A stretch of DNA of 57,931 bases from a virus. Its lineage: Duplodnaviria > Caudoviricetes. The position numbers and the translations under genes are program-made. The stretch is from positions 1-57,931 of IMG/VR virus record IMGVR_UViG_3300012667_000325; one strand, given 5' to 3'. The notes beneath the pieces were generated by a model, which was not told where the DNA came from, did no database searches, and saw nothing but the letters and a program-made list of their open reading frames with translations. This document shows, one piece after another, positions 1-57,931 of the stretch; positions within the stretch are counted from its first letter, which is position 1, and each line of letters starts with the position of its first letter.

Positions 1-55
1 AGTGAAGCATAATGACGACATACACCAACGTATTTGGTGGCGCTAACATCTACCC
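1..55. repeat. Terminal 55-bp exact direct repeat (copy 1); circular-assembly overlap
   Basis: Bases 1-55 are identical to 57877-57931. The ORF ending at 57888 overlaps the ATG that corresponds to position 12. Confidence 0.97.
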
Positions 56-1211
56 GAGTGAGATCAGCTACAGCGCGCTCACCCTGACGGCAGACGTTGT
101 GCTCAGCTGGCCAGAGGAAACGTCTACTAACACCAACCTCGCCACTCGCATCATCGACGTTACCGCCGCTGTAGCCGACTGGAGCATCTTCCTTCCTGAT
201 GCGCGCAAGGGCGGTGACGGTCAGACTATCTTGTTCACCAACTACGGTGCGACTCAAGTGCTGGTTAAGTCTGCTACCGGCGTTCAACTCGTTGCGATGG
301 CTGCCGGCACGAGCTGGCAAATCTACCTGACCAACAACACAACCGAGTCGGGTAGCTGGCGCGCGTTTCAGTACGGCGCGGCTACTTCTGCGGCTAACGC
401 CTCGGCCCTCGCAGGAACCGGCCTCATCGCTATCGGTTCTGTGTTGTCTCAAAACATGCCGGCCACCGACTTCAACAGCGACTACTCCGCCGGTGACACC
501 GATCGTTCTAGGTTCTTCGTGTGGGGTGGTGCGGGCGGTACGCTTGAGTTACCCTCACCTACACTGCTAGGTAACGGTTGGTTCATCAACCTGAGCAACC
601 AAGGCTCGGGTTCGCTCTCAGTCGACCCTGCCGGTTCGGTGACCATTGACGGCCTTTCCGCTAAGACCTACAATCCTGGCGAATCGTCCATGATTGTGAC
701 TGACGGCGTGAACTACTACTCAATCGGCTACGGTAAGGACGCTGTGTTCGCGTTCGACTACACCTCGATTGACGTGGCAGGTACGGGTGTTTACACCCTC
801 ACCGGCTCTGAGTTGAACCGCATCGCCTACAGCTTGACCGGCACACTCACAGGTAACCGACAAATAGTCGTACCTGCAACAGTGCAACAATACTGGATCA
901 CCAACTCCACAACAGGCGCTTACACGCTGACCGTCAAGACCTCTAGTGGCTCCGGCTACACTATTGATCAAGGTCAGAGCGCGATCTTGTATTGTAACGG
1001 TACAAACGTGGTTCCGGCTGACACTGCTGGCGTCTCTGTACCAATCAGTGTTGCTAACGGCGGAACCGGCGCAACCACGGCCTCGGGCGCTCGAATCAAC
1101 CTCGGTGCCACCTCCGTAGGTATCGCCCTGTTCACGGCGGCTGACACCGATTCAGTGTGGACTACGCTGGGTGTGGCACCAGCGGGTGTTGTTGACGGCG
1201 GGGTGTTCTAA
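12..1211 (+). CDS. Virion tail/structural protein
   Basis: 399 aa, rich in T/S/G and likely beta-rich. Has a C-terminal NGGTGATTASGAR fibre motif and lies between the tail adaptor and tail tube genes. Confidence 0.65.
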   Translation: MTTYTNVFGGANIYPSEISYSALTLTADVVLSWPEETSTNTNLATRIIDVTAAVADWSIFLPDARKGGDGQTILFTNYGATQVLVKSATGVQLVAMAAGTSWQIYLTNNTTESGSWRAFQYGAATSAANASALAGTGLIAIGSVLSQNMPATDFNSDYSAGDTDRSRFFVWGGAGGTLELPSPTLLGNGWFINLSNQGSGSLSVDPAGSVTIDGLSAKTYNPGESSMIVTDGVNYYSIGYGKDAVFAFDYTSIDVAGTGVYTLTGSELNRIAYSLTGTLTGNRQIVVPATVQQYWITNSTTGAYTLTVKTSSGSGYTIDQGQSAILYCNGTNVVPADTAGVSVPISVANGGTGATTASGARINLGATSVGIALFTAADTDSVWTTLGVAPAGVVDGGVF

Positions 1212-2756
1212 ATGCCCTCACCCACCACCATACTCCGTTCGCTTCCTGGTATCAAACGGGACGGCACTAAGTTCGAAGGCGACAACTACGTCGACGGCAG
1301 GTGGGTGCGTTTTCAGCGCGGGTTGCCCCGTAAGATGGGCGGCTATCGCTCGATTGTGAAAACCCTGAGCGAGATCTCTCGCGGGTTTACCAACTTCGTG
1401 CAGCAGACTCTGGTTTATTGTCATTCTGGTTCCGCCACGTTGTTACAGCGTTTCACACTTGACGCCAACAAAAACGCTTCAATCATCTCTGACCGCACCC
1501 CGTCAACATTGACGGATTCAGACCAGAACAAGTGGATGTTCGACTACATGTACGACTCATCCACAACTGACAACAACATCATTGCGCACGTTGCCCCTAA
1601 CGGCCAGTGTATCTGCAATGACCAAGGCGGGCAGATCTTTTACGGCCCCGTGACCGGAACCGGCGCGTTGACCGAGATCACCCTACCTGCGGGCGCTAAC
1701 GCCACGGGCGGTATTGTCGTGTTGCACCCGTACCTCGTGTACTACGGTACTGCTGGTATCGTGGGTTGGTCAATCCCAGGAGACCCTGCCGACTTGTCCG
1801 GCTCAGGCTCAGGCATTGCCCGCGCTTGGGGTCAGAAGATTGTAAAAGGTCTACCGCTCCGCGCCGGTTCAGGCTCGGCCCCCGCCGGTGTGTTGTGGGC
1901 TTATGACGCTGTCATCCGTATGACCTTCACCGGCGGCTCTACCGTGTTCGCCTTTGACACCATCGCCACTAACACCTCAATCATGTCCGCAGACGGCGTG
2001 ACCGATTACGACGGTGTGTTCTACTGGGCGGGTGTTGACCGCTTCCTCATGTTTAACGGCGTAGTGCGTGAGGTGCCTAACCAACTGAACCTGAACTGGT
2101 TCTTTGATGGTTTGAACGACCAACAGCGCAGTAAGGTTTACGCCTACAACACGCCGCGCTACGGTGAGATCTGGTGGGCTTACCCCCGTGGTGACGCTAC
2201 CGAGTGCACTCATGCGGTGGTCTACAACGTGCGTGAGAACACTTGGTACGACACCGTCTTGCCGTCTTCAGGTCGTGTTGCTGCTAGCTACTGTAACGCC
2301 TACGCCGCGCCTATCCTACCAGGAGACAGCGAACTCGGCACCGACTACAAGGTCTGGATCCATGAACAGGGTACGGATGAGATCGACGGGCAGAACCTGT
2401 TCCCGATTGAGTCTTACTTTGAGACCTGTGATTTGTCCTCAATGGCCGCCAAGGGGGTTAACTCCTACCTGCGCATTTCAGCTATCGAGCCCGACTTTGT
2501 GCAGTCCGGTGACATGACCGTTCAGGTTACGGGCCGCGCTAACGCTCGCGCTCCTGAGGTCTACAGCTCAGAGTTCACGATTCTAGACCCTAGCAACGTG
2601 ACTCATCCTTATGAACAAATCACCATGCTCAAAGAGCAACGCCGTGAGTTGCGTGTGAAGTTCAAGTCTTACTGCGTGGGTGGTGATTACCAGATGGGTC
2701 AAATCATTGGTCACATGGAAGATGGGGCCAAAACAGACAAGACGGTGCTCGGATGA
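1212..2756 (+). CDS. Tail tubular protein B / nozzle (P22 gp10-like stabilization protein)
   Basis: 514 aa with a PGIKRDGT...WVRFQRGLPRKMGG N-terminus and propeller-like repeats (EIWWAYP, VYNVRENTWY). Position fits a podovirus tail module. Confidence 0.7.
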   Translation: MPSPTTILRSLPGIKRDGTKFEGDNYVDGRWVRFQRGLPRKMGGYRSIVKTLSEISRGFTNFVQQTLVYCHSGSATLLQRFTLDANKNASIISDRTPSTLTDSDQNKWMFDYMYDSSTTDNNIIAHVAPNGQCICNDQGGQIFYGPVTGTGALTEITLPAGANATGGIVVLHPYLVYYGTAGIVGWSIPGDPADLSGSGSGIARAWGQKIVKGLPLRAGSGSAPAGVLWAYDAVIRMTFTGGSTVFAFDTIATNTSIMSADGVTDYDGVFYWAGVDRFLMFNGVVREVPNQLNLNWFFDGLNDQQRSKVYAYNTPRYGEIWWAYPRGDATECTHAVVYNVRENTWYDTVLPSSGRVAASYCNAYAAPILPGDSELGTDYKVWIHEQGTDEIDGQNLFPIESYFETCDLSSMAAKGVNSYLRISAIEPDFVQSGDMTVQVTGRANARAPEVYSSEFTILDPSNVTHPYEQITMLKEQRRELRVKFKSYCVGGDYQMGQIIGHMEDGAKTDKTVLG

Positions 2757-2980
2757 TCGTCACCCTGCCAACCAACCTCGAACTCACCGACTGGGCAAAT
2801 CAGGTCATTTTGGACCTCGACCCCTACGGCGCGTTCGGGCGGTTGCAGGACGAAGCCTACTGGCAAGACTGGGCCGTGCAGTTCCTCAACAATACGACAA
2901 TCGGGCGTAACCCGCCAATACCTTACGGGTATGACGACTGGCGTGAGTGGGCAGAGCGTTTCTGCCAGAGTTTGAGCTGA
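2753..2980 (+). CDS. Small Trp-rich hypothetical virion protein
   Basis: 75 aa with overlapping start/stop junctions on both sides. Confidence 0.65.
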   Translation: MIVTLPTNLELTDWANQVILDLDPYGAFGRLQDEAYWQDWAVQFLNNTTIGRNPPIPYGYDDWREWAERFCQSLS

Positions 2981-3420
2981 TGCGGTACATAGGTTTTGAG
3001 CGTGAAGTTGAGGCCGTGGAATGGGCCAAGAAGATCCTCGGTATCGAGGGTGTAACTGGGTTTGCGAGGGCGGTCTCGGCGGTTGATGAGAATGACAACT
3101 TTGTGTTTGTCATCGTGTTGTCAAACTTCAGTGCGCTGGGGGTGGACATGCACACCGCAGCTATTCCTGGAGCGAGCTGGGCTCGCCCTAGGGAGATAGT
3201 CAAGATGTTTAACGAACTGTTTGAATTTGTGTTTGAGCGGTTGAAGTTACAGCGAGTCACAGGGCTTGTGCGTTCAAAGAATACGGCTGCTCGCCGGTTC
3301 GATGAACACATCGGTTTCGAGCTCGAAGGGGTCATGCGCAGGGCATTCATTGATGATGACCTTTGCGTTTATGGGTTTTTAAGGGAAAATTTTGAGTCAC
3401 ACAAGTGGCGAAGGAAGTAA
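2980..3420 (+). CDS. GNAT-fold acetyltransferase-like virion assembly protein
   Basis: C-terminal RVTGLVRSKNTAARRFDEHIGFELEG is a RimJ/RimL-type GNAT motif. ATG 2980 overlaps the upstream TGA. Sits between tail tube and ejection genes. Confidence 0.7.
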   Translation: MRYIGFEREVEAVEWAKKILGIEGVTGFARAVSAVDENDNFVFVIVLSNFSALGVDMHTAAIPGASWARPREIVKMFNELFEFVFERLKLQRVTGLVRSKNTAARRFDEHIGFELEGVMRRAFIDDDLCVYGFLRENFESHKWRRK

Positions 3421-3422
3421 AG

Positions 3423-5270
3423 ATGGATCGTCAACAAATCATGCAAATCGCCAGCCAGAACCCTCAAGTTCAGCAGGCAGTCGAGATGGCCAAACAAGAG
3501 GTCGCTCAAATGGATCTCAACCCCCAGATGATTGATGAAATCATTCAGGTGCTTGAGCACGTGATGGATAGCCCTCAGGACTACCAAGCCGTTCGCGCAG
3601 CGGCTATCCGTGACGGATTTGTTGAAGAAGGCGACTTGCCTGCTGAGTTCGACCCCATCGTCATCGCTTCTTTGCTCATCGTATTCTACGGCTTGAAAGA
3701 CCAAGCCGGTCAACAGCAGCAAGCTATGTTTGCGCGTGGCGGTCTTGCTCAAATGGCCGCTCACGGTCGCGGCGGTGACACAATGTTGGCCCACATCAAC
3801 CCTATGGAAGCCGAAATGCTCCGTCGAATGGGTGGCTCGGGCACTATCAACCCTAACACCGGCCTGCGCGAGTTTAAGGGTGGTGGCTTGATGAAGATCG
3901 TCAAAACCGTAGCCCCTATCGCCCTCGCTATCGCTGCTCCTGGCCTCGGTATGGCGATGTCTGCCGCGCTCGGTGCCGGTATCGGCGCTCTGGGCGGCGG
4001 TGGTTTGAAAGGCGCGCTCATCGGCGGTACTTTAGGCGGCTTAGGCGCAGGCTTAGGCGGCGCTCTGGGTGGCACGGTTAGCAACGCGACCGGTATGGGT
4101 CTGGGCGCTACGGGTTCTAACATCCTAGGTAGCTCTTTGATCGGTGGCACCGTGGGTCAAGCTACGGGGCAGGGCTTCGGTAAAGGGGCGCTCATGGGTG
4201 CCGCAGGCGGCGCTGCTGGTAGCGCTATCGGCGGTATGGCCGGTACTGGTAGTAGCGCGCTCAACGCCGGTATCCGCGCAGGCGGTACAACCGCAGGTAA
4301 CCTGTTGACCGTCGGTGCTGACGCTAAGACGGCCCTCAAAGGTGGCGCTCTCGCAGGTTTGATGGCGGGTTCTTACCAAGGCTATCAAAACGCTACAAAA
4401 CCCTCTGCAACCGTGACTGACGGCTTGGGTTTGAAGCAACAACCTACTAACACCGGCGAGTTTGGTTCTAAGACCCAGCTCGACCCCAACAGTGTTTCCG
4501 AGGGCGGTTTAAACAAATACGACATCACCGGCAAACCTACATCTCTCAACCCTGACATGACGGTTGACTACAGCTTGAAGACGCAGCCGACTCCGAGCCC
4601 GTTAGAGGTTGCTGCCGCTAACAACATGGATCAGCTCTACACCCCACCGGCAGACTTGTCTACCAAGTTGGGTCTAGACACCACCAACGTCGGTATGAAC
4701 TCAGCCACCGGTTACGGCGGTCTGGCTCTGGCCGGTCTGGGCGCAGCGGCTATGCCTGCTGAAACCCCTGCCGAAGCTCAGAAAGCTATCGAGTCCATGA
4801 GCCCGTCTCAGAAGGAATACTTCAACCGTCCTACCGTTGTGTGGGACTGGGACAAGATGATGGCGGATGCCTCGTCTCAAGGTCAAGACCTAGGCACCTT
4901 CATGGCTAACAACTGGAGCGCGGTCTCTGGCGGTCAGTACAACAAGCAAATCGGCACTCAACAAGCCGAAGTGGCTGCTGCTCGCGGCGGCTACATCACC
5001 CATCGCGCTCGCGGCGGCGCTTTGAACGCCCTCGCCCACGGCGGCGGTTCAGGTCGCGCAGACACGATCCATGCTAAGTTGTCAGACGGCGAGTACGTCA
5101 TCGACGCTGAGACCGTAGCCCTGCTGGGTGACGGTTCTACAAAGGAAGGCGCTAAGCGTCTTGACGAAATGCGCAAGAAACTGCGTATGCAAAAAGGCAA
5201 AACACTCGCTAAAGGCGGTTTTAGCCCTGCGGCTAAGTCACCCTTGGCCTATCTGAAGGGAGCAGCATAA
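3423..5270 (+). CDS. Internal virion / DNA ejection protein, Gly-rich
   Basis: Contains a GRGGDTMLAHINP motif, long Gly/Ala hydrophobic stretches and a C-terminal GSGRADTIHAKLSDGEYVIDA module. Confidence 0.65.
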   Translation: MDRQQIMQIASQNPQVQQAVEMAKQEVAQMDLNPQMIDEIIQVLEHVMDSPQDYQAVRAAAIRDGFVEEGDLPAEFDPIVIASLLIVFYGLKDQAGQQQQAMFARGGLAQMAAHGRGGDTMLAHINPMEAEMLRRMGGSGTINPNTGLREFKGGGLMKIVKTVAPIALAIAAPGLGMAMSAALGAGIGALGGGGLKGALIGGTLGGLGAGLGGALGGTVSNATGMGLGATGSNILGSSLIGGTVGQATGQGFGKGALMGAAGGAAGSAIGGMAGTGSSALNAGIRAGGTTAGNLLTVGADAKTALKGGALAGLMAGSYQGYQNATKPSATVTDGLGLKQQPTNTGEFGSKTQLDPNSVSEGGLNKYDITGKPTSLNPDMTVDYSLKTQPTPSPLEVAAANNMDQLYTPPADLSTKLGLDTTNVGMNSATGYGGLALAGLGAAAMPAETPAEAQKAIESMSPSQKEYFNRPTVVWDWDKMMADASSQGQDLGTFMANNWSAVSGGQYNKQIGTQQAEVAAARGGYITHRARGGALNALAHGGGSGRADTIHAKLSDGEYVIDAETVALLGDGSTKEGAKRLDEMRKKLRMQKGKTLAKGGFSPAAKSPLAYLKGAA

Positions 5271-6154
5271 TGGCTGGTATTTTCACAGGCACCCCGCAGA
5301 CGGCAACGTCTTACACCACCTCATCCACCGAGACACCAAAGTGGATGCAGGATGCGATCTACACGCAGGTTCAACTTGCGTCTAACCTTGCTGCTCAACC
5401 TTACCAAGCCTACACCGGTAACTTAGTTGCCGGCCAGACCCCACAACAAAAGCAAGCCTATGACATGGTTAGCCAGAACGTGGGTAAGTGGGAGCAACCT
5501 TACCAGCAAGCCACCTCAGGTACTCAGGCTCTGACCACGGCCACCGCGCCTCAGAACATCGACGCCTACATGAACCCGTACACGGCTAACGTGACGGATA
5601 GAATCGCCCAGCTCGGCGCTCGCAACCTCAGCGAGAACCTGCTGCCAGGAGTCTCAGATGCGTTCATCAAAGCCGGTTCGTTCGGCGGCACACGTATGGG
5701 TGAGTTCGGTAGCCGCGCCCTGCGCGATACTCAAGAGTCTATCTTGGGTCAGCAGGGTCAAGCCTTGCAACAGGGCTACACACAGGCTCTGGGTGTGTCT
5801 CAGGCCGACTTGAACCGTCAACAGTCTGCGCTGCAACAGCTCGCCACCATGACCCAACAAGGTCAACAGATGCGTACAGCGGACACTGCAGCACTCGAGG
5901 CCGCCGGTGTTTCACAACAGCAACTGGCTCAAAAAGAGGCAGACGCCGCTTATCAACAGTACCAAAACGCACAACTCTACCCCCGTCAAATGGCGGACTG
6001 GTTGTCCACTCAGGTGCGCGGTATGGCCCCGATCACACCTACAACAACTACGAATGCGGGTTCAACTACGGGTGCGACTTACAGCGCGTCACCGTTGTCA
6101 CAACTCGCCTCGGCAGGTGCTACGGGTATGGGTATTTACAAACTGGCCCAGTAA
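5270..6154 (+). CDS. Internal virion / DNA transfer (pilot) protein
   Basis: 294 aa, Gln-rich and helical, with YMNPY and GSFGGTR motifs seen in podovirus ejection proteins. Confidence 0.65.
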   Translation: MAGIFTGTPQTATSYTTSSTETPKWMQDAIYTQVQLASNLAAQPYQAYTGNLVAGQTPQQKQAYDMVSQNVGKWEQPYQQATSGTQALTTATAPQNIDAYMNPYTANVTDRIAQLGARNLSENLLPGVSDAFIKAGSFGGTRMGEFGSRALRDTQESILGQQGQALQQGYTQALGVSQADLNRQQSALQQLATMTQQGQQMRTADTAALEAAGVSQQQLAQKEADAAYQQYQNAQLYPRQMADWLSTQVRGMAPITPTTTTNAGSTTGATYSASPLSQLASAGATGMGIYKLAQ

Positions 6155-6163
6155 GGAGTTACG

Positions 6164-7483
6164 ATGCCCGACGAATTTCAAGATTTAGCCAGTCAGTACG
6201 GTATCGGCGGGGTAGAAGAACTCCTCGCCAAATACTATCAAAACCCCGCTGTGCAAGTGGCGGGGCCGGTTGAGAGCATCCCACCTGCGAACACCGCACC
6301 CGCTGCTAGCCGTGTTGCTCCGGTTAAAGTAGACACTATTGACGGTGTTCAAGAGGTCGCACCCGCCCAACAGGGTTCGGTTCCTCCTCAGTTGCTTGAC
6401 ATGTTGAGCAAGTACACTTCCGGTGAGTCTGCTTACGGTGCTGAACTCAAGACCGCGCGCGGCAAGGCTAACGCCGAGACCGAAGCGTTCCAGAAGATGA
6501 TCCAAAGCTCAATCGACGGTTCACCCGCCGACAAAGCCGAGATGTATTTCCGCCTCGCAGCGGCTTTTGGCGCTCCCACTAAGACCGGCGGCTTTGCTGA
6601 GACGCTAGGTAAGGTCGGCGAGACCATGGGTGAGTACACTAAAGGTCAAAGCGCAACTAAGAAGCAACTCCAGCTCGAAGGCCAGAAGCTCAAGATGCAG
6701 GGCGCTAAGGAAGAACTCACCACACTGCGCACTCTTGCCGGCGAGGAGATGAAAGACAAGCGCGCTATCTCAGCCGAGTTGCTCAAAGACTACATCAAGT
6801 CCGGCCAGCCTCAGTCTACGGCGGGTAAACAGGCTCAGGACGAAGGCTTGAAGCCAGGATCACCCGAGTTCCAGAAACGTGTGGCTCAGATCGCCGATAT
6901 GAACGTCGAGAAGCAGATGGCGACCATCAACTCTACGCTCGCAAACATGTCAGTGGCTCAGGCTAACTTAGCCTTGCAGCAACAAAAGTTTGACGAATCT
7001 AAGAAACAAGCTGCTAAACTCAGCCCTGTTGAAGTCAAGCTCAAAACCGAAACCGAAGACATGTTGGCGCAAACTGAGCAGGCGATGTCTAACTTGAAGA
7101 AGGCCTACAAGCTCAACCCCAACACGTTTGACGCTTCGCTGCCTGACATCGCACAACGCAAAGTGCTTGAGGCCGCCGGTTCTAAAGACCCCAAAGTCAT
7201 CAACACTCGTGAGTTGGAAAACACGCTTGAAAAAGCGGCGCTGTCTTCGCTCAAGTCTACGTTCCCAGGAGCTATCTCCAACGACGAACGCAAGGCGTTG
7301 CAAGACGTGCAGGGTTTGGGTGCGAAGAGCATCGAAGAGCGCGGTCGCATCATGAAGAGCGGTTACGCCGCGCTCAAGGCTGTGTCAGAGCGTAGCCGTA
7401 AGCGCCTGAACGAGATCAACCAAGGTCTCTACCGTGATACTTCTCCGTCATCAGCGGAAGATCTTGACGAAGGGAAAAAGTAA
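6164..7483 (+). CDS. Internal virion / ejection protein (coiled-coil)
   Basis: 439 aa, helical, with a TAAGGAG RBS; lies in the ejection-protein cluster. Confidence 0.55.
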   Translation: MPDEFQDLASQYGIGGVEELLAKYYQNPAVQVAGPVESIPPANTAPAASRVAPVKVDTIDGVQEVAPAQQGSVPPQLLDMLSKYTSGESAYGAELKTARGKANAETEAFQKMIQSSIDGSPADKAEMYFRLAAAFGAPTKTGGFAETLGKVGETMGEYTKGQSATKKQLQLEGQKLKMQGAKEELTTLRTLAGEEMKDKRAISAELLKDYIKSGQPQSTAGKQAQDEGLKPGSPEFQKRVAQIADMNVEKQMATINSTLANMSVAQANLALQQQKFDESKKQAAKLSPVEVKLKTETEDMLAQTEQAMSNLKKAYKLNPNTFDASLPDIAQRKVLEAAGSKDPKVINTRELENTLEKAALSSLKSTFPGAISNDERKALQDVQGLGAKSIEERGRIMKSGYAALKAVSERSRKRLNEINQGLYRDTSPSSAEDLDEGKK

Positions 7484-9411
7484 TGGCGAATCCGTTCATT
7501 GGCGGCACCAGGGCCGCTGTTGGTCAAGGTCTCGGTATGGGTTGGGGTGACGAAGCCGAAGCATGGCTCCGCTCCAAACTCGGTAACGAGAGCTATGAAG
7601 ACAACTTGAAGAAAGTCCGTAACGAGTACGCTGAGTTCTCTCAGCAGTACCCTGTGACTTCGGGCACATCTGAGTTCCTAGGTGGTGCGGCTCCTGGAGT
7701 GGCTATGATGATGTACCCGCCGACCCGTCAAGCCGGTGCCCAGCGTGTTCAGAGCGCAGCAGCGGCTACGGCTTCTCGCGTCCCTGCTTGGGCTAAGTTG
7801 GCTGGCGCTGGCGGTGCGACCGGCGCGATTAGTGGCGCGGGTTCCGCTACCGAAGGCGAACGTGGCTCAGGCGCGTTCTCAGGTGGCGTAATGGGTACAA
7901 CCCTAGGCTTGGCTGTGCCGATGGCCGTTCGCGGCACTAAGGGCGCTTCAGGCTGGCTTCGTGAGCGCCTCTTCCCCACTGACGCACTTGTTGAGCGCAA
8001 AGCGGCTGAGAAGATGGCTCAAGCCATGGCTGAAGACAAACTCACCACTGCTCAAATCCAAGCCAAGATGGCTCAGGACAAAGCGATGGGTGTCCCGTCC
8101 GTGGTTGCTAACACCAACCCCGCGCTGGCCGACCTAGCTGAAGCCGTGGCTCAACGCACCGGTTCAGGCGCGCGTAAGATTGAGAAGACCTTGATGGAGC
8201 AGAAGATGGGCGCACGTGAGCGCGCTCACCAGCAAACCGTCAAGGGGCTCAATCCAGGAGACTACTACGACGACCTGACCAAGCTCCAAGAGGAAATGAA
8301 AACCCTCGCAGGCCCAGCGTACCAACAAGCCTACTCGTTCGGAGAAGTGACTGACCCTAAGGTGCTCAAGTATTTGAAGCTGCCTCAGTTCCGTCAGGCT
8401 ATGGGCGAGGCTGAAAAGCTGCTCGCGGCTGAAGGCCGTAAGATGGACATGAGCAAGCCTACGGTTGAGGTGTTAGACCAAGTTAAGCGCGGTCTTGATA
8501 CGCTCATCGAGGGTCAAACTGACGCCGTGACTGGTAAGACGACTTCTTTAGGCCGTGTCTACGTGCAGAAGAAGAATGAGTTCTTGAAAGACCTTGACAA
8601 AGCCGTTCCAGACTACGAACTGGCGCGCGGCATTTACGCCGGTGGCGCTGAACTCTCTGACGCTATGCGTAAGGGTATCAACGAGTTCGGTCGTATGGAT
8701 CATGAGCAGGTCATCAAGCTCGTGTCCGGTATGGGTGAGTCAGAAAAGCATGCGTTCCGCACCGGCGTGGCGCGTGACTTGTATGACAAGATCATGAAGC
8801 CGTCCGGTAACTTCAATGCTGCTCAGCGCCTGATCGGTTCTCCAGAGATGCAAGCCAAGCTGCAGCCGTTGTTTGACAACCCTGCTCAGTTTGAGTTGTT
8901 CAAGAACGCCCTCGAGCGTGAGGCTCAACTGTTTAACCAGTCAAGCAAGATCCTCGGCGGTAGCCCGACCGGTAAGCGTATGCAGATGCGCGAAACCCTT
9001 GAGGACGGCTCGGGTATCGGTGATGCCATGATGGGTGCGGTTACGGGCGGCTGGAAGGCTTCCCTAGCTAACGCCGTGGTGAGCGGCCTGCGTAAAGGTC
9101 AGATGACCGAGAAGACGTCAGCCAAGCTGGCCGACATGCTCATGTCTAAAGACCCGCACGAAGTCGCCGCAGTGGTTAAGATCCTTGACGACCAAGCTGC
9201 AGCCGCTATACCTAAGGCGGTTAAGGCTTCAGCTACAGAAGCTGGCGCTACTACCGGAACCGCTTCAGCTATCTTCCCTTCACCTGAAGGTAAAAAGCCA
9301 GAAGTAAACGTAGAAGCAGACCTCGAAGCTGAAGACAAGACTGCCCCTGAAATACAAGGGCCAGACATTGAGGCAGACCTCGAGGCCGACAGCAAAAAAG
9401 ACGTAAAATAA
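7483..9411 (+). CDS. Large internal virion / ejection protein
   Basis: 642 aa with a GQGLGMGWGDEAEA N-terminus; Ala/Gly-rich and helical. Last gene of the late operon. Confidence 0.6.
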   Translation: MANPFIGGTRAAVGQGLGMGWGDEAEAWLRSKLGNESYEDNLKKVRNEYAEFSQQYPVTSGTSEFLGGAAPGVAMMMYPPTRQAGAQRVQSAAAATASRVPAWAKLAGAGGATGAISGAGSATEGERGSGAFSGGVMGTTLGLAVPMAVRGTKGASGWLRERLFPTDALVERKAAEKMAQAMAEDKLTTAQIQAKMAQDKAMGVPSVVANTNPALADLAEAVAQRTGSGARKIEKTLMEQKMGARERAHQQTVKGLNPGDYYDDLTKLQEEMKTLAGPAYQQAYSFGEVTDPKVLKYLKLPQFRQAMGEAEKLLAAEGRKMDMSKPTVEVLDQVKRGLDTLIEGQTDAVTGKTTSLGRVYVQKKNEFLKDLDKAVPDYELARGIYAGGAELSDAMRKGINEFGRMDHEQVIKLVSGMGESEKHAFRTGVARDLYDKIMKPSGNFNAAQRLIGSPEMQAKLQPLFDNPAQFELFKNALEREAQLFNQSSKILGGSPTGKRMQMRETLEDGSGIGDAMMGAVTGGWKASLANAVVSGLRKGQMTEKTSAKLADMLMSKDPHEVAAVVKILDDQAAAAIPKAVKASATEAGATTGTASAIFPSPEGKKPEVNVEADLEAEDKTAPEIQGPDIEADLEADSKKDVK

Positions 9412-9431
9412 CCCCTACACTTTTGCAGGTG

Positions 9432-9627
9432 TCATTTTACAGCCCCGCCTTGTGCGGGGTTTTCTTTTTCCATCATCACACGGTTGCGTAGCCGTAGGAT
9501 GATGCGGATGTGCTCGGCGGCCTTGGGTTGGTTTTCCCGTTCGGCCTGAGCAATAGCGGCCTGTAGCTCCTCCTGAGTCTTACCCCAGTGGAGCCCTGAG
9601 CCTAACAGACGGCGTATGTAACCCCAT
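9432..9627 (-). CDS. Hypothetical protein
   Basis: Short ORF at the end of the leftward arm; start uncertain. Confidence 0.45.
9442..9469 (+). terminator. Rho-independent terminator of the late operon
   Basis: GCCCCGC-CTTGT-GCGGGGT hairpin followed by TTTCTTTTT, where the two transcription arms converge. Confidence 0.75.
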
Positions 9628-9631
9628 GGCA

Positions 9632-10054
9632 TTAGAGCTTGCCGGTGAGGGCTTCGCGCCAGCCTTGGTTCACCGCCTCGGCGCTGAGTCGCAGGTTGAG
9701 GTCAACAATCGCGTCAAGCGCCTTGTCAAGCGAGACCAGATTGTCACGGTCAAACGAGTCAGATTTGACCATCTGCTCGCAGGCCGAAGCCCCGCCTCGA
9801 GCTATGCGCGTCAGCAGGTGATCCTTACCCACCTTGCGGTCTAGCTCGGCTGCTCGGATCATAGCCGAAAGGGTCAGGCCGATACCCGCGCAAAAGTCAG
9901 CGCAGGGTTCGCCGTCTTCAGTCAGGTAGAGCTTGATCTTCTGGTCAACTATGTCAGAGCGCAAGCCTTTCTGTGCGAAGGCGCGCGCTACGGGGTTCTT
10001 AGCAGTTTGCATGCTAACTCGACGAGGTTGTGCTACTCCCATGCCGTTCACCAC
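9632..10054 (-). CDS. Hypothetical protein
   Basis: About 140 aa ORF in the leftward operon; start uncertain. Confidence 0.6.
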   Translation of the reverse strand: MVNGMGVAQPRRVSMQTAKNPVARAFAQKGLRSDIVDQKIKLYLTEDGEPCADFCAGIGLTLSAMIRAAELDRKVGKDHLLTRIARGGASACEQMVKSDSFDRDNLVSLDKALDAIVDLNLRLSAEAVNQGWREALTGKL

Positions 10055-10290
10055 TTAGGGGCGCAGGTGACCTCGATCACGGTCTCGGCGGTGTAGCCGT
10101 TGATCTTACGCTTGCCGTAGATCATCACGGCGCGCAGGCCGTTCGTCTCACACTCACGCACCGCGACGATTGTTTCGTTTCGGCTCATCGGCTGGAGCTC
10201 TTTGTCCATCACCAAGCGTTGATGATTTGACGTTGTCGACGAGCAGCCAACCATGCTCAATAATAACACTAGGGTTGCTAATTTCTTCAT
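10048..10290 (-). CDS. Putative lipoprotein
   Basis: MKKLATLVLLLSMVGC signal peptide with lipobox; AGGAG RBS upstream. Confidence 0.65.
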   Translation of the reverse strand: MKKLATLVLLLSMVGCSSTTSNHQRLVMDKELQPMSRNETIVAVRECETNGLRAVMIYGKRKINGYTAETVIEVTCAPKW

Positions 10291-10407
10291 GATGATTCTC
10301 CTGTTTGTAGGCTTCAATTGCTTTGAGCGCATATTCGCGCATGTGTTTCTGGGTGTACCCCCGTGAGTCCAACAAGGTCACACGGTTGGGCAGGTGAGGT
10401 AGCTTGA

Positions 10408-10686
10408 TCACTTCCGAACCATCTTACCCACCACTCGGGGTGAGGCTTCTTTTTCAGAGATGCCGAAGAACGTACCGTGTGAGGGGTCGGTTTCCCTGCG
10501 CTTTTCAAGGTAGGCCGTAACGCCTTTACCCTTGTTGGCTTCGGTGTTCATCTGCTTGAGTTTGAGGCCGCCGGTGCGGGCCGCTTCTTCCTCGTTGTAC
10601 CGACGCCATTCAAAAGCGTTGGCCGGTGGGCGTGTGTCTTTGAGCACAAAGCATCCTTTCTTGTGGTCGTAAACTGACGGGTTCAT
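10408..10686 (-). CDS. Hypothetical protein
   Basis: 92 aa with GGAGG RBS and overlapping gene junctions. Confidence 0.55.
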   Translation of the reverse strand: MNPSVYDHKKGCFVLKDTRPPANAFEWRRYNEEEAARTGGLKLKQMNTEANKGKGVTAYLEKRRETDPSHGTFFGISEKEASPRVVGKMVRK

Positions 10687-10850
10687 ACTTCCTCCTCCCA
10701 GCTGTGGCTACACCAGTCGCAGCAGTCACAACGGTACTCTCGGGTTGCGAACGTGACTTCGTCGTTACCTTTGATCTTCGTAGTCACGACCGGCACATCA
10801 GGGTTGTTGCATACGGGGCAGGTCTTGCCCTCGTCTTCGTCATCAATCAT
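10683..10850 (-). CDS. Small zinc-ribbon protein (not in ORF track)
   Basis: 55 aa, MIDDEDEGKTCPVC...RCDCCDWC, with ATGA overlaps at both ends. Confidence 0.6.
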   Translation of the reverse strand: MIDDEDEGKTCPVCNNPDVPVVTTKIKGNDEVTFATREYRCDCCDWCSHSWEEEV

Positions 10851-11323
10851 TTGAACCTCGTGTTGTAGAGCCAGCGAGCCATGAGCAGGGACTCAGCGCG
10901 GTCGCTGTGTTTTTTCAAGTTGAGCGGGGCGGTGGGGAAGGTGCGAACGGCGAGGGCGCGACTCATCTCCTTGTCAGAGGCGAGGCCGAAGCTCTTTTTC
11001 CAAGTCACCGGCGCTACGTAGTGCAGCTCCCAACCTAGGGCCGCTATGACGGCGCGCGCTGTTCCGAAGCTATCCCCCAAGCTGAACACCGAACTCACAC
11101 CCTGTCCTGGCATGGCGTTCACACGCTCAAGCACAACGCTAACTGCGTCCACCGGCGGCACGTGCGAGCGCAACAGCGAAAACAGCCCTGCGGGGTCTAC
11201 TTCGCGCTTCACACTACCCGAGCCCTTGGCAACGGTCGGCATGTCCTCTACGGCCACGAAAACGCCACTTCTGAGCACACCGATAGCGCCTGTGAGTCCT
11301 GGATCAATTCCGATCGTGATCAT
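10847..11323 (-). CDS. RuvC-like Holliday junction resolvase
   Basis: IGIDPGLTGA, VVLERV, FSLG, PVTWKK and DRAESLL motifs. Confidence 0.88.
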   Translation of the reverse strand: MITIGIDPGLTGAIGVLRSGVFVAVEDMPTVAKGSGSVKREVDPAGLFSLLRSHVPPVDAVSVVLERVNAMPGQGVSSVFSLGDSFGTARAVIAALGWELHYVAPVTWKKSFGLASDKEMSRALAVRTFPTAPLNLKKHSDRAESLLMARWLYNTRFK

Positions 11324-12177
11324 TACAGAACCTCGTAGTGGTTGCAGCCTGCGCGCTGCTGGTTGATGTCAAGGTGTTCGCCTTTCAGCTCACACGTCCA
11401 AGTGCCGTTCTCGGTCGGGGTGCAGTTCACGCAGGTGCGGCAATGACGCAGGGGTTCCGCGTCACCGTAGCACACTTCGACCATGTCACAGAACTTGCAG
11501 GTGAAGCTCGTCTTGTCGTCGCTGATACCGGCGGGGCGCATGCGGGCTTCGACGAGCTTGATGACTTTCTGCTCAACGGCCTTCTGCGTCTTGCGGTCAG
11601 CTGCGATACGCTGCACGTCATACGCCTCATCATTCTTGCAAAGCGACACGTAGAGCGAACGGGTGAACCCGCCGAGCCACATACCGACTTGCATCTGAAT
11701 GTAGTGCAACGGCTTGTGCTTCTCGACCCCGTGCTTGACCACGGCGTTGAAACTTGTTTGGTTGTGGGTCTTGATCTCAAGGTTGTGCGGCTTTTCGGCG
11801 CTCTCGGGCACCCCTTTAATCACGCCGTCTACCTTACAGATGAGATGACCGGTAGGGTCTAGGAACTCAAACTGCTTGCCGTCAGCGTCTTTCTCAAACA
11901 CCTGCAGACCGGCGGCCTTCAAATCAGCTACAACGCGATCTTCCTGCAAGTGGCCGGTAGCAAACAGGCGCAACATGCGGCCCGCGAACTGCTTACGCGC
12001 ATACCCGCGCCAGTCAAGCCAGACGCTGCGAATACACTCGTTACCGATGCTTGAAGCGCCAAGGCGGCCTAGGTAGATACCGCCGCGCTCCACTATACTC
12101 TTTGCCTCAGCGTACTCATACGAGTTGTACATCCGGTCGATGACCTGCTGCTCAGGGCTTTTTGGTATTGCTGCCAT
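11323..12177 (-). CDS. Cas4-like PD-(D/E)XK exonuclease with Fe-S/Zn cysteines
   Basis: ASSIGNEC, GHLQE, KVDG, LEIKT, QMQ and CKFC-x5-C motifs plus extra C-terminal cysteines. Confidence 0.82.
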   Translation of the reverse strand: MAAIPKSPEQQVIDRMYNSYEYAEAKSIVERGGIYLGRLGASSIGNECIRSVWLDWRGYARKQFAGRMLRLFATGHLQEDRVVADLKAAGLQVFEKDADGKQFEFLDPTGHLICKVDGVIKGVPESAEKPHNLEIKTHNQTSFNAVVKHGVEKHKPLHYIQMQVGMWLGGFTRSLYVSLCKNDEAYDVQRIAADRKTQKAVEQKVIKLVEARMRPAGISDDKTSFTCKFCDMVEVCYGDAEPLRHCRTCVNCTPTENGTWTCELKGEHLDINQQRAGCNHYEVL

Positions 12178-12343
12178 GTTGTGTCTTTCTTAGTTATGAA
12201 CAATGTGCTCGTTCCTGAATTCGTCCCCTGATCTTATGAACCCAGACCCCGAAGGGTCTGGGGCGCACCCCCAGAGTTTCGATGGCATTCAGGCTTTTAC
12301 CGAGTGAGCGGGCTCAGCGTAGGGCGGGATGCTCCCAAGTCTT

Positions 12344-12478
12344 TTATTTCAGCTTACGGGCCTTAACCCAGTCAACAGCGCGGTGTAGCTGCCAGCCGAC
12401 CCACACCCCGATAATCAGGGCGAGGGCCATAGCCACAAGCACATCACCGCGACCGGCGAATATGCCTACCGTGCTCAT
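12344..12478 (-). CDS. Small membrane protein (not in ORF track)
   Basis: 44 aa, MSTVGIFAGRGDVLVAMALALIIGVWVGWQLHRAVDWVKARKLK, with one transmembrane segment and an ATGA overlap. Confidence 0.55.
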   Translation of the reverse strand: MSTVGIFAGRGDVLVAMALALIIGVWVGWQLHRAVDWVKARKLK

Positions 12479-12975
12479 TTTGCGCCAACGGCTTTAGGCA
12501 GGGGGAACGGCACCTCGAGAGTTGAGGCGCAAGAGCCGTCTTGAGCCTTAGCGGGGTGCTTAGACCAGTTGTCTACCGGAGCCGACATCACGCAACCCTG
12601 AGTAGATGAAACCGTGCTACACATGACGGTAGCCTTCTCAATTTGCAGGTTCTGTGTCTTACCTTCTGCGCGCTCGCTACGCATGAACACGACCTCGGCC
12701 CAGCCGTCACCTTGAGGGCAAGTGGATGAGTGGGTTGTGTCAGCTTTGACGATAGTCTCCCAGCCTTGGATACGGGGGTTCTGACGTTGATACTCGGCAG
12801 CGGACGCACCGGCGTTGGCACGACCTTGAGCGCGTTGTTCTTCCACTGTTTGGAACGAGAACGCTTTGTCTTTACTGACTTGACCGCCGTCTTTCATGAC
12901 CTGCTCGACGGGTTTCTCACCGCAGGCGGTGAGGGCTAAAACAGCAACTAAGATTGCGATTGATTTCATTTTCAT
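12475..12975 (-). CDS. Putative lipoprotein
   Basis: MKSIAILVAVLALTAC lipobox, four further cysteines, GGAG RBS. Confidence 0.7.
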   Translation of the reverse strand: MKMKSIAILVAVLALTACGEKPVEQVMKDGGQVSKDKAFSFQTVEEQRAQGRANAGASAAEYQRQNPRIQGWETIVKADTTHSSTCPQGDGWAEVVFMRSERAEGKTQNLQIEKATVMCSTVSSTQGCVMSAPVDNWSKHPAKAQDGSCASTLEVPFPLPKAVGAK

Positions 12976-13071
12976 TTCTCCAGATTGTTACAGAAACAAG
13001 ATTCGAAAGGTGACCCCCCACGCAGGGTCTGTAGCTCCGGTTAATCGGAAGCGCGGGGGGTCGAACTCAGG

Positions 13072-13563
13072 TTAATCCCAAGGATTTGCCTTCTTACCGG
13101 CAGGAGCCTCAGCAGCCTTTGCGGGGGCGGCCTTAGCAGGAGCCTTTGCGGGCTTGTCATCCGCAGCGAACAAGAATGCGCGCACACGGTTGCTGTCTTT
13201 GTAGCCGCCGGTACCCTTCTGAGTGTCCACGGCTGCTTGGAACTTCTTGCCGATCAACTTGTCGGTGTCGTCGCAGTCCGCTTTGCCGCAGGCGGTAGCC
13301 CAAGCCACGAGCTGTTGACGACCGATCTTCTGAGCCATCTCGCTCTTGTTGACGGTGTTGAAGTTCTGCCAGATCCAGCGACCGTTGAACTCGCCACCGA
13401 CGACTTCAAATTTCACTTTGATCATCTCACCGCCTGAGGCAGTGCTTTTCTCTTCGGCATCGATACCAACCAGCGTGTACTCACCATCAGGGATAGGGTC
13501 GTAGTTACCAGAGGGTGCGTCGTTAACGTCGACTTCAGACGTGTCAAAACCAAATTTAGCCAT
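13072..13563 (-). CDS. DUF669-like single-stranded DNA-binding protein
   Basis: YDPIPDGEY...GRWIWQNF pattern with an Ala/Pro/Lys tail ending NPWD; adjacent to the Sak4-like ATPase. Confidence 0.78.
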   Translation of the reverse strand: MAKFGFDTSEVDVNDAPSGNYDPIPDGEYTLVGIDAEEKSTASGGEMIKVKFEVVGGEFNGRWIWQNFNTVNKSEMAQKIGRQQLVAWATACGKADCDDTDKLIGKKFQAAVDTQKGTGGYKDSNRVRAFLFAADDKPAKAPAKAAPAKAAEAPAGKKANPWD

Positions 13564-13592
13564 GTTGTTTCTCCTTTGAAATGGCGGGGGGA

Positions 13593-14333
13593 TTAGTGAG
13601 CGATAGGGATCAGTTTAGCGAGGGTTTCGATGTTCATATCGGCATCCTCAGGGCAGTCGTAACGGTTTTTAGCCGCATACGCTGGGGTCTCAATAAAGTG
13701 CAACAGGCGGTCACCGTTGGTGGTGCCACGAGTCTTCTTAGCGTTGAAACCGGCGTCATCTTTCTTGATGATGACTTTGAAGGCGCAGAACGCCAACACA
13801 TCGGCCCACTCTTGCAACAAGGCGTTGCAGCGGTTAGGCAGCTTAGGCTGATAGCGGTCATACGGCTCGGTGCGCGGGTCTTCAAACTTCACCACGGCAG
13901 CGTGAGCAATGAGGACCACGTTCATGCCTTTCTTCAGGCGGAGTGCGTCAAGCCCTTGCAGGATCTCACGGAACTCCTCTGCGATGAACATCTGACCCTT
14001 GCCGAACGACTGCTCTTTGTCATCGTACTTAGAGTTCACACTCTCAACGATGAGCGGCTCAATCAACCAGTCCACCGAGTCAACCACCACGGTCTTGAAC
14101 TCATGGTCTTCTTTGAGCAGGGTCTTGATGCTCTCGACGACATCGTTCAGCGTAGTAGCGCGGGGGAACGAGGTCACGTCAAGCGAATCCAAGCCGTCTT
14201 CGGTACTGATGAAGATGGGCTTAGGGAACTGGCTAGCCAGCGTTGACTTGCCGATACCGTGGCCGCCATAAATGCAGATACGGGGCGGGACGGCTTGTTT
14301 GCCGACCCGAAGGTTTTCCATCCAATTTGCCAT
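13593..14333 (-). CDS. Sak4-like AAA ATPase / recombinase
   Basis: YGGHGIGKST Walker A, TVVVDSVDWL Walker B, LIAH and AKNRY. Probable start is ATG 14333 (MANWMEN). Confidence 0.85.
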   Translation of the reverse strand: MANWMENLRVGKQAVPPRICIYGGHGIGKSTLASQFPKPIFISTEDGLDSLDVTSFPRATTLNDVVESIKTLLKEDHEFKTVVVDSVDWLIEPLIVESVNSKYDDKEQSFGKGQMFIAEEFREILQGLDALRLKKGMNVVLIAHAAVVKFEDPRTEPYDRYQPKLPNRCNALLQEWADVLAFCAFKVIIKKDDAGFNAKKTRGTTNGDRLLHFIETPAYAAKNRYDCPEDADMNIETLAKLIPIAH

Positions 14334-14364
14334 TTTTACTTTCTCACTTTCTAAGTTATGAGGC

Positions 14365-14694
14365 TTACGCCTCGTCAAAATACCACTCTTGTGGTACGTA
14401 TTGAAAAGTGTTCCTATCCCAGCTGAGCAGGTCCACTTTACCAACCATTTCAGACACCAGCGCGGTGCAAATTGCACACAACGCAGGGTCTCCAATCATC
14501 AACAGGTAGTCGCCCGCCTGCCAGTCTTTGAGTATGTGACGCGCCTTGCTTATCATCGCATCGGTGTCGTAAGGCTTGCGCGGGTTTGCGAACACGGCCC
14601 GCAGCGCACCATACTTCTTAGCGTCAGACAAGTCCTTATTGTTATCCACCTGCACGACGTAGACCGTGCGAGTGTTACCGAGTTCATTGTTCAT
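14365..14694 (-). CDS. Conserved hypothetical phage protein
   Basis: VYVVQ...DLSDAKKYG...DYLLMIGDP; overlaps the end of the polymerase gene. Confidence 0.65.
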   Translation of the reverse strand: MNNELGNTRTVYVVQVDNNKDLSDAKKYGALRAVFANPRKPYDTDAMISKARHILKDWQAGDYLLMIGDPALCAICTALVSEMVGKVDLLSWDRNTFQYVPQEWYFDEA

Positions 14695-16528
14695 CTGATT
14701 TCTTCTTTCGAGTTTTCTTTGGGGGCGGGGCGACAAGTTTAAGCTGTTCGTCAGTTAAATATGCGTGACACCCAACCGCGATTGCGATCTTGATTGCCTC
14801 CTTGTAATACCAACCGTAGTCAAGGTCTGCTGGGTGCGTGACCTTGTCTTCAAGAGTCATACAGGCCCGAGCGCCGTCAGTCTTTGGAACTTTGTTGGCG
14901 TTCTTGATGTACTTAAGTGGCGGTAGGCTCTCATCCGAGGACTGATACCAACGTACAACCTTGCCGAGCGGAACGCCATTTTGTTCGCCGCCGCCAGTGA
15001 CGTTTCTTGCACTGATAAAATCGACGAAAGGTGCATTCCTAATAGTGTCCTCAAACGGAGTTCCGTTCGCAAGCCACGCGCCGACCGCATCTGCTGTAAC
15101 TTGCGCAGTCGGGTTTTTCTTAAGCGAGAGGGGAGCATAAATGCCTTTCGTTTTCAGCTTGCGGTCAGGTTTGACAGCAAAATAATTGTTGACGTCCTTC
15201 ATAGCCAGCACACGGTACGGCGTGAACTCAAATTCAAACCGCGACACCTGACTGAAACGCTTGACTACCTTCTGAACACCAGCTTCGAGGTGGTTTCCGT
15301 AGCGGATCGCGATGCCGTCAGTGTTGGCGCTAAGCGTGGTGGCCCCGAGGATTTCGAGCCACTCAATCAGCATCAACAATGTGAACTGGCCAGTGAGCGT
15401 AACGGCGAGCATCAGGTCAGGCGAGTACAACACAGAGTACTTGCTGGCGAGCTTGCCGAACGTGCCGTTGAGCGAAATCTTCAGTGTTTCGTTGGTGGCT
15501 TTATCACCTGTACGCTTAGCCTCAAGTCGACGCTCGTAGATTTGTCGGTATTCGTCGACAAACCGTTTACCAAGGCTCGCCGGTACAAATCCGCACTCAA
15601 GGATGATACTAGGGTAGAAGCTAGCCGCATCAATATCACAGATGATATCTCCTCCGGCGACATAACAGACTGATTTATCATGAGTGCTGTGTATACCACC
15701 GACACCGAGCTGGTATGTTCCACTTCCGAACCGGATAACGTCTCCGCCGAGAAAATCAGGGAGGATGACGTGTCCAGTAGACTGGTTGATGTCGAAGACA
15801 TGGCGGGAGACCCTTTCAAGCAGGTGCTGTAGCTCGGCGTCTTGAAACTTCAAGAAGGCGGGCGGCGTGTAGGTGATCGTTTTAGGGATCTTGTTGTCAC
15901 GGCGTTGCAGGCTCATCGAGGTGATGTATGCCTGCTCAGCCATTTGCGCGTCAGACTTGCTACGCATGTCAACACCGTACTGCTTAGACATCGCGATACG
16001 CAGCATGAGTTCAGGCTCGAGCCGGTTGAGCAGCTCTTCCGTAGTGTCAAGGTCGTTGTCGCAGTACGAGTCAACAACCACGCCGTCTTCTACCCTGATG
16101 TTCTTATCGTGGGCGATCGGCATGTCTTGCAGCAACGGCATGTGCATCCGTGCGCCGTAGGCTTTGAGGCCGACGAACGAGGGCGCAACTTCAATCAAGT
16201 CGATCGTGTCTATCTGCATACGTAGCAGAGAATGTTTAGTGTAAGCGTTCCAAGGCGACAAGCGGTTCACAATGATGTCATCTGCTATACGCTTGATTTC
16301 AATTTCGTTTCGCCCAGCACAAAACGCTGACAAAATGATATTGTCAAAGCTGTGATTGTTAAACCCGACGTAGGTCATATTAGGGCGGTTCAAGAACTCC
16401 CACAAACGCTCGACCGCGCGCGGCTCATTACGGCGAAAACGGAAATACTCACCTGTCTCAATATCTTTGAAAGATATCAAGGTGTAGTTGGGTATCGTTT
16501 CGCAGTCGAAAACGTAAGTGGATGACAT
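14684..16528 (-). CDS. Family-B DNA polymerase with 3'-5' exonuclease
   Basis: Exonuclease motifs FDCET, GFNNHSFD and YCDND; polymerase motifs DAASFYPS, KISLNGTFGK and NTDG. Confidence 0.9.
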   Translation of the reverse strand: MSSTYVFDCETIPNYTLISFKDIETGEYFRFRRNEPRAVERLWEFLNRPNMTYVGFNNHSFDNIILSAFCAGRNEIEIKRIADDIIVNRLSPWNAYTKHSLLRMQIDTIDLIEVAPSFVGLKAYGARMHMPLLQDMPIAHDKNIRVEDGVVVDSYCDNDLDTTEELLNRLEPELMLRIAMSKQYGVDMRSKSDAQMAEQAYITSMSLQRRDNKIPKTITYTPPAFLKFQDAELQHLLERVSRHVFDINQSTGHVILPDFLGGDVIRFGSGTYQLGVGGIHSTHDKSVCYVAGGDIICDIDAASFYPSIILECGFVPASLGKRFVDEYRQIYERRLEAKRTGDKATNETLKISLNGTFGKLASKYSVLYSPDLMLAVTLTGQFTLLMLIEWLEILGATTLSANTDGIAIRYGNHLEAGVQKVVKRFSQVSRFEFEFTPYRVLAMKDVNNYFAVKPDRKLKTKGIYAPLSLKKNPTAQVTADAVGAWLANGTPFEDTIRNAPFVDFISARNVTGGGEQNGVPLGKVVRWYQSSDESLPPLKYIKNANKVPKTDGARACMTLEDKVTHPADLDYGWYYKEAIKIAIAVGCHAYLTDEQLKLVAPPPKKTRKKKSDEQ

Positions 16529-16965
16529 TAACGATCCTGATTGACGTAGCCGATTGACGCGTCAGCGCCGTCATCAGACGTAGCGCCGTTGATGGCCTGC
16601 TGAATGCGGCCCGCAACAAGGTGCAACGTGCCGGTGCTCTGCCAAGTGAGCAGGTGGCTGATGATGTCGGCATCGTCGCCGGTGAGCTGATTAGCTGCCA
16701 AGTACTCATTGATGACCTGACGTGGCACCTGAGGGATGCGCTCAGAGATCTCAACTTGAGGCGCGTCTTGACGGCGCTCGGCGAGCTTCTTGACGAAGTG
16801 CAACGCCTTACGCAAGTCCTCAACGCCGTTCTTGTTGCGCCAGCGGGTGATGTACTTAGTGGCGCAACCCTCAAGGTAGCCCACGCCGTAGGCGTCAATC
16901 AAGTCCCAGTGCTGGATACCTGAGCGGTAGTGGTTGCCGCCGATTTGCATGTTGTTAGCATTCAT
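16528..16965 (-). CDS. DUF3310 protein (T7 gp1.7-like nucleotide kinase family)
   Basis: QIGGNHY...YLEGCATKYITRWRNKNGVEDLRKALHF signature. Confidence 0.82.
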   Translation of the reverse strand: MNANNMQIGGNHYRSGIQHWDLIDAYGVGYLEGCATKYITRWRNKNGVEDLRKALHFVKKLAERRQDAPQVEISERIPQVPRQVINEYLAANQLTGDDADIISHLLTWQSTGTLHLVAGRIQQAINGATSDDGADASIGYVNQDR

Positions 16966-17465
16966 TTCAAAATCTCCGAGAGTTGGTCATTAATAAGGTC
17001 AAACAATTCGCGCTCGCGCCCGACAAGGATCATACTTTCGGCGTAGCTCATGTAGCGGGAATAGACAAGGCTCATCTTACGGTTACCCATCTCAATCTCA
17101 CGCAAACAGAACAAAGCGCCTTGCGCGATGTCAGCGAGCTTGAGGGTGCGTTCTTCATGCGGGGTGAGGCTCAACACGCCTAAACCCACGGCAGCCATCA
17201 GGCGCATCTCAAGCAGTGTGACCTGCTCGCCAATACCGTACTCACGCTTAGCGGGGGAAGGAATGTCGCCGGTGATGTGCTCAGACAAGTCGTGCACGAG
17301 AGCGGCTTCAAGCAGGGCAACGCTAGCATGGTGGTTGGTCAGAACCAAACACAACATTGCAACGCCGTGCGAATGATGACCGACGGTTTCTTCACGCAGG
17401 GTGGTGACGGTGTGATACCGCTTGACCTCGCTGCCGGCCATAATAAATTCAAGGGTGTTTTTCAT
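16962..17465 (-). CDS. HD-domain 5'-deoxynucleotidase / dNTPase (YfbR-like)
   Basis: VKRYH, ETVGHHS, LVHDLSEHITGDIPSPAK and KLAD motifs. Confidence 0.85.
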   Translation of the reverse strand: MKNTLEFIMAGSEVKRYHTVTTLREETVGHHSHGVAMLCLVLTNHHASVALLEAALVHDLSEHITGDIPSPAKREYGIGEQVTLLEMRLMAAVGLGVLSLTPHEERTLKLADIAQGALFCLREIEMGNRKMSLVYSRYMSYAESMILVGRERELFDLINDQLSEILK

Positions 17466-17497
17466 CAAGTTACTCCAGTTATCAAGTTATGCTACGA

Positions 17498-17550
17498 ATT
17501 TTAGCCTCAATTTTTACACGGTCACGATTGTATTTTCAAATCGTGACCGT
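17498..17550 (-). promoter_or_regulatory. Putative promoter: GATTTGAAAATACAATC box plus TAAAAT, inside a 12-bp perfect inverted repeat
   Basis: Inverted repeat ACGGTCACGATT (17518-17529) / AATCGTGACCGT (17539-17550). The box and TAAAAT recur at 25833-25876. Confidence 0.55.
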
Positions 17551-17559
17551 ATTCATCAT

Positions 17560-18555
17560 TTACTCTTTCTCGGCCCTAAGCAATTCGCGCTTGTGGATCC
17601 AATTAAACACCGCGCGCTTCCAGTCTTGAGCGCGGATCTTGGCGGCAAAGCCCATTCCGTCACCGGCGCGGATCTTGCGAATGCGGCTGACCATGGCCAT
17701 CGGCTGCGCCACGTGAGTGAAGAACGGGTTCTTGTACTCGGCGGATTGATTGAACGGATCGCAGCAGAACTTCTCACAATCCAGCAGGAATGATTTGTAG
17801 TCTCCGTTGAGCATGATAGGTAGCGCGCCGACCGCGCCCTGTGAGTACAAGTCGTAGTCCTCAACAGTGGGCGGGTTTTCAATGTGCTTGGCAGCATCGT
17901 ACAAATTGACGTACAAGTGGAGATTGTTGCTCACCTGACGGTAAGGGCCGCAGTGCATGTTGAGCGCGCTAGCAACGAACTCCTGCAAGAAGCTGAAGTG
18001 CACAGCGTTAGCGCCGTACGCACCCCACCAGATGTCGTTACTGCGGTTGAACACGGTCATGTTCAAGCGCCCGCCACGGGTGTCAAATACGACCTGTGTG
18101 TTGCAAGCCTTGTCCTTTGTGCGCTTGTTCAAGTCGTCTTGATCCCACATCTGAATGACCGCCTGACGGCTTGAGGGGTCTTTGCGCAGGAGCTTGATGA
18201 CTTCCTCGAGCTGATCAAACCCGAAGTGTCGACGCCAGCGGTAGCCGTAGGCAGCGTTAAACACCTTGCCGTCATCGCTGAACTGATTGATGGTGCTGTT
18301 GAAGTGCTGCAGGAACTGCACGTCACGGCGACCCGCCAGCATCCAGATCGACTCCATCAGGTGGAAGATCGGGTTCGCGTCACGCCCCGTATGGAACAAC
18401 ACGCGCTCCTGCGGGTAGCGGTAGGTGGTGATGACCGGCTCGGCTATGACGTAAGCGGGGCCGTTACGCGTCTGCTCAGGCTTGAGCCCCATCGTCTTCA
18501 TCTTCCAGAAAATCTCGCTAAATGCGTGATTCACGTTACGTACTTGGATTTCCAT
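17560..18555 (-). CDS. Thymidylate-synthase-fold dUMP hydroxymethylase
   Basis: AAYGYRW, SRQAV, catalytic Cys in KDKACN, RSND...GANAVHF with Asn at the dUMP-specificity position, and NLHLY. Lies in a hypermodification context. Confidence 0.85.
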   Translation of the reverse strand: MEIQVRNVNHAFSEIFWKMKTMGLKPEQTRNGPAYVIAEPVITTYRYPQERVLFHTGRDANPIFHLMESIWMLAGRRDVQFLQHFNSTINQFSDDGKVFNAAYGYRWRRHFGFDQLEEVIKLLRKDPSSRQAVIQMWDQDDLNKRTKDKACNTQVVFDTRGGRLNMTVFNRSNDIWWGAYGANAVHFSFLQEFVASALNMHCGPYRQVSNNLHLYVNLYDAAKHIENPPTVEDYDLYSQGAVGALPIMLNGDYKSFLLDCEKFCCDPFNQSAEYKNPFFTHVAQPMAMVSRIRKIRAGDGMGFAAKIRAQDWKRAVFNWIHKRELLRAEKE

Positions 18556-19473
18556 TTAGAACAACTCCTCGGGTTTGTAGATAGTTTTAGGGACGCCCTC
18601 ATTCAGGACGCAGCGGCAATATTTGCTGAATTCGCACATAACATTTTGCACATCATGTAGCGTCATGTCTTCAATGTGCAGTTGCTCAACGATCTGATCG
18701 CGGATCTCGATGAGCGCCTTGTTGAAGTCGCCTTGACCCCAGCTCGCAAACGGGCGGCGACCCTTGAGGTAGTTCAGGCCGCGAGAGCTTCCTGGGCCTA
18801 TAGGGGCGTAAGTGTAAAGGTCTTCAAAGTCCATACCGGTGTAAGTCAGGTCGGCAGCCACTTGACCGGCCATAAAGGTGCTCAGGCCGAAGCACTGTGA
18901 GAGCGCCTCGACAAACGCCTGAACCGTCTGCTCACCGGCCCACAGCGACATATGAACGCTGTCCGCATTCTTAATGACGTCACCAATGATGTGCTTGGCG
19001 ATGGCGGAAGACTTGTTACCACCCACGTCCATCTTGGTCGGGTAGACCATGTACGCGCCGGAGTACACCTTTGTGTCGTTAACCTTGAGCGCCTCAATCG
19101 TTACTGAGAACAACTCAGCATCGAAGTTTTCAGGGGCGCACGGAATGACCTGCTCGTGCAGCAACGCCTGCAAGGTCGGGGGCCAGTTGATGAGGCGCGC
19201 GATGAGCAACGTGAACCACAGGTGCTCGTCACCGGTGTCAACAGCGGGTTGAATCAGGTGATCAATGATCCACTGAGAGACGCGATCGTCACGGCGGCGG
19301 ATGTTGGTGAACTTGTACTTCTTGAGCACAGGGTCATTAGTGAGCTGGTCAAGCGGCCAGCCGCCTTCTTTAGCGACTCGCACGGCCTCGCGTTCCCACA
19401 CGAAGTACAGCAACCCCTCGAGCGAGGTTACGTTCTTCGCGTCAGGGCGCGGGTAAGGACAAACATCAATCAT
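18556..19473 (-). CDS. 5-hmdU DNA kinase helical domain (aGPT-Pplase1 family)
   Basis: FVWERE...DPVLKKYKFTNIRRRDDRVS, RLINWP, FMAGQVAADL, GPGSSRGL and QNVMCEFSKY motifs. Confidence 0.85.
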   Translation of the reverse strand: MIDVCPYPRPDAKNVTSLEGLLYFVWEREAVRVAKEGGWPLDQLTNDPVLKKYKFTNIRRRDDRVSQWIIDHLIQPAVDTGDEHLWFTLLIARLINWPPTLQALLHEQVIPCAPENFDAELFSVTIEALKVNDTKVYSGAYMVYPTKMDVGGNKSSAIAKHIIGDVIKNADSVHMSLWAGEQTVQAFVEALSQCFGLSTFMAGQVAADLTYTGMDFEDLYTYAPIGPGSSRGLNYLKGRRPFASWGQGDFNKALIEIRDQIVEQLHIEDMTLHDVQNVMCEFSKYCRCVLNEGVPKTIYKPEELF

Positions 19474-20051
19474 ACTTCGGCATCTTTCAAATATTGCACG
19501 ACGGTTCCGACGGCGTTAAGGTGGTCAATCCAACGGACATCGTAGCCACCGGCCTGAGTCAACAGCTCCGCGCTACGGTGGCACTGCTCGTAAGCCGAGC
19601 GCATGGTCTTCTCAGGGTCAAATACCTTCTCGTTACCGGCAGCGGCACGACGAGCGAGGACGCGAGAGAGGCAAGTGTCCCAAGGCGTATCAAGGAACCC
19701 GAAGATAGCGCCGTGGTCTTTGAGAATAGGAGCCACATGACCACCCGCGCTGGACTTGCTCATTAGCAGCCCCTCAACGAGTACATGACCGTGACCGTGC
19801 GCCTTCGTGGTGCGTTCGGCGATCTCCTCCTGAGTGCTGATTCCGTCCGTGCCGCCGCAGGTGTTCTCGTAAGAACCCACGATGAACACGGGCAACATGA
19901 TACCCCATGATGTTGCGTCGACTCGGTAACCGGCGGGCTTGCTCGGCTTACCACCCAGCGCCTGAGTCGGCAACTTGTCAAGGAACCGGCGGACGATTGT
20001 GGTCTTACCCGAGCCGTTACAGCCACGAATGTTGACGATTTGATTTGTCAT
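19470..20051 (-). CDS. P-loop nucleotide/DNA kinase
   Basis: IRGCNGSGKTT Walker A, VLVEG, and LDTPWDTCLSRVLARR lid; ATGA-coupled to the next gene. Confidence 0.82.
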   Translation of the reverse strand: MTNQIVNIRGCNGSGKTTIVRRFLDKLPTQALGGKPSKPAGYRVDATSWGIMLPVFIVGSYENTCGGTDGISTQEEIAERTTKAHGHGHVLVEGLLMSKSSAGGHVAPILKDHGAIFGFLDTPWDTCLSRVLARRAAAGNEKVFDPEKTMRSAYEQCHRSAELLTQAGGYDVRWIDHLNAVGTVVQYLKDAEV

Positions 20052-20230
20052 TTTTGCTCCCCTTTAGCCGTCATCGCTTTCACGACGAACTTAGCATTTC
20101 TGCCGGCATAAGAGCTAGTATTCAAACGAGCAGCCTCAGCTTTAGCGGACTTAGAATCTAAGTAGACAGCCCTGACAACCGGCACCTGAAAATAACCCAG
20201 AGTTATAGCGTACAACAGATAAACTTTCAT
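20048..20230 (-). CDS. Hypothetical protein
   Basis: Starts MKVYLLYA with a GGAG RBS and overlapping junctions. Confidence 0.5.
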   Translation of the reverse strand: MKVYLLYAITLGYFQVPVVRAVYLDSKSAKAEAARLNTSSYAGRNAKFVVKAMTAKGEQK

Positions 20231-20406
20231 TGTTCTTCTCCAAAAGCAAGATGCAGCAATAGGTACCACATCGCGAGGTGAGCAGAGTCAAAAGTCTGCG
20301 TCTTGTTGTGCACCTGAGCGTAGTGCTTGTGCCAACCTAAGTTGTCACCACCGAGAGGGTATTTGCTCAGGCGCTTGAGTTCTCGCTGGCGCTGAGTCGG
20401 GGTCAT
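20227..20406 (-). CDS. Hypothetical protein
   Basis: Starts MTPTQRQRELK; ATGA overlaps. Confidence 0.5.
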   Translation of the reverse strand: MTPTQRQRELKRLSKYPLGGDNLGWHKHYAQVHNKTQTFDSAHLAMWYLLLHLAFGEEQ

Positions 20407-20579
20407 TCTTGCTCGCATGGTATGTCTCTCCATTCGCCTTTAGTCATCGGGTATTCGATGTCGTACGCAAACCACTGCTGCAGGATGCGAACCTTACGCG
20501 CCACCGTGACGGTTCCGTCAAGGCTCGTGTGTTCTATGATACTGCGCTCAACAAAGCGCAAACGAGGGGTTGGGTTCAT
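20403..20579 (-). CDS. Hypothetical protein (not in ORF track)
   Basis: 58 aa, MNPTPRLRFVER...RILQQWF...EWRDIP; ATGA overlaps. Confidence 0.55.
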   Translation of the reverse strand: MNPTPRLRFVERSIIEHTSLDGTVTVARKVRILQQWFAYDIEYPMTKGEWRDIPCEQE

Positions 20580-21574
20580 AAGAAAAACTCCGCACGATAA
20601 GGGGTACCCGTTTCAGGGAACAACGAGGCCGCCGACTTAGCATTGAACTTTGCCGGCGAACACTCACGACGCAACCACTCAGGCAGGAGCGCCTCGCGCA
20701 TACCTTTGAACACCTGAGTGTGCTCTTGCAGGCCGCGCTCGTCAGCCCACTCAATACGGTCTTGCGCCATGTCGGCGTAGACTCCTGGATAGCGACGACC
20801 GAAGAAGTGATTCTTGAACGTACACAGGTTAGACTCAAAGGTGAACCGACCCACGTTAGGAACGTCAGGGTTCAGAGCCCTGAACTTCTCAATGTGCGCA
20901 TCAGCTGAGGCGGCTAAAAAGCCACACATCATCTTGAAGTTATTGTAGTTGCCGTCCTGACCGTTGTCAAGGCGTTTGTCCCACACCAACTCGTCTTTAC
21001 CGATGAGGAACAGCATACCGTTACGGTGTGACTTGCTGCCCGACTTGTCACTGAAGATCAAGTCGTCACAGTCGTTGCCGAAGCCCATGATGTTCACGTA
21101 CTCGAGGTAGCTGAACGAACTCAGACGACCGAAAGTGTAGTACTCCTCACGAACCAGCTTCCACAGGTCAGCGTACGCGCCGGTGAGCATCTGTTCCTGC
21201 GAGCCGTGCTTCTCAACCAACTCGGCGTAACGGCGGATAGCGGGTAGGGTGTCCTTCTTTTGATACCGGCGGTCGGTGTCAAATTGCAGGGTCTCCCAGT
21301 TCGCGTTGAACCACTCCTCAAAGCCCTTGAGCGGGGCTCCGGCGGGCGGACACTCAGACAAGCGTTGGAACATGCGCAGCGAGGTGATGGGGTTCTGGGT
21401 CAAACCGTTCAGGAATGCGAACCAGAGTTTCTCCTCAGCGCCCCAGCCGTTAGCCTGAGCCAGAGCGGGCATGTAGAGGTACACGAGTCCAGGCATGACC
21501 CCGAACTCTAGGTTCATCTTGTACAGCGCGGAGAAGTACGCCTCACGCTTCTCCGGCAGGCGGTAGTCAATCAT
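20576..21574 (-). CDS. Amino acid:DNA transferase (aGPT-Pplase2 / AADT family)
   Basis: KLWFAFLNG, FDTDRRY, FGRLSSFSYLE, SHRNG, ESNLCTFK and RYPGVY motifs; clustered with the kinase and PLP enzyme. Confidence 0.82.
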   Translation of the reverse strand: MIDYRLPEKREAYFSALYKMNLEFGVMPGLVYLYMPALAQANGWGAEEKLWFAFLNGLTQNPITSLRMFQRLSECPPAGAPLKGFEEWFNANWETLQFDTDRRYQKKDTLPAIRRYAELVEKHGSQEQMLTGAYADLWKLVREEYYTFGRLSSFSYLEYVNIMGFGNDCDDLIFSDKSGSKSHRNGMLFLIGKDELVWDKRLDNGQDGNYNNFKMMCGFLAASADAHIEKFRALNPDVPNVGRFTFESNLCTFKNHFFGRRYPGVYADMAQDRIEWADERGLQEHTQVFKGMREALLPEWLRRECSPAKFNAKSAASLFPETGTPYRAEFFL

Positions 21575-21676
21575 TCTGCATCTCCATCCAGTAAATAAAA
21601 CCCACGAGCATCGCGACTGTGAGGCTCGCGCCGAGAGCCATCAACAACACCATGAGAGCTACGTTTTCTAACATGT

Positions 21677-21889
21677 TCAATCCCTCACGTTGAACTCAAG
21701 GCGGCGGTCAACCGCAAACCCGAGCGACACGCCGAAGATGACGGCGCAGAACCGAGCCTGCCAAGTCCAGTCCGCAGGGTCACGCGACCACTCGATGAAC
21801 GCGCCAAACACGTAAGCGAAGGCACAGGTGCCGACAAAGGGTAGCAGCCAGTAGATCAGGCTCAACAGGTCTTTTGCGAATTTGTTCAT
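21677..21889 (-). CDS. Small membrane protein
   Basis: Two hydrophobic segments; starts MNKFAKD. Confidence 0.5.
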   Translation of the reverse strand: MNKFAKDLLSLIYWLLPFVGTCAFAYVFGAFIEWSRDPADWTWQARFCAVIFGVSLGFAVDRRLEFNVRD

Positions 21890-22191
21890 AGGTATCTCCA
21901 GTAGAAAATGCCGAGGGCGATCCAGCAGCAAACGCCGATGGCTAACATCGCTTTGTCTTGCCAGCGTTGCTCAGGCGGGAAGAAGGTCTCCATACCATCA
22001 CCCAAATGACGGAAGGCGTCATCGGTCGTGCGGGGGAAGCAACGGGTGGTCGGGCAGCCGTGGTTGTCAACGTAGTGCTGAGCGCGCTCAAGCGTTGAGG
22101 CGCGAACGATCTTAGGCTTCTTGTAGATAGCAACGACCAGCTTACGCTTGAGACGGCGCTTGATGATTGTGTAAATACGCTTGAACATCAC
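21886..22191 (-). CDS. Hypothetical protein with C-terminal transmembrane segment
   Basis: TTRCFPRTTDDAF motif and a hydrophobic C-terminus. Confidence 0.55.
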   Translation of the reverse strand: MMFKRIYTIIKRRLKRKLVVAIYKKPKIVRASTLERAQHYVDNHGCPTTRCFPRTTDDAFRHLGDGMETFFPPEQRWQDKAMLAIGVCCWIALGIFYWRYL

Positions 22192-23150
22192 ACGGCTCCT
22201 GTGTTAGTGTAAAAAGGCTTAACCACTGCTGGGTTAGGCGCGCTGCCGACGATCCAGAAACCGGTGCGGTCATCAAGATCAACAGGGCGCATAGTGCGCA
22301 GGTAGCGCCACATCTTGGCCTCGTAGGTCGGGTGGAAGTTGATACCGTCATGGTTCTCACCCTTGAACTTGTCGCTGTACTTGCTGAAGTCAGTGTCGTG
22401 CAGGCTGTAGTGCTCCCACTCAAACGGTAGGCGATCAATGTCAACACCCATGATCTCCATACGCTCACGAACCCACTTACGCTTGTTCGGGCCGATGCCG
22501 AGCGTGAACAGCTTTGTCAGGTTCTTTGAGTCACGGCTCAGGCCGAGCAGGATGCTGCAAAGAGAGTTGCATGAGCCGGCAGGCGCTATCAATGTGCGGA
22601 GTTCATCAGGCAGGTTACGCACCTGATTGGCACCGACCTCGTGGAACTTCAATACGTCCTCAGCAGGGCGGGTCTTGTGCGGCACAGTGATACCGTACTC
22701 AACCACGAGCGAGGTGGGTTGCGTCAGGTCGGCCACACGGCGCTGGATGATCGGGTTGTACGGCCCGTTCACGTACTCAAACACAGCGCCAAAGCCTTTA
22801 GCGATACTCGGGTTCTCATGTGTGAGCACCGTGTGGGGCTTGCTGTAGACTACCTGACGGCACTTGAGGCCGAAGTGCGCACCGACGATAGCGGACATAC
22901 TGAGCTGAGGGCTCTGAATACTCGCGCCGGTCAGCACGTGAGTCTTGTCTGCGCGGTAACGGTTCATGTACCAGATGAGCTGGCGCATCTTAGACCCGTT
23001 GGGGCCGCCGTAGCCGAGCGGAGCGAAGTAATCCTCACGCTTGAACCACAGACCCTGATGGTTCTCCCAAGGGGTCAGGTCACCTAGGTGTTGCTCCCAC
23101 TGAACCTGAGCGCGGTCAAGTGCGAGGACGGGGAAAATTGATTGTGTCAT
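22188..23150 (-). CDS. PLP-dependent enzyme (fold type II), putative decarboxylase acting on amino-acid-modified DNA
   Basis: WFKREDYF...NGSKMRQL (PLP lysine region), SPQ, PAGSCNS and FHPTYEAK motifs; upstream of the AADT gene. Confidence 0.82.
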   Translation of the reverse strand: MTQSIFPVLALDRAQVQWEQHLGDLTPWENHQGLWFKREDYFAPLGYGGPNGSKMRQLIWYMNRYRADKTHVLTGASIQSPQLSMSAIVGAHFGLKCRQVVYSKPHTVLTHENPSIAKGFGAVFEYVNGPYNPIIQRRVADLTQPTSLVVEYGITVPHKTRPAEDVLKFHEVGANQVRNLPDELRTLIAPAGSCNSLCSILLGLSRDSKNLTKLFTLGIGPNKRKWVRERMEIMGVDIDRLPFEWEHYSLHDTDFSKYSDKFKGENHDGINFHPTYEAKMWRYLRTMRPVDLDDRTGFWIVGSAPNPAVVKPFYTNTGAV

Positions 23151-23449
23151 TTCAAGCCTTTACGCAGGTGTTTAAGCACTTCCGGAACCAGCGCGGGTTG
23201 CAGGGGTGCTTGTTTGTTGAATAATTCTATCTCACGCATCATGTGCTCGCAACCGGCGTCAAAGCCCTTGATGTAGTCAGACATCTGAGTCTCGGCGGCG
23301 TGAGGTTTGCAGTCTCTATGCGTGTCACGGAAGAAGTCCATCTGCGCGATGATCTGGTCTATCTTAGCAGGCATACTGATGACAGCAGCGCACTCGCAAC
23401 GGGTGCAATACATGGTGCGGCCTCGGGCCTCAATGTGGTTAGTGGTCAT
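23147..23449 (-). CDS. Hypothetical protein with CxxC
   Basis: MTTNHIE...YCTRCEC...HRDC; ATGA overlaps. Confidence 0.5.
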   Translation of the reverse strand: MTTNHIEARGRTMYCTRCECAAVISMPAKIDQIIAQMDFFRDTHRDCKPHAAETQMSDYIKGFDAGCEHMMREIELFNKQAPLQPALVPEVLKHLRKGLK

Positions 23450-24150
23450 ACGGTTCCTTCGGCAATTTGTTTCAACAGGGTCTTCAGCTCGGACGTACCG
23501 GCGCTGTGGCGGTGGTAACGAGGACACTTGCGGTAGCGGTCTTCAACCTGATGGCTGAGGAAACGGGTCATGCCGATAGTGTGCTTACGCATGATGACCT
23601 GCTTGGTGCGGGCTTCGTCAGAGTCGTAACAGGTGATGTCAAGCATCGGGAACTCTTGCTTGAGGATGTTACCCTGATGAGGTTGCATACCTAAGATCAG
23701 GACACCAACTTTAGGCTCACGGGGAGCGTTGCAAGGTGGCTCGGGGTTGTGGCGGTGACCGTGTGTAACCCTCATAGCTGAGTTTGCTATTATCAGGTCA
23801 GACAGCTTGTCCGCAACGCGATCTGCAATCTTGTCAATCAACGACTCGAGCAGGGTGGCCAGCTCATCACGCTGCGGGATGACCGCATGCTCAACCACGG
23901 CGGCCTCAGCCTCAACAATCATCTCTTTGATTGAGTTGGCGGCTAAGGAATGAGCCTTAGCGTTCATGTCCTTGAGTTCTTTAGGGGTGAAGATCTTACG
24001 ACGGCGAGGTTGAAGCAGGGTTTCCTGCGCCGCGATAACTAAACCTACTTTTGAATAACGAACACCGGACTTGTTCAACAAGTGTGCCATACGCTGCACG
24101 ATCAACGTGCGCTCTTCGCCAGTCCAGCGAACTCGGGTTTGCGTGCTCAT
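23446..24150 (-). CDS. Hypothetical protein
   Basis: 234 aa with a GAGGAG RBS. Confidence 0.65.
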   Translation of the reverse strand: MSTQTRVRWTGEERTLIVQRMAHLLNKSGVRYSKVGLVIAAQETLLQPRRRKIFTPKELKDMNAKAHSLAANSIKEMIVEAEAAVVEHAVIPQRDELATLLESLIDKIADRVADKLSDLIIANSAMRVTHGHRHNPEPPCNAPREPKVGVLILGMQPHQGNILKQEFPMLDITCYDSDEARTKQVIMRKHTIGMTRFLSHQVEDRYRKCPRYHRHSAGTSELKTLLKQIAEGTV

Positions 24151-24253
24151 AATGGTGACTCCTCTTGTTGCTCACGTTGCTGGCGAGCGTATTCGCTCTT
24201 CTGTTTGTTAGTCCAAGGCACGGGGCCGGTGACAGGAGGGAAGGGCCAAGTGT

Positions 24254-24517
24254 TCATGCTACCACCTCTTCCTGCTCAACAATCTTGAACTCACGGCGGG
24301 CGTCTTCACCGCGATGGCTCACAGCGTAGTCATTCAGCTCAGTCCAGAACTTGAGCTTGCGTGTAGCGGTTTCTTGGTCAACAAGGCGATCAAGTACATG
24401 CCATCCACCCCACATCATTTCCGCATCAAAGTACGCGCCATTGTAGCAGCGCGGGTCGTTGAGGTGTAAGTACTTAGCACGGGACATCAGCACGTAAGGG
24501 TTAGTGTCGTAGCTCAT
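24254..24517 (-). CDS. Hypothetical protein
   Basis: 87 aa; ATGA overlap. Confidence 0.55.
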   Translation of the reverse strand: MSYDTNPYVLMSRAKYLHLNDPRCYNGAYFDAEMMWGGWHVLDRLVDQETATRKLKFWTELNDYAVSHRGEDARREFKIVEQEEVVA

Positions 24518-25074
24518 TTTGCACCGCCTTTCACTGCCAATTCAAACGTGTGACCGTTGACGTTGAGGGTGGGGAACTCACCGCGCTTAGCAGCGCCGTA
24601 GAGCGTAGCTGACAATCTGTCGCCTTGCGAACTGGTGACCAGTGCGGCCTTCCAGACCTGACAAGCGTTAGCGTAGACGGTGCCGGTTTCAACGTGAACG
24701 ATGCGGCGGTCGAGCTTGAGGGACTGCTTCATTGCGGGACGGGGGCCGACCTTAGTCACGGGTTTAGCAGACTTGCTCTTGCGCCAATCGACGCTGTAGT
24801 TGCATGAATGGCAGCCGACGATGTGTTCCTCGTCAACCAAGTTACCCCTGACCAATTTACCGAAGAACAAATCAGCACTACCGCACACGGGGCAGTGTTG
24901 GCCGGTTACGAGGGGTGACGGGGTTTTGAACTGACGCTCCGCCATGAGCTTCTCAACTCTCTTTTCAGCGTTGCGGCGGTCGCTGAATTTCTTGATGGGG
25001 TCGCAACCTGAATGAGCGTTGTAAAAGGCGACCAACTCGTGAGTGGTGGCGGCTTTGACGTTGATTGTTTTCAT
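24514..25074 (-). CDS. Early protein with zinc ribbon
   Basis: CPVC...CHSC; ATAACT leader and AGGA RBS. Confidence 0.65.
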   Translation of the reverse strand: MKTINVKAATTHELVAFYNAHSGCDPIKKFSDRRNAEKRVEKLMAERQFKTPSPLVTGQHCPVCGSADLFFGKLVRGNLVDEEHIVGCHSCNYSVDWRKSKSAKPVTKVGPRPAMKQSLKLDRRIVHVETGTVYANACQVWKAALVTSSQGDRLSATLYGAAKRGEFPTLNVNGHTFELAVKGGAK

Positions 25075-25100
25075 GTGAGTTATTCCTGAGAGTTATTGAG

Positions 25101-25298
25101 TTATGCTGCGATGAGTTGAGCCACTTTGGGGTCAACCACGTATTCAACCTCGTGACCCAACTTGGCGAGCAATGAAAGGTCAAAAGCGGTGAATGTCTTT
25201 TTGCCAATCAAGACGGAGAAGATTTCAGCGGCTTCGTTAGCGGGGTAGATCGCCAGCTTACCGTAGACGCTGCGGGCAAAGACTTGAATGTTTTTCAT
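25101..25298 (-). CDS. Early hypothetical protein
   Basis: RSVYGKLAIYPAN...LIGKKTF; ATAACT leader. Confidence 0.7.
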   Translation of the reverse strand: MKNIQVFARSVYGKLAIYPANEAAEIFSVLIGKKTFTAFDLSLLAKLGHEVEYVVDPKVAQLIAA

Positions 25299-25324
25299 TT
25301 GAGTGTTCCTGAGTTATTAAGTTA

Positions 25325-25684
25325 TTAGCAAACAACGCGACCTAAATCTGCGTTGAGGTCACGGCCTGCGCCTTCCCAATGACACTGCGCGGCGTTAATC
25401 AGATGACCGTAGTAGCTGGCCCAGTAGCCGAGCATGTTTGAGTCGTTGAGTTCGGAAGGCATGTTTTCTGCGGCATCGTTTTCTGCGCAAGCGGTCAACA
25501 AAGAATCGATGGCGCGAAGTTCTTCATTCAGTTTTACTGCAACTTGACGGGCGGCGTCATGCTTACTCAGCGCTGCATTGACTTGTTGAATCGTGTGGGC
25601 TTCGTCATTGAGTTCCCAAACATTCATTGTTTCGGGAAGTGAGTTGAGCCACTTAGCTAATTGCTTCGTTGTCAGCTTGTTCAT
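25325..25684 (-). CDS. Early hypothetical protein (first gene of the leftward arm)
   Basis: 119 aa with a GGAG RBS and ATAACT leader. Confidence 0.7.
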   Translation of the reverse strand: MNKLTTKQLAKWLNSLPETMNVWELNDEAHTIQQVNAALSKHDAARQVAVKLNEELRAIDSLLTACAENDAAENMPSELNDSNMLGYWASYYGHLINAAQCHWEGAGRDLNADLGRVVC

Positions 25685-25907
25685 TTGAGTTACTCCAGTT
25701 ATTAAGTTATCGTTGTCAATTCATTGCTGAACCAACGTATTGAATTTTGCCTCAAAAAATTCAACAAAACAACCCCCAAGGCAAAATATTTTTGGTTTTT
25801 TCCATTGTATTTTTCAATCGGTTTCTATTCCTGATTTGAAAAAACAATCACGACCCAGCAAAAACTTGCCTAAAATAAACGGGGATAACTTATAACTCGG
25901 AGCATGA
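25685..25907. promoter_or_regulatory. AT-rich divergent control region
   Basis: Gene orientation switches here. Two oppositely oriented GATT(T)GAAAA-ACAAT boxes (25803-25819, 25833-25849) and TAAAAT at 25871. Confidence 0.7.
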
Positions 25908-27455
25908 ATGAAACTCAGATATTACCAAGACGAAGCGGTCAGGGCTGCGCTAGATAGCATAGCGTTGAACCGACACCCCGTGCTTCAGCTCGCCACCGGT
26001 ACGGGTAAGTCACTCATCATTGCTGACGTGGCTGACCGTGACACCGGCCCTGTTTGGATCCTCACCCACGTTCAGGAACTCGTCAAGCAGAACGCTGAAA
26101 CTTACTACCGTCACACGGGCCGGCAAGCCGGTATTGTTTGCGCAGGGTTAGACCGCGCTGACTACACTGCGCCGGTTGTGTTTGCCACCATTCAGTCAAT
26201 CATCAGCCCCGCCCTGCGCGGTGACCTGCCCGCCCCCTCGCTCATCATTATTGACGAGGCTCACCGTGTGCCGCACCAAACCGGTCAGGTGAGCATGTAT
26301 GAGCGCATTTTTAAGCGTTACCCGTTAGCTGCTCGCCTAGCGATGACCGCCACCCCTTGGCGCACTGACAACGGCCTCATTTACGGTGACGACCCTGAGC
26401 GGTTCTGGTTCAATCACCTCGCCTACACTTACACCGTGCCTCAAGCGGTTGAAGACGGCTACCTCGCCCCGCTGGTCGGTGTTGAGACTGAGCTGCAGCT
26501 TGAGCTTGATGACGTGACGGTGAACGATGATTTCTCGATGGACGAAGTCAACGACCTGCAAGATGCCCAGTGGCTTGAGGGTGTAGCTAAGTCACTGCTC
26601 ACCTTCGCCCGCAACCGTAAGCACATCGCGGTCTACACGCCTAACGTCAACGGTGCTATGCGCGCTGCCGCTACAATCGGTCGCGTTACGGGCCGCCCTA
26701 CGGCGATACTCACCGGCGCGATGCACAAGCGCGACCGTGAAGACACGCTGCGCCGGTTCAAGAGTGGTGAGATTCACTTCCTGTGCTCGGTGGACACAAT
26801 CACCACCGGCTTTGACTTCCCCGCACTTGATGCTATCGTCTGCCTACGCCCCACCGTCAGCTCTAACCTGTGGGTTCAGATCATGGGTCGTGGCACCCGC
26901 CTGCATGAGTCAAAGCAGAACTGCCTGTTGCTGGACTTTGTAGGCAACCTGCAACGCCTTGGCGGTGTTGACATGCTTGAGACTTACGTCCGTGAGAAGA
27001 ACGGCATTGCCGGTGACCCCATCATGGCTGCGCCCGCTGAACGTAAACCCGCTCGCCGTGTGCTGCCAGGAGTCCGCTCGATGATTCCGCTTGACCCGAT
27101 GACGGGTGAGCAGGCTAAGGACGGGGCCACCGTGACCGTTGAGGTTCATGCCGTGAGCGCAGTGCCTATCAAGACCCGCCGTGATCCTAACAAGCCGGTC
27201 CTCATGATCACCTATGCCTGCACGACTCCTGAGGGCGCACGCATCGACGCTACGCTGTTTGTCAACACTGAGAACCCCAAGGCGGGCGACCATCTGTTTT
27301 TCAAAAACCGCAAACTGGCAGTAAACTTGCCAGCCCTCGCCGGAACGCTCCAGTGGCAAGTGCGTGGCTCACGCATGCCGCTTTACCTCACCGCACGCAA
27401 GTCGGGTAAGTACTGGAACGTCACGGCGGAACACTTTCAACAACCACAGGAATAA
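25908..27455 (+). CDS. Superfamily 2 DEAH helicase
   Basis: LRYYQ, ATGTGKS, DEAH, MTATP, TGFD and QIMGRGTR motifs. Confidence 0.93.
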   Translation: MKLRYYQDEAVRAALDSIALNRHPVLQLATGTGKSLIIADVADRDTGPVWILTHVQELVKQNAETYYRHTGRQAGIVCAGLDRADYTAPVVFATIQSIISPALRGDLPAPSLIIIDEAHRVPHQTGQVSMYERIFKRYPLAARLAMTATPWRTDNGLIYGDDPERFWFNHLAYTYTVPQAVEDGYLAPLVGVETELQLELDDVTVNDDFSMDEVNDLQDAQWLEGVAKSLLTFARNRKHIAVYTPNVNGAMRAAATIGRVTGRPTAILTGAMHKRDREDTLRRFKSGEIHFLCSVDTITTGFDFPALDAIVCLRPTVSSNLWVQIMGRGTRLHESKQNCLLLDFVGNLQRLGGVDMLETYVREKNGIAGDPIMAAPAERKPARRVLPGVRSMIPLDPMTGEQAKDGATVTVEVHAVSAVPIKTRRDPNKPVLMITYACTTPEGARIDATLFVNTENPKAGDHLFFKNRKLAVNLPALAGTLQWQVRGSRMPLYLTARKSGKYWNVTAEHFQQPQE

Positions 27456-27457
27456 AA

Positions 27458-27763
27458 ATGACAAACCTGCTACGTAAGAACCGCATCAAGCCCGAACGGG
27501 CGGTGCAAACCGATGACCGCAAGAAGATCGACGCCTACGTCGAACAAAGCGTTCCCGACAAACACAAGCTGGCCACTCAGCGCGCATTGCTAGGGCAAAT
27601 CACCCGCAGCACGGCCATCCGAGTCAAATGCTTGCAATGCTGTGGCTACCAGCGTGAAGAGATCAAAGTGTGTACGGTCATCACGTGCGCGCTCTTCCCC
27701 GTACGGCCTTATCAAGACAAAAATGCGGCGGTAGAGGAGGCAGACGGTGGCGACGAAGAATAA
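27458..27763 (+). CDS. Cys-rich (putative Zn-binding) protein
   Basis: AIRVKCLQCC...CTVITCALFPVR. Confidence 0.65.
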   Translation: MTNLLRKNRIKPERAVQTDDRKKIDAYVEQSVPDKHKLATQRALLGQITRSTAIRVKCLQCCGYQREEIKVCTVITCALFPVRPYQDKNAAVEEADGGDEE

Positions 27764-29876
27764 GAATCACATGTGGGACGTCTCGGTGAGCAAAGGCCCA
27801 ACCCCACTCGACTACGCCCTCGCCTACGCAAAGCTGGGTTGGAACGTGTTGCCCGTTTGGTCGGTAGATGACCACGGTCAATGCCGCTGTGGCCGCCCTA
27901 ACCACGAGAAGGGGCATAAGGCGGGTAAGCACCCTCAATCAGACCTCGTACCCCACGGTCACCATGACGCTACGACTGACGAAGCGACCATCCGTGACTG
28001 GTGGGCCACTGACCCTGACGCCGGTATCGGCATCGAGTTGTCAACCTCAGGGCTGCTGGCGCTGGACATTGACCCGCAGAACGGCGGTGATGAGTCGCTC
28101 CGCGCGCTTGAGGCTGAGCACGGCGTGTTGCACTCCGACTGCACTGCGGTAACGCAAGGCGGCGGGGAGCATCGGCTGTTCAGCGCAGACTCAACCCTGA
28201 GCTATCCAGGAACTCTGGGCGCGGGGCTTGACCTGAAGCACCATGGTTACATCTGCGTCGCGCCCACCTCTGGCCCGTCAGGTGTTTACCAATGGGAAGC
28301 TGGGCGCTCACCGCTGAGTAAGTCCAACCCTGCTCAACCTTCACCCCTGCCGCGCCTCATCGCTAGCAAGGCTCGCGCGCCGGTTGACTACTCCCTGACT
28401 GAGCGCGGCGGTGTGCCGGTGGCTACTGCGCAGACGTTTGATGATCTACGCTCCGCGCTTGAGCACGTGGACTTTGATGACTACACCACATGGGTCAACG
28501 TGGGTATGGTGCTCAAGCCCTACGGCGAGAACGGCTACAAAGTATGGACTGAGTGGGCTGCCCGTAGTGACAAGTTTGATGCCTCAGCCCAGCGCCGTAA
28601 GTGGGAGCGCGACATCAGCGCCCCGCACTCAATCACCTACCGCTCGATCTTCCGCATGGCGATTGATAACGGTTGGAAGGGGAACAACAAGACCACAACC
28701 ACTAGCTCAACCGAACCCAAAGAAAAGCATCCGCTGTCGCTGGGTAACGCTAAGGAGAGCGGCGCGTCAACGGTCACGATGTTTGAATACATCTACGACG
28801 ACTACATGAGCACCGGCGTGAACGTGGTAGCGGGCGCTCCTGGTGTGGGTAAGACTACGCTGATTGTGCCGATGGCCTTAGCCACTGCTCACCTGTGCCC
28901 CAGTGACTACCCCCTGATGCCCAAGGTGCGCCGCAACGTCATCATCATTACCGAGTCCGTTGTGCAGGTTCAGCGCGTCATCTACTCGTTGTACTCTTGG
29001 GGTTACACCGGAATGAGTACGCACGACTTTGAGGAGCGTGTTCGGGTTATCCCCGCTCACCGCCTAGACCCCAAGGTCGTGGCCGAAGTTGCTGATGAGT
29101 ACCGTCACTGGGTGGTTGACAACGAGACCGCAGACGGGGGCGTGTTCCCTGCTCTACCCCTCGTCGTGTTTGACACCGCCAACGCCGTGTTTGACCTTGA
29201 GAATGAGAACGACAACGCTGAGGTGGGCCGTGCTATGGCCTACATCAAGCAGGCGTTCAGCGCGTTCCCGATCATCATCGTAGCCCATGCTGCCAAGATC
29301 AACGGGATGATGGAAACCGACTCGCTCTCACCTCGCGGTGCGTCAGCGTGGACAGGTGATGCGCAGGGCGTGTACACCGTCTTCAAGGACGGCGACAGCG
29401 AAGACGCTCCCCGTGTGCTCAAGGTAGCTAAGGTGCGCTTCCCTACGGCGTTCAGTGAGTTGACCTTTGACCTCGTAACGAACAAAGAGCGCCACAAAGA
29501 TGTGCTCGGGTTTGACAAGGACGTCTGGTTCAGTCACTCGGTGGCCCGCCCGCTCAAGCAGGGCGAACGCGCCCAGCTCAAGGAAGACCGCAAAGAGGCC
29601 CGCGAGCAGGACAGCTGGAACGCGATGTGTGATGAGTTGCTGGAGCTGATCCGCAAAGATCCTGGCCACTCGCGCTCACACTACGAACGCATGCCGGTGG
29701 CTAAGGGCGGGGTCAAGGCGAGCCAAGACCGCAAGGAGCGCGCTATGACGTCTATGATCAACGACGGCTCAGTCGTACGGGTTGAGCTTGAGAGCCCCAA
29801 GGGGCGCGCTAATCACTACGTGCGCGTCGACGAAGACGTGGTCAATGCAATTGAGAAAGGTAGGTTCGGAGTATGA
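27747..29876 (+). CDS. Bifunctional primase-polymerase with PriCT-like and RecA/AAA helicase domains
   Basis: ALAYAKLGWNVLP, GKHP, LDID, GGEH and YICVAPT (prim-pol); WVNVGM...WTEW (PriCT-2); GAPGVGKT, VFDT and RGASAW. Confidence 0.88.
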   Translation: MATKNKNHMWDVSVSKGPTPLDYALAYAKLGWNVLPVWSVDDHGQCRCGRPNHEKGHKAGKHPQSDLVPHGHHDATTDEATIRDWWATDPDAGIGIELSTSGLLALDIDPQNGGDESLRALEAEHGVLHSDCTAVTQGGGEHRLFSADSTLSYPGTLGAGLDLKHHGYICVAPTSGPSGVYQWEAGRSPLSKSNPAQPSPLPRLIASKARAPVDYSLTERGGVPVATAQTFDDLRSALEHVDFDDYTTWVNVGMVLKPYGENGYKVWTEWAARSDKFDASAQRRKWERDISAPHSITYRSIFRMAIDNGWKGNNKTTTTSSTEPKEKHPLSLGNAKESGASTVTMFEYIYDDYMSTGVNVVAGAPGVGKTTLIVPMALATAHLCPSDYPLMPKVRRNVIIITESVVQVQRVIYSLYSWGYTGMSTHDFEERVRVIPAHRLDPKVVAEVADEYRHWVVDNETADGGVFPALPLVVFDTANAVFDLENENDNAEVGRAMAYIKQAFSAFPIIIVAHAAKINGMMETDSLSPRGASAWTGDAQGVYTVFKDGDSEDAPRVLKVAKVRFPTAFSELTFDLVTNKERHKDVLGFDKDVWFSHSVARPLKQGERAQLKEDRKEAREQDSWNAMCDELLELIRKDPGHSRSHYERMPVAKGGVKASQDRKERAMTSMINDGSVVRVELESPKGRANHYVRVDEDVVNAIEKGRFGV

Positions 29877-31552
29877 TGGACTGGATGGACTGGCAAAAAG
29901 AACAACTCAAAGTGGCAACCGGTGTGACTGACGGTAGCCCTAAACACTATCAAGATGAAGGTATGTGTCAAGCCTGTGAGTGGGGGCAATGCACAGCCAA
30001 GGCCGGTTGTGTTGCTATCTCAAACCCGCCGCCCAAGCAAGAGCAGGGTGAGCCTGTGGCGATTCACCAATACAGCTTTAAAGAGCTTGGCAAAAAAGCG
30101 CCTTGGTATGACGGAACACAAGACCAAACAAAGTGGCCTCAGCACGTATACAACCATCGCATCGTCTACACCACACCACAACAACGCACATGGGTTGGGC
30201 TGACGCTTGATGAACGCATGGAACTTGCACAAGACGTGGATTGGGCTGCTGGCGCTTACTGCGAATATGCAGAAGCCATCGAAGCCAAACTCAAGGAGAA
30301 GAACACATGACCTGCAAACATCGTTACGAGCCGACTCTGTTCGGCATCAAGTACCGCAACCCGAAGGACTACTGGTGGTGCTGCGCCCGTTGCGGCCACA
30401 CTATTTTTGCGGCAGCTAGGAGCGAGAAATGACCACCCAGCTTGACAGCACAGGCACTACGGCGGTTGACCGGAACTATTTCTGGCAGCCCTTGAGCACA
30501 TGCCCCCGTGGCGCTAAGGTTCAGCTGCTCGGTAAGGGCGGGGTCGCAATGTACGGCACCTACACCGGAAAAGAGCAGTTCTACACGCACTGGGCACCGC
30601 TGCCTAAGCTACCAAAGGAGACCGTATGACCGAAAACCTAATCATCCATTGTGACAAGTGTGACTCAACCAACGTGTTGCACGAACAAGAGACGAGCAAA
30701 CCGGTTGACGTACATAAAAAGATGTCAGATGTGGCGAGCGGGGCTAGTAGTTTTAACACGTGCCATAGCGTGTATTACTACCGCAACTTCAAGATGATCT
30801 GCAAAGACTGCGGACACATCGTAACCTACCAAGTATAAAGAGAAGCACAATGGCTCATGAAGCAGGCAAGGGCGGTAAGCGCCGCCCGACTAACCATGAG
30901 AGCTTTAGCTCCAACTACGACCTCATCTGGGGTAAGAAGGCAACACATGACAACAGAACGCAAACCGATAGGGCTCACGGTGCCGCACCGCAGTCCGGAG
31001 CTGATAATCAAAGCGCAAGCGACGCAGATAGCCGAACTGGAAGCGCGCATCCGCCAGCTTGAACAAACAATCCGCAACCTTGACCGTGCAGCTTTAACTA
31101 GGAGAAAATGAGATGAAAGAATATGATGACGCAAGCCTCGGTAGCCCGCTCGGGTTCCCCAAGCCCAACCACACCCTGACGTTCCAAAAAGACGGCGTGG
31201 CGGTGGGCACTTTGGACTTCAACGGCCCGATCATGGAGTTCAACGGTCAGGCTGATGAGGCCGCAAAGATCTTTATTGATGCGTTGCAAAGTATGTTCAG
31301 CGCCCGCCTGAAAGAAGAGTACGAACGTGGCCTGAGGGACGGTGCAAAATGAACACTACACCCTTACCGCCCACAGATGAAGATGAGGCATTCTCGGCTA
31401 TTGAAAATGCCTCCAAACGCAAAGCCGCCCCCACCTTTGAACCTTGGTTGTGGTTGCCCGCCGGTGAGTACACTCAAGCCCAACTACAACAACTGCTTGA
31501 CAGCTTTGATGAGATGAAAAAGGCCCAGTCGGGTTTAGGGGGTGGCCACTAA
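29873..31552 (+). other. Cluster of short accessory ORFs (29873-30310, 30429-30629, 30626-30838, 31113-31352, 31349-31552 and others)
   Basis: Tightly packed co-oriented short ORFs with ATGA overlaps; no function recognised. Confidence 0.6.
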
Positions 31553-31814
31553 AGTTTTAATCGTTCGGGTAATCGTTCGGGTAATGGTTCGAACGATTAA
31601 AGCGAACGAACGATTAGGCTTTTGCCACTCTCAAAAACGATTCGATGGACGGAGGAGAGGGCGCTTCAGCCTCTCTCCGTAGTCGATCTGAATGGTTCAC
31701 AGTTTTAATCGTTCGGGTAATCGTTCGGTGACTTTTCATGGCCTCTCTGAACCCTCACGGTTACTAGGTTTTAATCGTTCGTTCGGTTACCCCTCTCGAA
31801 GAGCCGAACGATTA
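31553..31814. repeat. TAATCGTTCG iteron-like repeat field
   Basis: Eight exact copies: direct at 31558, 31570, 31706, 31718, 31772; inverted at 31590, 31607, 31805. One variant at 31582. A 28-bp direct repeat at 31553 and 31701. Confidence 0.9.
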
Positions 31815-31851
31815 ACCCACAACTCAACAAAACAGGTGTAAAATTCACGAC

Positions 31852-32460
31852 ATGACAAAAAGCAAAACTCAGTCTGCTGTGGTGAGCAAGACAAAAACAA
31901 AAGCGGCTACGGCGGTGGTCGTCAAGCGCGAACGTGAGGCCATCTTCACTGACCTGTGTGTGCTACTGGAGCAGGGGATGTCCCTTACGGAAGCCTGCAC
32001 CAAGGTGGTTGACGCACCCCTGCCTTCTAGCGTTCTGAAGTGGGTGGATGGAGATCCCGAGGGCATAGGGCAGCGTTACGCGCTCGCGCGCGAGACCGGC
32101 TACCGCCTGCTCGGAGACGAGATCAGCCGCATCAGCGCCGAGACCCACGCAATCGTCTACGTCCAGAAGCGAGACGCAGCGGGCAACCTGATGCACGATG
32201 AGCACGGTGAACCCCTGCTGGAGAAAGCCCTCGCCCCCCTGAGCGCAGACGTGATGGCGCACAAGCGGCTCATGGTGGATACGCTCAAGTGGAAGCTCTC
32301 AAAGATGCTCCCCAAGGTGTACGGCGACAAAGTGACACAGGAACACACCGGAGCGGGCGGTGGGCCAATTCAGATGGCCGCTGTCAACCTGAAGGGGCTC
32401 AGTGACGATGAGCTGGCGCAGATGCAAAAGCTGATGAGCAAAGCGGGGGAGGTTAAATGA
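31852..32460 (+). CDS. terS: Terminase small subunit
   Basis: N-terminal HTH-like segment (GMSLTEAC...SVLKWV), YALARE, and VDTLKWKLSKMLPKVYGDK signature. Confidence 0.85.
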   Translation: MTKSKTQSAVVSKTKTKAATAVVVKREREAIFTDLCVLLEQGMSLTEACTKVVDAPLPSSVLKWVDGDPEGIGQRYALARETGYRLLGDEISRISAETHAIVYVQKRDAAGNLMHDEHGEPLLEKALAPLSADVMAHKRLMVDTLKWKLSKMLPKVYGDKVTQEHTGAGGGPIQMAAVNLKGLSDDELAQMQKLMSKAGEVK

Positions 32461-33707
32461 CAACGGTTCAAGTTAACCCCCTGCACGCAACCCGCCTGCC
32501 GGACGATGTTCAATGTTATCAAATCGCGCTAGACGCCGCTTTTGCTGCCGGAGTTGCTGCTGAGCGTGAATGGTTTCTCGGCTACATACAAGAGCATCAA
32601 CCGTCTTGTGACCAAATGTCTAAAGCAATCCGAGCACGAGGTGGAGCATGACCGACACGGAACAACTACGCCGCATCGCAGTTCGGGCGGGTATCATGGG
32701 CTCACACGGTACGCAGGTGCCGATGCACAAGTTGGAGGCGTTTGCCACGTTGCTGCTCGATGAGGAGAATGAGGCGTGTGCTGAGGCTGTTGACAAATAC
32801 ATGAAGGAGACCGAAAACATGGAGGCCCGAGGATGTTTGGCGTCCGTTGCTCATGACCTTCGCGCAAGGAGGAAAGCATGAAGGTTATCAAGCAGAAGAT
32901 CAACCGCCGTGGTAAGCATGAAGTCACGGTCGAACTTGACAAAGACGAGAAGCTGATGTTGTTCAAGGATGACCGCTACTACCGCCTTGGTGGTCAGGTG
33001 GAGGATGTGGTTCAAGGTCACGTCATCACTGAATGCGAAGGTGTGTACTGGTGTAACGTGACGCAGGAGTGGCGAGCATGAAATGGCTTAACCGTAAGAT
33101 GGGGTTGTGGCTCCTTGAGGGTGACGACGGCGCGGTCATGGATGAGATCCGTCACAGTACCGCCGATGACACGTACAAGGTGGACACCACCAAGGTGCGT
33201 TACACCACGCTTGAGGCTGCTCAGACCGCAGTCCTAGCACGCATCGCGCTTGAGGGCGTGAGCGGGGGTAAGGCCACTCCGCGCCTGCCGCCGGACATGA
33301 AGAGTAAGATGTTTCAATGAGGAGTTACGTATGACCGACGCAGAGTTGCAAGAAGCGATTGACAAGGCCCGTGAGTTCATGAACCAATCGTCGTCTCCTG
33401 GAGGGCTGCTGCACAAGTCCCGTGAGCACACGCAGGTCATGCTCAAGGAGTTGGAAAAGATACAAGTCATGCGTGCTGGTATGGCCACGCAACCCACACT
33501 CGCTCAAGTAGAGACGTAATGAACGCGCAAGACATCATCATCGGACAGCTTGAGCGTGAGCGCGCCTCGCACGACATCACACGTGAAACCTTGAGGGCTA
33601 TGCAGGTTCAACTCATCCTCAAGAAGCGGGAAGAGCTTGAACGCGAGCTCCAGCTACCTTGGCACAAGCGCATGCTGTTGAACTGGATCCGTAAGGGTTT
33701 GAAATGA
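32457..33707 (+). other. Six short accessory ORFs between terS and terL
   Basis: ORFs 32457-32651, 32648-32881, 32878-33081, ~33078-33320, 33331-33519 and 33519-33707, with overlapping junctions. Confidence 0.6.
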
Positions 33708-35275
33708 ACGCACCCCTCAGCCCCGTAGTCATGCTCGAGATGATCGAGAAGGAGCAGCTCCGCCGCAGGGCGGGCGCTTCCCTGTACGAGTTCGTCAAGC
33801 AGTCATGGCACGTGGTTGAGCCAGGAATCCCGTTCATCGGGAGCTGGCACATTGAGCAGATCTGCGAGCACCTTGAGGCCGTGAGCGCCGGAGATATCAC
33901 CCGCCTGCTCATCAACATCCCGCCACGGCATTCAAAGTCGACCATCGTGTCGGTGATGTGGCCTGCGTGGGAGTGGATCGCGAAGCCGGAGGAGAAGTTC
34001 CTGTGTGCCTCGTACTCAGGTGTGCTGTCAACCCGTGACAACTTGAAGACCCGCCGCCTCATCCAGTCGCCGTGGTATCAGGAGCGTTGGGGTCACATGT
34101 TTGCCTTCGCGGGTGACCAGAACGCCAAGCAACGCTTTGAGAACGACAAGACCGGCTACCGGCTCGCCACGTCAGTGGGCGGTACTGCCACGGGTGAGGG
34201 CGGCTCGCGCCTGATCCTCGATGACCCGCACGGCGCTCAAGCCGCGCAGTCCGAGGCCATACGTGAGTCAGACCTTGAGTGGTTTGACATGGTATGGTCA
34301 ACCCGCCTGAACAACCCCAAGACCGATGCGATGGTCACCGTCATGCAGCGCCTACACGAGAAAGACGTGAGCGGCCACATCCTGCACGACATCGGCGGGT
34401 GGGAGCACATCTGCATCCCTGCTGAGTGGGACGGCGTGACCCGCAAGACCAGCATGGGCGTGTACGACCCGCGCAAGACAGTGGGCGAACTCATCTGCCC
34501 CGAACGCTTCGGTGTTGAAGAGATCACCAAGCTGAAGCAGCTGTTGGGCACTTACGGCTCAAGCGGCCAGTTGCAGCAAGACCCGACTCCGACCGAGGGC
34601 GGTATCCTGAACACCAAGGCGTTTGGCCTGTGGCCGGTCGCTAACGGCCTGCCTCAGTTTGAGTACGTCATCCAGTCCTATGACTGCGCCTTCAGTGAGA
34701 AGACCCAGAACGACCCCACGGCATTCACGGCCTATGGCGTATTCACGCACAAAGGCAAGCGCAACCTGTTGTTGCTGGATGCATGGGACGAGCACTTGAG
34801 CTACCCCGAGCTACGCAAGCGCGCTATCAGCGAGTGGGCGAGCGAGTACGGCGGCGCGGACAAGAAGCACGCATGGTCACGCCCCAAGCGGCCCGACCGT
34901 GTCCTAGTTGAAGCAAAAGCCAGCGGTCAATCATTGCTGCAGGACTTGCGCTTGGCGAATGTGCCAGCGGTGGGGTACAATCCTGGAAACGCAGACAAGA
35001 TTGCCCGCGCTCATCAGGCCTCACCCACCCTTGAGCTTGGCATCGTGTGGATACCCGAGTCGGCTAAGAACCCAGGACACCCCGTGAGTTGGGCGGCCCC
35101 GTTCCTCAAGCAGCTGACCAAGTTCCCCGTGGCCGAGCACGATGACTACGTTGACACGTTCACGCAGGTCATCATCTTCTTGAAGAATGAAGGATGGTTT
35201 GAGTTGCCCCGAGCCAAGGACATCGAAGCTGACTACCGGCCCAAGAAAGAACGAATCAACCCCTATGCCGTCTGA
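33704..35275 (+). CDS. terL: Terminase large subunit
   Basis: NIPPRHSKS Walker A, LILDDPH Walker B, VMQRLHE, QSYDCA, VEAKASG and HDDYVD nuclease motifs. Confidence 0.95.
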   Translation: MNAPLSPVVMLEMIEKEQLRRRAGASLYEFVKQSWHVVEPGIPFIGSWHIEQICEHLEAVSAGDITRLLINIPPRHSKSTIVSVMWPAWEWIAKPEEKFLCASYSGVLSTRDNLKTRRLIQSPWYQERWGHMFAFAGDQNAKQRFENDKTGYRLATSVGGTATGEGGSRLILDDPHGAQAAQSEAIRESDLEWFDMVWSTRLNNPKTDAMVTVMQRLHEKDVSGHILHDIGGWEHICIPAEWDGVTRKTSMGVYDPRKTVGELICPERFGVEEITKLKQLLGTYGSSGQLQQDPTPTEGGILNTKAFGLWPVANGLPQFEYVIQSYDCAFSEKTQNDPTAFTAYGVFTHKGKRNLLLLDAWDEHLSYPELRKRAISEWASEYGGADKKHAWSRPKRPDRVLVEAKASGQSLLQDLRLANVPAVGYNPGNADKIARAHQASPTLELGIVWIPESAKNPGHPVSWAAPFLKQLTKFPVAEHDDYVDTFTQVIIFLKNEGWFELPRAKDIEADYRPKKERINPYAV

Positions 35276-35705
35276 CGCCCCATTACTGTTCTCAGTCCCC
35301 ACATACGCCGAGACAGTGGCGCATGAGTTCTATCCAGGGCAGCTCGCCCAAGACACCCAGCAAGACGCACTGCGCCACATGTTGGCTGCTGGAACCCTCG
35401 CCCGCAAGTATGGCCCCGAGTGGGCCGAGCGGCTCGGTCGTTGGCATGAGTACAAGACGAGCCCGCTGGCTGCACTCAAGACCGCCTTCGGTGTGGGTCA
35501 GATGCCTTCAGACTACGCTCAGGACCTGCATAACAACGCCCTAGGGGTTGGCCTAGCACAACGCGCAAAGTCTCAGGAAGAGTTAGAAATGATGGCCGCT
35601 GAGCTGGCTGAGCAGGCAAAGACAAAGAAGACCTCGGGCTTGCCGTGGATCAACAAAGCCGTGGGCGGTCTCGTCCAGTACAAGGAGTGTAACTGTGGCC
35701 GATAA
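35265..35705 (+). CDS. Hypothetical protein (DALRH...HE...DLHNNALG helical domain)
   Basis: Conserved-looking His/Asp motifs and a C-terminal KAVGGLV. Probable start is ATG 35265. Confidence 0.6.
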   Translation: MPSDAPLLFSVPTYAETVAHEFYPGQLAQDTQQDALRHMLAAGTLARKYGPEWAERLGRWHEYKTSPLAALKTAFGVGQMPSDYAQDLHNNALGVGLAQRAKSQEELEMMAAELAEQAKTKKTSGLPWINKAVGGLVQYKECNCGR

Positions 35706-38046
35706 CGACAACCACCCCTACGTAGGCTACCGCTCGGCGGGCCGCCGTCCTGAGTCACGCAACGACCGCACTGCCGCCGCTAACGCCCCGCTTAATGTGT
35801 TGCGTGGATGGGCCGCTGGTACGCTCGGCCTGCCAGGAGACGTAGAGAGCCTAGTGCGGATGCTTCCTGGCATCAACAGCAAGAACGTCCTGCCCAACAC
35901 CGAGTACTTTGAAGAGCGCCTGCCCCTGCGTGACATGAGCCCAACGGGGCGCGCGTTTACGGGACTGGGAACGCTCACTGGTGGCGCGGGTGTAGCTACA
36001 GGTGCGAAGGCTGCTTCTCGTGGTGCTCAGGCGCTTGCTCCGGCAGCGGGAGCGTTGGCAATGCGAGCCGCAGAGTTGAGCGGTGCGCCGGTGTACGGTA
36101 TGGGCGTTATCAAGCCCAAGGGCGGTAACTGGCTTGCCAACTCGGTGGAAGGTTTGACCCGAGATTTGAAGAAGGCTAACATCCCTGACCCTGAGTTGCT
36201 CCGTATACACCAAGAACTCGGACTAGGTGTTGATGAGCCCGCTTTGGCGGCTAATGACGCACTCAGAAAATGGGTAGACCAGAAGCTCGGCAGCTACGTT
36301 AAGAACGAGATGGCGACTCCGCAAGATCCCGTGCGCTTGATGCTTGAAGAATGGCCCGCTAAGCGTGACGCCCAACTCGCTACCAAGCAAGCGAAGATTG
36401 ATCGTCTGCTCGCTAAGCGTGAGACCGCTGACCCCCGCGCTTACCCGATGATCGACCGAGACATTGACGAAGTACGTGGTGAGATGACCGCCCTGTCAAA
36501 GAAGAGCGTGATCCACTTACCCACCGGTGACTTAGAGCAAGGTACAGGTTGGATGCCTGAGAGCCTAGCCAACTCACGTATGCGTGCCGGTTTCCCCGTT
36601 CACGGCGTGGCTGAGGCTCCTGCGGCTAAAGGTTGGGAGGCCTCGGCTGATGCGTTCATCAACGCAGCGCCCGCTAGCGAACACACCCGACCGCTGACCG
36701 CTTCTGAGGTCCGCCAAGGTTTAGGCTCAACGGTTGATGACAACCCTTGGTTGCTCAAGGTTCCGCCCGAGACTCCGGTCTACTACCCTGAGTTCGGCAA
36801 GTTTGGCGACTCAGACATGGGTTTCCCGCACGTTCTTGACGAACTCCGCAACGCTGTGAACCCTGCTTCCGGCCTGCCTGAAAACTTGCTTTGGAAGTAC
36901 CAAGACCTTGACAAAGTCACAGTGCCTCAAGCCTTGCAGCGTGTGGGTGAGATCAACGACTGGCGCGCTGCGCAAAAGTTTGCAGAAGACCAAGCCCGCG
37001 CCAATAACGCCGCTACCGTCCTGCACAAAGACTTCCCTGACTCATCCTACAAGTGGGTTGAGTTGGCCCCGAGCAAAGAGCCTAAAACGTACACCGCTGA
37101 GTCCTTACCCAGTGGGTTTGAACTCACTAAAGACCGTGACGGCTACTACCAAGTCTTGAACCGAAACGTGGGTGAAGTGCCTACGACCGATAGCTTCTCC
37201 CGTGACCCTGAGCAGGCGATAAGCAAGTTCAACAACTGGGTCAAGAGCGCCAACCGAGACTTTGACCTTGAGCGCGCCCTCAAGTACGAAGGCGAGACCA
37301 TGGGTCACTGCGTCGGGGGTTACTGCCCAGACGTGATGTCTGGTAAGTCGCGCATCTTCAGCTTGCGCAACAAGAACACCGGTGAGCCGCACGTGACTGT
37401 TGAGACGCGTCCAGGATTGAAGATTGACCGAGACCCGATGGAGTTTGCGCAGTGGTTAGAGTCGCCCGAAGGCGCTAAGCTGCTTGAAAAACATCCTACC
37501 GCCGTTGAAGACTTCATGATCGGGGAAGAAGAGGGTCTACGCTCGGTGGCTCCTGAGTTGTTCACCAAGCCTTCTGACATCGTGCAGATCAAAGGTAAAG
37601 GTAACCTCAAACCTAAGGAAGACTACCTACCTTACGTTCAGGACTTTGTCAAATCAGGTAAGTGGTCAAGCGTGGGAGACCTTGAGAACTCAGGTTTACG
37701 TAAAATTGATCCGTCGTCTGACCTAGGGGTTCGGATTAAAGAGGCTGGTGTGGAAGTTGCACCGTATGTTACTGAATCTGAACTGACAGATTTGCTAAAC
37801 CGACACGGTAGAACTTCTTTACCTTCTTCTACGGAAGGCTTCGCCGATGGCGGCCTAGTCGAGCCCCCGCTGCCCGCTGCTGAGTTCAGCCCGTTGGAGA
37901 TGGACTACATCATCGGCAACGTGATGTCGGGGCAGCATGAACCGGCGTATGCGGAAGGCGGGATTGTTGAAAGCACGCACATTCCGTATGATGAAGCTAA
38001 AATTTCCAGTCTGGTGAATGCGCTACGCGAGGAACTACATGCCTGA
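35695..38046 (+). CDS. Large multidomain protein with PcfJ-like domain
   Basis: LKYEGETMGHCVGGY...RIFSLR...HVTVE...QIKGKGN is PcfJ-like. C-terminal FADGG and YAEGG. Confidence 0.7.
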   Translation: MADNDNHPYVGYRSAGRRPESRNDRTAAANAPLNVLRGWAAGTLGLPGDVESLVRMLPGINSKNVLPNTEYFEERLPLRDMSPTGRAFTGLGTLTGGAGVATGAKAASRGAQALAPAAGALAMRAAELSGAPVYGMGVIKPKGGNWLANSVEGLTRDLKKANIPDPELLRIHQELGLGVDEPALAANDALRKWVDQKLGSYVKNEMATPQDPVRLMLEEWPAKRDAQLATKQAKIDRLLAKRETADPRAYPMIDRDIDEVRGEMTALSKKSVIHLPTGDLEQGTGWMPESLANSRMRAGFPVHGVAEAPAAKGWEASADAFINAAPASEHTRPLTASEVRQGLGSTVDDNPWLLKVPPETPVYYPEFGKFGDSDMGFPHVLDELRNAVNPASGLPENLLWKYQDLDKVTVPQALQRVGEINDWRAAQKFAEDQARANNAATVLHKDFPDSSYKWVELAPSKEPKTYTAESLPSGFELTKDRDGYYQVLNRNVGEVPTTDSFSRDPEQAISKFNNWVKSANRDFDLERALKYEGETMGHCVGGYCPDVMSGKSRIFSLRNKNTGEPHVTVETRPGLKIDRDPMEFAQWLESPEGAKLLEKHPTAVEDFMIGEEEGLRSVAPELFTKPSDIVQIKGKGNLKPKEDYLPYVQDFVKSGKWSSVGDLENSGLRKIDPSSDLGVRIKEAGVEVAPYVTESELTDLLNRHGRTSLPSSTEGFADGGLVEPPLPAAEFSPLEMDYIIGNVMSGQHEPAYAEGGIVESTHIPYDEAKISSLVNALREELHA

Positions 38047-40537
38047 ACAACGAAACGATGATCTGAAAATGCAACTTCAGGGCGAGAACGTCGAGTACGA
38101 CGAGGCTCCCTCTGATGTTGAAGACACCGAAGACGGTGGCGCGATCATCCGCACCGGTGGTGAGGAAGACAACAAGGTCAAGGCCGCCCACTTTGCCAAC
38201 ATCGTTGACGAAGTAGACCAAGGCGAGCTGAAGGAGTATGTCTCTGACCTGCTCGACAAGATCAGCAAGGACAAGGAAGCACGTGAGAAGCGTGACAAGT
38301 TGTACGAGGAAGGCCTCCGCCGTACTGGCCTAGGTGATGATGCTCCTGGTGGGGCTCAATTCACGGGTGCCAACAAGGTCGTTCACCCGATGCTCGTGGA
38401 AGCCTGCGTGGATTTCTCCGCTCGCGTCATGAAGGAACTCTTTCCACCGTCTGGCCCTGTCAAGAGCAAGATCCTCGGTGAGAAGGAAAAAGAGAAGGTA
38501 GAGCGCGCAGAGCGTAAAGCCGAGTTCATGAACTGGCAGACGACTGAGCAGATGCCTGAGTTCCGTGGCGAGCTTGAGCAGCTGAGCACACAACTGCCGT
38601 TGGGTGGCGCACAGTACATGAAGTACATGTGGAGCGCGCAGCATCGCCGTCCTACGGCTGAGTTCATCGCCATTGATGACATCTACCTGCCGTTTGCCGC
38701 GACCAACTTCTACTCCGCCGAGCGCAAGACCCACGTTCAGTACATCACCGAGTATGAGTACAAGCGCCGTGTTAAGGCCGGTCTCTACATCGACGTGAAC
38801 CTCGGCGCGCCTGACGCCCCCGAGTTCAGCAAGGCCACACAAGCCAACGACAAGATTGAAGGCCGCAAGGACACAGCGTACAACGAAGACGGTCTGCGCA
38901 CCGTGTTTGAGATCTACACGCATATGGACTTTGGTGACGGCCCTGAGCCGTACATCCTCAGCGTTGACAAGTCCAGCTCACAAGCCTTGTCGCTGTACCG
39001 CAACTGGGAAGAAGCCGACCAATGGAAAAACGAGCTCGACTGGATTGTTGAGTTCGGCTTTGTGCCATGGCGCGGCGCTTACCCTATCGGCCTGACTCAC
39101 CTCATCGGTGGCTTGTCAGGTGCCGCTACCGGTGCCCTGCGCGCCCTGCTGGACTCGGCGCACATTCAAAACGTGCCTACGATGCTCAAGCTGAAAGGCG
39201 GCCCTAACGGTCAGACCATCAACGTCCAACCGACCGAGGTCTCTGAGATTGAAGGCGGTGCGCTGATTGACGACATTCGCAAACTCGCGATGCCGATCCC
39301 GTTTCCTGGCCCCTCGCCCACGCTGTTCCAGCTCCTTGGCTTCGTCGTGGACGCCGGCAAGGGTGTCATCCAGACCTCATTTGAGAAACTGAGCGACACT
39401 ACTACCGCGCAGCCGGTCGGCACCACCATGGCGCTGATTGAGCAAGGTATGGTTGTGTTCTCGAGCATCCACTCGCGACTCCACAACTCGATGTCGCGTT
39501 CGTTCAAGATTCTGCACCGCATCAACTCGGCCTATTTGACCGAGGAAGACATTCAGGCGCAGTCTGCCGGACTGGAAATCAGCCCTGCGGACTTTGACGG
39601 CCCGATGGACATCGTCCCCGTCAGCGATCCTTCTATCTTCAGCGAGACCCAACGCTTTGCGCAAGTGCAAGCGATCATGCAGCGTTCCGCCATGGTGCCT
39701 CAGCTTTACGACCAACGTAAAGTGGAGGAGATGTTCCTGCGCAACCTGAAGATCAGCGACGACGATGTGCTGCAACCCAAGGCCGGTAGCGAGGACATTG
39801 ACCCCGTCAGCGAGAACGTGGCCGCCGCTATGGGTCGCCCTGTGTACGTTCTGCCCCGTCAAGAGCATATCGCCCACATGAAGACCCATTTGGCGTTCCT
39901 CAAGTCGCCTTTGTTCGGTCAGAACCCCGCAATCGTCAAGACTTTCCTCTATCCGATGGCGATTCACCTGCGCGACCACCTGTTGAACTACTATCTTGTC
40001 GAGGCTCATGAGGCCGTGGACATCGCACAGCGTAAACACCTGATTCCTGAGGAAGCCGAAGCGCAAATTCAGGTAATTCTGCAAGTTCAAGCCGAAATTG
40101 AGAAGCAATTGGGCAGTTTTGCACAAGAATTGGCGCAAATTGATGAGGCTTCACAGCAATTCAAGCCTCAACCGCCAATGCCACCTGACAGCAGCATGCA
40201 AATTGCTCAACTCAACGCTCAAGTGCAGGGTCAGGCGCTGCAACAACGTGCTCAACTGGACGCCGCCAAGCTCGAAGTGGACAAAGCCAAGTTGCAACTG
40301 GCCGGTCAAGCCGATCAGCAGAAGGTTCAGCTGGACGCTGCCCGTTTGCAGGCCGAAGACGCCCGCGAACAACTGCGCCAGAGCTCCGAAGACCAACGCA
40401 CCGCCATCGAGGTCAAGGCCCGCATGGCTATGAACACAGCCGACAACGACACCGCCATGCGCCTTGCCGCTGCGGAGATCGCCACTGGTGACAAAATCGC
40501 GGTTTCAACTGGAACCGGCATCAACCCCAACCCCTAA
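38039..40537 (+). CDS. Portal protein
   Basis: ~830 aa downstream of terL. HPMLVEAC, GLTHLIGG...ALRALLDSA and PVGTTMALIE motifs, with a Gln-rich coiled-coil C-terminal barrel as in P22-like portals. Confidence 0.88.
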   Translation: MPEQRNDDLKMQLQGENVEYDEAPSDVEDTEDGGAIIRTGGEEDNKVKAAHFANIVDEVDQGELKEYVSDLLDKISKDKEAREKRDKLYEEGLRRTGLGDDAPGGAQFTGANKVVHPMLVEACVDFSARVMKELFPPSGPVKSKILGEKEKEKVERAERKAEFMNWQTTEQMPEFRGELEQLSTQLPLGGAQYMKYMWSAQHRRPTAEFIAIDDIYLPFAATNFYSAERKTHVQYITEYEYKRRVKAGLYIDVNLGAPDAPEFSKATQANDKIEGRKDTAYNEDGLRTVFEIYTHMDFGDGPEPYILSVDKSSSQALSLYRNWEEADQWKNELDWIVEFGFVPWRGAYPIGLTHLIGGLSGAATGALRALLDSAHIQNVPTMLKLKGGPNGQTINVQPTEVSEIEGGALIDDIRKLAMPIPFPGPSPTLFQLLGFVVDAGKGVIQTSFEKLSDTTTAQPVGTTMALIEQGMVVFSSIHSRLHNSMSRSFKILHRINSAYLTEEDIQAQSAGLEISPADFDGPMDIVPVSDPSIFSETQRFAQVQAIMQRSAMVPQLYDQRKVEEMFLRNLKISDDDVLQPKAGSEDIDPVSENVAAAMGRPVYVLPRQEHIAHMKTHLAFLKSPLFGQNPAIVKTFLYPMAIHLRDHLLNYYLVEAHEAVDIAQRKHLIPEEAEAQIQVILQVQAEIEKQLGSFAQELAQIDEASQQFKPQPPMPPDSSMQIAQLNAQVQGQALQQRAQLDAAKLEVDKAKLQLAGQADQQKVQLDAARLQAEDAREQLRQSSEDQRTAIEVKARMAMNTADNDTAMRLAAAEIATGDKIAVSTGTGINPNP

Positions 40538-40548
40538 GGAGAAGCTAA

Positions 40549-40686
40549 ATGGCTGACAAACCTACAACTGGCACAGTGCCAATGAACAACGCTGCCGTCA
40601 AGCAGCATCACCGCATGGCAGCTGGCGTCCCCGTGACCGGCCAGACTACCCCTTCCGCTCCTGCTGAGAAGAAGACGCCTGCGTGA
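40549..40686 (+). CDS. Small hypothetical protein (not in ORF track)
   Basis: 45 aa, MADKPTTG...QHHRMAAG, with a TAAGGAG RBS. Confidence 0.6.
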   Translation: MADKPTTGTVPMNNAAVKQHHRMAAGVPVTGQTTPSAPAEKKTPA

Positions 40687-40880
40687 GTATAGAAGCTCAA
40701 CTGCTTAACAACCTCAAAGTTAAGCAGGCTGACTTTGCGCTCCAAGCGCTAAAGCAACCCCAAAATCGCGATACTTTTGAGTACGGGTATCGCGTCGGTG
40801 TCGTAGCTGGTTACGAGGCCGCCATCAACGTACTTCTTGCAATTCTCGATGAGGAGAGAAATAGTGACAGAGATTTATGA
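40683..40880 (+). CDS. Small head-module protein
   Basis: FEYGYRVGVVAGY motif; lies between portal and the GroES-like gene. Confidence 0.65.
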   Translation: MSIEAQLLNNLKVKQADFALQALKQPQNRDTFEYGYRVGVVAGYEAAINVLLAILDEERNSDRDL

Positions 40881-41271
40881 GAACGCCATGAAAGAGGCTT
40901 TTCCAGCAGTAGATGCTGGAGTGCAGCCTTTCGGTAGCCGTGTTCTGGTACAGATCCGCACACCAAAGCAAACCACCGCCTCGGGCATCATTATCGACAC
41001 TGGGTCGCGTGATACTGAGAAGTGGAACACACAAGTGGCCAAAGTCATCCAACACGGCCCCGTTGCTTACCGCAATCGTAACAACTTGGAACCATGGCCC
41101 GAAGGCTCATGGGCTCATCCAGGCGACTACGTGCGCGTCCCTAAGTACGGCGGTGACCGTTGGGAAGTTCCACTGGAGAACGGCGAATCCGCGCTGTTCG
41201 TGATTTTTAACGATTTGGATATCATCGGTAAGGTCGAGGGCGACCCGCTGGCTATCCGAGCATTCATCTGA
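40864..41271 (+). CDS. groES: GroES-like co-chaperonin
   Basis: QPFGSRVLV, TASGIII mobile loop, AKVIQHGP, GDYVRVPKYGG and DIIG. Probable GTG start after GAGGAG. Confidence 0.82.
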   Translation: MTEIYENAMKEAFPAVDAGVQPFGSRVLVQIRTPKQTTASGIIIDTGSRDTEKWNTQVAKVIQHGPVAYRNRNNLEPWPEGSWAHPGDYVRVPKYGGDRWEVPLENGESALFVIFNDLDIIGKVEGDPLAIRAFI

Positions 41272-41286
41272 TAAAGGAGATGAGCC

Positions 41287-42273
41287 ATGGCTGAAGTGTT
41301 AAAAGAAGACGACGACAAGTTGCACGATGAAGAGATCGTGATTGTTGAAGAGGATCCTGCTAAGAAAGCAGAGGAAGACGCCAAGGCAGCTAAGGCCGCC
41401 GAAGACGATCACGACGAAGAAGACGAACGCAGCACCAAAGCTGCCGACGACGAAGAAAAGAACGCCTCTGACGACGAACGCGAAGCAATCCGCGAGCGCC
41501 GCCGTCTTGAAAAGCTCGAGCGCAAAGAGCGCCGCGAGAAGGCCATCACCCGTGACAAGGTGGAGTTGGAGTTCCTGCGCAAGCGTAACGACGACCTAGA
41601 GCGCCGCTTTAGCACCATTGAGCAACGCACTTTTCAAGCCGACTTGAACAGCTACGACCAGCAAATTGCTGCCGCTCGTAACGAAGCTGAGATGGCGGAG
41701 CGTGTAATTGCCAAGGCGGTTGAAGTCGGCAACGGTGCTGATGTGACTCAGGCTATGAAGTACCGCGACGAGGCACTGGCCAAGGCCAACCAACTCGCCT
41801 ACGCTAAGAACCAAGCCGCTCAACAACGCCCCGCCGCCCCGCAAGACGGTGGTATGGACGATCGCGTCATGTTGCATGCGCGTGAGTTCTTGGACGAAAA
41901 CAAATGGTACGACCCCCAAGGCCGTAACGAAGACTCAGCCATCGTGCTCGCCATTGACCAAGGTCTTGTGCGTGACGGCTACGACCCTAAGACCGAACAG
42001 TACTGGGAAGAACTGCGCAACCGCGCTGCTCGTCGCCTGCCTGAACGATTCAAGGGTGAAGCCAAGGCTGAGCAGAAGGAAGAGCGCGTAGCGCGCGGTG
42101 GTCCTGGTATCGGCTCAGGCCGTGAACACGCCCCCACTTCCACTCGTAAAGAGGTTTATGTGAGTCCTGAGCGTAAGCAGGCATTGATCGAGGCTGGTGT
42201 GTGGGACGACCCCGTCCTGCGCATGAAGTACGTCAAGCGTTACGCTGAATACGACCGCACAAACCGTGCTTGA
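41287..42273 (+). CDS. Capsid scaffolding protein
   Basis: Acidic N-terminus, long coiled coil and position upstream of the capsid genes. Confidence 0.72.
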   Translation: MAEVLKEDDDKLHDEEIVIVEEDPAKKAEEDAKAAKAAEDDHDEEDERSTKAADDEEKNASDDEREAIRERRRLEKLERKERREKAITRDKVELEFLRKRNDDLERRFSTIEQRTFQADLNSYDQQIAAARNEAEMAERVIAKAVEVGNGADVTQAMKYRDEALAKANQLAYAKNQAAQQRPAAPQDGGMDDRVMLHAREFLDENKWYDPQGRNEDSAIVLAIDQGLVRDGYDPKTEQYWEELRNRAARRLPERFKGEAKAEQKEERVARGGPGIGSGREHAPTSTRKEVYVSPERKQALIEAGVWDDPVLRMKYVKRYAEYDRTNRA

Positions 42274-42331
42274 ATTGCCTTCCGCGCAATTCACGCCTAA
42301 AATTTAAATCAATCGCTGAAAGGAGCGAGTA

Positions 42332-42862
42332 ATGTCCGACGAACGCTTAAAGAAATCCGCTGGTGATAACCGCACAGTCCGTGAGATGGAAGATCGCACA
42401 AAAACTGAAAACCGCGAGTTGTCCGATGATGAGCGAGTTGAAATGTTCCGTCAACAGTTTTTTCAGTCTTCATTGCCTGATTTACCGAAAATCGCTGGCT
42501 GGCACACGTGCTGGCTGACAACGACTAACCCCCGCGACTCTATCCAGATGCGCATCCGCTTGGGCTATCAGCCCATCAAGCCAGAAGACGTTCCTGGCTG
42601 GGAATACGCAACCATTAAAACCGGTGACTGGAACGGGTTTGTAGGTGTTAACGAGATGCTAGCGTTTAAGCTGCCGATGTCATTGTACGAAAAGTACATG
42701 AGGGAAGCACACCATGACGCCCCGTTGCGTGAGGAAGAAAAACTCACTGACACGGCGGAGTTCATGGAACAAAGCGCACGAGCTTCTAAGTCGAAGATCA
42801 CCATGGGCGACGGTAATTTGGAAATTGGACAAAAGCGGGACGCTCAGTTTGATCTGTCCTGA
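42332..42862 (+). CDS. Conserved head-module protein
   Basis: 176 aa with an AAGGAG RBS, between scaffold and capsid genes. Confidence 0.65.
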   Translation: MSDERLKKSAGDNRTVREMEDRTKTENRELSDDERVEMFRQQFFQSSLPDLPKIAGWHTCWLTTTNPRDSIQMRIRLGYQPIKPEDVPGWEYATIKTGDWNGFVGVNEMLAFKLPMSLYEKYMREAHHDAPLREEEKLTDTAEFMEQSARASKSKITMGDGNLEIGQKRDAQFDLS

Positions 42863-42902
42863 CGCAATTTTTTAATTCATTCAACCTTAAGGAGCTGAGC
42901 TA

Positions 42903-43502
42903 ATGTCTTCGACTAGCGCACCTTTCGGCTTCCGTGCTTCTTTCCACAACAGTGGTCAGATCCGCGCGAAAGCCTATACCGTTGCAACCGGTTATGCTGC
43001 AAACATCTTCTCGGGCGACCCCGTGAAGCTCACTAACGATGGCGTCATCGAATTGGGTACCTCTGACGGTACTCGTTCAGGCACTGTTGACGGTATCACT
43101 CTGCTCGGCATTTTTGCCGGCTGCCAATACGATGACGCATCGGGCAAGCCTACCATTTCGCCTTTCTGGCCAACTGGTACAACTGCTACGAACATCACCG
43201 CTTGGGTTTATGATGATCCTGAGACTTTGTTCGACGTGCAATACACCAATCCAGGTACAGCCGGTGTCACCAGCATGCAAAGCGCCGTAGGCGAAGAGTG
43301 TGACTGGACTGTGGCCTCTCCTGGCGGCAGCACACGTACTGGCTTGTCCAGCACTCAGCTCACAGCTATTCAGTCGACTTCTGGCCAGTTCCAGATCACC
43401 GGCTTTGGCTATGAAATCAACGACTCAATCACCGATGCTTATGCTGTTGTGACCGTTCGTATCAACGAACACGCATACAAAGCTGCGGTTAACTCTATCT
43501 AA
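42903..43502 (+). CDS. Capsid decoration / cement protein
   Basis: APFGFR, IFSGDPV, GIFAGC and VYDDP motifs; immediately upstream of the major capsid gene. Confidence 0.65.
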   Translation: MSSTSAPFGFRASFHNSGQIRAKAYTVATGYAANIFSGDPVKLTNDGVIELGTSDGTRSGTVDGITLLGIFAGCQYDDASGKPTISPFWPTGTTATNITAWVYDDPETLFDVQYTNPGTAGVTSMQSAVGEECDWTVASPGGSTRTGLSSTQLTAIQSTSGQFQITGFGYEINDSITDAYAVVTVRINEHAYKAAVNSI

Positions 43503-43515
43503 GGAGGGTTAGACA

Positions 43516-44430
43516 ATGGCAACCCCTATGCGCAGTACGGACTTCCGTTCCGTAGTCGAACCAATCATGAACGAAGTCTTCGACGGCGTTTATGACCAAC
43601 GTGCCGACGAATGGAAAATGGTTTTCCGTGAACAAAAAGGCATTCCACGTAACTACCACGAAGAACCCGTCTTGTACGGTTTCGGTGCAGCTCCTGAGTT
43701 GCCAGACGGTATGGCCGTGACTTACCAATCCGGTGGTGTGTTGTTCTTGCAACGCTACTTGTACAAAGTGTACGGCCTCGCCTTCGCTTTGACAAAAGTG
43801 TTGGTTGAGGACGGCGACCATATCCGTATTGGTCAAACCTACGCCAAGCACTTGGCTCAATCTCTGATTGAGACTAAAGAGACTTTGGCCGCTAACATCT
43901 TGAACCGCGCATTTAACGGTTCTTATGCTGGTGGTGACGGCGTGGCCTTGGTGAGCGATAGCCACCCAATCGTGAACGGCACATTCAGCAACCAGCTCAC
44001 TACTGCTGCTGCATTGTCGCAAACTTCATTGGAGCAAATGCTCATCCAGATCCGCAACGCTGTTGACAACAACGGTAAGCGTATCCGTTTGACACCTAAG
44101 AAGATCGTTTCTGGTCCTTCCAACGTGTTCCAAGCCGAAGTGTTGTTGAAGTCTGTGCTGCGTGCTGGCACTGCTGACAACGACATCAACCCAGTTAAGT
44201 CCATGGGCTTGCTGGCTGACGGTCAAGCCAACTTGTCTCGTATCACTTCTACTACCGCTTGGTGGGTGCAAACCGATGCACCAGACGGCTTGAAGTTGTT
44301 GATGCGTCGCGGTTTGGAAAAGTCTATGGAAGGTGACTTCGAGACTGACTCCATGCGCTACAAGGCAACTGAGCGTTATGTGGTGGGTTGGACTGACCCA
44401 CGTGGCGTGTACGGTACCGCTGGTATCTAA
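43516..44430 (+). CDS. Major capsid protein
   Basis: 304 aa with strongly biased codons and a TAAGGAGG RBS. ANILNRAF, GDGVAL...HP and YKATERY...WTDPRG motifs; followed by a terminator. Confidence 0.88.
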   Translation: MATPMRSTDFRSVVEPIMNEVFDGVYDQRADEWKMVFREQKGIPRNYHEEPVLYGFGAAPELPDGMAVTYQSGGVLFLQRYLYKVYGLAFALTKVLVEDGDHIRIGQTYAKHLAQSLIETKETLAANILNRAFNGSYAGGDGVALVSDSHPIVNGTFSNQLTTAAALSQTSLEQMLIQIRNAVDNNGKRIRLTPKKIVSGPSNVFQAEVLLKSVLRAGTADNDINPVKSMGLLADGQANLSRITSTTAWWVQTDAPDGLKLLMRRGLEKSMEGDFETDSMRYKATERYVVGWTDPRGVYGTAGI

Positions 44431-44443
44431 TCACCCTCAGAAG

Positions 44444-44475
44444 AACCCCTGCTGGGAAACTGGCGGGGGTTTTTC
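44444..44475 (+). terminator. Rho-independent terminator after the major capsid gene
   Basis: AACCCCTGCTGG-GAAA-CTGGCGGGGGTT stem-loop ending in a T run. Confidence 0.8.
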
Positions 44476-44479
44476 CCTT

Positions 44480-44565
44480 GGGGTTCCCCCGATACGTTCG
44501 ACAGCGAGCTAACCCCGCGCTGACGACATGCAGACAAACGTATCATTAATTCTCGCATGTGAGGA
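44480..44565 (+). ncRNA. Candidate double-pseudoknot structured RNA
   Basis: Four complementary pairings identified by eye (detailed in findings); family not recognised. Confidence 0.45.
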
Positions 44566-44573
44566 AACAAACA

Positions 44574-45002
44574 ATGTCTACTACCTTCTCCGGCCCAGTC
44601 GTATCTTTGAACGGCTTCCAAGGCACTTTCACCGGCAACATCGTCGGTAACGTCACAGGCAACGTGACCGGTAACGTCACAGGTGACGTGACTGGCAAAT
44701 TGGTTGGCCAAACTCAAAACAACTACCAAAACCTGTCAGGCGCTGGCGCTGCCAACTTGACAACCGGCGTGACTTTCTGTACGTCTACCGGCGCAGGTCA
44801 AGTGGTTACACTCGCTAACGGCACAGCCGGTCAAGCGGGCTTGGTCAAGACCTTTGTGCACGTGACTGACGGCGGCAGCGTGGTCATCACTCCTGCTACG
44901 GCTTCTGGTTTCACAACTGAGACCTTGGCAGCCGTGGGTGACTCGGTCACCATGATGTTCACCGGCTCTGCTTGGGTCGTGTTGAGCAAAAACATCGCCT
45001 AA
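44574..45002 (+). CDS. Virion protein with GNVT repeats (head fibre-like)
   Basis: MSTTFSGPV N-terminus and a TGNIVGNVTGNVTGNVTGDVTG repeat. Confidence 0.65.
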   Translation: MSTTFSGPVVSLNGFQGTFTGNIVGNVTGNVTGNVTGDVTGKLVGQTQNNYQNLSGAGAANLTTGVTFCTSTGAGQVVTLANGTAGQAGLVKTFVHVTDGGSVVITPATASGFTTETLAAVGDSVTMMFTGSAWVVLSKNIA

Positions 45003-45064
45003 TAAGGGCGGTTTTATTAACGGGTGGCGGGGCTAGTCCCTGCCCGTTTTAATAGGAGCCTATC

Positions 45065-45475
45065 ATGGCTGACGCAGTAAGCACACAAGTGATCATGGAC
45101 GGCGAACGTCTGTACATCGCAAAATTCACTAACGTCTCTGACGGTACTGGCGAGAGCGCAGTCACCAAAGTGGACGTCTCAACCCTGAACCGTAACTCGT
45201 TCAACCTCGCCTGCAACGGCGTTAAGCTCAACAAGATTTGGGCTCAAACCGACGGCATGGGCGTTACTATCCTGTGGGACGCTACTACCGATGTAGTCTG
45301 CGAGACTGTACCTGCTAACGTCATGTACACCGCGAGCTACAACGACTTCGGCGGCATCAGCAACAACGCTGGCACCGGTAAGAACGGTGACGTGTTGTTC
45401 ACCACCGTGGGCGCAACCGCCGGTGACCGTTATACGATCATCCTCGAATTCATCAAAACATACGCAGCCGCTTAA
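45065..45475 (+). CDS. Virion structural protein
   Basis: MADAVSTQ...FTNVSDGTGESAVTKVDVS; AGGAG RBS. Confidence 0.65.
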   Translation: MADAVSTQVIMDGERLYIAKFTNVSDGTGESAVTKVDVSTLNRNSFNLACNGVKLNKIWAQTDGMGVTILWDATTDVVCETVPANVMYTASYNDFGGISNNAGTGKNGDVLFTTVGATAGDRYTIILEFIKTYAAA

Positions 45476-45486
45476 GGAGCACCAAC

Positions 45487-45861
45487 ATGACAGTCGGTAA
45501 AGTTAAAGACTTCAATTTCAGCTCCGCCGGTAAGACGGTCGGCCTGTGCAAAGGTGGTATGGTCAAGGGTTACGCCCAAGGCGGTGCTGTGGGTAAAGAG
45601 GCCGCCAAGGTCGCAGTCCACAAGCACGAAAAAGCCATGCACAAAGGCGAACCTATGACCGCACTCGCCAAGGGCGGTAAAGTCATGCCTAAGCGCGAGA
45701 CTATGATGAAGCGCGAAACTACTCAGACTCCAACCATGGAACGCCAAGCGATCATGGAAGAAGCCGTGGTTCGCTCCCCTGCTCGTCGCGCCGTGCCCGT
45801 TGCCTCCCGTGAGCCAATGATCGCCATGAAAAAAGGCGGCATGGCGGGTAAAAAGTGCTAA
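45487..45861 (+). CDS. Small basic protein with repeated xKGG/AxGG motifs
   Basis: LCKGGMV, YAQGGAV, LAKGGKV, MKKGGMA and VHKHEKAMH. Confidence 0.7.
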   Translation: MTVGKVKDFNFSSAGKTVGLCKGGMVKGYAQGGAVGKEAAKVAVHKHEKAMHKGEPMTALAKGGKVMPKRETMMKRETTQTPTMERQAIMEEAVVRSPARRAVPVASREPMIAMKKGGMAGKKC

Positions 45862-45943
45862 TTCACGCTTCTTGAACTAAAATTTTTGTCATTGTAGGGC
45901 GCGCTGTACCGGCGGCCATCTGACCACCCCTCTCGGAGTTAGT

Positions 45944-46924
45944 ATGGCCTTTTCCGGCAACGTGAGCGTAGCAACTTTTAACGCCCTGAAGGTAGTAGAT
46001 CACGCCTTCAGGCGTTGTCGCCTGCCTGCTCAGGCAATCAGTGGCGAGATGCAGCAATATGCTCTCGAGTCGCTGTCACTTTTCCTGTCAGACCTTGCTA
46101 ACGTCAAGACCCCGAGCTGGTGTATTGATAAGCTGATTCTGCCGTTCTACGAGAACCAACCGATTGTTGAGCTTCCCGTAGGTACGGTTGAGGTGCTGAA
46201 CGCTAACTACCGTGTGTTGCAGCTGCTTGATGGCACTGTCACTTTCACCGGTACAAACTACACCGTAGGCTTTGAAGACCAAACCGTGGTCACTACCGTG
46301 GGTGTGAAGTGGTCTGCGGCCTCGGTGCCGTTGACTTTCCAAGTCTCCACTGACGGCGTGGCTTGGACTACCGTAGGTAGCTCGGCAGCCATTGCTTCGG
46401 CTGGCGAAATCACTTGGACAGACATCTCGGCGGCCCTCGCCTACAACTTCTTCCGTATCACGTCTACGAGTACGATTAACGCCAGTGACGTCACCCTCGG
46501 CAACATGCCGCAGGAGATCCCGTTCGGCGTGTTGAACCGTGACACGTACGTGAACCAGAGCAACAAGGTGTTCCCAGGACGCCCCAACAGTTTCTGGTTC
46601 CAACGCGACATCCCGCAGCCGGTCATGCATATTTGGCCCGCGCCGTTTGTTGCTGCCGAGCAGGCTCAACTCATCGTGTGGCGTCACCGCCATATCATGG
46701 ACACTGAGAACCTGCACCAAGACGTCGAGATTCCTCAACGCTGGCTGACTGCGATTGTGGACGGCCTCGCTGCCAAGGTCGCCGCCGAGACCCCTTCGGT
46801 TGACATCAACCTGATCCCCATGTTGGAGCAAAAAGCCACCATGTCGGTTCAGCGCGCGTGGGACGGCGACAACGACGGCTCGCCGATTTACATCAATCCT
46901 GGTATCGGATGCTACACTAAATGA
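45944..46924 (+). CDS. Head-tail connector / adaptor with inserted beta-sandwich
   Basis: Helical N- and C-termini (AFRRC, GRPNSFW, EIPQRW) flank a discoidin-like segment (FQVSTDGVAWTTV). Confidence 0.6.
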   Translation: MAFSGNVSVATFNALKVVDHAFRRCRLPAQAISGEMQQYALESLSLFLSDLANVKTPSWCIDKLILPFYENQPIVELPVGTVEVLNANYRVLQLLDGTVTFTGTNYTVGFEDQTVVTTVGVKWSAASVPLTFQVSTDGVAWTTVGSSAAIASAGEITWTDISAALAYNFFRITSTSTINASDVTLGNMPQEIPFGVLNRDTYVNQSNKVFPGRPNSFWFQRDIPQPVMHIWPAPFVAAEQAQLIVWRHRHIMDTENLHQDVEIPQRWLTAIVDGLAAKVAAETPSVDINLIPMLEQKATMSVQRAWDGDNDGSPIYINPGIGCYTK

Positions 46925-47229
46925 GCATCTACATCGACCCCACTGGCGAACCCACGTACGGAATCGGCATCTGTGGTCGTTGCTCGCGCAAAATGCGCTT
47001 GGCGGAACTCTTTTCAGACCCGAACTCTCCTGGACTCAAGGTCTGCAAAGAGGACTTGGACGACTACGACCCTTACCGCCTTGCCCCCCGCCGTGAGGAT
47101 CAAATCGTGCTGCCGTTCACACGCCCAGACACTCCGATCAACACTGAACCCACCGGCGTCATCACACAAGACGGTACCGACTTTATCATCACTGAAGATG
47201 GTCAACGGTTCCTCTACATAATTGATTGA
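46921..47229 (+). CDS. Small Cys-containing virion protein
   Basis: GICGRC...GLKVC...D.YDP motif. Confidence 0.65.
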   Translation: MSIYIDPTGEPTYGIGICGRCSRKMRLAELFSDPNSPGLKVCKEDLDDYDPYRLAPRREDQIVLPFTRPDTPINTEPTGVITQDGTDFIITEDGQRFLYIID

Positions 47230-47234
47230 GCAGT

Positions 47235-49817
47235 ATGGCACAAGTACCTAGCAACCTAATCCCCCTGCGCGTCACCCAGCTGCCCACCGCGCCCGTGGCG
47301 TCGGAAGACAGCTTGATGATGATTGTCTACCAAGGCAACAACTATCAAATCCGCGTCGGTGACCTGCTCAGCGTGGCCGGTGTACCTACGAGCCGTCAAG
47401 TCATTGCCGGTACAGGTTTGTCCGGCGGCGGCGCTCTTGAGAACAACGTCACCCTGAGCGTGGCCTCAAAGGGTATCAACGGCTCGTTGCTCGCTGACAC
47501 CGGCGTGACTGCGGGCGTTTACGGCACTGCGACCCGTATCCCCGTGATGACCGTGGACTCCACCGGTCGCGTCACCGCTGCCAGCTCCCTGCCCGTTGAG
47601 GTGTCAGGTTACGTGCCTGAGAGCCGTGAGATTATTGCTGGCGCGGGTTTGACCGGCGGAGGCACTCTGAACGCCAACGTAACGCTCGCGGCTGACCTCG
47701 CTGACACAACCCCAGAGGCTGGGTTCCAAAGCGGCAGCGCAGGCACCTCAGATGCCGTCTCTCGCGCTGATCACAAACACCCTGCGGTTGACCTGTCAAG
47801 CGATGACGAAGTCGACAACCTACTCGGCCTGAGCAACGGCGGTACAGCTAAGAGCCTCGTGCCTGACGCTGGCGCTATCATCTGGTGCGGCGCTGACGGC
47901 TTGTATGTTGGCCCCGTGGGTCAGTCTGGTCAGGTTCTGGTTTCTAACGGAACAGGTGAGTACACTTGGGGTTCTGCGCTGATCGTGTCGCCTCAACCCG
48001 CTAACACGTTCTTTGCCGGCCCGACCAGCGGCGGTAGCTCAGATCCGTTGTTCCGCGCACTGGTCAACGCTGACCTACCTGATACGGCAGCCGTTGCGGG
48101 TACTTACGGCTCGCTGACCGCGATCCCTATCATTACCGTGAACGATAAAGGCGTCGTTACCTCTATCACCTCGACCAGCTTTACCGGCGGCCTTGAGTAC
48201 AAAGGTAACTGGAACGCGAGCACTAACACTCCGACACTCACCTCAAGCGTAGGCACCAACGGTAACTACTACACCGTGAGCGTGGCCGGTACAACCAACC
48301 TGAACGGTATCACCGACTGGCAGGTAGGTGACTGGGCTATTTTCAACGGCTCTGAGTGGCAAAAGATTGACCAAAGTAACACCGTGACCTCGGTTAACGG
48401 TGAAGTCGGGGCCGTAGTGCTCGATTACGCTGACGTAGGCGCGCCTTCCGCAACGGGAACGGGTGCCTCGGGCACTTGGGCTATCGACATCAGCGGCAAC
48501 GCCGCAACAGTGACGAACGGCGTGTATACGAACGGCAGCTATGCTGACCCAACGTGGTTGACTTCGCTCGCAGGTAGCAAGATCTCAGGCGACATCTCCG
48601 GCAACGCTGCTAACGTCACAGGTACGGTTGCGGTGCTGAACGGCGGCACAGGTGCTACTACCGCCAGCGGCGCTAGAACCAACCTCGGCTCTACTGCCGT
48701 GGGTGATGCGGTCTTCACAGCGGTTGATGCTGCTGCGGGACGTTCGGCCTTAGGTGCTGCGGCATCAGGCGCTAACGCTGACATCACTAGTATGTCCGGC
48801 TTGAGCGGTGGTATAACCACCCCTGACTACATCACTTTTGACGTCACCCCAGAAACTGTACCCACCGCCGCCGGTTCGCTGTACTGGGACTCGGCAAACG
48901 GTAACCAGACTTTGTCGCTGGTGATGGTTGGCGGTAACGCCATTCAACAGATCGGTCAGGAAATCTACTACCGCATCAGGGCCAGCTCGGCTATCACCGA
49001 AGGCCAAGCTGTCATGTTCACCGGTACGGTGGGCGGTAGCGGTGCGTTGACCGGTGCGCCCGCTTCCGGCCTCACAGCGGCCACGGCGAGTTATTTCATG
49101 GGTGTGGCTACGGAAGACATCGCCCTGAACGATTGGGGTTACGTTACTTACTTCGGCCTCGTACGTGGTATCAACACCACGGGCGGTGCTGAGGCGTGGG
49201 TCGATGGTCAAATTTTGTACCTAGACCCAACCGTGGCTGGCGGTTTGACTAAGACCCTACCCGCCGCCCCCGCCCCTAAGGTTCAAGTCTGCGCAGTGGT
49301 TAACGCCGCCTCTGGCGGTAGTGGTTCGTTGTTTATCCGCCCTGCGTTCGGTGGTGAACTCGGCCAGTATGAGGGTGATGTGCAAGTCACGACCCCTGCT
49401 AACGGTCAGTTACTCATCCGTGACCAAACCGCCGGCAAGTGGGTTAACGCTACACTGACTGACGGTACGGGTATCAGCGTTACCGAGGGCGCGGGTACAG
49501 TGACGGTCACCAACACCGCACCTGATCAAGTTGTCAGCCTGACCGGAGCGGGAACAACGGCGGTCACCGGCACGTACCCCAACTTCACTATCACGTCAAA
49601 TGACGCTTACACCGGAACAGTGACCTCGGTGGGTGGAACGGGAACTGTGAGCGGTATCAGCCTGAGCGGTACGGTGACCACTAGCGGTAACCTGACACTG
49701 GGCGGAACGCTTGATTTGAGCGCCCCGCCTGCTATTGGCGGCGTTACCCCTGCCGCCATCACCGGCACCACAATAACCGCCACCACGTATGTTGGCATGA
49801 ACGGAGGCACATTCTGA
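47235..49817 (+). CDS. Tail fibre protein
   Basis: ~860 aa, G/T/S-rich. Repeated AGTYG...VDSTGRVT, YKGNWNASTNTP and GTVTSV fibre motifs. Confidence 0.85.
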   Translation: MAQVPSNLIPLRVTQLPTAPVASEDSLMMIVYQGNNYQIRVGDLLSVAGVPTSRQVIAGTGLSGGGALENNVTLSVASKGINGSLLADTGVTAGVYGTATRIPVMTVDSTGRVTAASSLPVEVSGYVPESREIIAGAGLTGGGTLNANVTLAADLADTTPEAGFQSGSAGTSDAVSRADHKHPAVDLSSDDEVDNLLGLSNGGTAKSLVPDAGAIIWCGADGLYVGPVGQSGQVLVSNGTGEYTWGSALIVSPQPANTFFAGPTSGGSSDPLFRALVNADLPDTAAVAGTYGSLTAIPIITVNDKGVVTSITSTSFTGGLEYKGNWNASTNTPTLTSSVGTNGNYYTVSVAGTTNLNGITDWQVGDWAIFNGSEWQKIDQSNTVTSVNGEVGAVVLDYADVGAPSATGTGASGTWAIDISGNAATVTNGVYTNGSYADPTWLTSLAGSKISGDISGNAANVTGTVAVLNGGTGATTASGARTNLGSTAVGDAVFTAVDAAAGRSALGAAASGANADITSMSGLSGGITTPDYITFDVTPETVPTAAGSLYWDSANGNQTLSLVMVGGNAIQQIGQEIYYRIRASSAITEGQAVMFTGTVGGSGALTGAPASGLTAATASYFMGVATEDIALNDWGYVTYFGLVRGINTTGGAEAWVDGQILYLDPTVAGGLTKTLPAAPAPKVQVCAVVNAASGGSGSLFIRPAFGGELGQYEGDVQVTTPANGQLLIRDQTAGKWVNATLTDGTGISVTEGAGTVTVTNTAPDQVVSLTGAGTTAVTGTYPNFTITSNDAYTGTVTSVGGTGTVSGISLSGTVTTSGNLTLGGTLDLSAPPAIGGVTPAAITGTTITATTYVGMNGGTF

Positions 49818-50152
49818 TGCTGGAAGAATTCATCAAACGTCAATTCAAGGTGCGTGACGCAGCCCAGCGCGCGCACTGGACAACTGACTCAGGGTTTCAA
49901 CACGAAACGCTGTGTGGGTTTTATGAGGGAATCGCGAGTCAGACGGACACCTTCGTAGAGGCGTATGTGGCCGCGACACGTGAAAAGCCAGAGTCCACAG
50001 AGGCGATCGCTGAGAAGATTCGCAGTGAAATGATGTGGCTCGCCAAGAACCGCGAAGAGCTAGCAAAGCAAATTCCAGCGTTGGAGAATATAATTGACGA
50101 AGTCTCTAAGTTATACCTTGACACGCTGTTTAAACTTGAGAACCTGAGGTAA
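49817..50152 (+). CDS. Ferritin/Dps-like four-helix protein (DUF5856-like)
   Basis: AHWTT...QHETL..FYE...DTFVEAY...LENIIDE...LFKL. Confidence 0.65.
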   Translation: MLEEFIKRQFKVRDAAQRAHWTTDSGFQHETLCGFYEGIASQTDTFVEAYVAATREKPESTEAIAEKIRSEMMWLAKNREELAKQIPALENIIDEVSKLYLDTLFKLENLR

Positions 50153-50158
50153 AAACAC

Positions 50159-50779
50159 ATGCCACAAACCGGCTACACACCCATTCAGACGTACCACTCG
50201 TCCACAGCAGGAAACACGCCCTCGGCGGGCAACCTCGTGAACGGCGAGTTGGCGGTCAACATCGCAGACGAAAAGCTGTTCATCAAGAACGCCAGCGGCA
50301 CTGTTAAGGTCATTGCTGCGAGTAACTTCGTCGACCAAACCGGCTCGGCAGTGTGGTTGACCTCGGTTAGCGGTACAAACACTATCACTGCTACCGCTAC
50401 TCCTACGTTCGCTGCTTACATCACCGGTATGAGTTTCCGCTTTGTGGCGGCGAACTCAAACACCGGCCCTGTGACGATTAACATCGGCGGCCTCGGCGCT
50501 AAGGCTATCACCAAGAACGGCGCTGAGGCGTTGGGCGCGGATGACATCCTCGCAGGTGCAGCGGTCACAATCATCTACGACGGCACTGAGTTTCAGCTGT
50601 CTGCCGGAGCTGGCGCAGGTAACAGCGGCGCTAACGGTGCGATGATCGTCAACAAGACCACGGTCACTGCTGACTACACCCTGCCCAGCGGTAGTAACGC
50701 GATCTCGGTCGGCCCTGTGACCATTGACAGCGGCGCTGCGGTGACCGTGTCTAGCGGTCAGCGTTGGTTGATTCTCTAA
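50159..50779 (+). CDS. Tail fibre-associated protein
   Basis: GELAVNIADEKLFIK, NTGPVTINIGGLGAKAI and SVGPVTI motifs. Confidence 0.7.
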   Translation: MPQTGYTPIQTYHSSTAGNTPSAGNLVNGELAVNIADEKLFIKNASGTVKVIAASNFVDQTGSAVWLTSVSGTNTITATATPTFAAYITGMSFRFVAANSNTGPVTINIGGLGAKAITKNGAEALGADDILAGAAVTIIYDGTEFQLSAGAGAGNSGANGAMIVNKTTVTADYTLPSGSNAISVGPVTIDSGAAVTVSSGQRWLIL

Positions 50780-50788
50780 GGAAAGAAC

Positions 50789-51865
50789 ATGACATACGGA
50801 ACATTAAACGTAGACAGCGTTGTCAACTCTGACGGCGTAACGTCAGGGGGCTTGTACGGCTTCAAGAACCGCATCATCAATGGTGCGATGGTGATTGACC
50901 AGCGTAATGCGGGGGCTACACTGAGCCTCGCTTCTACAGTTACCGCCTTGTACGCCACTGATCGTTTTTACGCATACCAAGACAAGTCAGGCGTAACAGG
51001 CACTGTTGGTCAGTCTACTGACGCGCCAGCAGGATTTAAAAACTCTTATGCTGTGACTATCACAACAGGTTCGGCATCGGCTTCAGGTGACCAAAGTTTT
51101 ATTCAGCAAGGTATTGAAGGCTTAAATGTCGCAGACTTGGGTTTTGGAACGGCTAGTGCACAAGCTGTCACAGTCTCGTTTTGGGTGAAGTCCAGCATTA
51201 CCGGCACGAACGGTTTTAGTATCAGCAACAGCGCCGGTAACCGTTGGTATGTTGGCTCTTACACCATCAACGCTGCAAATACTTGGGAATACAAAACAAC
51301 CACAATTCCGGGCGACACAAGCGGGACTTGGCTGACCACAAACGGCATGGGTATTCGCTTGCGTTTCAACATCGGCAGTGGCTCAAGTTTCTTGGGCGCT
51401 GCTGGCTCGTGGGGCTCCTCAATCTACAACGGCCCAACAGGTTCGTTTTCTACTACTGGAACTTCCGGCGCAACTCTGTACATCACAGGCGTTCAACTAG
51501 AAAAAGGCAGCACAGCCACATCGTTTGACTACCGCCCGTATGGTACTGAGTTGGTGCTGTGTCAGCGGTATTACCAGATTTGCAAGACGGCTTTTGGCGC
51601 TGGTAACTCAGCAACAGCAGTTGCTCTTTCTCTTGCTTTCCGTGTGGATATGAGAGCAGCTCCTACTGTTGGAGAGCAAGGAGCTATGTATGTTTCCGAT
51701 GGTTTTGTTGATTCGTTACAAAGTTCCGCAAGCCTTACTGGATTAGTTGGGAGCACTGACTCTTACATCCTTTTGCTAAACAACTTTACTGGTTTGACGA
51801 CCAGTCGTGTGTACTTTGTTCGTCTTAACAACAACAACGGATTCACACTTTCTGCGGAGCTATAA
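50789..51865 (+). CDS. Tail fibre / receptor-binding protein with carbohydrate-binding-like domain
   Basis: KNRIINGAMVIDQR...GVQLEKGSTATSFDYRPYGTEL.LCQRYY module. Confidence 0.78.
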   Translation: MTYGTLNVDSVVNSDGVTSGGLYGFKNRIINGAMVIDQRNAGATLSLASTVTALYATDRFYAYQDKSGVTGTVGQSTDAPAGFKNSYAVTITTGSASASGDQSFIQQGIEGLNVADLGFGTASAQAVTVSFWVKSSITGTNGFSISNSAGNRWYVGSYTINAANTWEYKTTTIPGDTSGTWLTTNGMGIRLRFNIGSGSSFLGAAGSWGSSIYNGPTGSFSTTGTSGATLYITGVQLEKGSTATSFDYRPYGTELVLCQRYYQICKTAFGAGNSATAVALSLAFRVDMRAAPTVGEQGAMYVSDGFVDSLQSSASLTGLVGSTDSYILLLNNFTGLTTSRVYFVRLNNNNGFTLSAEL

Positions 51866-52030
51866 ATGTACAAATTATGTAAAAGCAATGGGGTTGTGGT
51901 TTCAGTGAGACGCCTGTCAGATGGCGCTTGCATCCCCTTCGACCCTGCCAATACAGACTACCAAGCCTATTTGAAATGGCTGGCCGAGGGCAACACGCCT
52001 GAACCAGCAGATGAACAAGGAGCCGAATAA
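51866..52030 (+). CDS. Small tail-fibre assembly protein (not in ORF track)
   Basis: 54 aa containing [27 protein letters not shown]. Confidence 0.7.
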
Positions 52031-52932
52031 TGGCATCAACGATTAATGGAACAAGCACTGGCAACGGTGGCCTCATCACCACTGGTGACGACTCTGGCGT
52101 ATTGCAACTGCAAACTAACGAGACTACAGCGGTCACTATTGATGCGAGTCAGAACGTAGGTGTTGGCACAGCTTCGCCCTCTGCAAAACTTGATGTGCGC
52201 GGGATTGCGCGTGTCAATGAGGACAACGCTGGAACAAAGGTAATTCAACTTCGCAGCGATTGGGCTGGTGTTGGTCCAGCAGTTCAAGTTGCAACTAATG
52301 ACCCGCTTCTGTTTGTTAGTAACGGTTCTGAACGCGCCCGTATTGACACTAGCGGTAACTTGTTGGTGGGGACTACAAGTACATCTAACGCAAGCGTTAT
52401 TCAAACAGCAACAACCAACGCTTATAGTTTACAAGCGATAAACACAGCTGCATCAAACCCATACGGTATCAATTCTAAATATAGCGGCGCAGCACCTAAC
52501 AGCGGTGGTTTTGAGTTTTTGATGTGCCAAGATACTTCGTCGGCAAGAATGTATGTTCGCTCAAACGGCGGTATCAGCAATTTCTCGGCAAACAACACCA
52601 ACTTGTCTGATCGCAGGGAGAAGATGAACTTTGCCCCAGCCAAGTCATACCTTGATGTGATCTGCGCCATTCCTGTGCAGACGTACAACTACATCGACCA
52701 GAATCTTGAGGAAGATGATGGTTTGACATTGGGTGTTGTTGCTCAGGATGTGCAAGCTGTCGCACCAGAGTTGGTGACTGAATCTGATTGGTCAGCGGAA
52801 AAAGACGGCTCAAAGATGCGTCTGTCTATCTACCAAACAGATATGCAGTATGCCTTGATGAAGTGCATCCAAGAACAACAAGCCCTAATCACAACACTCA
52901 CTGAGCGCATCACCGCGCTGGAGGCTAAATAA
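52030..52932 (+). CDS. Tail fibre with C-terminal intramolecular chaperone (peptidase S74)
   Basis: ERARIDTSGNLLVG, SDRREK cleavage motif, GVVAQDV and a terminal coiled coil. Confidence 0.85.
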   Translation: MASTINGTSTGNGGLITTGDDSGVLQLQTNETTAVTIDASQNVGVGTASPSAKLDVRGIARVNEDNAGTKVIQLRSDWAGVGPAVQVATNDPLLFVSNGSERARIDTSGNLLVGTTSTSNASVIQTATTNAYSLQAINTAASNPYGINSKYSGAAPNSGGFEFLMCQDTSSARMYVRSNGGISNFSANNTNLSDRREKMNFAPAKSYLDVICAIPVQTYNYIDQNLEEDDGLTLGVVAQDVQAVAPELVTESDWSAEKDGSKMRLSIYQTDMQYALMKCIQEQQALITTLTERITALEAK

Positions 52933-54155
52933 TGACAGTCGTAATTAACGGTACAACGGGGATTACCAACCCCAACAGCGTGACCATCGGTAGCGGTGGC
53001 AGCAACGTGGCGACTAACCTTGCGATGGGCTATAACACCCTATCGGCAAACACATCTGGTAGCGACAACGTGGCCGTTGGTAGCGGGAGTTCTGGTGTCT
53101 ATCCAGCAGCTATGCAAAACAACACCACAGGCTCTCGTCAAACGGTTGTCGGTAATGCTGCTTTAGCTGCAAACACAACAGGAACGCAGAACACAGCAAT
53201 TGGTTACGGGTCGATGTATTCAAATACGACTGGCAACTACAACGTGGCTCTTGGTTTGCAAAGTCTTTTCTCCAACACCACAGCCTCTAACAACACTGCT
53301 GTGGGTTATCAGGCTGGCTACAACAACACTACAGGAACTCAAAACGTATTCCAAGGCAGTTATTCTGGCTACAACAACACCACTGGCAGCTACAACACAT
53401 CGTTGGGTTACAACGCTTATGCCGTAAGCGGAACTGCTGCGACAGGCAACAACAACACTGCTGTGGGTCACACTGCGCTTAACCAAAATACCACAGGAGG
53501 AAACAACGTAGCTGTGGGTTTTTACGCTCTTGCCACTAGCACAACGGGAACAGAAAACATAGCTGTTGGCGCAACTGCGCTTAATAACCTTACCACTGGT
53601 GCCAACAATATTGCTATTGGCTATAACGCTGGTACTTACGTAACGGCATTGACGACTGGTGGTTCCAATATTTTAATTGGCAACTACAGCAAGACTAGCT
53701 CCGCATCTGGAGCAAATCAAATTGTCATGGGCTATGACGCTACTGGAAAAGGCGACAATACTTTTTACCAAAGCAGAGGCAGTTCTTACAACGGCGGAAA
53801 CACAAGCACTTGGAACACTACATCTGACCGCCGCTTGAAAAAGAACATCGTTGACAACAATGAAGGTTTGAGCAAGTTAGTTGGGGTACAAATCCGCAAC
53901 TTTGAGTATCGCCTGAAAGAGGAAATCACAGAAATTGATTCTTCAAACGTGATTGAGAAAGAAGGCGTACAGCTTGGTGTAATTGCTCAAGAACTCCAAC
54001 AGGTTTTGCCTGAGTGCGTAAAAGAGCAAAGCACTGGTGTTTTGTCTGTTGATTCTGACAATTTGCAGTGGTACTTGATTAACGCAATCAAAGAACTCAA
54101 CGCAAAAGTAGACGCACAAGCTGCTGAAATCGCAGCACTGAAAGGACAAGTATGA
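52932..54155 (+). CDS. Tail fibre/spike with NTAVG beta-roll repeats and peptidase S74 chaperone
   Basis: ~14-aa repeats (NTTG..NTA.G..AL), SDRRLK and GVIAQE. Confidence 0.85.
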   Translation: MTVVINGTTGITNPNSVTIGSGGSNVATNLAMGYNTLSANTSGSDNVAVGSGSSGVYPAAMQNNTTGSRQTVVGNAALAANTTGTQNTAIGYGSMYSNTTGNYNVALGLQSLFSNTTASNNTAVGYQAGYNNTTGTQNVFQGSYSGYNNTTGSYNTSLGYNAYAVSGTAATGNNNTAVGHTALNQNTTGGNNVAVGFYALATSTTGTENIAVGATALNNLTTGANNIAIGYNAGTYVTALTTGGSNILIGNYSKTSSASGANQIVMGYDATGKGDNTFYQSRGSSYNGGNTSTWNTTSDRRLKKNIVDNNEGLSKLVGVQIRNFEYRLKEEITEIDSSNVIEKEGVQLGVIAQELQQVLPECVKEQSTGVLSVDSDNLQWYLINAIKELNAKVDAQAAEIAALKGQV

Positions 54156-54355
54156 ACGAACTGAAAACAATCTCAATCGACGGCGTGGAGCATGACTTCA
54201 CCGCATTCACCAACGAGCAAAAAGCCTACGTTGCGCAGATTAACGATTTGAACTCCAAGCTCGGCGGCCTGCAGATGCAAGCCGACCAGTTCTCCGTCGC
54301 ACGTGACGCTTTTGTCGGCATGTTGAAACAATCCTTAGTCAAAACGGGTGAGTAA
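54152..54355 (+). CDS. Small coiled-coil protein
   Basis: 67 aa starting with ISIDGVEH; follows the fibre genes. Confidence 0.6.
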   Translation: MNELKTISIDGVEHDFTAFTNEQKAYVAQINDLNSKLGGLQMQADQFSVARDAFVGMLKQSLVKTGE

Positions 54356-54558
54356 TGGACACGATCTCAGTAACAGCGGCCCGCTTGGATACTCATGAAG
54401 CAGTGTGTGCTCAACGCTATGAGACGATCACAGACCGGCTTGAAAAGGGCGCGGAGCGTATGGACAAGATGCAATACCTGATTTACGCAGTTCTTGCGGC
54501 TGTCCTGCTCGGGCCTGGAGCTGCGGCTGAGTTCTTCAAGAAGCTGATCGGCCTCTAA
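54355..54558 (+). CDS. Small membrane protein (holin/antiholin-like)
   Basis: HEAVCAQRY coiled coil plus a C-terminal transmembrane segment; start of the lysis block. Confidence 0.55.
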   Translation: MDTISVTAARLDTHEAVCAQRYETITDRLEKGAERMDKMQYLIYAVLAAVLLGPGAAAEFFKKLIGL

Positions 54559-54560
54559 AT

Positions 54561-55340
54561 GTGGATCCGATCAGTCTTCTCCTCATGGCCCAGAGTGCGG
54601 TCGGCGCTATCCGCGCTGGCTGCCAGATGCTATCCGAGGGGAAGGCTGAAATCGGCAAGTTTAAAAAGCAAGTCGAAGGCGGGCTCGCAGACGCCAAAGC
54701 GATCTACAAAGAAGTCACTGGCCTCTGGGGATGGGTCACGGGTTTATTCGGAGCGCCTAAAAAACCTGCTGCGAGTGTTGTCGTTCAGCCCGCCCAACCC
54801 GCCGCCGAAGCCCCTAAGCCGAAAGCCAAAAAGCAAGCCGAACCCGAGCTGAGTTTTGAGGAGTTTCAGGCGCGAGCGGTGCACGAGATTTGTGAGAATT
54901 TGAAGGTCTATTTTGAGGCCATGCGACACTTGAAAGAACATTGTCGGGAACTTGAGGAAGAGGCTCTGGTCACAGAGAAAGTTGCCGACAGTGCTATTGA
55001 CCGTATCGAGATCCAGTGGCAGATGCAACAGCTGTCTGCGCAACTGAAGCAAGCCATGATTTATGGTACGCCGAGGGAGCTGGGTCTAGGTGCGATGTAC
55101 GAGGACTTCCTTGAGAAGTATGACGAAATTGTTGAGGCGCAAGAGGTTGCTCGAGCCGTAAAAGCTAGAAACGAAAGAGACAAAGCGTGGCAACGAGACC
55201 TCCTCAAGCATCACAGAATAGACAGGGCGCTAACGGGGGTGGCGGTGCTGGTAATGGTCGCGTGGATGTGGGGCATAGTGCTATCGCTCGCATGGCTCGT
55301 GAAGACACCCAGTGGTTTATTGTCGCCGTTGTTATCCTGA
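54561..55340 (+). CDS. Membrane-anchored coiled-coil protein
   Basis: MDPISLL N-terminus and a C-terminal transmembrane segment. Confidence 0.6.
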   Translation: MDPISLLLMAQSAVGAIRAGCQMLSEGKAEIGKFKKQVEGGLADAKAIYKEVTGLWGWVTGLFGAPKKPAASVVVQPAQPAAEAPKPKAKKQAEPELSFEEFQARAVHEICENLKVYFEAMRHLKEHCRELEEEALVTEKVADSAIDRIEIQWQMQQLSAQLKQAMIYGTPRELGLGAMYEDFLEKYDEIVEAQEVARAVKARNERDKAWQRDLLKHHRIDRALTGVAVLVMVAWMWGIVLSLAWLVKTPSGLLSPLLS

Positions 55341-55474
55341 GTCTGGTGTTGTTTTTAGCCCTGCCAATGTCCCTGCTAGTGTTAGTAGAGACCGAGAAGA
55401 TGAAGGCTGAAATCCGTAAGGAGACCCGCGAACTGCGCAGGCTCAAAGAGGAAGTGAAGGAAAAACTGAAATGA
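55187..55474 (+). CDS. Membrane protein (transmembrane segment plus coiled coil)
   Basis: WFIVAVVILSLVLFLALPMSLLVLV; start uncertain. Confidence 0.5.
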   Translation: MATRPPQASQNRQGANGGGGAGNGRVDVGHSAIARMAREDTQWFIVAVVILSLVLFLALPMSLLVLVETEKMKAEIRKETRELRRLKEEVKEKLK

Positions 55475-55689
55475 GATGGTTGATCATATTTGCGGCGTTG
55501 TTAGCCTTTGCACTCGCAGGATGTGAGGAGCGGTTCCGCTATCACTGCCAAGACCCCGCAAACTGGGCTCAGAAGCGTTGCCAACGCCCTGACTGCCAGT
55601 TCACCCAAGACTGCCCCGATTACCTTGTAGCCCCCGTACTGGAGAAGAAAATTGAAGTACCAACACCCGCAGCGTCTGCTGACCGCTGA
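55471..55689 (+). CDS. Cys-rich lipoprotein (possible o-spanin)
   Basis: LAFALAGC lipobox and RYHCQDPANW...C..P.C....C. Confidence 0.6.
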   Translation: MRWLIIFAALLAFALAGCEERFRYHCQDPANWAQKRCQRPDCQFTQDCPDYLVAPVLEKKIEVPTPAASADR

Positions 55690-56155
55690 AGAGTTTGAAG
55701 TCCGTATTTGGGGCTTTGTAGTCGTCATAGTTACGTTGATACTCGCCGGCATCGTAGGCTTTATGCTTTACAGCTTGGCCTACGTTACGCAGCCGTTGAA
55801 GTCTATGGCGCCGATGGATCAAGCCTTCGCCAAGATGCTCAACGACATCGTGCTGCTCGTGGTGGGTGGCATCGGTGGTGTGATGAGCCGTAAAGGTGTT
55901 CAGGCTGCCGCCGAGAAGATGGCCGCCTCACAGGTGACCCCACCCCCACAGCCCCAAGCCGTAGCGCCAAGTGTTAGCCCCGCGCCTACGGCTCAGTCGG
56001 GCATGTTTGACTTTAACTTCGGCGGATTCAAGAACCCTGAGTTAGACGAAGAGTGGCGCGCACCCCCGCCACCTACTACTCCTGCCGATTACGTCGACCC
56101 TGCCAAAGAGGAGATCGCCCATGAACGAGCAGCCGCTAAACTGGAGCAACCCTGA
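55652..56155 (+). CDS. Two-transmembrane protein (holin candidate)
   Basis: Two hydrophobic helices and a Pro-rich tail; in the lysis block. Confidence 0.55.
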   Translation: MKYQHPQRLLTAEEFEVRIWGFVVVIVTLILAGIVGFMLYSLAYVTQPLKSMAPMDQAFAKMLNDIVLLVVGGIGGVMSRKGVQAAAEKMAASQVTPPPQPQAVAPSVSPAPTAQSGMFDFNFGGFKNPELDEEWRAPPPPTTPADYVDPAKEEIAHERAAAKLEQP

Positions 56156-56580
56156 TGCTACCCAACCCTTGGATGCTGCTCGGCGCTATCGCTGTCGCTT
56201 TAACTGTGTATTTAACCGGCCACCATGTGGGTTATGCGCTGAAGGAGCAAGAGGATGCGATGCTGATCGCGCAGAAGAACCGAGAGATGCAGACTCAGAA
56301 GGATGAACAAGATGCAAAAGACGCCGTCGTTAAGCAAGATTTTGAAACTAAGCTGTCTAGCGTTATTGCTAGCCGCCCAAGGCTGTACGTCCCCCTCTCC
56401 GCCTCGAGTGGATGTGCCTCCGCTGCCGGCAACAATGGTCAAGCGCGAGCCGAACTTGACGGACAGACTGTTGAAGACCTTATCCGGCTCGTCGCCGAAG
56501 GTGACCGAGCAATCATCGAACTCAACTCCTGCATCGACCGGTACAACCAAGTAAAGGAGACCCTGAGTGGTAACCGCTGA
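56155..56580 (+). CDS. Rz-like i-spanin
   Basis: N-terminal transmembrane segment, coiled coil, RLYVP and EGDRAIIELNSCIDRY. Confidence 0.72.
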   Translation: MLPNPWMLLGAIAVALTVYLTGHHVGYALKEQEDAMLIAQKNREMQTQKDEQDAKDAVVKQDFETKLSSVIASRPRLYVPLSASSGCASAAGNNGQARAELDGQTVEDLIRLVAEGDRAIIELNSCIDRYNQVKETLSGNR

Positions 56581-57175
56581 ACAACTACAAAAACTGCACA
56601 TCGGCCCCCAGTGGGTTGAGGCGTTGAATGAGACCTTTGATCGCTTCGGAATCAAGTCCCTGCGCCAGCGCGCGGCCTTCATCGGCCAGTGCGGTCATGA
56701 GTGCGGCAACTTCCGTATTCTTGAAGAGAACCTGAACTACCGCGCCGCCACGCTGATGAAGCTCTGGCCCAAGCGTTTCCCCACTCTAGAGATCGCCAAC
56801 CAATATGCCGGAAACCCAAAGAAAATCGCCAACATGGTCTACGCTTCTCGAATGGGTAACCGTGATGAGTCATCTGGGGATGGTTACCGTTTTCGTGGTC
56901 GTGGGTGCATTCAACTTACTGGTCATGCTAACTATTTTCATGCTGGTCAGGCACTGGGCGTTGATTTTGTTATACAGCCTGACCTTGTGGCTACTCCAAA
57001 ATATGCAGCCCTGACTGCGGGTTGGTTCTGGTCTACGCACGGTTGTAACCCCATAGCTGATGATGCTAATTGGGCCGCTTTGACAAAGAAAATCAACGGC
57101 GGTACAATCGGCCTTGACGACCGAGTCAAACACACGAATGAAGCATTGAACGTATGTTCAGTCTGCACGGCTTAA
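56567..57175 (+). CDS. Endolysin, glycoside hydrolase family 19
   Basis: AAFIGQCGHEC, ENLNY, DGYRFRGRGCIQLTG and TKKINGG motifs. Confidence 0.92.
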   Translation: MVTAEQLQKLHIGPQWVEALNETFDRFGIKSLRQRAAFIGQCGHECGNFRILEENLNYRAATLMKLWPKRFPTLEIANQYAGNPKKIANMVYASRMGNRDESSGDGYRFRGRGCIQLTGHANYFHAGQALGVDFVIQPDLVATPKYAALTAGWFWSTHGCNPIADDANWAALTKKINGGTIGLDDRVKHTNEALNVCSVCTA

Positions 57176-57255
57176 AATTTGCCTCTATTCATGTTTTACA
57201 CCTATAATTTCCACCAGCGTTGGCTGAATCAGCTACTTACAATCTTGGAGTACCG

Positions 57256-57888
57256 ATGAGCTACGTAATGACATATTCATCGCTGCTAGAAGACGTTCGC
57301 CGTTACCTTGAGCGCGGGTTCACCGCCGAGAGCGACCAAATCGTCTACGAGCAGCTTCCGCGCCTAGTTACCCTAGGTGAGCGGCGCATCGCACGTGAGT
57401 TGAAGATTACGGGCTTCATCACGGCGGTGACCACACCCCTGCAAGTCGGCGTTGCCGTGTACATGAAGCCTGACCGCTGGCGTGACACGGTGAGTATGTC
57501 GGTTAACAACCAGCCCATTTTCGCCCGCTCTTACGAGTACTGCCGTTCCTACTGGCCTGATGAGTCTTCCACCGGCACTCCTCAGTTCTACGCCGATTAC
57601 GACTACCAACATTGGCTATTCACCCCTACTCCGGACGCTACCAGTACGCTTGAAATTGTGTACTACGAGCAGCCGCCGTTCTTGGGTGAAGAGTTCCAAA
57701 CTAACTGGCTCACCGAGTACGCACCTGATGTGCTGTTGTACGCAACGCTGCTCGAAGCCACCCCGTTCCTCAAGAACGATGAACGCATCCAGACTTGGCA
57801 AATGATGTACGACCGCGCCGCGCAAGCGTTGAACGGTGAAGACCTCAAACGCATCTTGGATCGCACAGCCCAACGGAGTGAAGCATAA
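57256..57888 (+). CDS. Tail tubular protein A / adaptor-like protein
   Basis: MTYSSL..., GTPQFYA, PTPD and NWLTEYAPDVLLYATLLEA motifs. GGAG RBS before ATG 57256; runs into the gene at position 12 across the join. Confidence 0.72.
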   Translation: MSYVMTYSSLLEDVRRYLERGFTAESDQIVYEQLPRLVTLGERRIARELKITGFITAVTTPLQVGVAVYMKPDRWRDTVSMSVNNQPIFARSYEYCRSYWPDESSTGTPQFYADYDYQHWLFTPTPDATSTLEIVYYEQPPFLGEEFQTNWLTEYAPDVLLYATLLEATPFLKNDERIQTWQMMYDRAAQALNGEDLKRILDRTAQRSEA

Positions 57889-57931
57889 TGACGACATACA
57901 CCAACGTATTTGGTGGCGCTAACATCTACCC
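57877..57931. repeat. Terminal 55-bp exact direct repeat (copy 2)
   Basis: Identical to bases 1-55. Confidence 0.97.

Follow-up and report, generated by a model that had tools for sequence, protein, structure and literature searches.

Does a phage that carries genes for thymidine hypermodification also rid its genome of those restriction sites that such a modification would leave exposed? The window analysed here is a complete phage genome of 57,931 bp (the whole record, 1..57931), for which a preliminary description had proposed genome-wide avoidance of CCSGG alongside free use of CCWGG. We counted CCSGG directly and compared it to three nulls: 100 dinucleotide shuffles, a maximal-order Markov model and 1000 synonymous-codon shuffles, the last preserving proteins and codon usage. 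A single CCSGG is present where 109.6 ± 10.9, 78 and 69.1 ± 7.2 were expected, respectively; the lowest synonymous shuffle held 47 sites and 0/1000 reached the observed count. The proposed avoidance is thus borne out (one site versus 69–110), as is its sole exception, a CCGGG at 51308. CCGG is frequent, with 217 sites in the window, and so are the proline codons CCC and CCG (236 and 214), again as described.

The free use of CCWGG did not hold. It occurs 40 times against 120.7, 123 (Markov) or 134.9 (synonymous shuffles) expected, and its sites fall into the three codon phases as 38/1/1, the 38 being in-frame Pro-Gly pairs. In that frame the shuffles predict 18.9 sites; out of frame only 2 remain versus 118.0 expected, and out-of-frame CCSGG is at 0 versus 47.7. 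Since CCWGG is also purged outside the Pro-Gly frame, the avoided word is CCNGG, of which the whole genome has 41 copies compared to 203.9 expected from the 1000 synonymous shuffles. Wherever the coding leaves room, sites with W and sites with S at the centre have both been lost, here and in G001, G002, G004, G018 and the phage SH-Ab 15599. This agrees with an enzyme of the CCNGG type; a pair of separate enzymes would leave an identical pattern. Almost every avoidable CCNGG has been removed, and the word is kept at forced Pro-Gly pairs, in a T-rich form.

Enzymes known to recognise CCNGG are ScrFI, SsoII and Ecl18kI, while NciI and BcnI recognise CCSGG and PspGI recognises CCWGG. These recognition sequences match the purged word. 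TerL relatives in bacterial assemblies were confined to three MAG bins with discordant labels. A CCSGG-only enzyme of the NciI/BcnI type was considered as the selective agent and rejected on the out-of-frame CCWGG count, and the alternative raised in the preliminary description, that CCSGG is the S half of a CCNGG site, fits better. The pressure bears on all four CCNGG centres, which is what one CCNGG enzyme like ScrFI/SsoII would exert, or a CCSGG and a CCWGG enzyme together.

At the 39 Pro-Gly pairs the proline codon is CCT (18), CCA (20), CCG (1, at 51308) or CCC (0), so the reported preference for CCT or CCA applies to 38/39; among the 801 proline codons not before glycine, 236 are CCC and 213 CCG. 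T precedes the proline in 25/39 pairs versus 12% elsewhere (p 1.5e-13), and the glycine is GGA in 24/39 versus 7% elsewhere (p 1.2e-17). Sorted by flanks, CCWGG is observed versus expected as VCCTGGB 1/77.5, VCCTGGA 5/28.3, TCCTGGB 24/22.2 and TCCTGGA 10/8.0. Sites with a flanking T (TCCTGG) are at expectation and make up almost all survivors, and the central TG by itself fails to rescue CCWGG, as seen from the first class. This gradient recurs in G001, G002, G004 and G018, and no flank rescue of CCWGG was seen in Pkon1 and ZS04, two CCWGG-avoiders without hmdU genes. The same Pro-Gly flank bias is found in the hmdU-positive G001, G002, G004, G018 and G024 (in the last although out-of-frame CCWGG is not depleted, 91/62), and is absent in the hmdU-negative G009, fEV-1, G005, CRP-902 and MW202675, the records of G005 and G009 being only 84% and 61% complete. 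T precedes glycine at Gly-Pro in G005 (22/25) and fEV-1 (7/9), a T-flank effect in phages without hmdU genes.

By homology, the hmdU cluster is real, with thymidylate-synthase-like, HMUDK and aaDT genes (Table 1). Its conserved neighbour at 22188..23150 is 68–88% identical in G001–G004 and G010.

Table 1. Positions of the sites and genes discussed in the text.
Feature	Position	Strand	Remarks
Surviving GCCGGC sites (15)	303..56430	.	all with T 5' or A 3' (TGCCGGC on one strand)
CCWGG sites (40)	675..54518	.	38 in-frame Pro-Gly; 34 with TCCTGG on one strand
HD-domain 5'-deoxynucleotidase-like gene	16962..17468	-	PF12917 YfbR-like, E 2.5e-12; adjoins modification genes
Thymidylate-synthase-fold enzyme, candidate dUMP hydroxymethylase	17560..18555	-	PF00303, 87 bits; phrog_5131, E 2.9e-104
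Putative 5-hmdU DNA kinase, helical domain	18556..19473	-	PF18723 (HMUDK), 130 bits vs cut-off 25
P-loop kinase ORF overlapping helical-domain ORF	19470..20051	-	PF18748 HMUDK_HMUD1, E 3.2e-5, 24 bits, below cut-off 27
Putative amino acid:DNA transferase (aaDT)	20576..21574	-	PF18724, 66 bits vs cut-off 26.2
Conserved cluster neighbour	22188..23150	-	phrog_3650, E 7.4e-83; no Pfam hit
Divergent tail-fibre block	50789..54155	+	GC3 0.46-0.48 vs about 0.6-0.7 elsewhere
Only CCSGG (CCGGG)	51308..51312	+	in-frame Pro-Gly CCG GGC, T directly 5' (ttCCGGGc)

The HMUDK and aaDT pair is shared with Pseudomonas phage M6, Salmonella phage ViI and Delftia phage phiW-14 (PMC6449724 and PMC8989533), and the HMUDK of the window is only about 31% identical to those of this group. 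According to PMC6449724, 48–71% of type II enzymes fail to cut the DNA of these three phages, TG/TC is common to the resistant sites, and a flanking TG, as in tGCCGGC, was suggested to protect GC-only sites. The Acinetobacter phage SH-Ab 15599 has a kinase-type 5-hmdU pathway, as in the window, and PMC13458397 places its modified T chiefly in TG, with a smaller share in TC, and reports resistance to 14/15 TG-site enzymes including BstNI (CCWGG) and PstI (CTGCAG). For SH-Ab 15599 the passages drawn on here demonstrate the chemistry and in-vitro resistance and do not deal with site avoidance, whereas for the window phage a modification is predicted from its genes; the two are structurally unrelated, with no TerL or capsid match. 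EcoRII and BstNI (both CCWGG) are named in the papers cited above. In our own counts, six words including CCSGG (2/28) are purged from the SH-Ab 15599 genome, and TG occurs in none of them.

Scoring a palindrome as purged when obs/exp was at most 0.2 with an expectation of at least 10, we find nine others purged genome-wide (1..57931) in the window beyond CCNGG. Under synonymous shuffles the T-bearing ones are GGWCC 9/84, AACGTT 0/20, AAGCTT 0/15, AGCGCT 3/25 and ATCGAT 2/13, of which GGWCC and ATCGAT contain TC, and the T-free 6-mers are GGCGCC 1/28, CGGCCG 0/23 and CCGCGG 0/20. No TG-bearing palindrome was purged in the window (0/26). Depletion at z<-3 affects 32.5% of 40 palindromic 6-mers (expectation at least 10) versus 5.8% of 1910 non-palindromic ones. 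The expectation that depleted motifs would be mainly A/T-free fails, since of nine purged palindromes four are T-free and five T-bearing, and pooled palindromic 6-mers are depleted to a similar extent in each A/T class (0.52, 0.65, 0.59 and 0.69). Both results favour ordinary multi-enzyme site avoidance set by the R-M repertoire of the hosts alone, without thymidine modification. On that account the hosts' CCSGG enzyme would have to be strong and their CCWGG or CCNGG enzyme weaker, enzymes would be needed for some nine further palindromes, and W at Pro-Gly would simply be the lesser evil.

It would leave unexplained why T flanks are found at all surviving GCCGGC sites, where T-flanked copies number 15 versus 13 expected and unflanked copies 0 versus 17, matching the tGCCGGC pattern suggested in PMC6449724. 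In G002, G003, G004, G018 and G020, GGCC behaves likewise (unflanked 3/231, flanked 115/327). GAATTC survives at 4/7 flanked versus 0/6 unflanked. Flank rescue is absent in the window for GGCGCC (1/13 vs 0/15), GGWCC (6/43 vs 3/43), GAGCTC (0/8 vs 5/13) and GGTACC (1/12 vs 5/15). Weak flank effects occur in control phages too, and T-flank effects are seen in some hmdU-negative phages, such as G005 (GGCC flanked 47/95, unflanked 5/62), as expected if R-M pressure acted alone.

We also surveyed 37 phage genomes, 24 with hmdU genes and 13 without. The 24 comprise 14 with the hmdU gene module of the window and 10 from other families. Among the 14, ten share the window's capsid gene (89–99%), G021 and G023 have a more distant capsid match (79–80%), and G022 and G024 share the module with no TerL or capsid match; three close pairs are at 81–84% ANI. 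TG-bearing palindromes were purged in 7/591 testable cases in phages with hmdU genes versus 28/295 in those without, groups whose hosts were not matched (per-genome Mann-Whitney, 1.2e-4). By set the counts are 1/349 (module-sharing), 6/242 (other hmdU-positive) and 28/295 (hmdU-negative), the second set of 10 being the only replicate as the TG class was defined after the first 14 genomes had been inspected. The Markov null gave 0/351, 1/231 and 29/312 in the same order. T-bearing palindromes without TG or TC were purged alike in the three sets (6.2%, 12.5% and 7.2%), and T-free palindromes more often in the hmdU-positive sets (31% and 23% versus 16%). M6-like phages purge TC-only palindromes heavily (8/18 and 10/19). 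In the group of the window, sites that begin with C are rescued by a 5' T too (0.38 versus about 0.24).

Related phages differ in what they avoid, the outcome to be expected of a pressure that depends on the host. Purging of CCSGG is seen in G000, G001, G002, G004, G018 and G024 and not in G003, G016, G017, G019 and G021–G023; among TC-bearing sites, GAGCTC is purged in 5/10 and TTCGAA in 6/12 testable relatives, and the hmdU-positive G019 purges no palindrome. That near relatives all carrying HMUDK differ so widely (CCSGG at 1/69, 0/72, 4/60, 124/102 and 0/23 in G000–G004, with no avoidance in the hmdU-positive G003) speaks for the hosts' R-M repertoire acting alone. So do complete purges at aaDT-bearing loci of GGWCC (L097 0/14, L116 0/15, L117 0/14), CCWGG (L162 and L168, 0/11 each) and ACGT (L167, 0/16). 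The same account fails to explain the TG contrast, which persists under two nulls, the survival of CCWGG as TCCTGG, and the T or A at synonymous positions beside forced CCWGG, found only in hmdU-positive avoiders. We regard R-M pressure by itself as unlikely, though a serious candidate.

The explanation that we favour, with some confidence, is the footprint of two complementary anti-restriction layers. A two-layer strategy had been put forward in the preliminary description; its site-avoidance part is strongly supported and TG or T-flanked sites are spared, but T-bearing palindromes are purged as well. Since published hypermodification is mainly at TG and TG palindromes are spared, the idea is supported in refined form: a site is spared if it has a modifiable T, within TG or just 5' of it, and is deleted otherwise. 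Counting against this reading are the purged TC-bearing sites, the dependence of flank rescue on the motif, the T-flank effects in some hmdU-negative phages, the flank bias of G024 despite its undepleted CCWGG, and the hmdU-positive G003 and G019. Counts, codon phases, flanks and the contrast between phages with and without hmdU genes are direct observations; modification of the DNA, its sequence context and selection by host restriction enzymes are what we infer from them and from the genes. In the first layer, going by the genes and published relatives, the phage would replace T with 5-hmdU, part of which would be hypermodified via the DNA kinase and the amino-acid:DNA transferase, probably where the next base is G or C. 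The second is read straight from the sequence: restriction-type palindromes beyond the reach of such T's have been lost through selection at synonymous positions and, to some extent, on amino-acid pairs. Forced CCNGG at the 39 Pro-Gly pairs is written T-CCT-GG or CC-A-GGA, that is TCCTGG, putting two modifiable T's on one strand, and CCSGG, with no T, is eliminated.

A phage-made site-specific nuclease (for host DNA degradation, for example) or methyltransferase shaping the site content seems very improbable. It could yield lineage-specific patterns, and many ORFs have no assigned function (21/40 scanned are without a Pfam hit, and beyond these 40 there are about 43 small ORFs). However, the 40 window ORFs scanned yielded neither a methyltransferase nor a restriction-nuclease domain, the nuclease-type matches there being only a weak YqaJ-like one and a Holliday-junction resolvase. 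The at least ten unrelated palindromes purged are too many for one phage-borne enzyme, and rescue by a flanking T is shared by motifs unrelated to one another (in the window CCWGG and GCCGGC, in relatives GGCC). Equally hard to credit is a non-restriction cause (mutational bias, codon-pair or dipeptide preference, DNA structure or an assembly artefact): Pro-Gly and Gly-Pro themselves occur only about half as often as expected (39 and 35 versus 69.4) and the depleted SD-like GGAGG (31/118) shows that other constraints exist, but synonymous shuffles with fixed proteins and codon usage still leave CCSGG depleted, the depletion is concentrated in palindromes, the missing word differs between close relatives, and control phages do not favour GGA after Pro.

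Classical avoidance of restriction-site palindromes in phage genomes, reportedly described by Sharp (1986) and Rocha et al. (2001), shares with the window a strong, lineage-specific loss of short palindromes, mostly via synonymous codons. Unlike it, the avoided set of the window is structured by thymine context, with TG-bearing palindromes spared. Its partly avoided sites (CCWGG and GCCGGC, not all motifs) survive when T-flanked, and its forced Pro-Gly pairs, reduced in number, have both centre and flanks chosen. Site avoidance is well established, as is DNA hypermodification, and the two are usually regarded as alternative strategies; read as two layers, this genome and the 37-genome comparison would show them partitioning restriction sites at base-pair resolution. 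Co-evolution of the two layers seems to extend to individual synonymous positions and to how often the Pro-Gly dipeptide is used. Whether site-avoidance footprints in general report which restriction sites phage DNA hypermodification covers is, in our view, evenly balanced. The modification context could be predictable from a genome alone; for this phage the predicted context is a T with C or G after it, and TCCTGG and TGCCGGC would be protected. If true, sequence data by themselves would suffice to predict the context of a modification and the enzymes that a modified phage still fears, host R-M specificities could be inferred for uncultured phages, and the window would be a case of defence pressure reaching protein sequence through fewer Pro-Gly pairs. 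It also bears on the choice of enzymes for cloning such phages and on host-range prediction for therapeutic phages.

The lone CCSGG lies inside ORF 50789-51865, which has a low GC3 and is part of the divergent tail-fibre block. Over the block 1.4 CCSGG are expected and CCWGG is at 0 versus 3.2, a stretch too short for a depletion test. Five relatives (G001–G005) lack any homologue of the block, which carries Peptidase_S74 chaperone domains in 52030-52932 and 52932-54155.

The window holds a single CCSGG site against 69–110 expected across three nulls: dinucleotide shuffles give 109.6 ± 10.9, a maximal-order Markov model gives 78, and 1000 shuffles in which synonymous codons were permuted inside each gene give 69.1 ± 7.2 (minimum shuffle 47). 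The avoidance of CCSGG noticed by eye in the preliminary description is borne out by these counts, but its companion claim, that CCWGG is used freely, is not: only 40 CCWGG sites are found where 121–135 are expected over the nulls, and in-frame Pro-Gly pairs account for 38 of them. Relative to the shuffle expectation, CCWGG occurs 38 times in frame (18.9 expected) and twice out of frame (118.0 expected), and CCSGG once in frame (20.1) and never out of frame (47.7). A TGG codon never follows an NCC codon (22.7 expected). From the phase split and this absence of TGG it follows that the avoided word in the window is CCNGG, W being the residue where the protein forces a site. Pro-Gly and Gly-Pro dipeptides number 39 and 35, with 69.4 expected for each from amino-acid frequencies, a shortage that may reflect restriction avoidance reaching the protein sequence; in a CCSGG-tolerant relative (G003), Pro-Gly occurs 67 times with 77 expected.

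The surviving CCWGG sites follow their flanks. Read as CCTGG, the site is observed once against 77.5 expected as VCCTGGB (V, not T; B, not A) and 5 times against 28.3 as VCCTGGA, with TCCTGGB at 24/22.2 and TCCTGGA at 10/8.0; CCWGG lacking these flanks has thus been removed as completely as CCSGG, and TCCTGG shows no depletion. This rule is obeyed likewise in four relatives (G001, G002, G004 and G018) and, for its unflanked class (4/64), in G003; flank rescue of CCWGG is absent in the control phages Pkon1 and ZS04 and in Sonora, a phage with a 5-hmdU DNA kinase (HMUDK) gene cluster (hmdU+), where all flank classes are depleted alike. At Pro-Gly pairs the base before Pro is T in 25/39 cases against 12% (p = 1.5e-13) and the Gly codon is GGA in 24/39 against 7% (p = 1.2e-17), so that both free flanking positions of forced pairs are driven to T and A. 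The effect is also seen in G001, G002, G004, G018 and G024, and is absent in five phages lacking the cluster (hmdU−; G009, fEV-1, G005, CRP-902 and MW202675). All 15 surviving GCCGGC sites of the window are likewise flanked by T on the 5' side or A on the 3' side (flanked, 15 with 13 expected; unflanked, 0 with 17 expected).

The record is complete (57,931 bp, 55% G+C), has ~83 ORFs over 96% of its length by our own greedy ORF calling, and encodes TerL, a primase-helicase, a helicase and a DNA polymerase alongside its modification cluster; no tRNA genes were found in it. Many relatives are present in IMG/VR, and megablast with 12 kb of the window returned no near-identical or close GenBank phage; the top TerL match, at 45–47% identity, is to the Roseobacter phages CRP-902/901. 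A TerL scan of genome contigs for a host yielded only three MAG bins, with discordant Caulobacter, Methylomonas and Leptolyngbyaceae labels that we take as binning noise.

Modification genes and other located features of the window
Feature	Position	Direction	Module or match
HD nucleotidase-like gene		leftward	modification cluster
Thymidylate-synthase-fold enzyme		leftward	modification cluster
5-hmdU DNA kinase helical domain		leftward	modification cluster; PF18723, 130 bits
P-loop kinase ORF		leftward	modification cluster
Amino-acid:DNA transferase		leftward	modification cluster; PF18724, 66 bits
Protein with PcfJ-like domain	35695–38046		
Sole CCSGG site	51308		
Tail-fibre ORF	52030–52932		Peptidase_S74 domain at end
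Tail-fibre ORF	52932–54155		Peptidase_S74 domain at end

In phage SH-Ab 15599, TG is the main context of the modified thymine, TC a lesser one and TT or TA a rare one, and the DNA is resistant to 14 of the 15 enzymes with TG sites, BstNI (CCWGG) and PstI included (PMC13458397). PMC6449724 describes resistance of M6, ViI and phiW-14 DNA to 48–71% of more than 200 enzymes, with TG/TC common to the resistant sites, modification of TG by the M6 kinase, and flanking tGCCGGC as a suggested protection for GC-only sites; PMC8989533 reports that phosphorylation by the M6 kinase protects DNA from NcoI.

We consider it probable that two layers operate in the window, modification covering some sites and purging removing the rest. 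Hosts would carry a CCNGG-type restriction activity, or CCSGG and CCWGG activities, plus about nine others. Hypermodification of thymidine before G or C would block cleavage wherever enough modified T's lie inside or beside the site, and selection would therefore have deleted only the sites beyond their cover: CCSGG, lacking a T, would have been eliminated, and CCWGG retained only where the protein demands it, spelled TCCTGG there. The modification, its context and the restriction enzymes are what we infer. The combination of T hypermodification with site purging put forward in the preliminary description receives partial support, once refined and made more specific. This kind of phenomenon is already known; complementarity of the two defences at the base-pair level appears new within the literature searched, a non-exhaustive search in which no paper was found tying T-hypermodification context to site avoidance.

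Palindromes (4-mers, NNW/SNN 5-mers and 6-mers) were classed by thymine context in three groups of genomes and called purged at an observed/expected ratio of at most 0.2 with an expectation of at least 10. The first group comprised 14 genomes with the hmdU gene module of the window, including three close pairs; the capsid gene of the window is present in 10 of the 14, is more distant in G021 and G023, and is lacking in G022 and G024. The second comprised 10 hmdU+ phages of other families, with amino-acid:DNA transferase above the cut-off (M6, LK3, Sonora, Ab18, RHph_TM26 and phiW-14), a weak match to it (SH-Ab 15599) or an HMUDK-like tblastn match only (LuckyBarnes, Pikmin and Juanyo). The third comprised 13 hmdU− phages, namely G005 and G009 from the same structural family and 11 GenBank TerL relatives, CRP-902 being represented by the first 50,000 of its 51,954 bases. 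G006 was left out of these controls because it carries another putative modification module, and G007, G008, G010 and G011, which duplicate a lineage or are fragments whose status is unclear, were left out of the group statistics.

Purged palindromes by thymine context in the three groups of genomes
Class	Window's hmdU group	Other hmdU+	hmdU−
T-free	57/182	35/151	27/165
T present without TG or TC	28/449	32/255	25/345
TC only	17/230	32/186	32/201
TG-bearing	1/349	6/242	28/295

These group contrasts are observed directly, as are the counts, phases and flanks. The TG class was picked post hoc on the first 14 genomes, after the TG/TC rule in PMC6449724 had suggested it; in the sole true replicate, the 10 other hmdU+ phages, it differs from the controls, which are not host-matched to the hmdU+ phages, by Fisher's test (p = 0.001) and by a per-genome Mann-Whitney test (0.022; 1.2e-4 for all hmdU+ phages). 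Under the Markov null the purged TG-bearing fractions, in the order of the table, are 0/351, 1/231 and 29/312. CTGCAG is purged in 0/14 of the first 14 hmdU+ genomes versus 8/12 controls, CAGCTG in 0/14 versus 6/12 and TGGCCA in 0/13 versus 4/11. A version in which TG and TC are shielded alike was rejected, TC-only palindromes being purged in 17% of cases in the other hmdU+ phages and 16% in the controls.

Plain site avoidance, in which modification plays no part, was our first reading, given high confidence; it was dropped after these palindrome-class counts and now appears rather unlikely. Several observations speak against a simple shield: TC-bearing GGWCC and ATCGAT are purged in the window, and GAGCTC and TTCGAA in relatives; a central TG by itself does not save CCWGG in the window; and hmdU− G005 and fEV-1 have T-flank biases of their own. 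Flank rescue was not seen in the window for GGCGCC, GGWCC, GAGCTC or GGTACC. Gly-Pro flanks gave a mixed outcome, with biases in G005 and fEV-1 as well. In fEV-1, a Yersinia phage without hmdU genes, T precedes Gly in 7/9 Gly-Pro pairs, and G024 shows the Pro-Gly T/A bias though it has no out-of-frame depletion of CCWGG (91/62); neither pattern fits a simple shielding model. A phage-borne enzyme, or causes unrelated to restriction, share the small probability that is left.

With a 5' T, depleted G-starting motifs retain an observed/expected ratio of 0.40 in the window's group against ~0.24 with other bases (other hmdU+, 0.54 against ~0.22; controls, 0.37 against ~0.30); for C-starting motifs the values are 0.38 against 0.24, 0.35 against 0.29 and 0.34 against 0.31, respectively. 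Several cases of categorical T-flank rescue occur among M6 (Pseudomonas), LK3 (Bordetella), RHph_TM26 (Rhizobium) and phiW-14 (Delftia): flanked versus unflanked counts are 23/24 versus 0/18 for GGGCCC and 23/34 versus 1/49 for GCCGGC in phiW-14, 24/45 versus 0/89 for GANTC in RHph_TM26, and 12/23 versus 0/49 for GCCGGC in LK3.

CCSGG counts in four complete HMUDK-bearing relatives (G001–G004) are 0/72, 4/60, 124/102 and 0/23, with no avoidance in G003; the cluster alone therefore does not entail it. Another cluster-bearing genome, G019, purges nothing, a further point against a simple shield. G005 (45,448 bases) has structural genes in common with the window (capsid 93%) and none of its early module, hmdU genes included, having instead a short, different one (YqaJ, DUF1376). 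Its zero words are ACGT (0/123), CCWGG (0/70), GCWGC (0/125) and GGWCC (0/47), and it spells Pro-Gly CCS-GGN in 22/22 cases. The avoided set shifts with lineage, as host-driven pressure predicts. GGCC in G005 survives mainly T-flanked (47/95 versus 5/62 unflanked), which is hard to account for in a phage lacking hmdU genes. The putative module of G006 (~21000–25400 of that genome) combines a dATP/dGTP diphosphohydrolase N-domain (dGTP_diPhyd_N), a short thymidylate-synthase-like ORF and PALP; G006 purges almost no palindrome (only ATTAAT, 0/10).

Under the synonymous-shuffle null the window is also depleted in GGWCC (9/84), GGCGCC (1/28), CGGCCG (0/23), CCGCGG (0/20), AACGTT (0/20), AAGCTT (0/15), AGCGCT (3/25) and ATCGAT (2/13), and more weakly in GGTACC (6/27), GAGCTC (5/20) and GCCGGC (15/30). 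A z below −3 is reached by 32.5% of 40 palindromic and 5.8% of 1910 non-palindromic 6-mers. The suggestion that depleted motifs would be mainly A/T-free fails as worded because pooled 6-mer palindrome depletion is similar in every A/T class (0.52, 0.65, 0.59 and 0.69), and only 4/9 purged motifs are T-free; purging of T-free sites only is rejected on the same evidence. GGAGG/CCTCC is rare (31 versus 118), probably through avoidance of internal Shine-Dalgarno-like words. TCGA occurs 146 times versus 267, and CCTAGG (12 versus 4.3) and CTNAG (291 versus 209.5) are enriched.

The sole CCSGG site lies in the tail-fibre block, whose two consecutive S74 ORFs each end in an intramolecular chaperone domain. 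Its low GC3 and the lack of homologues in five relatives give the block the appearance of an exchanged receptor-binding cassette. As evidence on a possible recent, unpurged import the block is a small sample: only 1.4 CCSGG sites are expected within it, and pooled rare sites are not enriched there (3/49, p = 0.55). The 783-aa PcfJ-like protein, encoded between terL and the portal gene, is poorly conserved, with 29–43% identity in relatives.

What the first reader, a model, noticed from the sequence alone, without database searches (positions are those of the whole stretch)
14684..23150. Thymidine-hypermodification operon running into the DNA polymerase, in a podovirus-like phage
Seen: one leftward run encodes a PLP enzyme (22188-23150), an AADT/aGPT-Pplase2-like protein (20576-21574), a P-loop kinase, a 5-HMUDK helical domain, a thymidylate-synthase-fold enzyme, an HD hydrolase, DUF3310 and PolB. 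The TS-fold enzyme has RSND and Asn at the dUMP-specificity site. Established: in Salmonella phage ViI and Pseudomonas phage M6, 5-hmdU replaces T, is pyrophosphorylated on DNA, receives an amino acid from an AADT and is then tailored by PLP, radical-SAM or flavin enzymes. Inference: this phage has hmdU DNA that is partly hypermodified. The examples I know are myo- and siphoviruses, whereas this genome has podovirus-type tail tube and ejection genes.
Basis: partly seen in the sequence, partly recalled or inferred. Interest (0 to 1): 0.88.

Follow-up and report, generated by a model that had tools for sequence, protein, structure and literature searches.

The report
Phage thymine hypermodification gene cluster
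An uncultured 58-kb phage carries an intact set of genes for replacing thymine in its DNA with an amino-acid-derived base, a known anti-restriction chemistry built here from parts seen in two model phages, so it is a new carrier of a known system rather than a new system.

Summary
On the minus strand, 14684-23150 encodes these genes in tightly coupled order:
- a ViI gp226-type PLP enzyme
- an amino-acid:DNA transferase (AADT/aGPT-Pplase2)
- a P-loop 5-hmdU DNA kinase
- an aGPT-Pplase1 protein (Pfam calls it 'HMUDK helical domain')
- a thymidylate-synthase-fold enzyme with Asn at the uracil-specificity site
- a YfbR-like HD hydrolase
- a DUF3310 protein
- PolB

The kinase-Pplase1-TS-HD-DUF3310-polymerase half matches Pseudomonas phages PaMx11/M6 in sequence and order. 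The AADT-PLP half matches Salmonella phage ViI and actinophages. No radical-SAM, dCMP deaminase, dUTPase or MazG gene was found.

Most likely mechanism:
- 5-hmdU is built into the DNA.
- It is monophosphorylated.
- An amino acid with a free alpha-amine is attached.
- That amino acid is decarboxylated, giving 5-NeOmdU or a close analogue.

The donor amino acid cannot be read from sequence. The donor-pocket residue is Thr252, unlike the residue at that position in the two characterised transferases aligned here (glycine type and ViI serine type).

The cluster is kept in 40 of 41 related IMG/VR loci that reach far enough. The head genes resemble the podovirus HTVC023P. Hypermodification genes in HTVC023P-type podoviruses were reported in 2022, and this scan has met the same cluster in other genomes. 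Verdict: a new member of a known kind.

The parts
22188..23150 (-). PLP-dependent enzyme of the ViI gp226 type (predicted decarboxylase of the amino-acid-thymine adduct); proposed PLP lysine K54
   Evidence: BLASTP to ViI gp226: 35% identity, E 1e-63, K54 aligned to K92. To Montesquieu MONT_41: 29%, E 1e-30. To the M6-type PLP enzyme of Bhz59: only E 4e-4. K54 is invariant in 27 of 27 aligned homologs. AF2 model pLDDT 79.3. Foldseek top hits are D-cysteine desulfhydrase 4d9e/4d8t (E 5e-12) and the ACC deaminase homologue 1j0a. phrog_3650, E 7.4e-83.
21886..22191 (-). small ORF (101 aa), function unknown, overlaps the PLP gene's stop by 4 bases
   Evidence: No Pfam or PHROG hit. Detected by tblastn only in the closest relatives L003 and L004.
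21677..21931 (-). small ORF (84 aa), function unknown
   Evidence: No significant Pfam hit. Detected in 4 of 80 related loci: L003, L004, L005, L019.
20576..21574 (-). amino-acid:DNA transferase (AADT / aGPT-Pplase2); catalytic Cys251, metal ligands Glu247-Ser248, Asp176, donor-pocket Thr252 and Tyr262
   Evidence: PF18724, 66.3 bits against a cut-off of 26.2. It is the only copy in the genome. ViI gp247: 27%, E 2e-27. Zemanar gp3 36% and Montesquieu MONT_42 34%. In alignment A1, C251 aligns with PaMx11 gp46 Cys247, D176 with Asp175 and E247/S248 with E243/T244. AF2 pLDDT 91.3. The three best Foldseek hits are PaMx11 gp46/PUGT crystal structures 8z2n/8z2m (prob 1.00, TM 0.63).
20048..20579 (-). 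three small overlapping ORFs (58, 68, 73 aa), function unknown, between the AADT and the kinase
   Evidence: ORFs at 20403-20579, 20227-20433 and 20048-20269. No Pfam hit. By tblastn the 58-aa ORF is detected in L003 and L005, the 68-aa ORF in L003, L004, L005 and L019, and the 73-aa ORF in none of 80 loci.
19470..20051 (-). P-loop 5-hmdU DNA kinase (5-HMUDK); Walker A motif GCNGSGKTT
   Evidence: PF18748, 24 bits (cut-off 27). As a control, the biochemically validated PaMx11 gp49 scores only 18.1 bits on the same model. BLASTP to PaMx11 gp49: 30%, E 1.5e-18. To Bhz59_40 (M6 gp54 counterpart): E 2.6e-9. To ViI gp67: E 5e-6.
18556..19473 (-). aGPT-Pplase clade 1 protein (Pfam 'HMUDK_hel'), function not established; overlaps the kinase gene by ATGA
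   Evidence: PF18723, E 1.3e-37. tblastn hits M6 ORF055, PaMx11, YuA gp14 and PhiW-14 gene 72. Lee 2018 Table 3 lists PhiW-14 gp72 and SP10 gp186C as aG/PT-PPlase1. Montesquieu's annotated 'clade 1' protein is also PF18723. In 75 of 75 related loci it is in a different reading frame from the kinase gene, so the two are never fused.
17560..18555 (-). thymidylate-synthase-fold enzyme, predicted dUMP hydroxymethylase; Cys151, R171-S-N-D174, Asn183
   Evidence: PF00303, E 1.4e-24, covering only residues 54-223. The best solved relative is the CMP 5-hydroxymethylase MilA 5b6d (E 5e-24), against E 1e-13 for thymidylate synthases. Asn183 aligns with the Asn of TS and with the Asp of MilA. Full-length best phage matches: Bhz59 44%, PaMx11 gp51 43%, M6 42%, ViI 34%.
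16962..17468 (-). YfbR-like HD phosphohydrolase, predicted to remove thymine nucleotides from the pool (inferred)
   Evidence: PF12917, E 2.5e-12. PaMx11 gp52 sits at the same position in its cluster: 35%, E 7e-14, also PF12917.
16528..16965 (-). DUF3310 protein, possibly a nucleotide kinase for 5-hmdUMP (speculative)
   Evidence: PF11753, E 1.9e-6. Bhz59_46: 43%, E 8e-35. PaMx11 gp53: 33%, E 1.4e-24, at the same cluster position. T7 gp1.7, annotated 'nucleotide kinase', carries DUF3310 at E 4.5e-23. Direct similarity to T7 gp1.7 is only E 0.013.
14684..16528 (-). family B DNA polymerase
   Evidence: phrog_1252, E 1.3e-162. Best tblastn matches are Enterobacter phage EC151 and Escherichia phages of the Seurat/CAjan group, about 40% identity.

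Best explanation
This is a working gene cluster for post-replicative thymidine hypermodification in a complete, uncultured 57.9-kb phage genome.

Proposed steps:
1. The TS-fold enzyme converts dUMP to 5-hydroxymethyl-dUMP. This is inferred from Asn183, Cys151 and its closest relatives.
2. The HD hydrolase lowers the thymine nucleotide pool, and the DUF3310 protein or host kinases raise 5-hmdUMP to the triphosphate. Both are inferred. The DUF3310 role is speculative.
3. PolB builds 5-hmdU into DNA in place of T (inferred).
4. The P-loop kinase puts one phosphate on the hydroxymethyl group of a fraction of 5-hmdU residues in DNA. This step was shown for its relative PaMx11 gp49.
5. The AADT uses Cys251 to attack C6, expels phosphate and attaches an amino acid. 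This mechanism was shown or proposed for PaMx11 gp46.
6. The PLP enzyme forms a Schiff base through K54 with the adduct's free alpha-amine and removes CO2. This step was shown for ViI gp226.

There is no radical-SAM isomerase. The donor must therefore be attached so that its alpha-amine stays free, as serine is in ViI. The most likely product is 5-(2-aminoethoxy)methyl-dU or a close analogue, which protects the DNA from restriction enzymes.

My odds:
- A 5-hmdU-based hypermodification of this kind: 0.85.
- The donor is serine and the product is 5-NeOmdU: about 0.45.
- The phage is short-tailed: about 0.75.
For: - All pathway enzymes are present and intact, with catalytic residues kept: AADT C251, E247-S248 and D176; PLP enzyme K54; TS-fold enzyme C151 and N183; kinase Walker A motif.
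- The AADT fold matches the PaMx11 gp46 crystal structure. The PLP enzyme fold matches fold-type-II PLP enzymes.
- The gene order AADT ... kinase - Pplase1 - TS - HD - DUF3310 - polymerase is the same as PaMx11 gp46 ... gp49 - gp50 - gp51 - gp52 - gp53 ... gp55.
- The AADT and the PLP enzyme match ViI gp247 and gp226, whose functions were reconstituted.
- The whole record has no radical SAM, dCMP deaminase, dUTPase or MazG gene.
- Of 41 related IMG/VR loci reaching at least 7.5 kb downstream of the AADT, 40 keep the kinase, Pplase1, TS, HD and PolB genes, and 39 keep DUF3310. Of 40 loci reaching at least 4.5 kb upstream, 33 keep the PLP gene.
- The protein collection holds 591 AADT and 611 PLP-enzyme homologs at E <= 0.001.
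- Indirect hint: 4 of 7 G+C-only 6-base palindromes are nearly absent (O/E < 0.1), against 3 of 40 palindromes that contain A/T (Fisher p 0.006).
Against: - No chemistry was seen, and nothing here shows that the virion DNA is modified.
- The AADT is only 27% identical to ViI gp247. Its donor-pocket residue is Thr252, where ViI has Trp and the glycine enzymes have Lys (residue roles from PMC13458397). Serine is therefore a guess.
- The kinase is under Pfam's cut-off, and the PLP enzyme has no Pfam hit at E 0.01.
- 7 of 40 relatives lack the PLP gene near the AADT, so decarboxylation is not obligatory in the lineage.
- Three T-containing sites (AACGTT, AAGCTT, AGCGCT) are avoided as strongly as the G+C-only ones, so T modification does not explain all site avoidance.
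- Whether this PolB accepts 5-hmdUTP is unknown.
- No dCMP deaminase or dUTPase supplies dUMP, unlike in ViI, PaMx11 and phage 15599.
Confidence: 0.8

Rival explanations
1. The pathway is the same, but the AADT attaches a donor other than serine. Candidates are threonine, homoserine, cysteine, or a diamino acid such as ornithine, lysine or 2,4-diaminobutyrate joined through its side-chain amine. The PLP enzyme then decarboxylates that adduct, so the final base is one not yet described, or a known polyamine-thymine made by a new route.
For: - The donor-pocket position that is Lys248 in the glycine enzymes (PaMx11) and Trp288 in ViI, by alignment A1, is Thr252 here. It is also Thr in the closest relatives Zemanar gp3 and Montesquieu MONT_42.
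- That position corresponds to G227 of phage 15599, by the paper's statement that K248 corresponds to G227.
- The 2026 NAR paper shows that swapping two pocket residues switches the donor, and that many Pplase2 clusters are uncharacterised.
- Identity to ViI gp247 is only 27%.
- Tyr262, equivalent to the carboxylate-binding Tyr257, is kept. This argues for an amino acid rather than a plain diamine.
Against: - The PLP partner is clearly of the ViI gp226 type (35%, E 1e-63), and ViI gp226 acts on O-seryl-thymine.
- Serine is the only donor so far shown to leave a free alpha-amine without an isomerase.
Confidence: 0.33
2. The PLP enzyme is not a decarboxylase. As a fold-type-II enzyme it could instead carry out beta-elimination, beta-replacement or deamination on the adduct, or make the donor molecule for the AADT.
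For: - The nearest solved folds are D-cysteine desulfhydrase, ACC deaminase, cysteine synthases and SbnA. None of these is a decarboxylase.
- 7 of 40 relatives do without the gene.
Against: - ViI gp226 and M6 gp52 belong to the same fold group by the authors' modelling and were shown to decarboxylate.
- The window's enzyme aligns with gp226 over its full length, including the lysine.
Confidence: 0.08
3. The phage is not short-tailed. The head module was exchanged between morphotypes, and unrecognised genes encode a long tail, so the 'podovirus' part of the finding is wrong.
For: - Many structural ORFs have no family hit: 3405-5270, 6164-7483 and several of 42332-45861.
- Tail morphology cannot be read from the head genes.
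- The nucleotide half of the cluster comes from a siphovirus lineage (PaMx11/M6).
Against: - No PHROG or Pfam hit was annotated as a tape measure, tail sheath, tail tube or major tail protein among the 38 other (non-cluster) ORFs scanned across. Some tail-fiber ORFs also gave weaker secondary hits to myovirus-type fiber or baseplate families.
- TerL, portal, capsid, a GroES-like protein and three further virion proteins match HTVC023P, which was seen by TEM as a podovirus, and all seven also match CRP-902.
- There is an ejection-protein hit at 5270-6154.
Confidence: 0.2
4. The TS-fold enzyme is an ordinary thymidylate synthase, and the cluster is inactive or acts on something other than 5-hmdU.
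For: Pfam calls it Thymidylat_synt, and phage records annotate its relatives as thymidylate synthase.
Against: - It is closer to a hydroxymethylase (MilA, E 5e-24) than to any solved TS (E 1e-13).
- Only residues 54-223 match the TS profile, and the TS C-terminal part is replaced.
- Its full-length relatives are the enzymes of M6, PaMx11 and ViI, phages that contain 5-hmdU-derived bases.
- The kinase and AADT have no substrate without 5-hmdU, and no Tet/JBP hit was found. That search had no positive control, so it is weak evidence.
Confidence: 0.03

Closest known systems
Salmonella phage ViI (Vi01) 5-NeOmdU pathway: gp67/gp243 kinases, gp247 serine:DNA transferase, gp226 PLP decarboxylase (Lee et al. 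2018, 2021)
   Same: The enzyme logic is the same: hydroxymethylase, P-loop kinase, Pplase2 transferase and PLP enzyme, with no radical-SAM step. The PLP enzyme is 35% identical with the lysine aligned, and the AADT is 27% identical with the catalytic Cys aligned.
   Different: - ViI is a 157-kb myovirus with the genes scattered over the genome. Here they form one tight run.
- ViI has a second kinase, a dUTPase-like enzyme and a dCMP deaminase. Here there is one kinase, an HD hydrolase and no deaminase.
- The donor-pocket residue is Trp in ViI and Thr here.
- The ViI PLP enzyme has an insertion of roughly 45 residues that is absent here.
Pseudomonas phages PaMx11 and M6/YuA (Mesyanzhinovviridae) hypermodification clusters
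   Same: - Gene order and sequence match for the kinase (30%), Pplase1 (29-32%), TS-fold enzyme (43-44%), YfbR-like HD (31-35%) and DUF3310 protein (33-43%). These run into the DNA polymerase.
- The AADT catalytic residues are shared.
   Different: - Those phages are siphoviruses with a family A polymerase and a dCMP deaminase.
- Their AADT is glycine-specific (Lys248).
- Their tailoring is done by FAD lyase plus acetyltransferase (PaMx11) or by radical SAM plus a distant PLP enzyme (M6).
- Neither the window's AADT nor its PLP enzyme found a match in the M6 genome.
Uncharacterised AADT-PLP pairs of actinophages (Glutamicibacter phage Montesquieu MONT_42/MONT_41; Mycobacterium phage Zemanar gp3)
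   Same: These are the closest cultured relatives of the AADT (34-36%), and they share Thr at the donor-pocket position. Montesquieu also has the adjacent PLP enzyme (29%), a Pplase1 and a TS-fold enzyme.
   Different: - Montesquieu is a siphophage with PolA.
- Zemanar has the AADT next to ParB-like and tRNA-ribosyltransferase-like genes, with no kinase nearby.
- Neither product is known.
HTVC023P-type uncultivated Podoviridae with 'DNA hypermodification' partner genes (mSystems 2022, PMC9599517)
   Same: This is a podovirus lineage whose head genes resemble the window's. The paper reports thymidylate synthase plus aG/PT-PPlase1 near the DNA polymerase, and in some genomes a 5'-deoxynucleotidase.
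   Different: - In the passages I read, that paper names only TS and Pplase1 beside PolA. 'PLP' occurs 0 times, and both occurrences of 'kinase' concern the secretion cluster.
- The window adds the kinase, Pplase2 and PLP enzyme and uses PolB.
- The relationship is distant: TerL 32.5%, capsid 39%.
Acinetobacter phage SH-Ab 15599 alpha-dapT pathway (NAR 2026, PMC13458397)
   Same: The core is the same: 5-HMUDK plus Pplase2 acting on 5-hmdU DNA. The paper defines the catalytic Cys, the metal ligands and the donor-pocket positions used here.
   Different: - Its donor is a free diamine, and no PLP step is described in the pathway section I read.
- Its pocket residues are Gly/Asp, where the window has Thr/Tyr.
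- Its dTTP removal is by a dUTPase-fold enzyme, not an HD protein.

Membership tests
AADT / aGPT-Pplase2 (PF18724) | Profile match above the curated cut-off | tested here: met
   66.3 bits against a cut-off of 26.2; 63.8 bits in the six-frame search of the genome.
AADT / aGPT-Pplase2 (PF18724) | Catalytic cysteine that attacks C6 (PaMx11 gp46 Cys247), and Asp175 | tested here: met
   C251 and D176 align with Cys247 and Asp175. C251 is invariant in 10 of 10 sequences (A1) and 28 of 28 sequences (A5). Residue roles are from PMC11472151 (passages read).
AADT / aGPT-Pplase2 (PF18724) | Metal-coordinating Glu-Thr pair (E222/T223 of phage 15599) | tested here: met
   E247-S248 align with E243-T244 of PaMx11 gp46. 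The equivalence to 15599 numbering is inferred from the shared motif and was not aligned directly.
AADT / aGPT-Pplase2 (PF18724) | Fold of the solved transferase | tested here: met
   AF2 model pLDDT 91.3. Foldseek ranks 1-3 are 8z2n/8z2m (PaMx11 gp46), prob 1.00, TM 0.63, E 2e-3. The next hits are HhH glycosylases at E 0.4 or worse.
AADT / aGPT-Pplase2 (PF18724) | Donor-pocket residues of a characterised specificity class (Gly: Lys/Tyr; diamine: Gly/Asp; ViI class) | tested here: not met
   The window has Thr252/Tyr262, which matches none of the three classes. The donor is therefore left open. This does not bear on membership of the family as a whole.
5-hmdU DNA kinase, P-loop (PF18748) | Profile match above the curated cut-off | tested here: inconclusive
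   24 bits against a cut-off of 27. The validated kinase PaMx11 gp49 scores 18.1 bits and ViI gp67 scores 386.5 bits on the same model, so the model is ViI-centred.
5-hmdU DNA kinase, P-loop (PF18748) | Sequence relationship to a biochemically validated 5-HMUDK, and a Walker A motif | tested here: met
   PaMx11 gp49: 30%, E 1.5e-18. Bhz59_40: E 2.6e-9. ViI gp67: E 5e-6. GSGKT is aligned. Validation of gp49, gp54 and gp67 is in Lee 2021.
aGPT-Pplase1 / HMUDK_hel (PF18723) | Profile match and relationship to M6 gp55, PaMx11 gp50 and PhiW-14 gp72 | tested here: met
   130.1 bits. tblastn hits to those genes. Bhz59_41: 32%, E 1e-37.
dUMP hydroxymethylase (thymidylate-synthase fold) | TS fold with the catalytic Cys, and Asn (uracil) rather than Asp (cytosine) at the specificity site | tested here: met
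   PF00303, 87.1 bits. C151 and N183 align with the Cys and Asn of TS 6auj. MilA has Asp at the N183 position.
dUMP hydroxymethylase (thymidylate-synthase fold) | Product is 5-hydroxymethyl-dUMP, not dTMP | not testable with these tools
   Only indirect evidence: it is closer to MilA (5e-24) than to TS (1e-13), and its nearest full-length relatives are in M6, PaMx11 and ViI.
ViI gp226-type PLP decarboxylase | Full-length homology with the Schiff-base lysine conserved | tested here: met
   35%, E 1e-63, K54 aligned to K92. K54 is invariant in 27 of 27 sequences.
ViI gp226-type PLP decarboxylase | Fold-type-II (tryptophan synthase beta-like) PLP fold | tested here: met
   Foldseek E 5e-12 to 4d9e, and a hit to 1j0a, the template named for gp226 by Lee 2021. 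There is no PF00291 hit at E 0.01, but gp226 itself is under that model's cut-off (30.7 against 35).
ViI gp226-type PLP decarboxylase | Decarboxylates an amino-acid-thymine adduct in DNA | not testable with these tools
   Inferred from homology only.
Short-tailed phages of the HTVC023P / CRP-901 type | Shared packaging, head and virion genes | tested here: met
   Window ORFs match both HTVC023P and CRP-902 for TerL, portal (31% over 698 aa; 35% over 632 aa), capsid (39%; 44%), the GroES-like protein and three further virion ORFs.
Short-tailed phages of the HTVC023P / CRP-901 type | Short tail: no tape measure, tail tube or sheath | tested here: inconclusive
   No such PHROG or Pfam annotation among the ORFs scanned, but several ORFs have no hit at all. 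Morphology needs microscopy.

The most novel reading that the evidence does not exclude
The Thr252-type transferase defines a large uncharacterised Pplase2 clade. It has 591 homologs in metagenomes and is shared with actinophages such as Montesquieu and Zemanar. In this reading the clade loads an amino acid other than serine or glycine onto phage DNA. With the gp226-like decarboxylase it would then make a thymine derivative that has not been described. The 7 of 40 relatives without the PLP gene would carry the undecarboxylated amino-acid-thymine as their final base.
Probability: 0.3. Interest if true: 0.6.

Novelty: new member of a known kind. Interest (0 to 1): 0.3.

Why it matters
Thymidine hypermodification shields phage DNA from restriction enzymes and is a source of enzymes for DNA labelling. 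This window shows that the kit is modular. A PaMx11/M6-type nucleotide-and-kinase half is joined to a ViI/actinophage-type transferase-decarboxylase half. The whole sits beside a family B polymerase, in a phage with HTVC023P-like head genes, and it recurs in dozens of related viral contigs. The one open point of real interest is the donor specificity of the Thr252-type transferase. This is cheap to test in lysates on 5-hmdU DNA and could reveal a new DNA base. Otherwise the finding is a further carrier of a pathway already worked out and already surveyed in metagenomes.

Tried and rejected
- Megablast of 14684-23150 against 50,697 phage records gave no match.
- phmmer of the AADT against PDB sequences gave 0 hits at E 1. 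The relationship to PaMx11 gp46 appeared only by alignment and by fold.
- Pfam on ten small or unknown ORFs of the leftward run gave nothing above E 0.03. PHROGs gave nothing for 23446-24150, 23147-23527, 25325-25684 and 12475-12975.
- The promoter and terminator scan of 9400-26100 was not above shuffles: 11 against 8.0 +/- 3.2, and 21 against 18.0 +/- 4.5. I make no claim about transcription units beyond gene overlaps.
- Complex prediction on the kinase and the Pplase1 protein (alignments A3 and A4) returned 'no answer' with score 0.00. This is no evidence either way, and I make no binding claim.
- The look-up of sequencing runs listed no RNA holder. All 24 rows are kept as Logan contigs, and the best share of words is 0.39. 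I did not lay any run, because contigs cannot show base modification. I therefore draw nothing about habitat or expression from it, and read laying was not used.
- I considered that the kinase and helical ORFs are a frameshifted single gene. I rejected this because they are in different frames in 75 of 75 related loci, and because they are separate genes in PaMx11 and Bhz59.
- I considered a Tet/JBP route to 5-hmU. There was no hit, but that search rang in no control genome, so it is weak.
- I built no phylogenetic tree. I did not use the third homologous-protein search, the search of protein representatives or the protein-atlas search.
- Supplementary files were not opened. Figure 2 and the supplements of Lee et al. 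2021, and the SSN supplement of PMC13458397, may already show this contig or its clade.

Full report
WHAT THE WINDOW IS. The window is a whole virus record of 57,931 bases with direct terminal repeats, estimated 100% complete. It has no near-identical relative among 50,697 deposited phage genomes. A leftward block of genes runs from about 25.7 kb down to about 9.6 kb and holds replication, recombination and nucleotide genes. A rightward block holds the helicase, primase, terminase, head and tail genes.

CHECK OF THE OBSERVATION.
- Pfam gives ADDT (PF18724, E 4.3e-18) for 20576-21574.
- Pfam gives HMUDK_hel (E 1.3e-37) for 18556-19473.
- Pfam gives a sub-threshold HMUDK_HMUD1 hit (24 bits, cut-off 27) for the P-loop protein 19470-20051.
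- Pfam gives Thymidylat_synt (E 1.4e-24) for 17560-18555.
- Pfam gives a YfbR-like HD domain (E 2.5e-12) for 16962-17468.
- Pfam gives DUF3310 (E 1.9e-6) for 16528-16965.
- PHROGs gives DNA polymerase (E 1.3e-162) for 14684-16528.

Neighbouring genes overlap by 1-4 bases or abut at most junctions. The consensus scan for promoters and terminators found nothing above shuffled controls.

THE PLP ENZYME. It has no Pfam hit at E 0.01, so I tested it in three ways.
- It is 35% identical over its full length to ViI gp226 (E 1e-63). Lys54 aligns with Lys92, the residue Lee et al. proposed as the Schiff-base lysine.
- Lys54 is invariant in 27 of 27 aligned homologs.
- An AlphaFold2 model (pLDDT 79.3) matches fold-type-II PLP enzymes. 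The best match is D-cysteine desulfhydrase at E 5e-12, and the matches include 1j0a, the template Lee et al. named for gp226.

It is only marginally similar to the M6-type PLP enzyme (E 4e-4). It is 29% identical to the enzyme next to the AADT of Glutamicibacter phage Montesquieu.

THE TRANSFERASE.
- The AADT is the only copy in the genome.
- It aligns with ViI gp247, the serine:DNA transferase, at 27% identity (E 2e-27). Its nearest cultured relatives are uncharacterised actinophage proteins: Zemanar gp3 at 36% and Montesquieu MONT_42 at 34%.
- In a ten-sequence alignment, Cys251 aligns with Cys247 of PaMx11 gp46, the nucleophile proposed to attack C6. Asp176 aligns with Asp175, and Glu247-Ser248 align with Glu243-Thr244.
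- A high-confidence model (pLDDT 91.3) finds the PaMx11 gp46 crystal structures as its three best matches (prob 1.00, TM 0.63). HhH glycosylases follow far behind.
- A 2026 paper shows that two pocket positions set the donor. They are Lys248/Tyr257 for glycine and Gly227/Asp238 for 1,3-diaminopropane.
- The window has Thr252/Tyr262 at these positions, and ViI has Trp288/Tyr300. The tyrosine that holds the carboxylate is kept, which argues for an amino acid donor. The other position matches no characterised class, so the donor cannot be named.

KINASE AND 'HELICAL DOMAIN'.
- The P-loop protein is below Pfam's cut-off. The validated kinase PaMx11 gp49 scores even lower on that model (18.1 bits), while ViI gp67 scores 386.5 bits.
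- Direct BLASTP gives E 1.5e-18 to PaMx11 gp49, 2.6e-9 to the M6 gp54 counterpart in Bhz59, and 5e-6 to ViI gp67.
- The 305-residue 'HMUDK_hel' protein is the aGPT-Pplase clade 1 paralog. It hits M6 ORF055, PaMx11 gp50, YuA gp14 and PhiW-14 gene 72.
- Lee et al. 2018 list PhiW-14 gp72 and the C-terminal half of SP10 gp186 as aG/PT-PPlase1. Montesquieu's annotated 'clade 1' protein hits the same Pfam model.
- Reactions without M6 gp55 still made the glycine adduct, so its role is unknown.
- In 75 of 75 related loci it lies in a different frame from the kinase gene.
- A complex prediction for the pair gave no verdict, so I make no binding claim.

THE NUCLEOTIDE SIDE.
- The best solved relative of the TS-fold enzyme is the CMP hydroxymethylase MilA (E 5e-24). 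Thymidylate synthases reach only E 1e-13.
- Cys151 aligns with the catalytic cysteine. Asn183 aligns with the uracil-specifying Asn of TS, where MilA has Asp.
- Only residues 54-223 match the TS profile.
- Of 1,661 phage records with a match, 103 cover at least 80% of the query. The best are Bhz59 (44%) and M6 (42%). PaMx11 gp51 is 43% identical and the ViI enzyme 34%.
- The HD and DUF3310 proteins match PaMx11 gp52 and gp53 and Bhz59_44 and _46, which sit in the same order.
- T7 gp1.7, annotated as a nucleotide kinase, carries DUF3310 (E 4.5e-23). Direct similarity to it is weak (E 0.013), so a 5-hmdUMP kinase role is speculative.
- The record has no dCMP deaminase, dUTPase, MazG or radical-SAM gene.

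A MOSAIC OF TWO KNOWN CLUSTERS. The PaMx11 gene order is gp46 AADT, gp47 FAD lyase, gp48 acetyltransferase, gp49 kinase, gp50 Pplase1, gp51 TS, gp52 HD, gp53 DUF3310, gp54, gp55 PolA. The window has PLP, two small ORFs, AADT, three small ORFs, kinase, Pplase1, TS, HD, DUF3310 and PolB. The second half is PaMx11/M6-like in both order and sequence. The AADT and PLP enzyme are ViI/actinophage-like and found no match in the M6 genome. 'An operon running into the polymerase' is thus the known arrangement, with PolB in place of PolA. The PolB's nearest relatives are in the Seurat/CAjan group of coliphages, at about 40% identity.

RELATIVES.
- A scan of IMG/VR found 85 relatives among 86 candidate stretches. 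The best 80 were kept, at 54-90% AADT identity. The longest of these contigs are 50-61 kb, apart from one of 101,830 bases.
- Of 41 loci reaching at least 7.5 kb downstream of the AADT, 40 have the kinase, Pplase1, TS, HD and PolB genes, and 39 have DUF3310.
- Of 40 loci reaching at least 4.5 kb upstream, 33 have the PLP gene and 7 do not: L024, L056, L059, L062, L065, L071, L074 (thresholds tblastn E 1e-5 and 30% coverage).
- In the two PLP-less loci I looked at (L024 and L071), no ORF over 171 aa fills the space. The PLP gene could still lie beyond the fetched flanks.
- The protein collection holds 591 AADT and 611 PLP-enzyme homologs at E <= 0.001.

MORPHOTYPE.
- TerL is closest to Roseobacter phages CRP-901 and CRP-902 (45-47%). 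It is 32.5% identical to pelagiphage HTVC023P.
- Seven window ORFs match HTVC023P: TerL, portal, capsid, a GroES-like protein and three further virion proteins. More ORFs match CRP-902.
- The preprint describing HTVC023P states that all ten isolates are Podoviridae by microscopy (passages read). The CRP-901 paper notes the homology of its structural genes to HTVC023P (passages read).
- No scanned ORF hit a family annotated as a tape measure, tail sheath, tail tube or major tail protein, although some tail-fiber ORFs gave weaker secondary hits to myovirus-type fiber or baseplate families. Several ORFs have no hit at all.
- CRP-902 itself has no hypermodification genes.
- I rate a short tail at about 0.75.

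WHAT IS ALREADY IN PRINT.
- Lee et al. 2018 and 2021 do not contain the word stem 'podovir' (0 occurrences each).
- A search for 'hypermodif' + 'podovir' + 'thymidine' found a 2022 mSystems paper. [quoted passage not shown]
- Lee et al. 2021 recovered 352 IMG/VR2 and 713 GOV2.0 contigs encoding 5-HMUDK, with combinations that include PLP enzymes (section read). I could not see their figure or supplements.
- Earlier notes of this scan describe the same cluster type in other genomes, and their follow-ups also filed it as a known pathway.

INDIRECT SIGN OF T PROTECTION. Taking a lead from another note on this genome, I compared observed and Markov-expected counts of palindromes.
- CCSGG occurs once against 78 expected.
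- CGGCCG occurs 0 times against 29 expected.
- GGCGCC occurs once against 30 expected.
- CCGCGG occurs 0 times against 13 expected.
- Among 6-base palindromes with an expected count of at least 5, 4 of 7 G+C-only sites have O/E < 0.1, against 3 of 40 sites that contain A/T (Fisher p 0.006).

This fits a phage whose T-containing sites are partly shielded by other means. However, AACGTT, AAGCTT and AGCGCT are avoided too, so it is only a hint.

VERDICT.
- The system is a new member of a known kind.
- The only part with room for discovery is the donor specificity of the Thr252-type transferase and hence the identity of the final base.

Noticed in passing
related loci L024, L056, L059, L062, L065, L071, L074: Seven of 40 relatives with enough upstream sequence lack the PLP gene beside the AADT but keep the rest of the cluster. 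In the two I looked at (L024 and L071), no ORF over 171 aa replaces it. These phages may stop at the amino-acid-thymine adduct.
   Followed up: partly
window 19470-20051 and its counterparts in L003-L082: Identity of the P-loop kinase to the window's is bimodal among relatives: 41-51% in 51 loci and 67-97% in 25 loci. Flanking genes vary smoothly (for example L009 48% against L011 81%). This suggests that the kinase gene alone was exchanged between two allelic types.
   Followed up: partly
whole window: There is strong avoidance of several palindromes: CCSGG 1 against 78 expected, CGGCCG 0/29, GGCGCC 1/30, CCGCGG 0/13, GGWCC 9/65, AACGTT 0/15, AAGCTT 0/12, AGCGCT 3/33. G+C-only 6-mers are over-represented among the avoided sites (4 of 7 against 3 of 40).
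   Followed up: partly
window 35695-38046: A 783-aa protein with a PcfJ-like domain (PF14284, E 4.3e-8) lies between the large terminase and the portal gene.
   Followed up: no
window 40837-41271: A GroES-like co-chaperonin gene (phrog_3188, E 1.1e-7) lies in the head module. It is shared with HTVC023P and CRP-902.
   Followed up: no
proteins P0072 and P0155 (relatives of the AADT and the PLP enzyme): One source labels these two adjacent relatives as a MAG of 'Micrococcales bacterium', on a contig of about 40 kb. This is either a phage contig binned with a host or a mis-binning. It is a possible host hint, since the AADT's nearest cultured relatives are actinophages.
   Followed up: no
L090 (Mycobacterium phage Zemanar) 1-2826: The AADT homolog gp3 sits at the genome's left end, beside a ParB-like protein and a gene annotated as queuine tRNA-ribosyltransferase. 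No kinase or TS-fold gene is in the 9.7 kb shown, so this is a different context for the same transferase clade.
   Followed up: no
window 31852-32460 and 33704-35275: The small terminase subunit (phrog_1482, E 7e-26) is separated from the large subunit by about 1.2 kb of small ORFs.
   Followed up: no
window 11323-14495: The leftward run continues past PolB with a Sak4-like annealing protein, an SSB, a Cas4-domain exonuclease and a Holliday junction resolvase. These are kept with the cluster in most relatives.
   Followed up: partly
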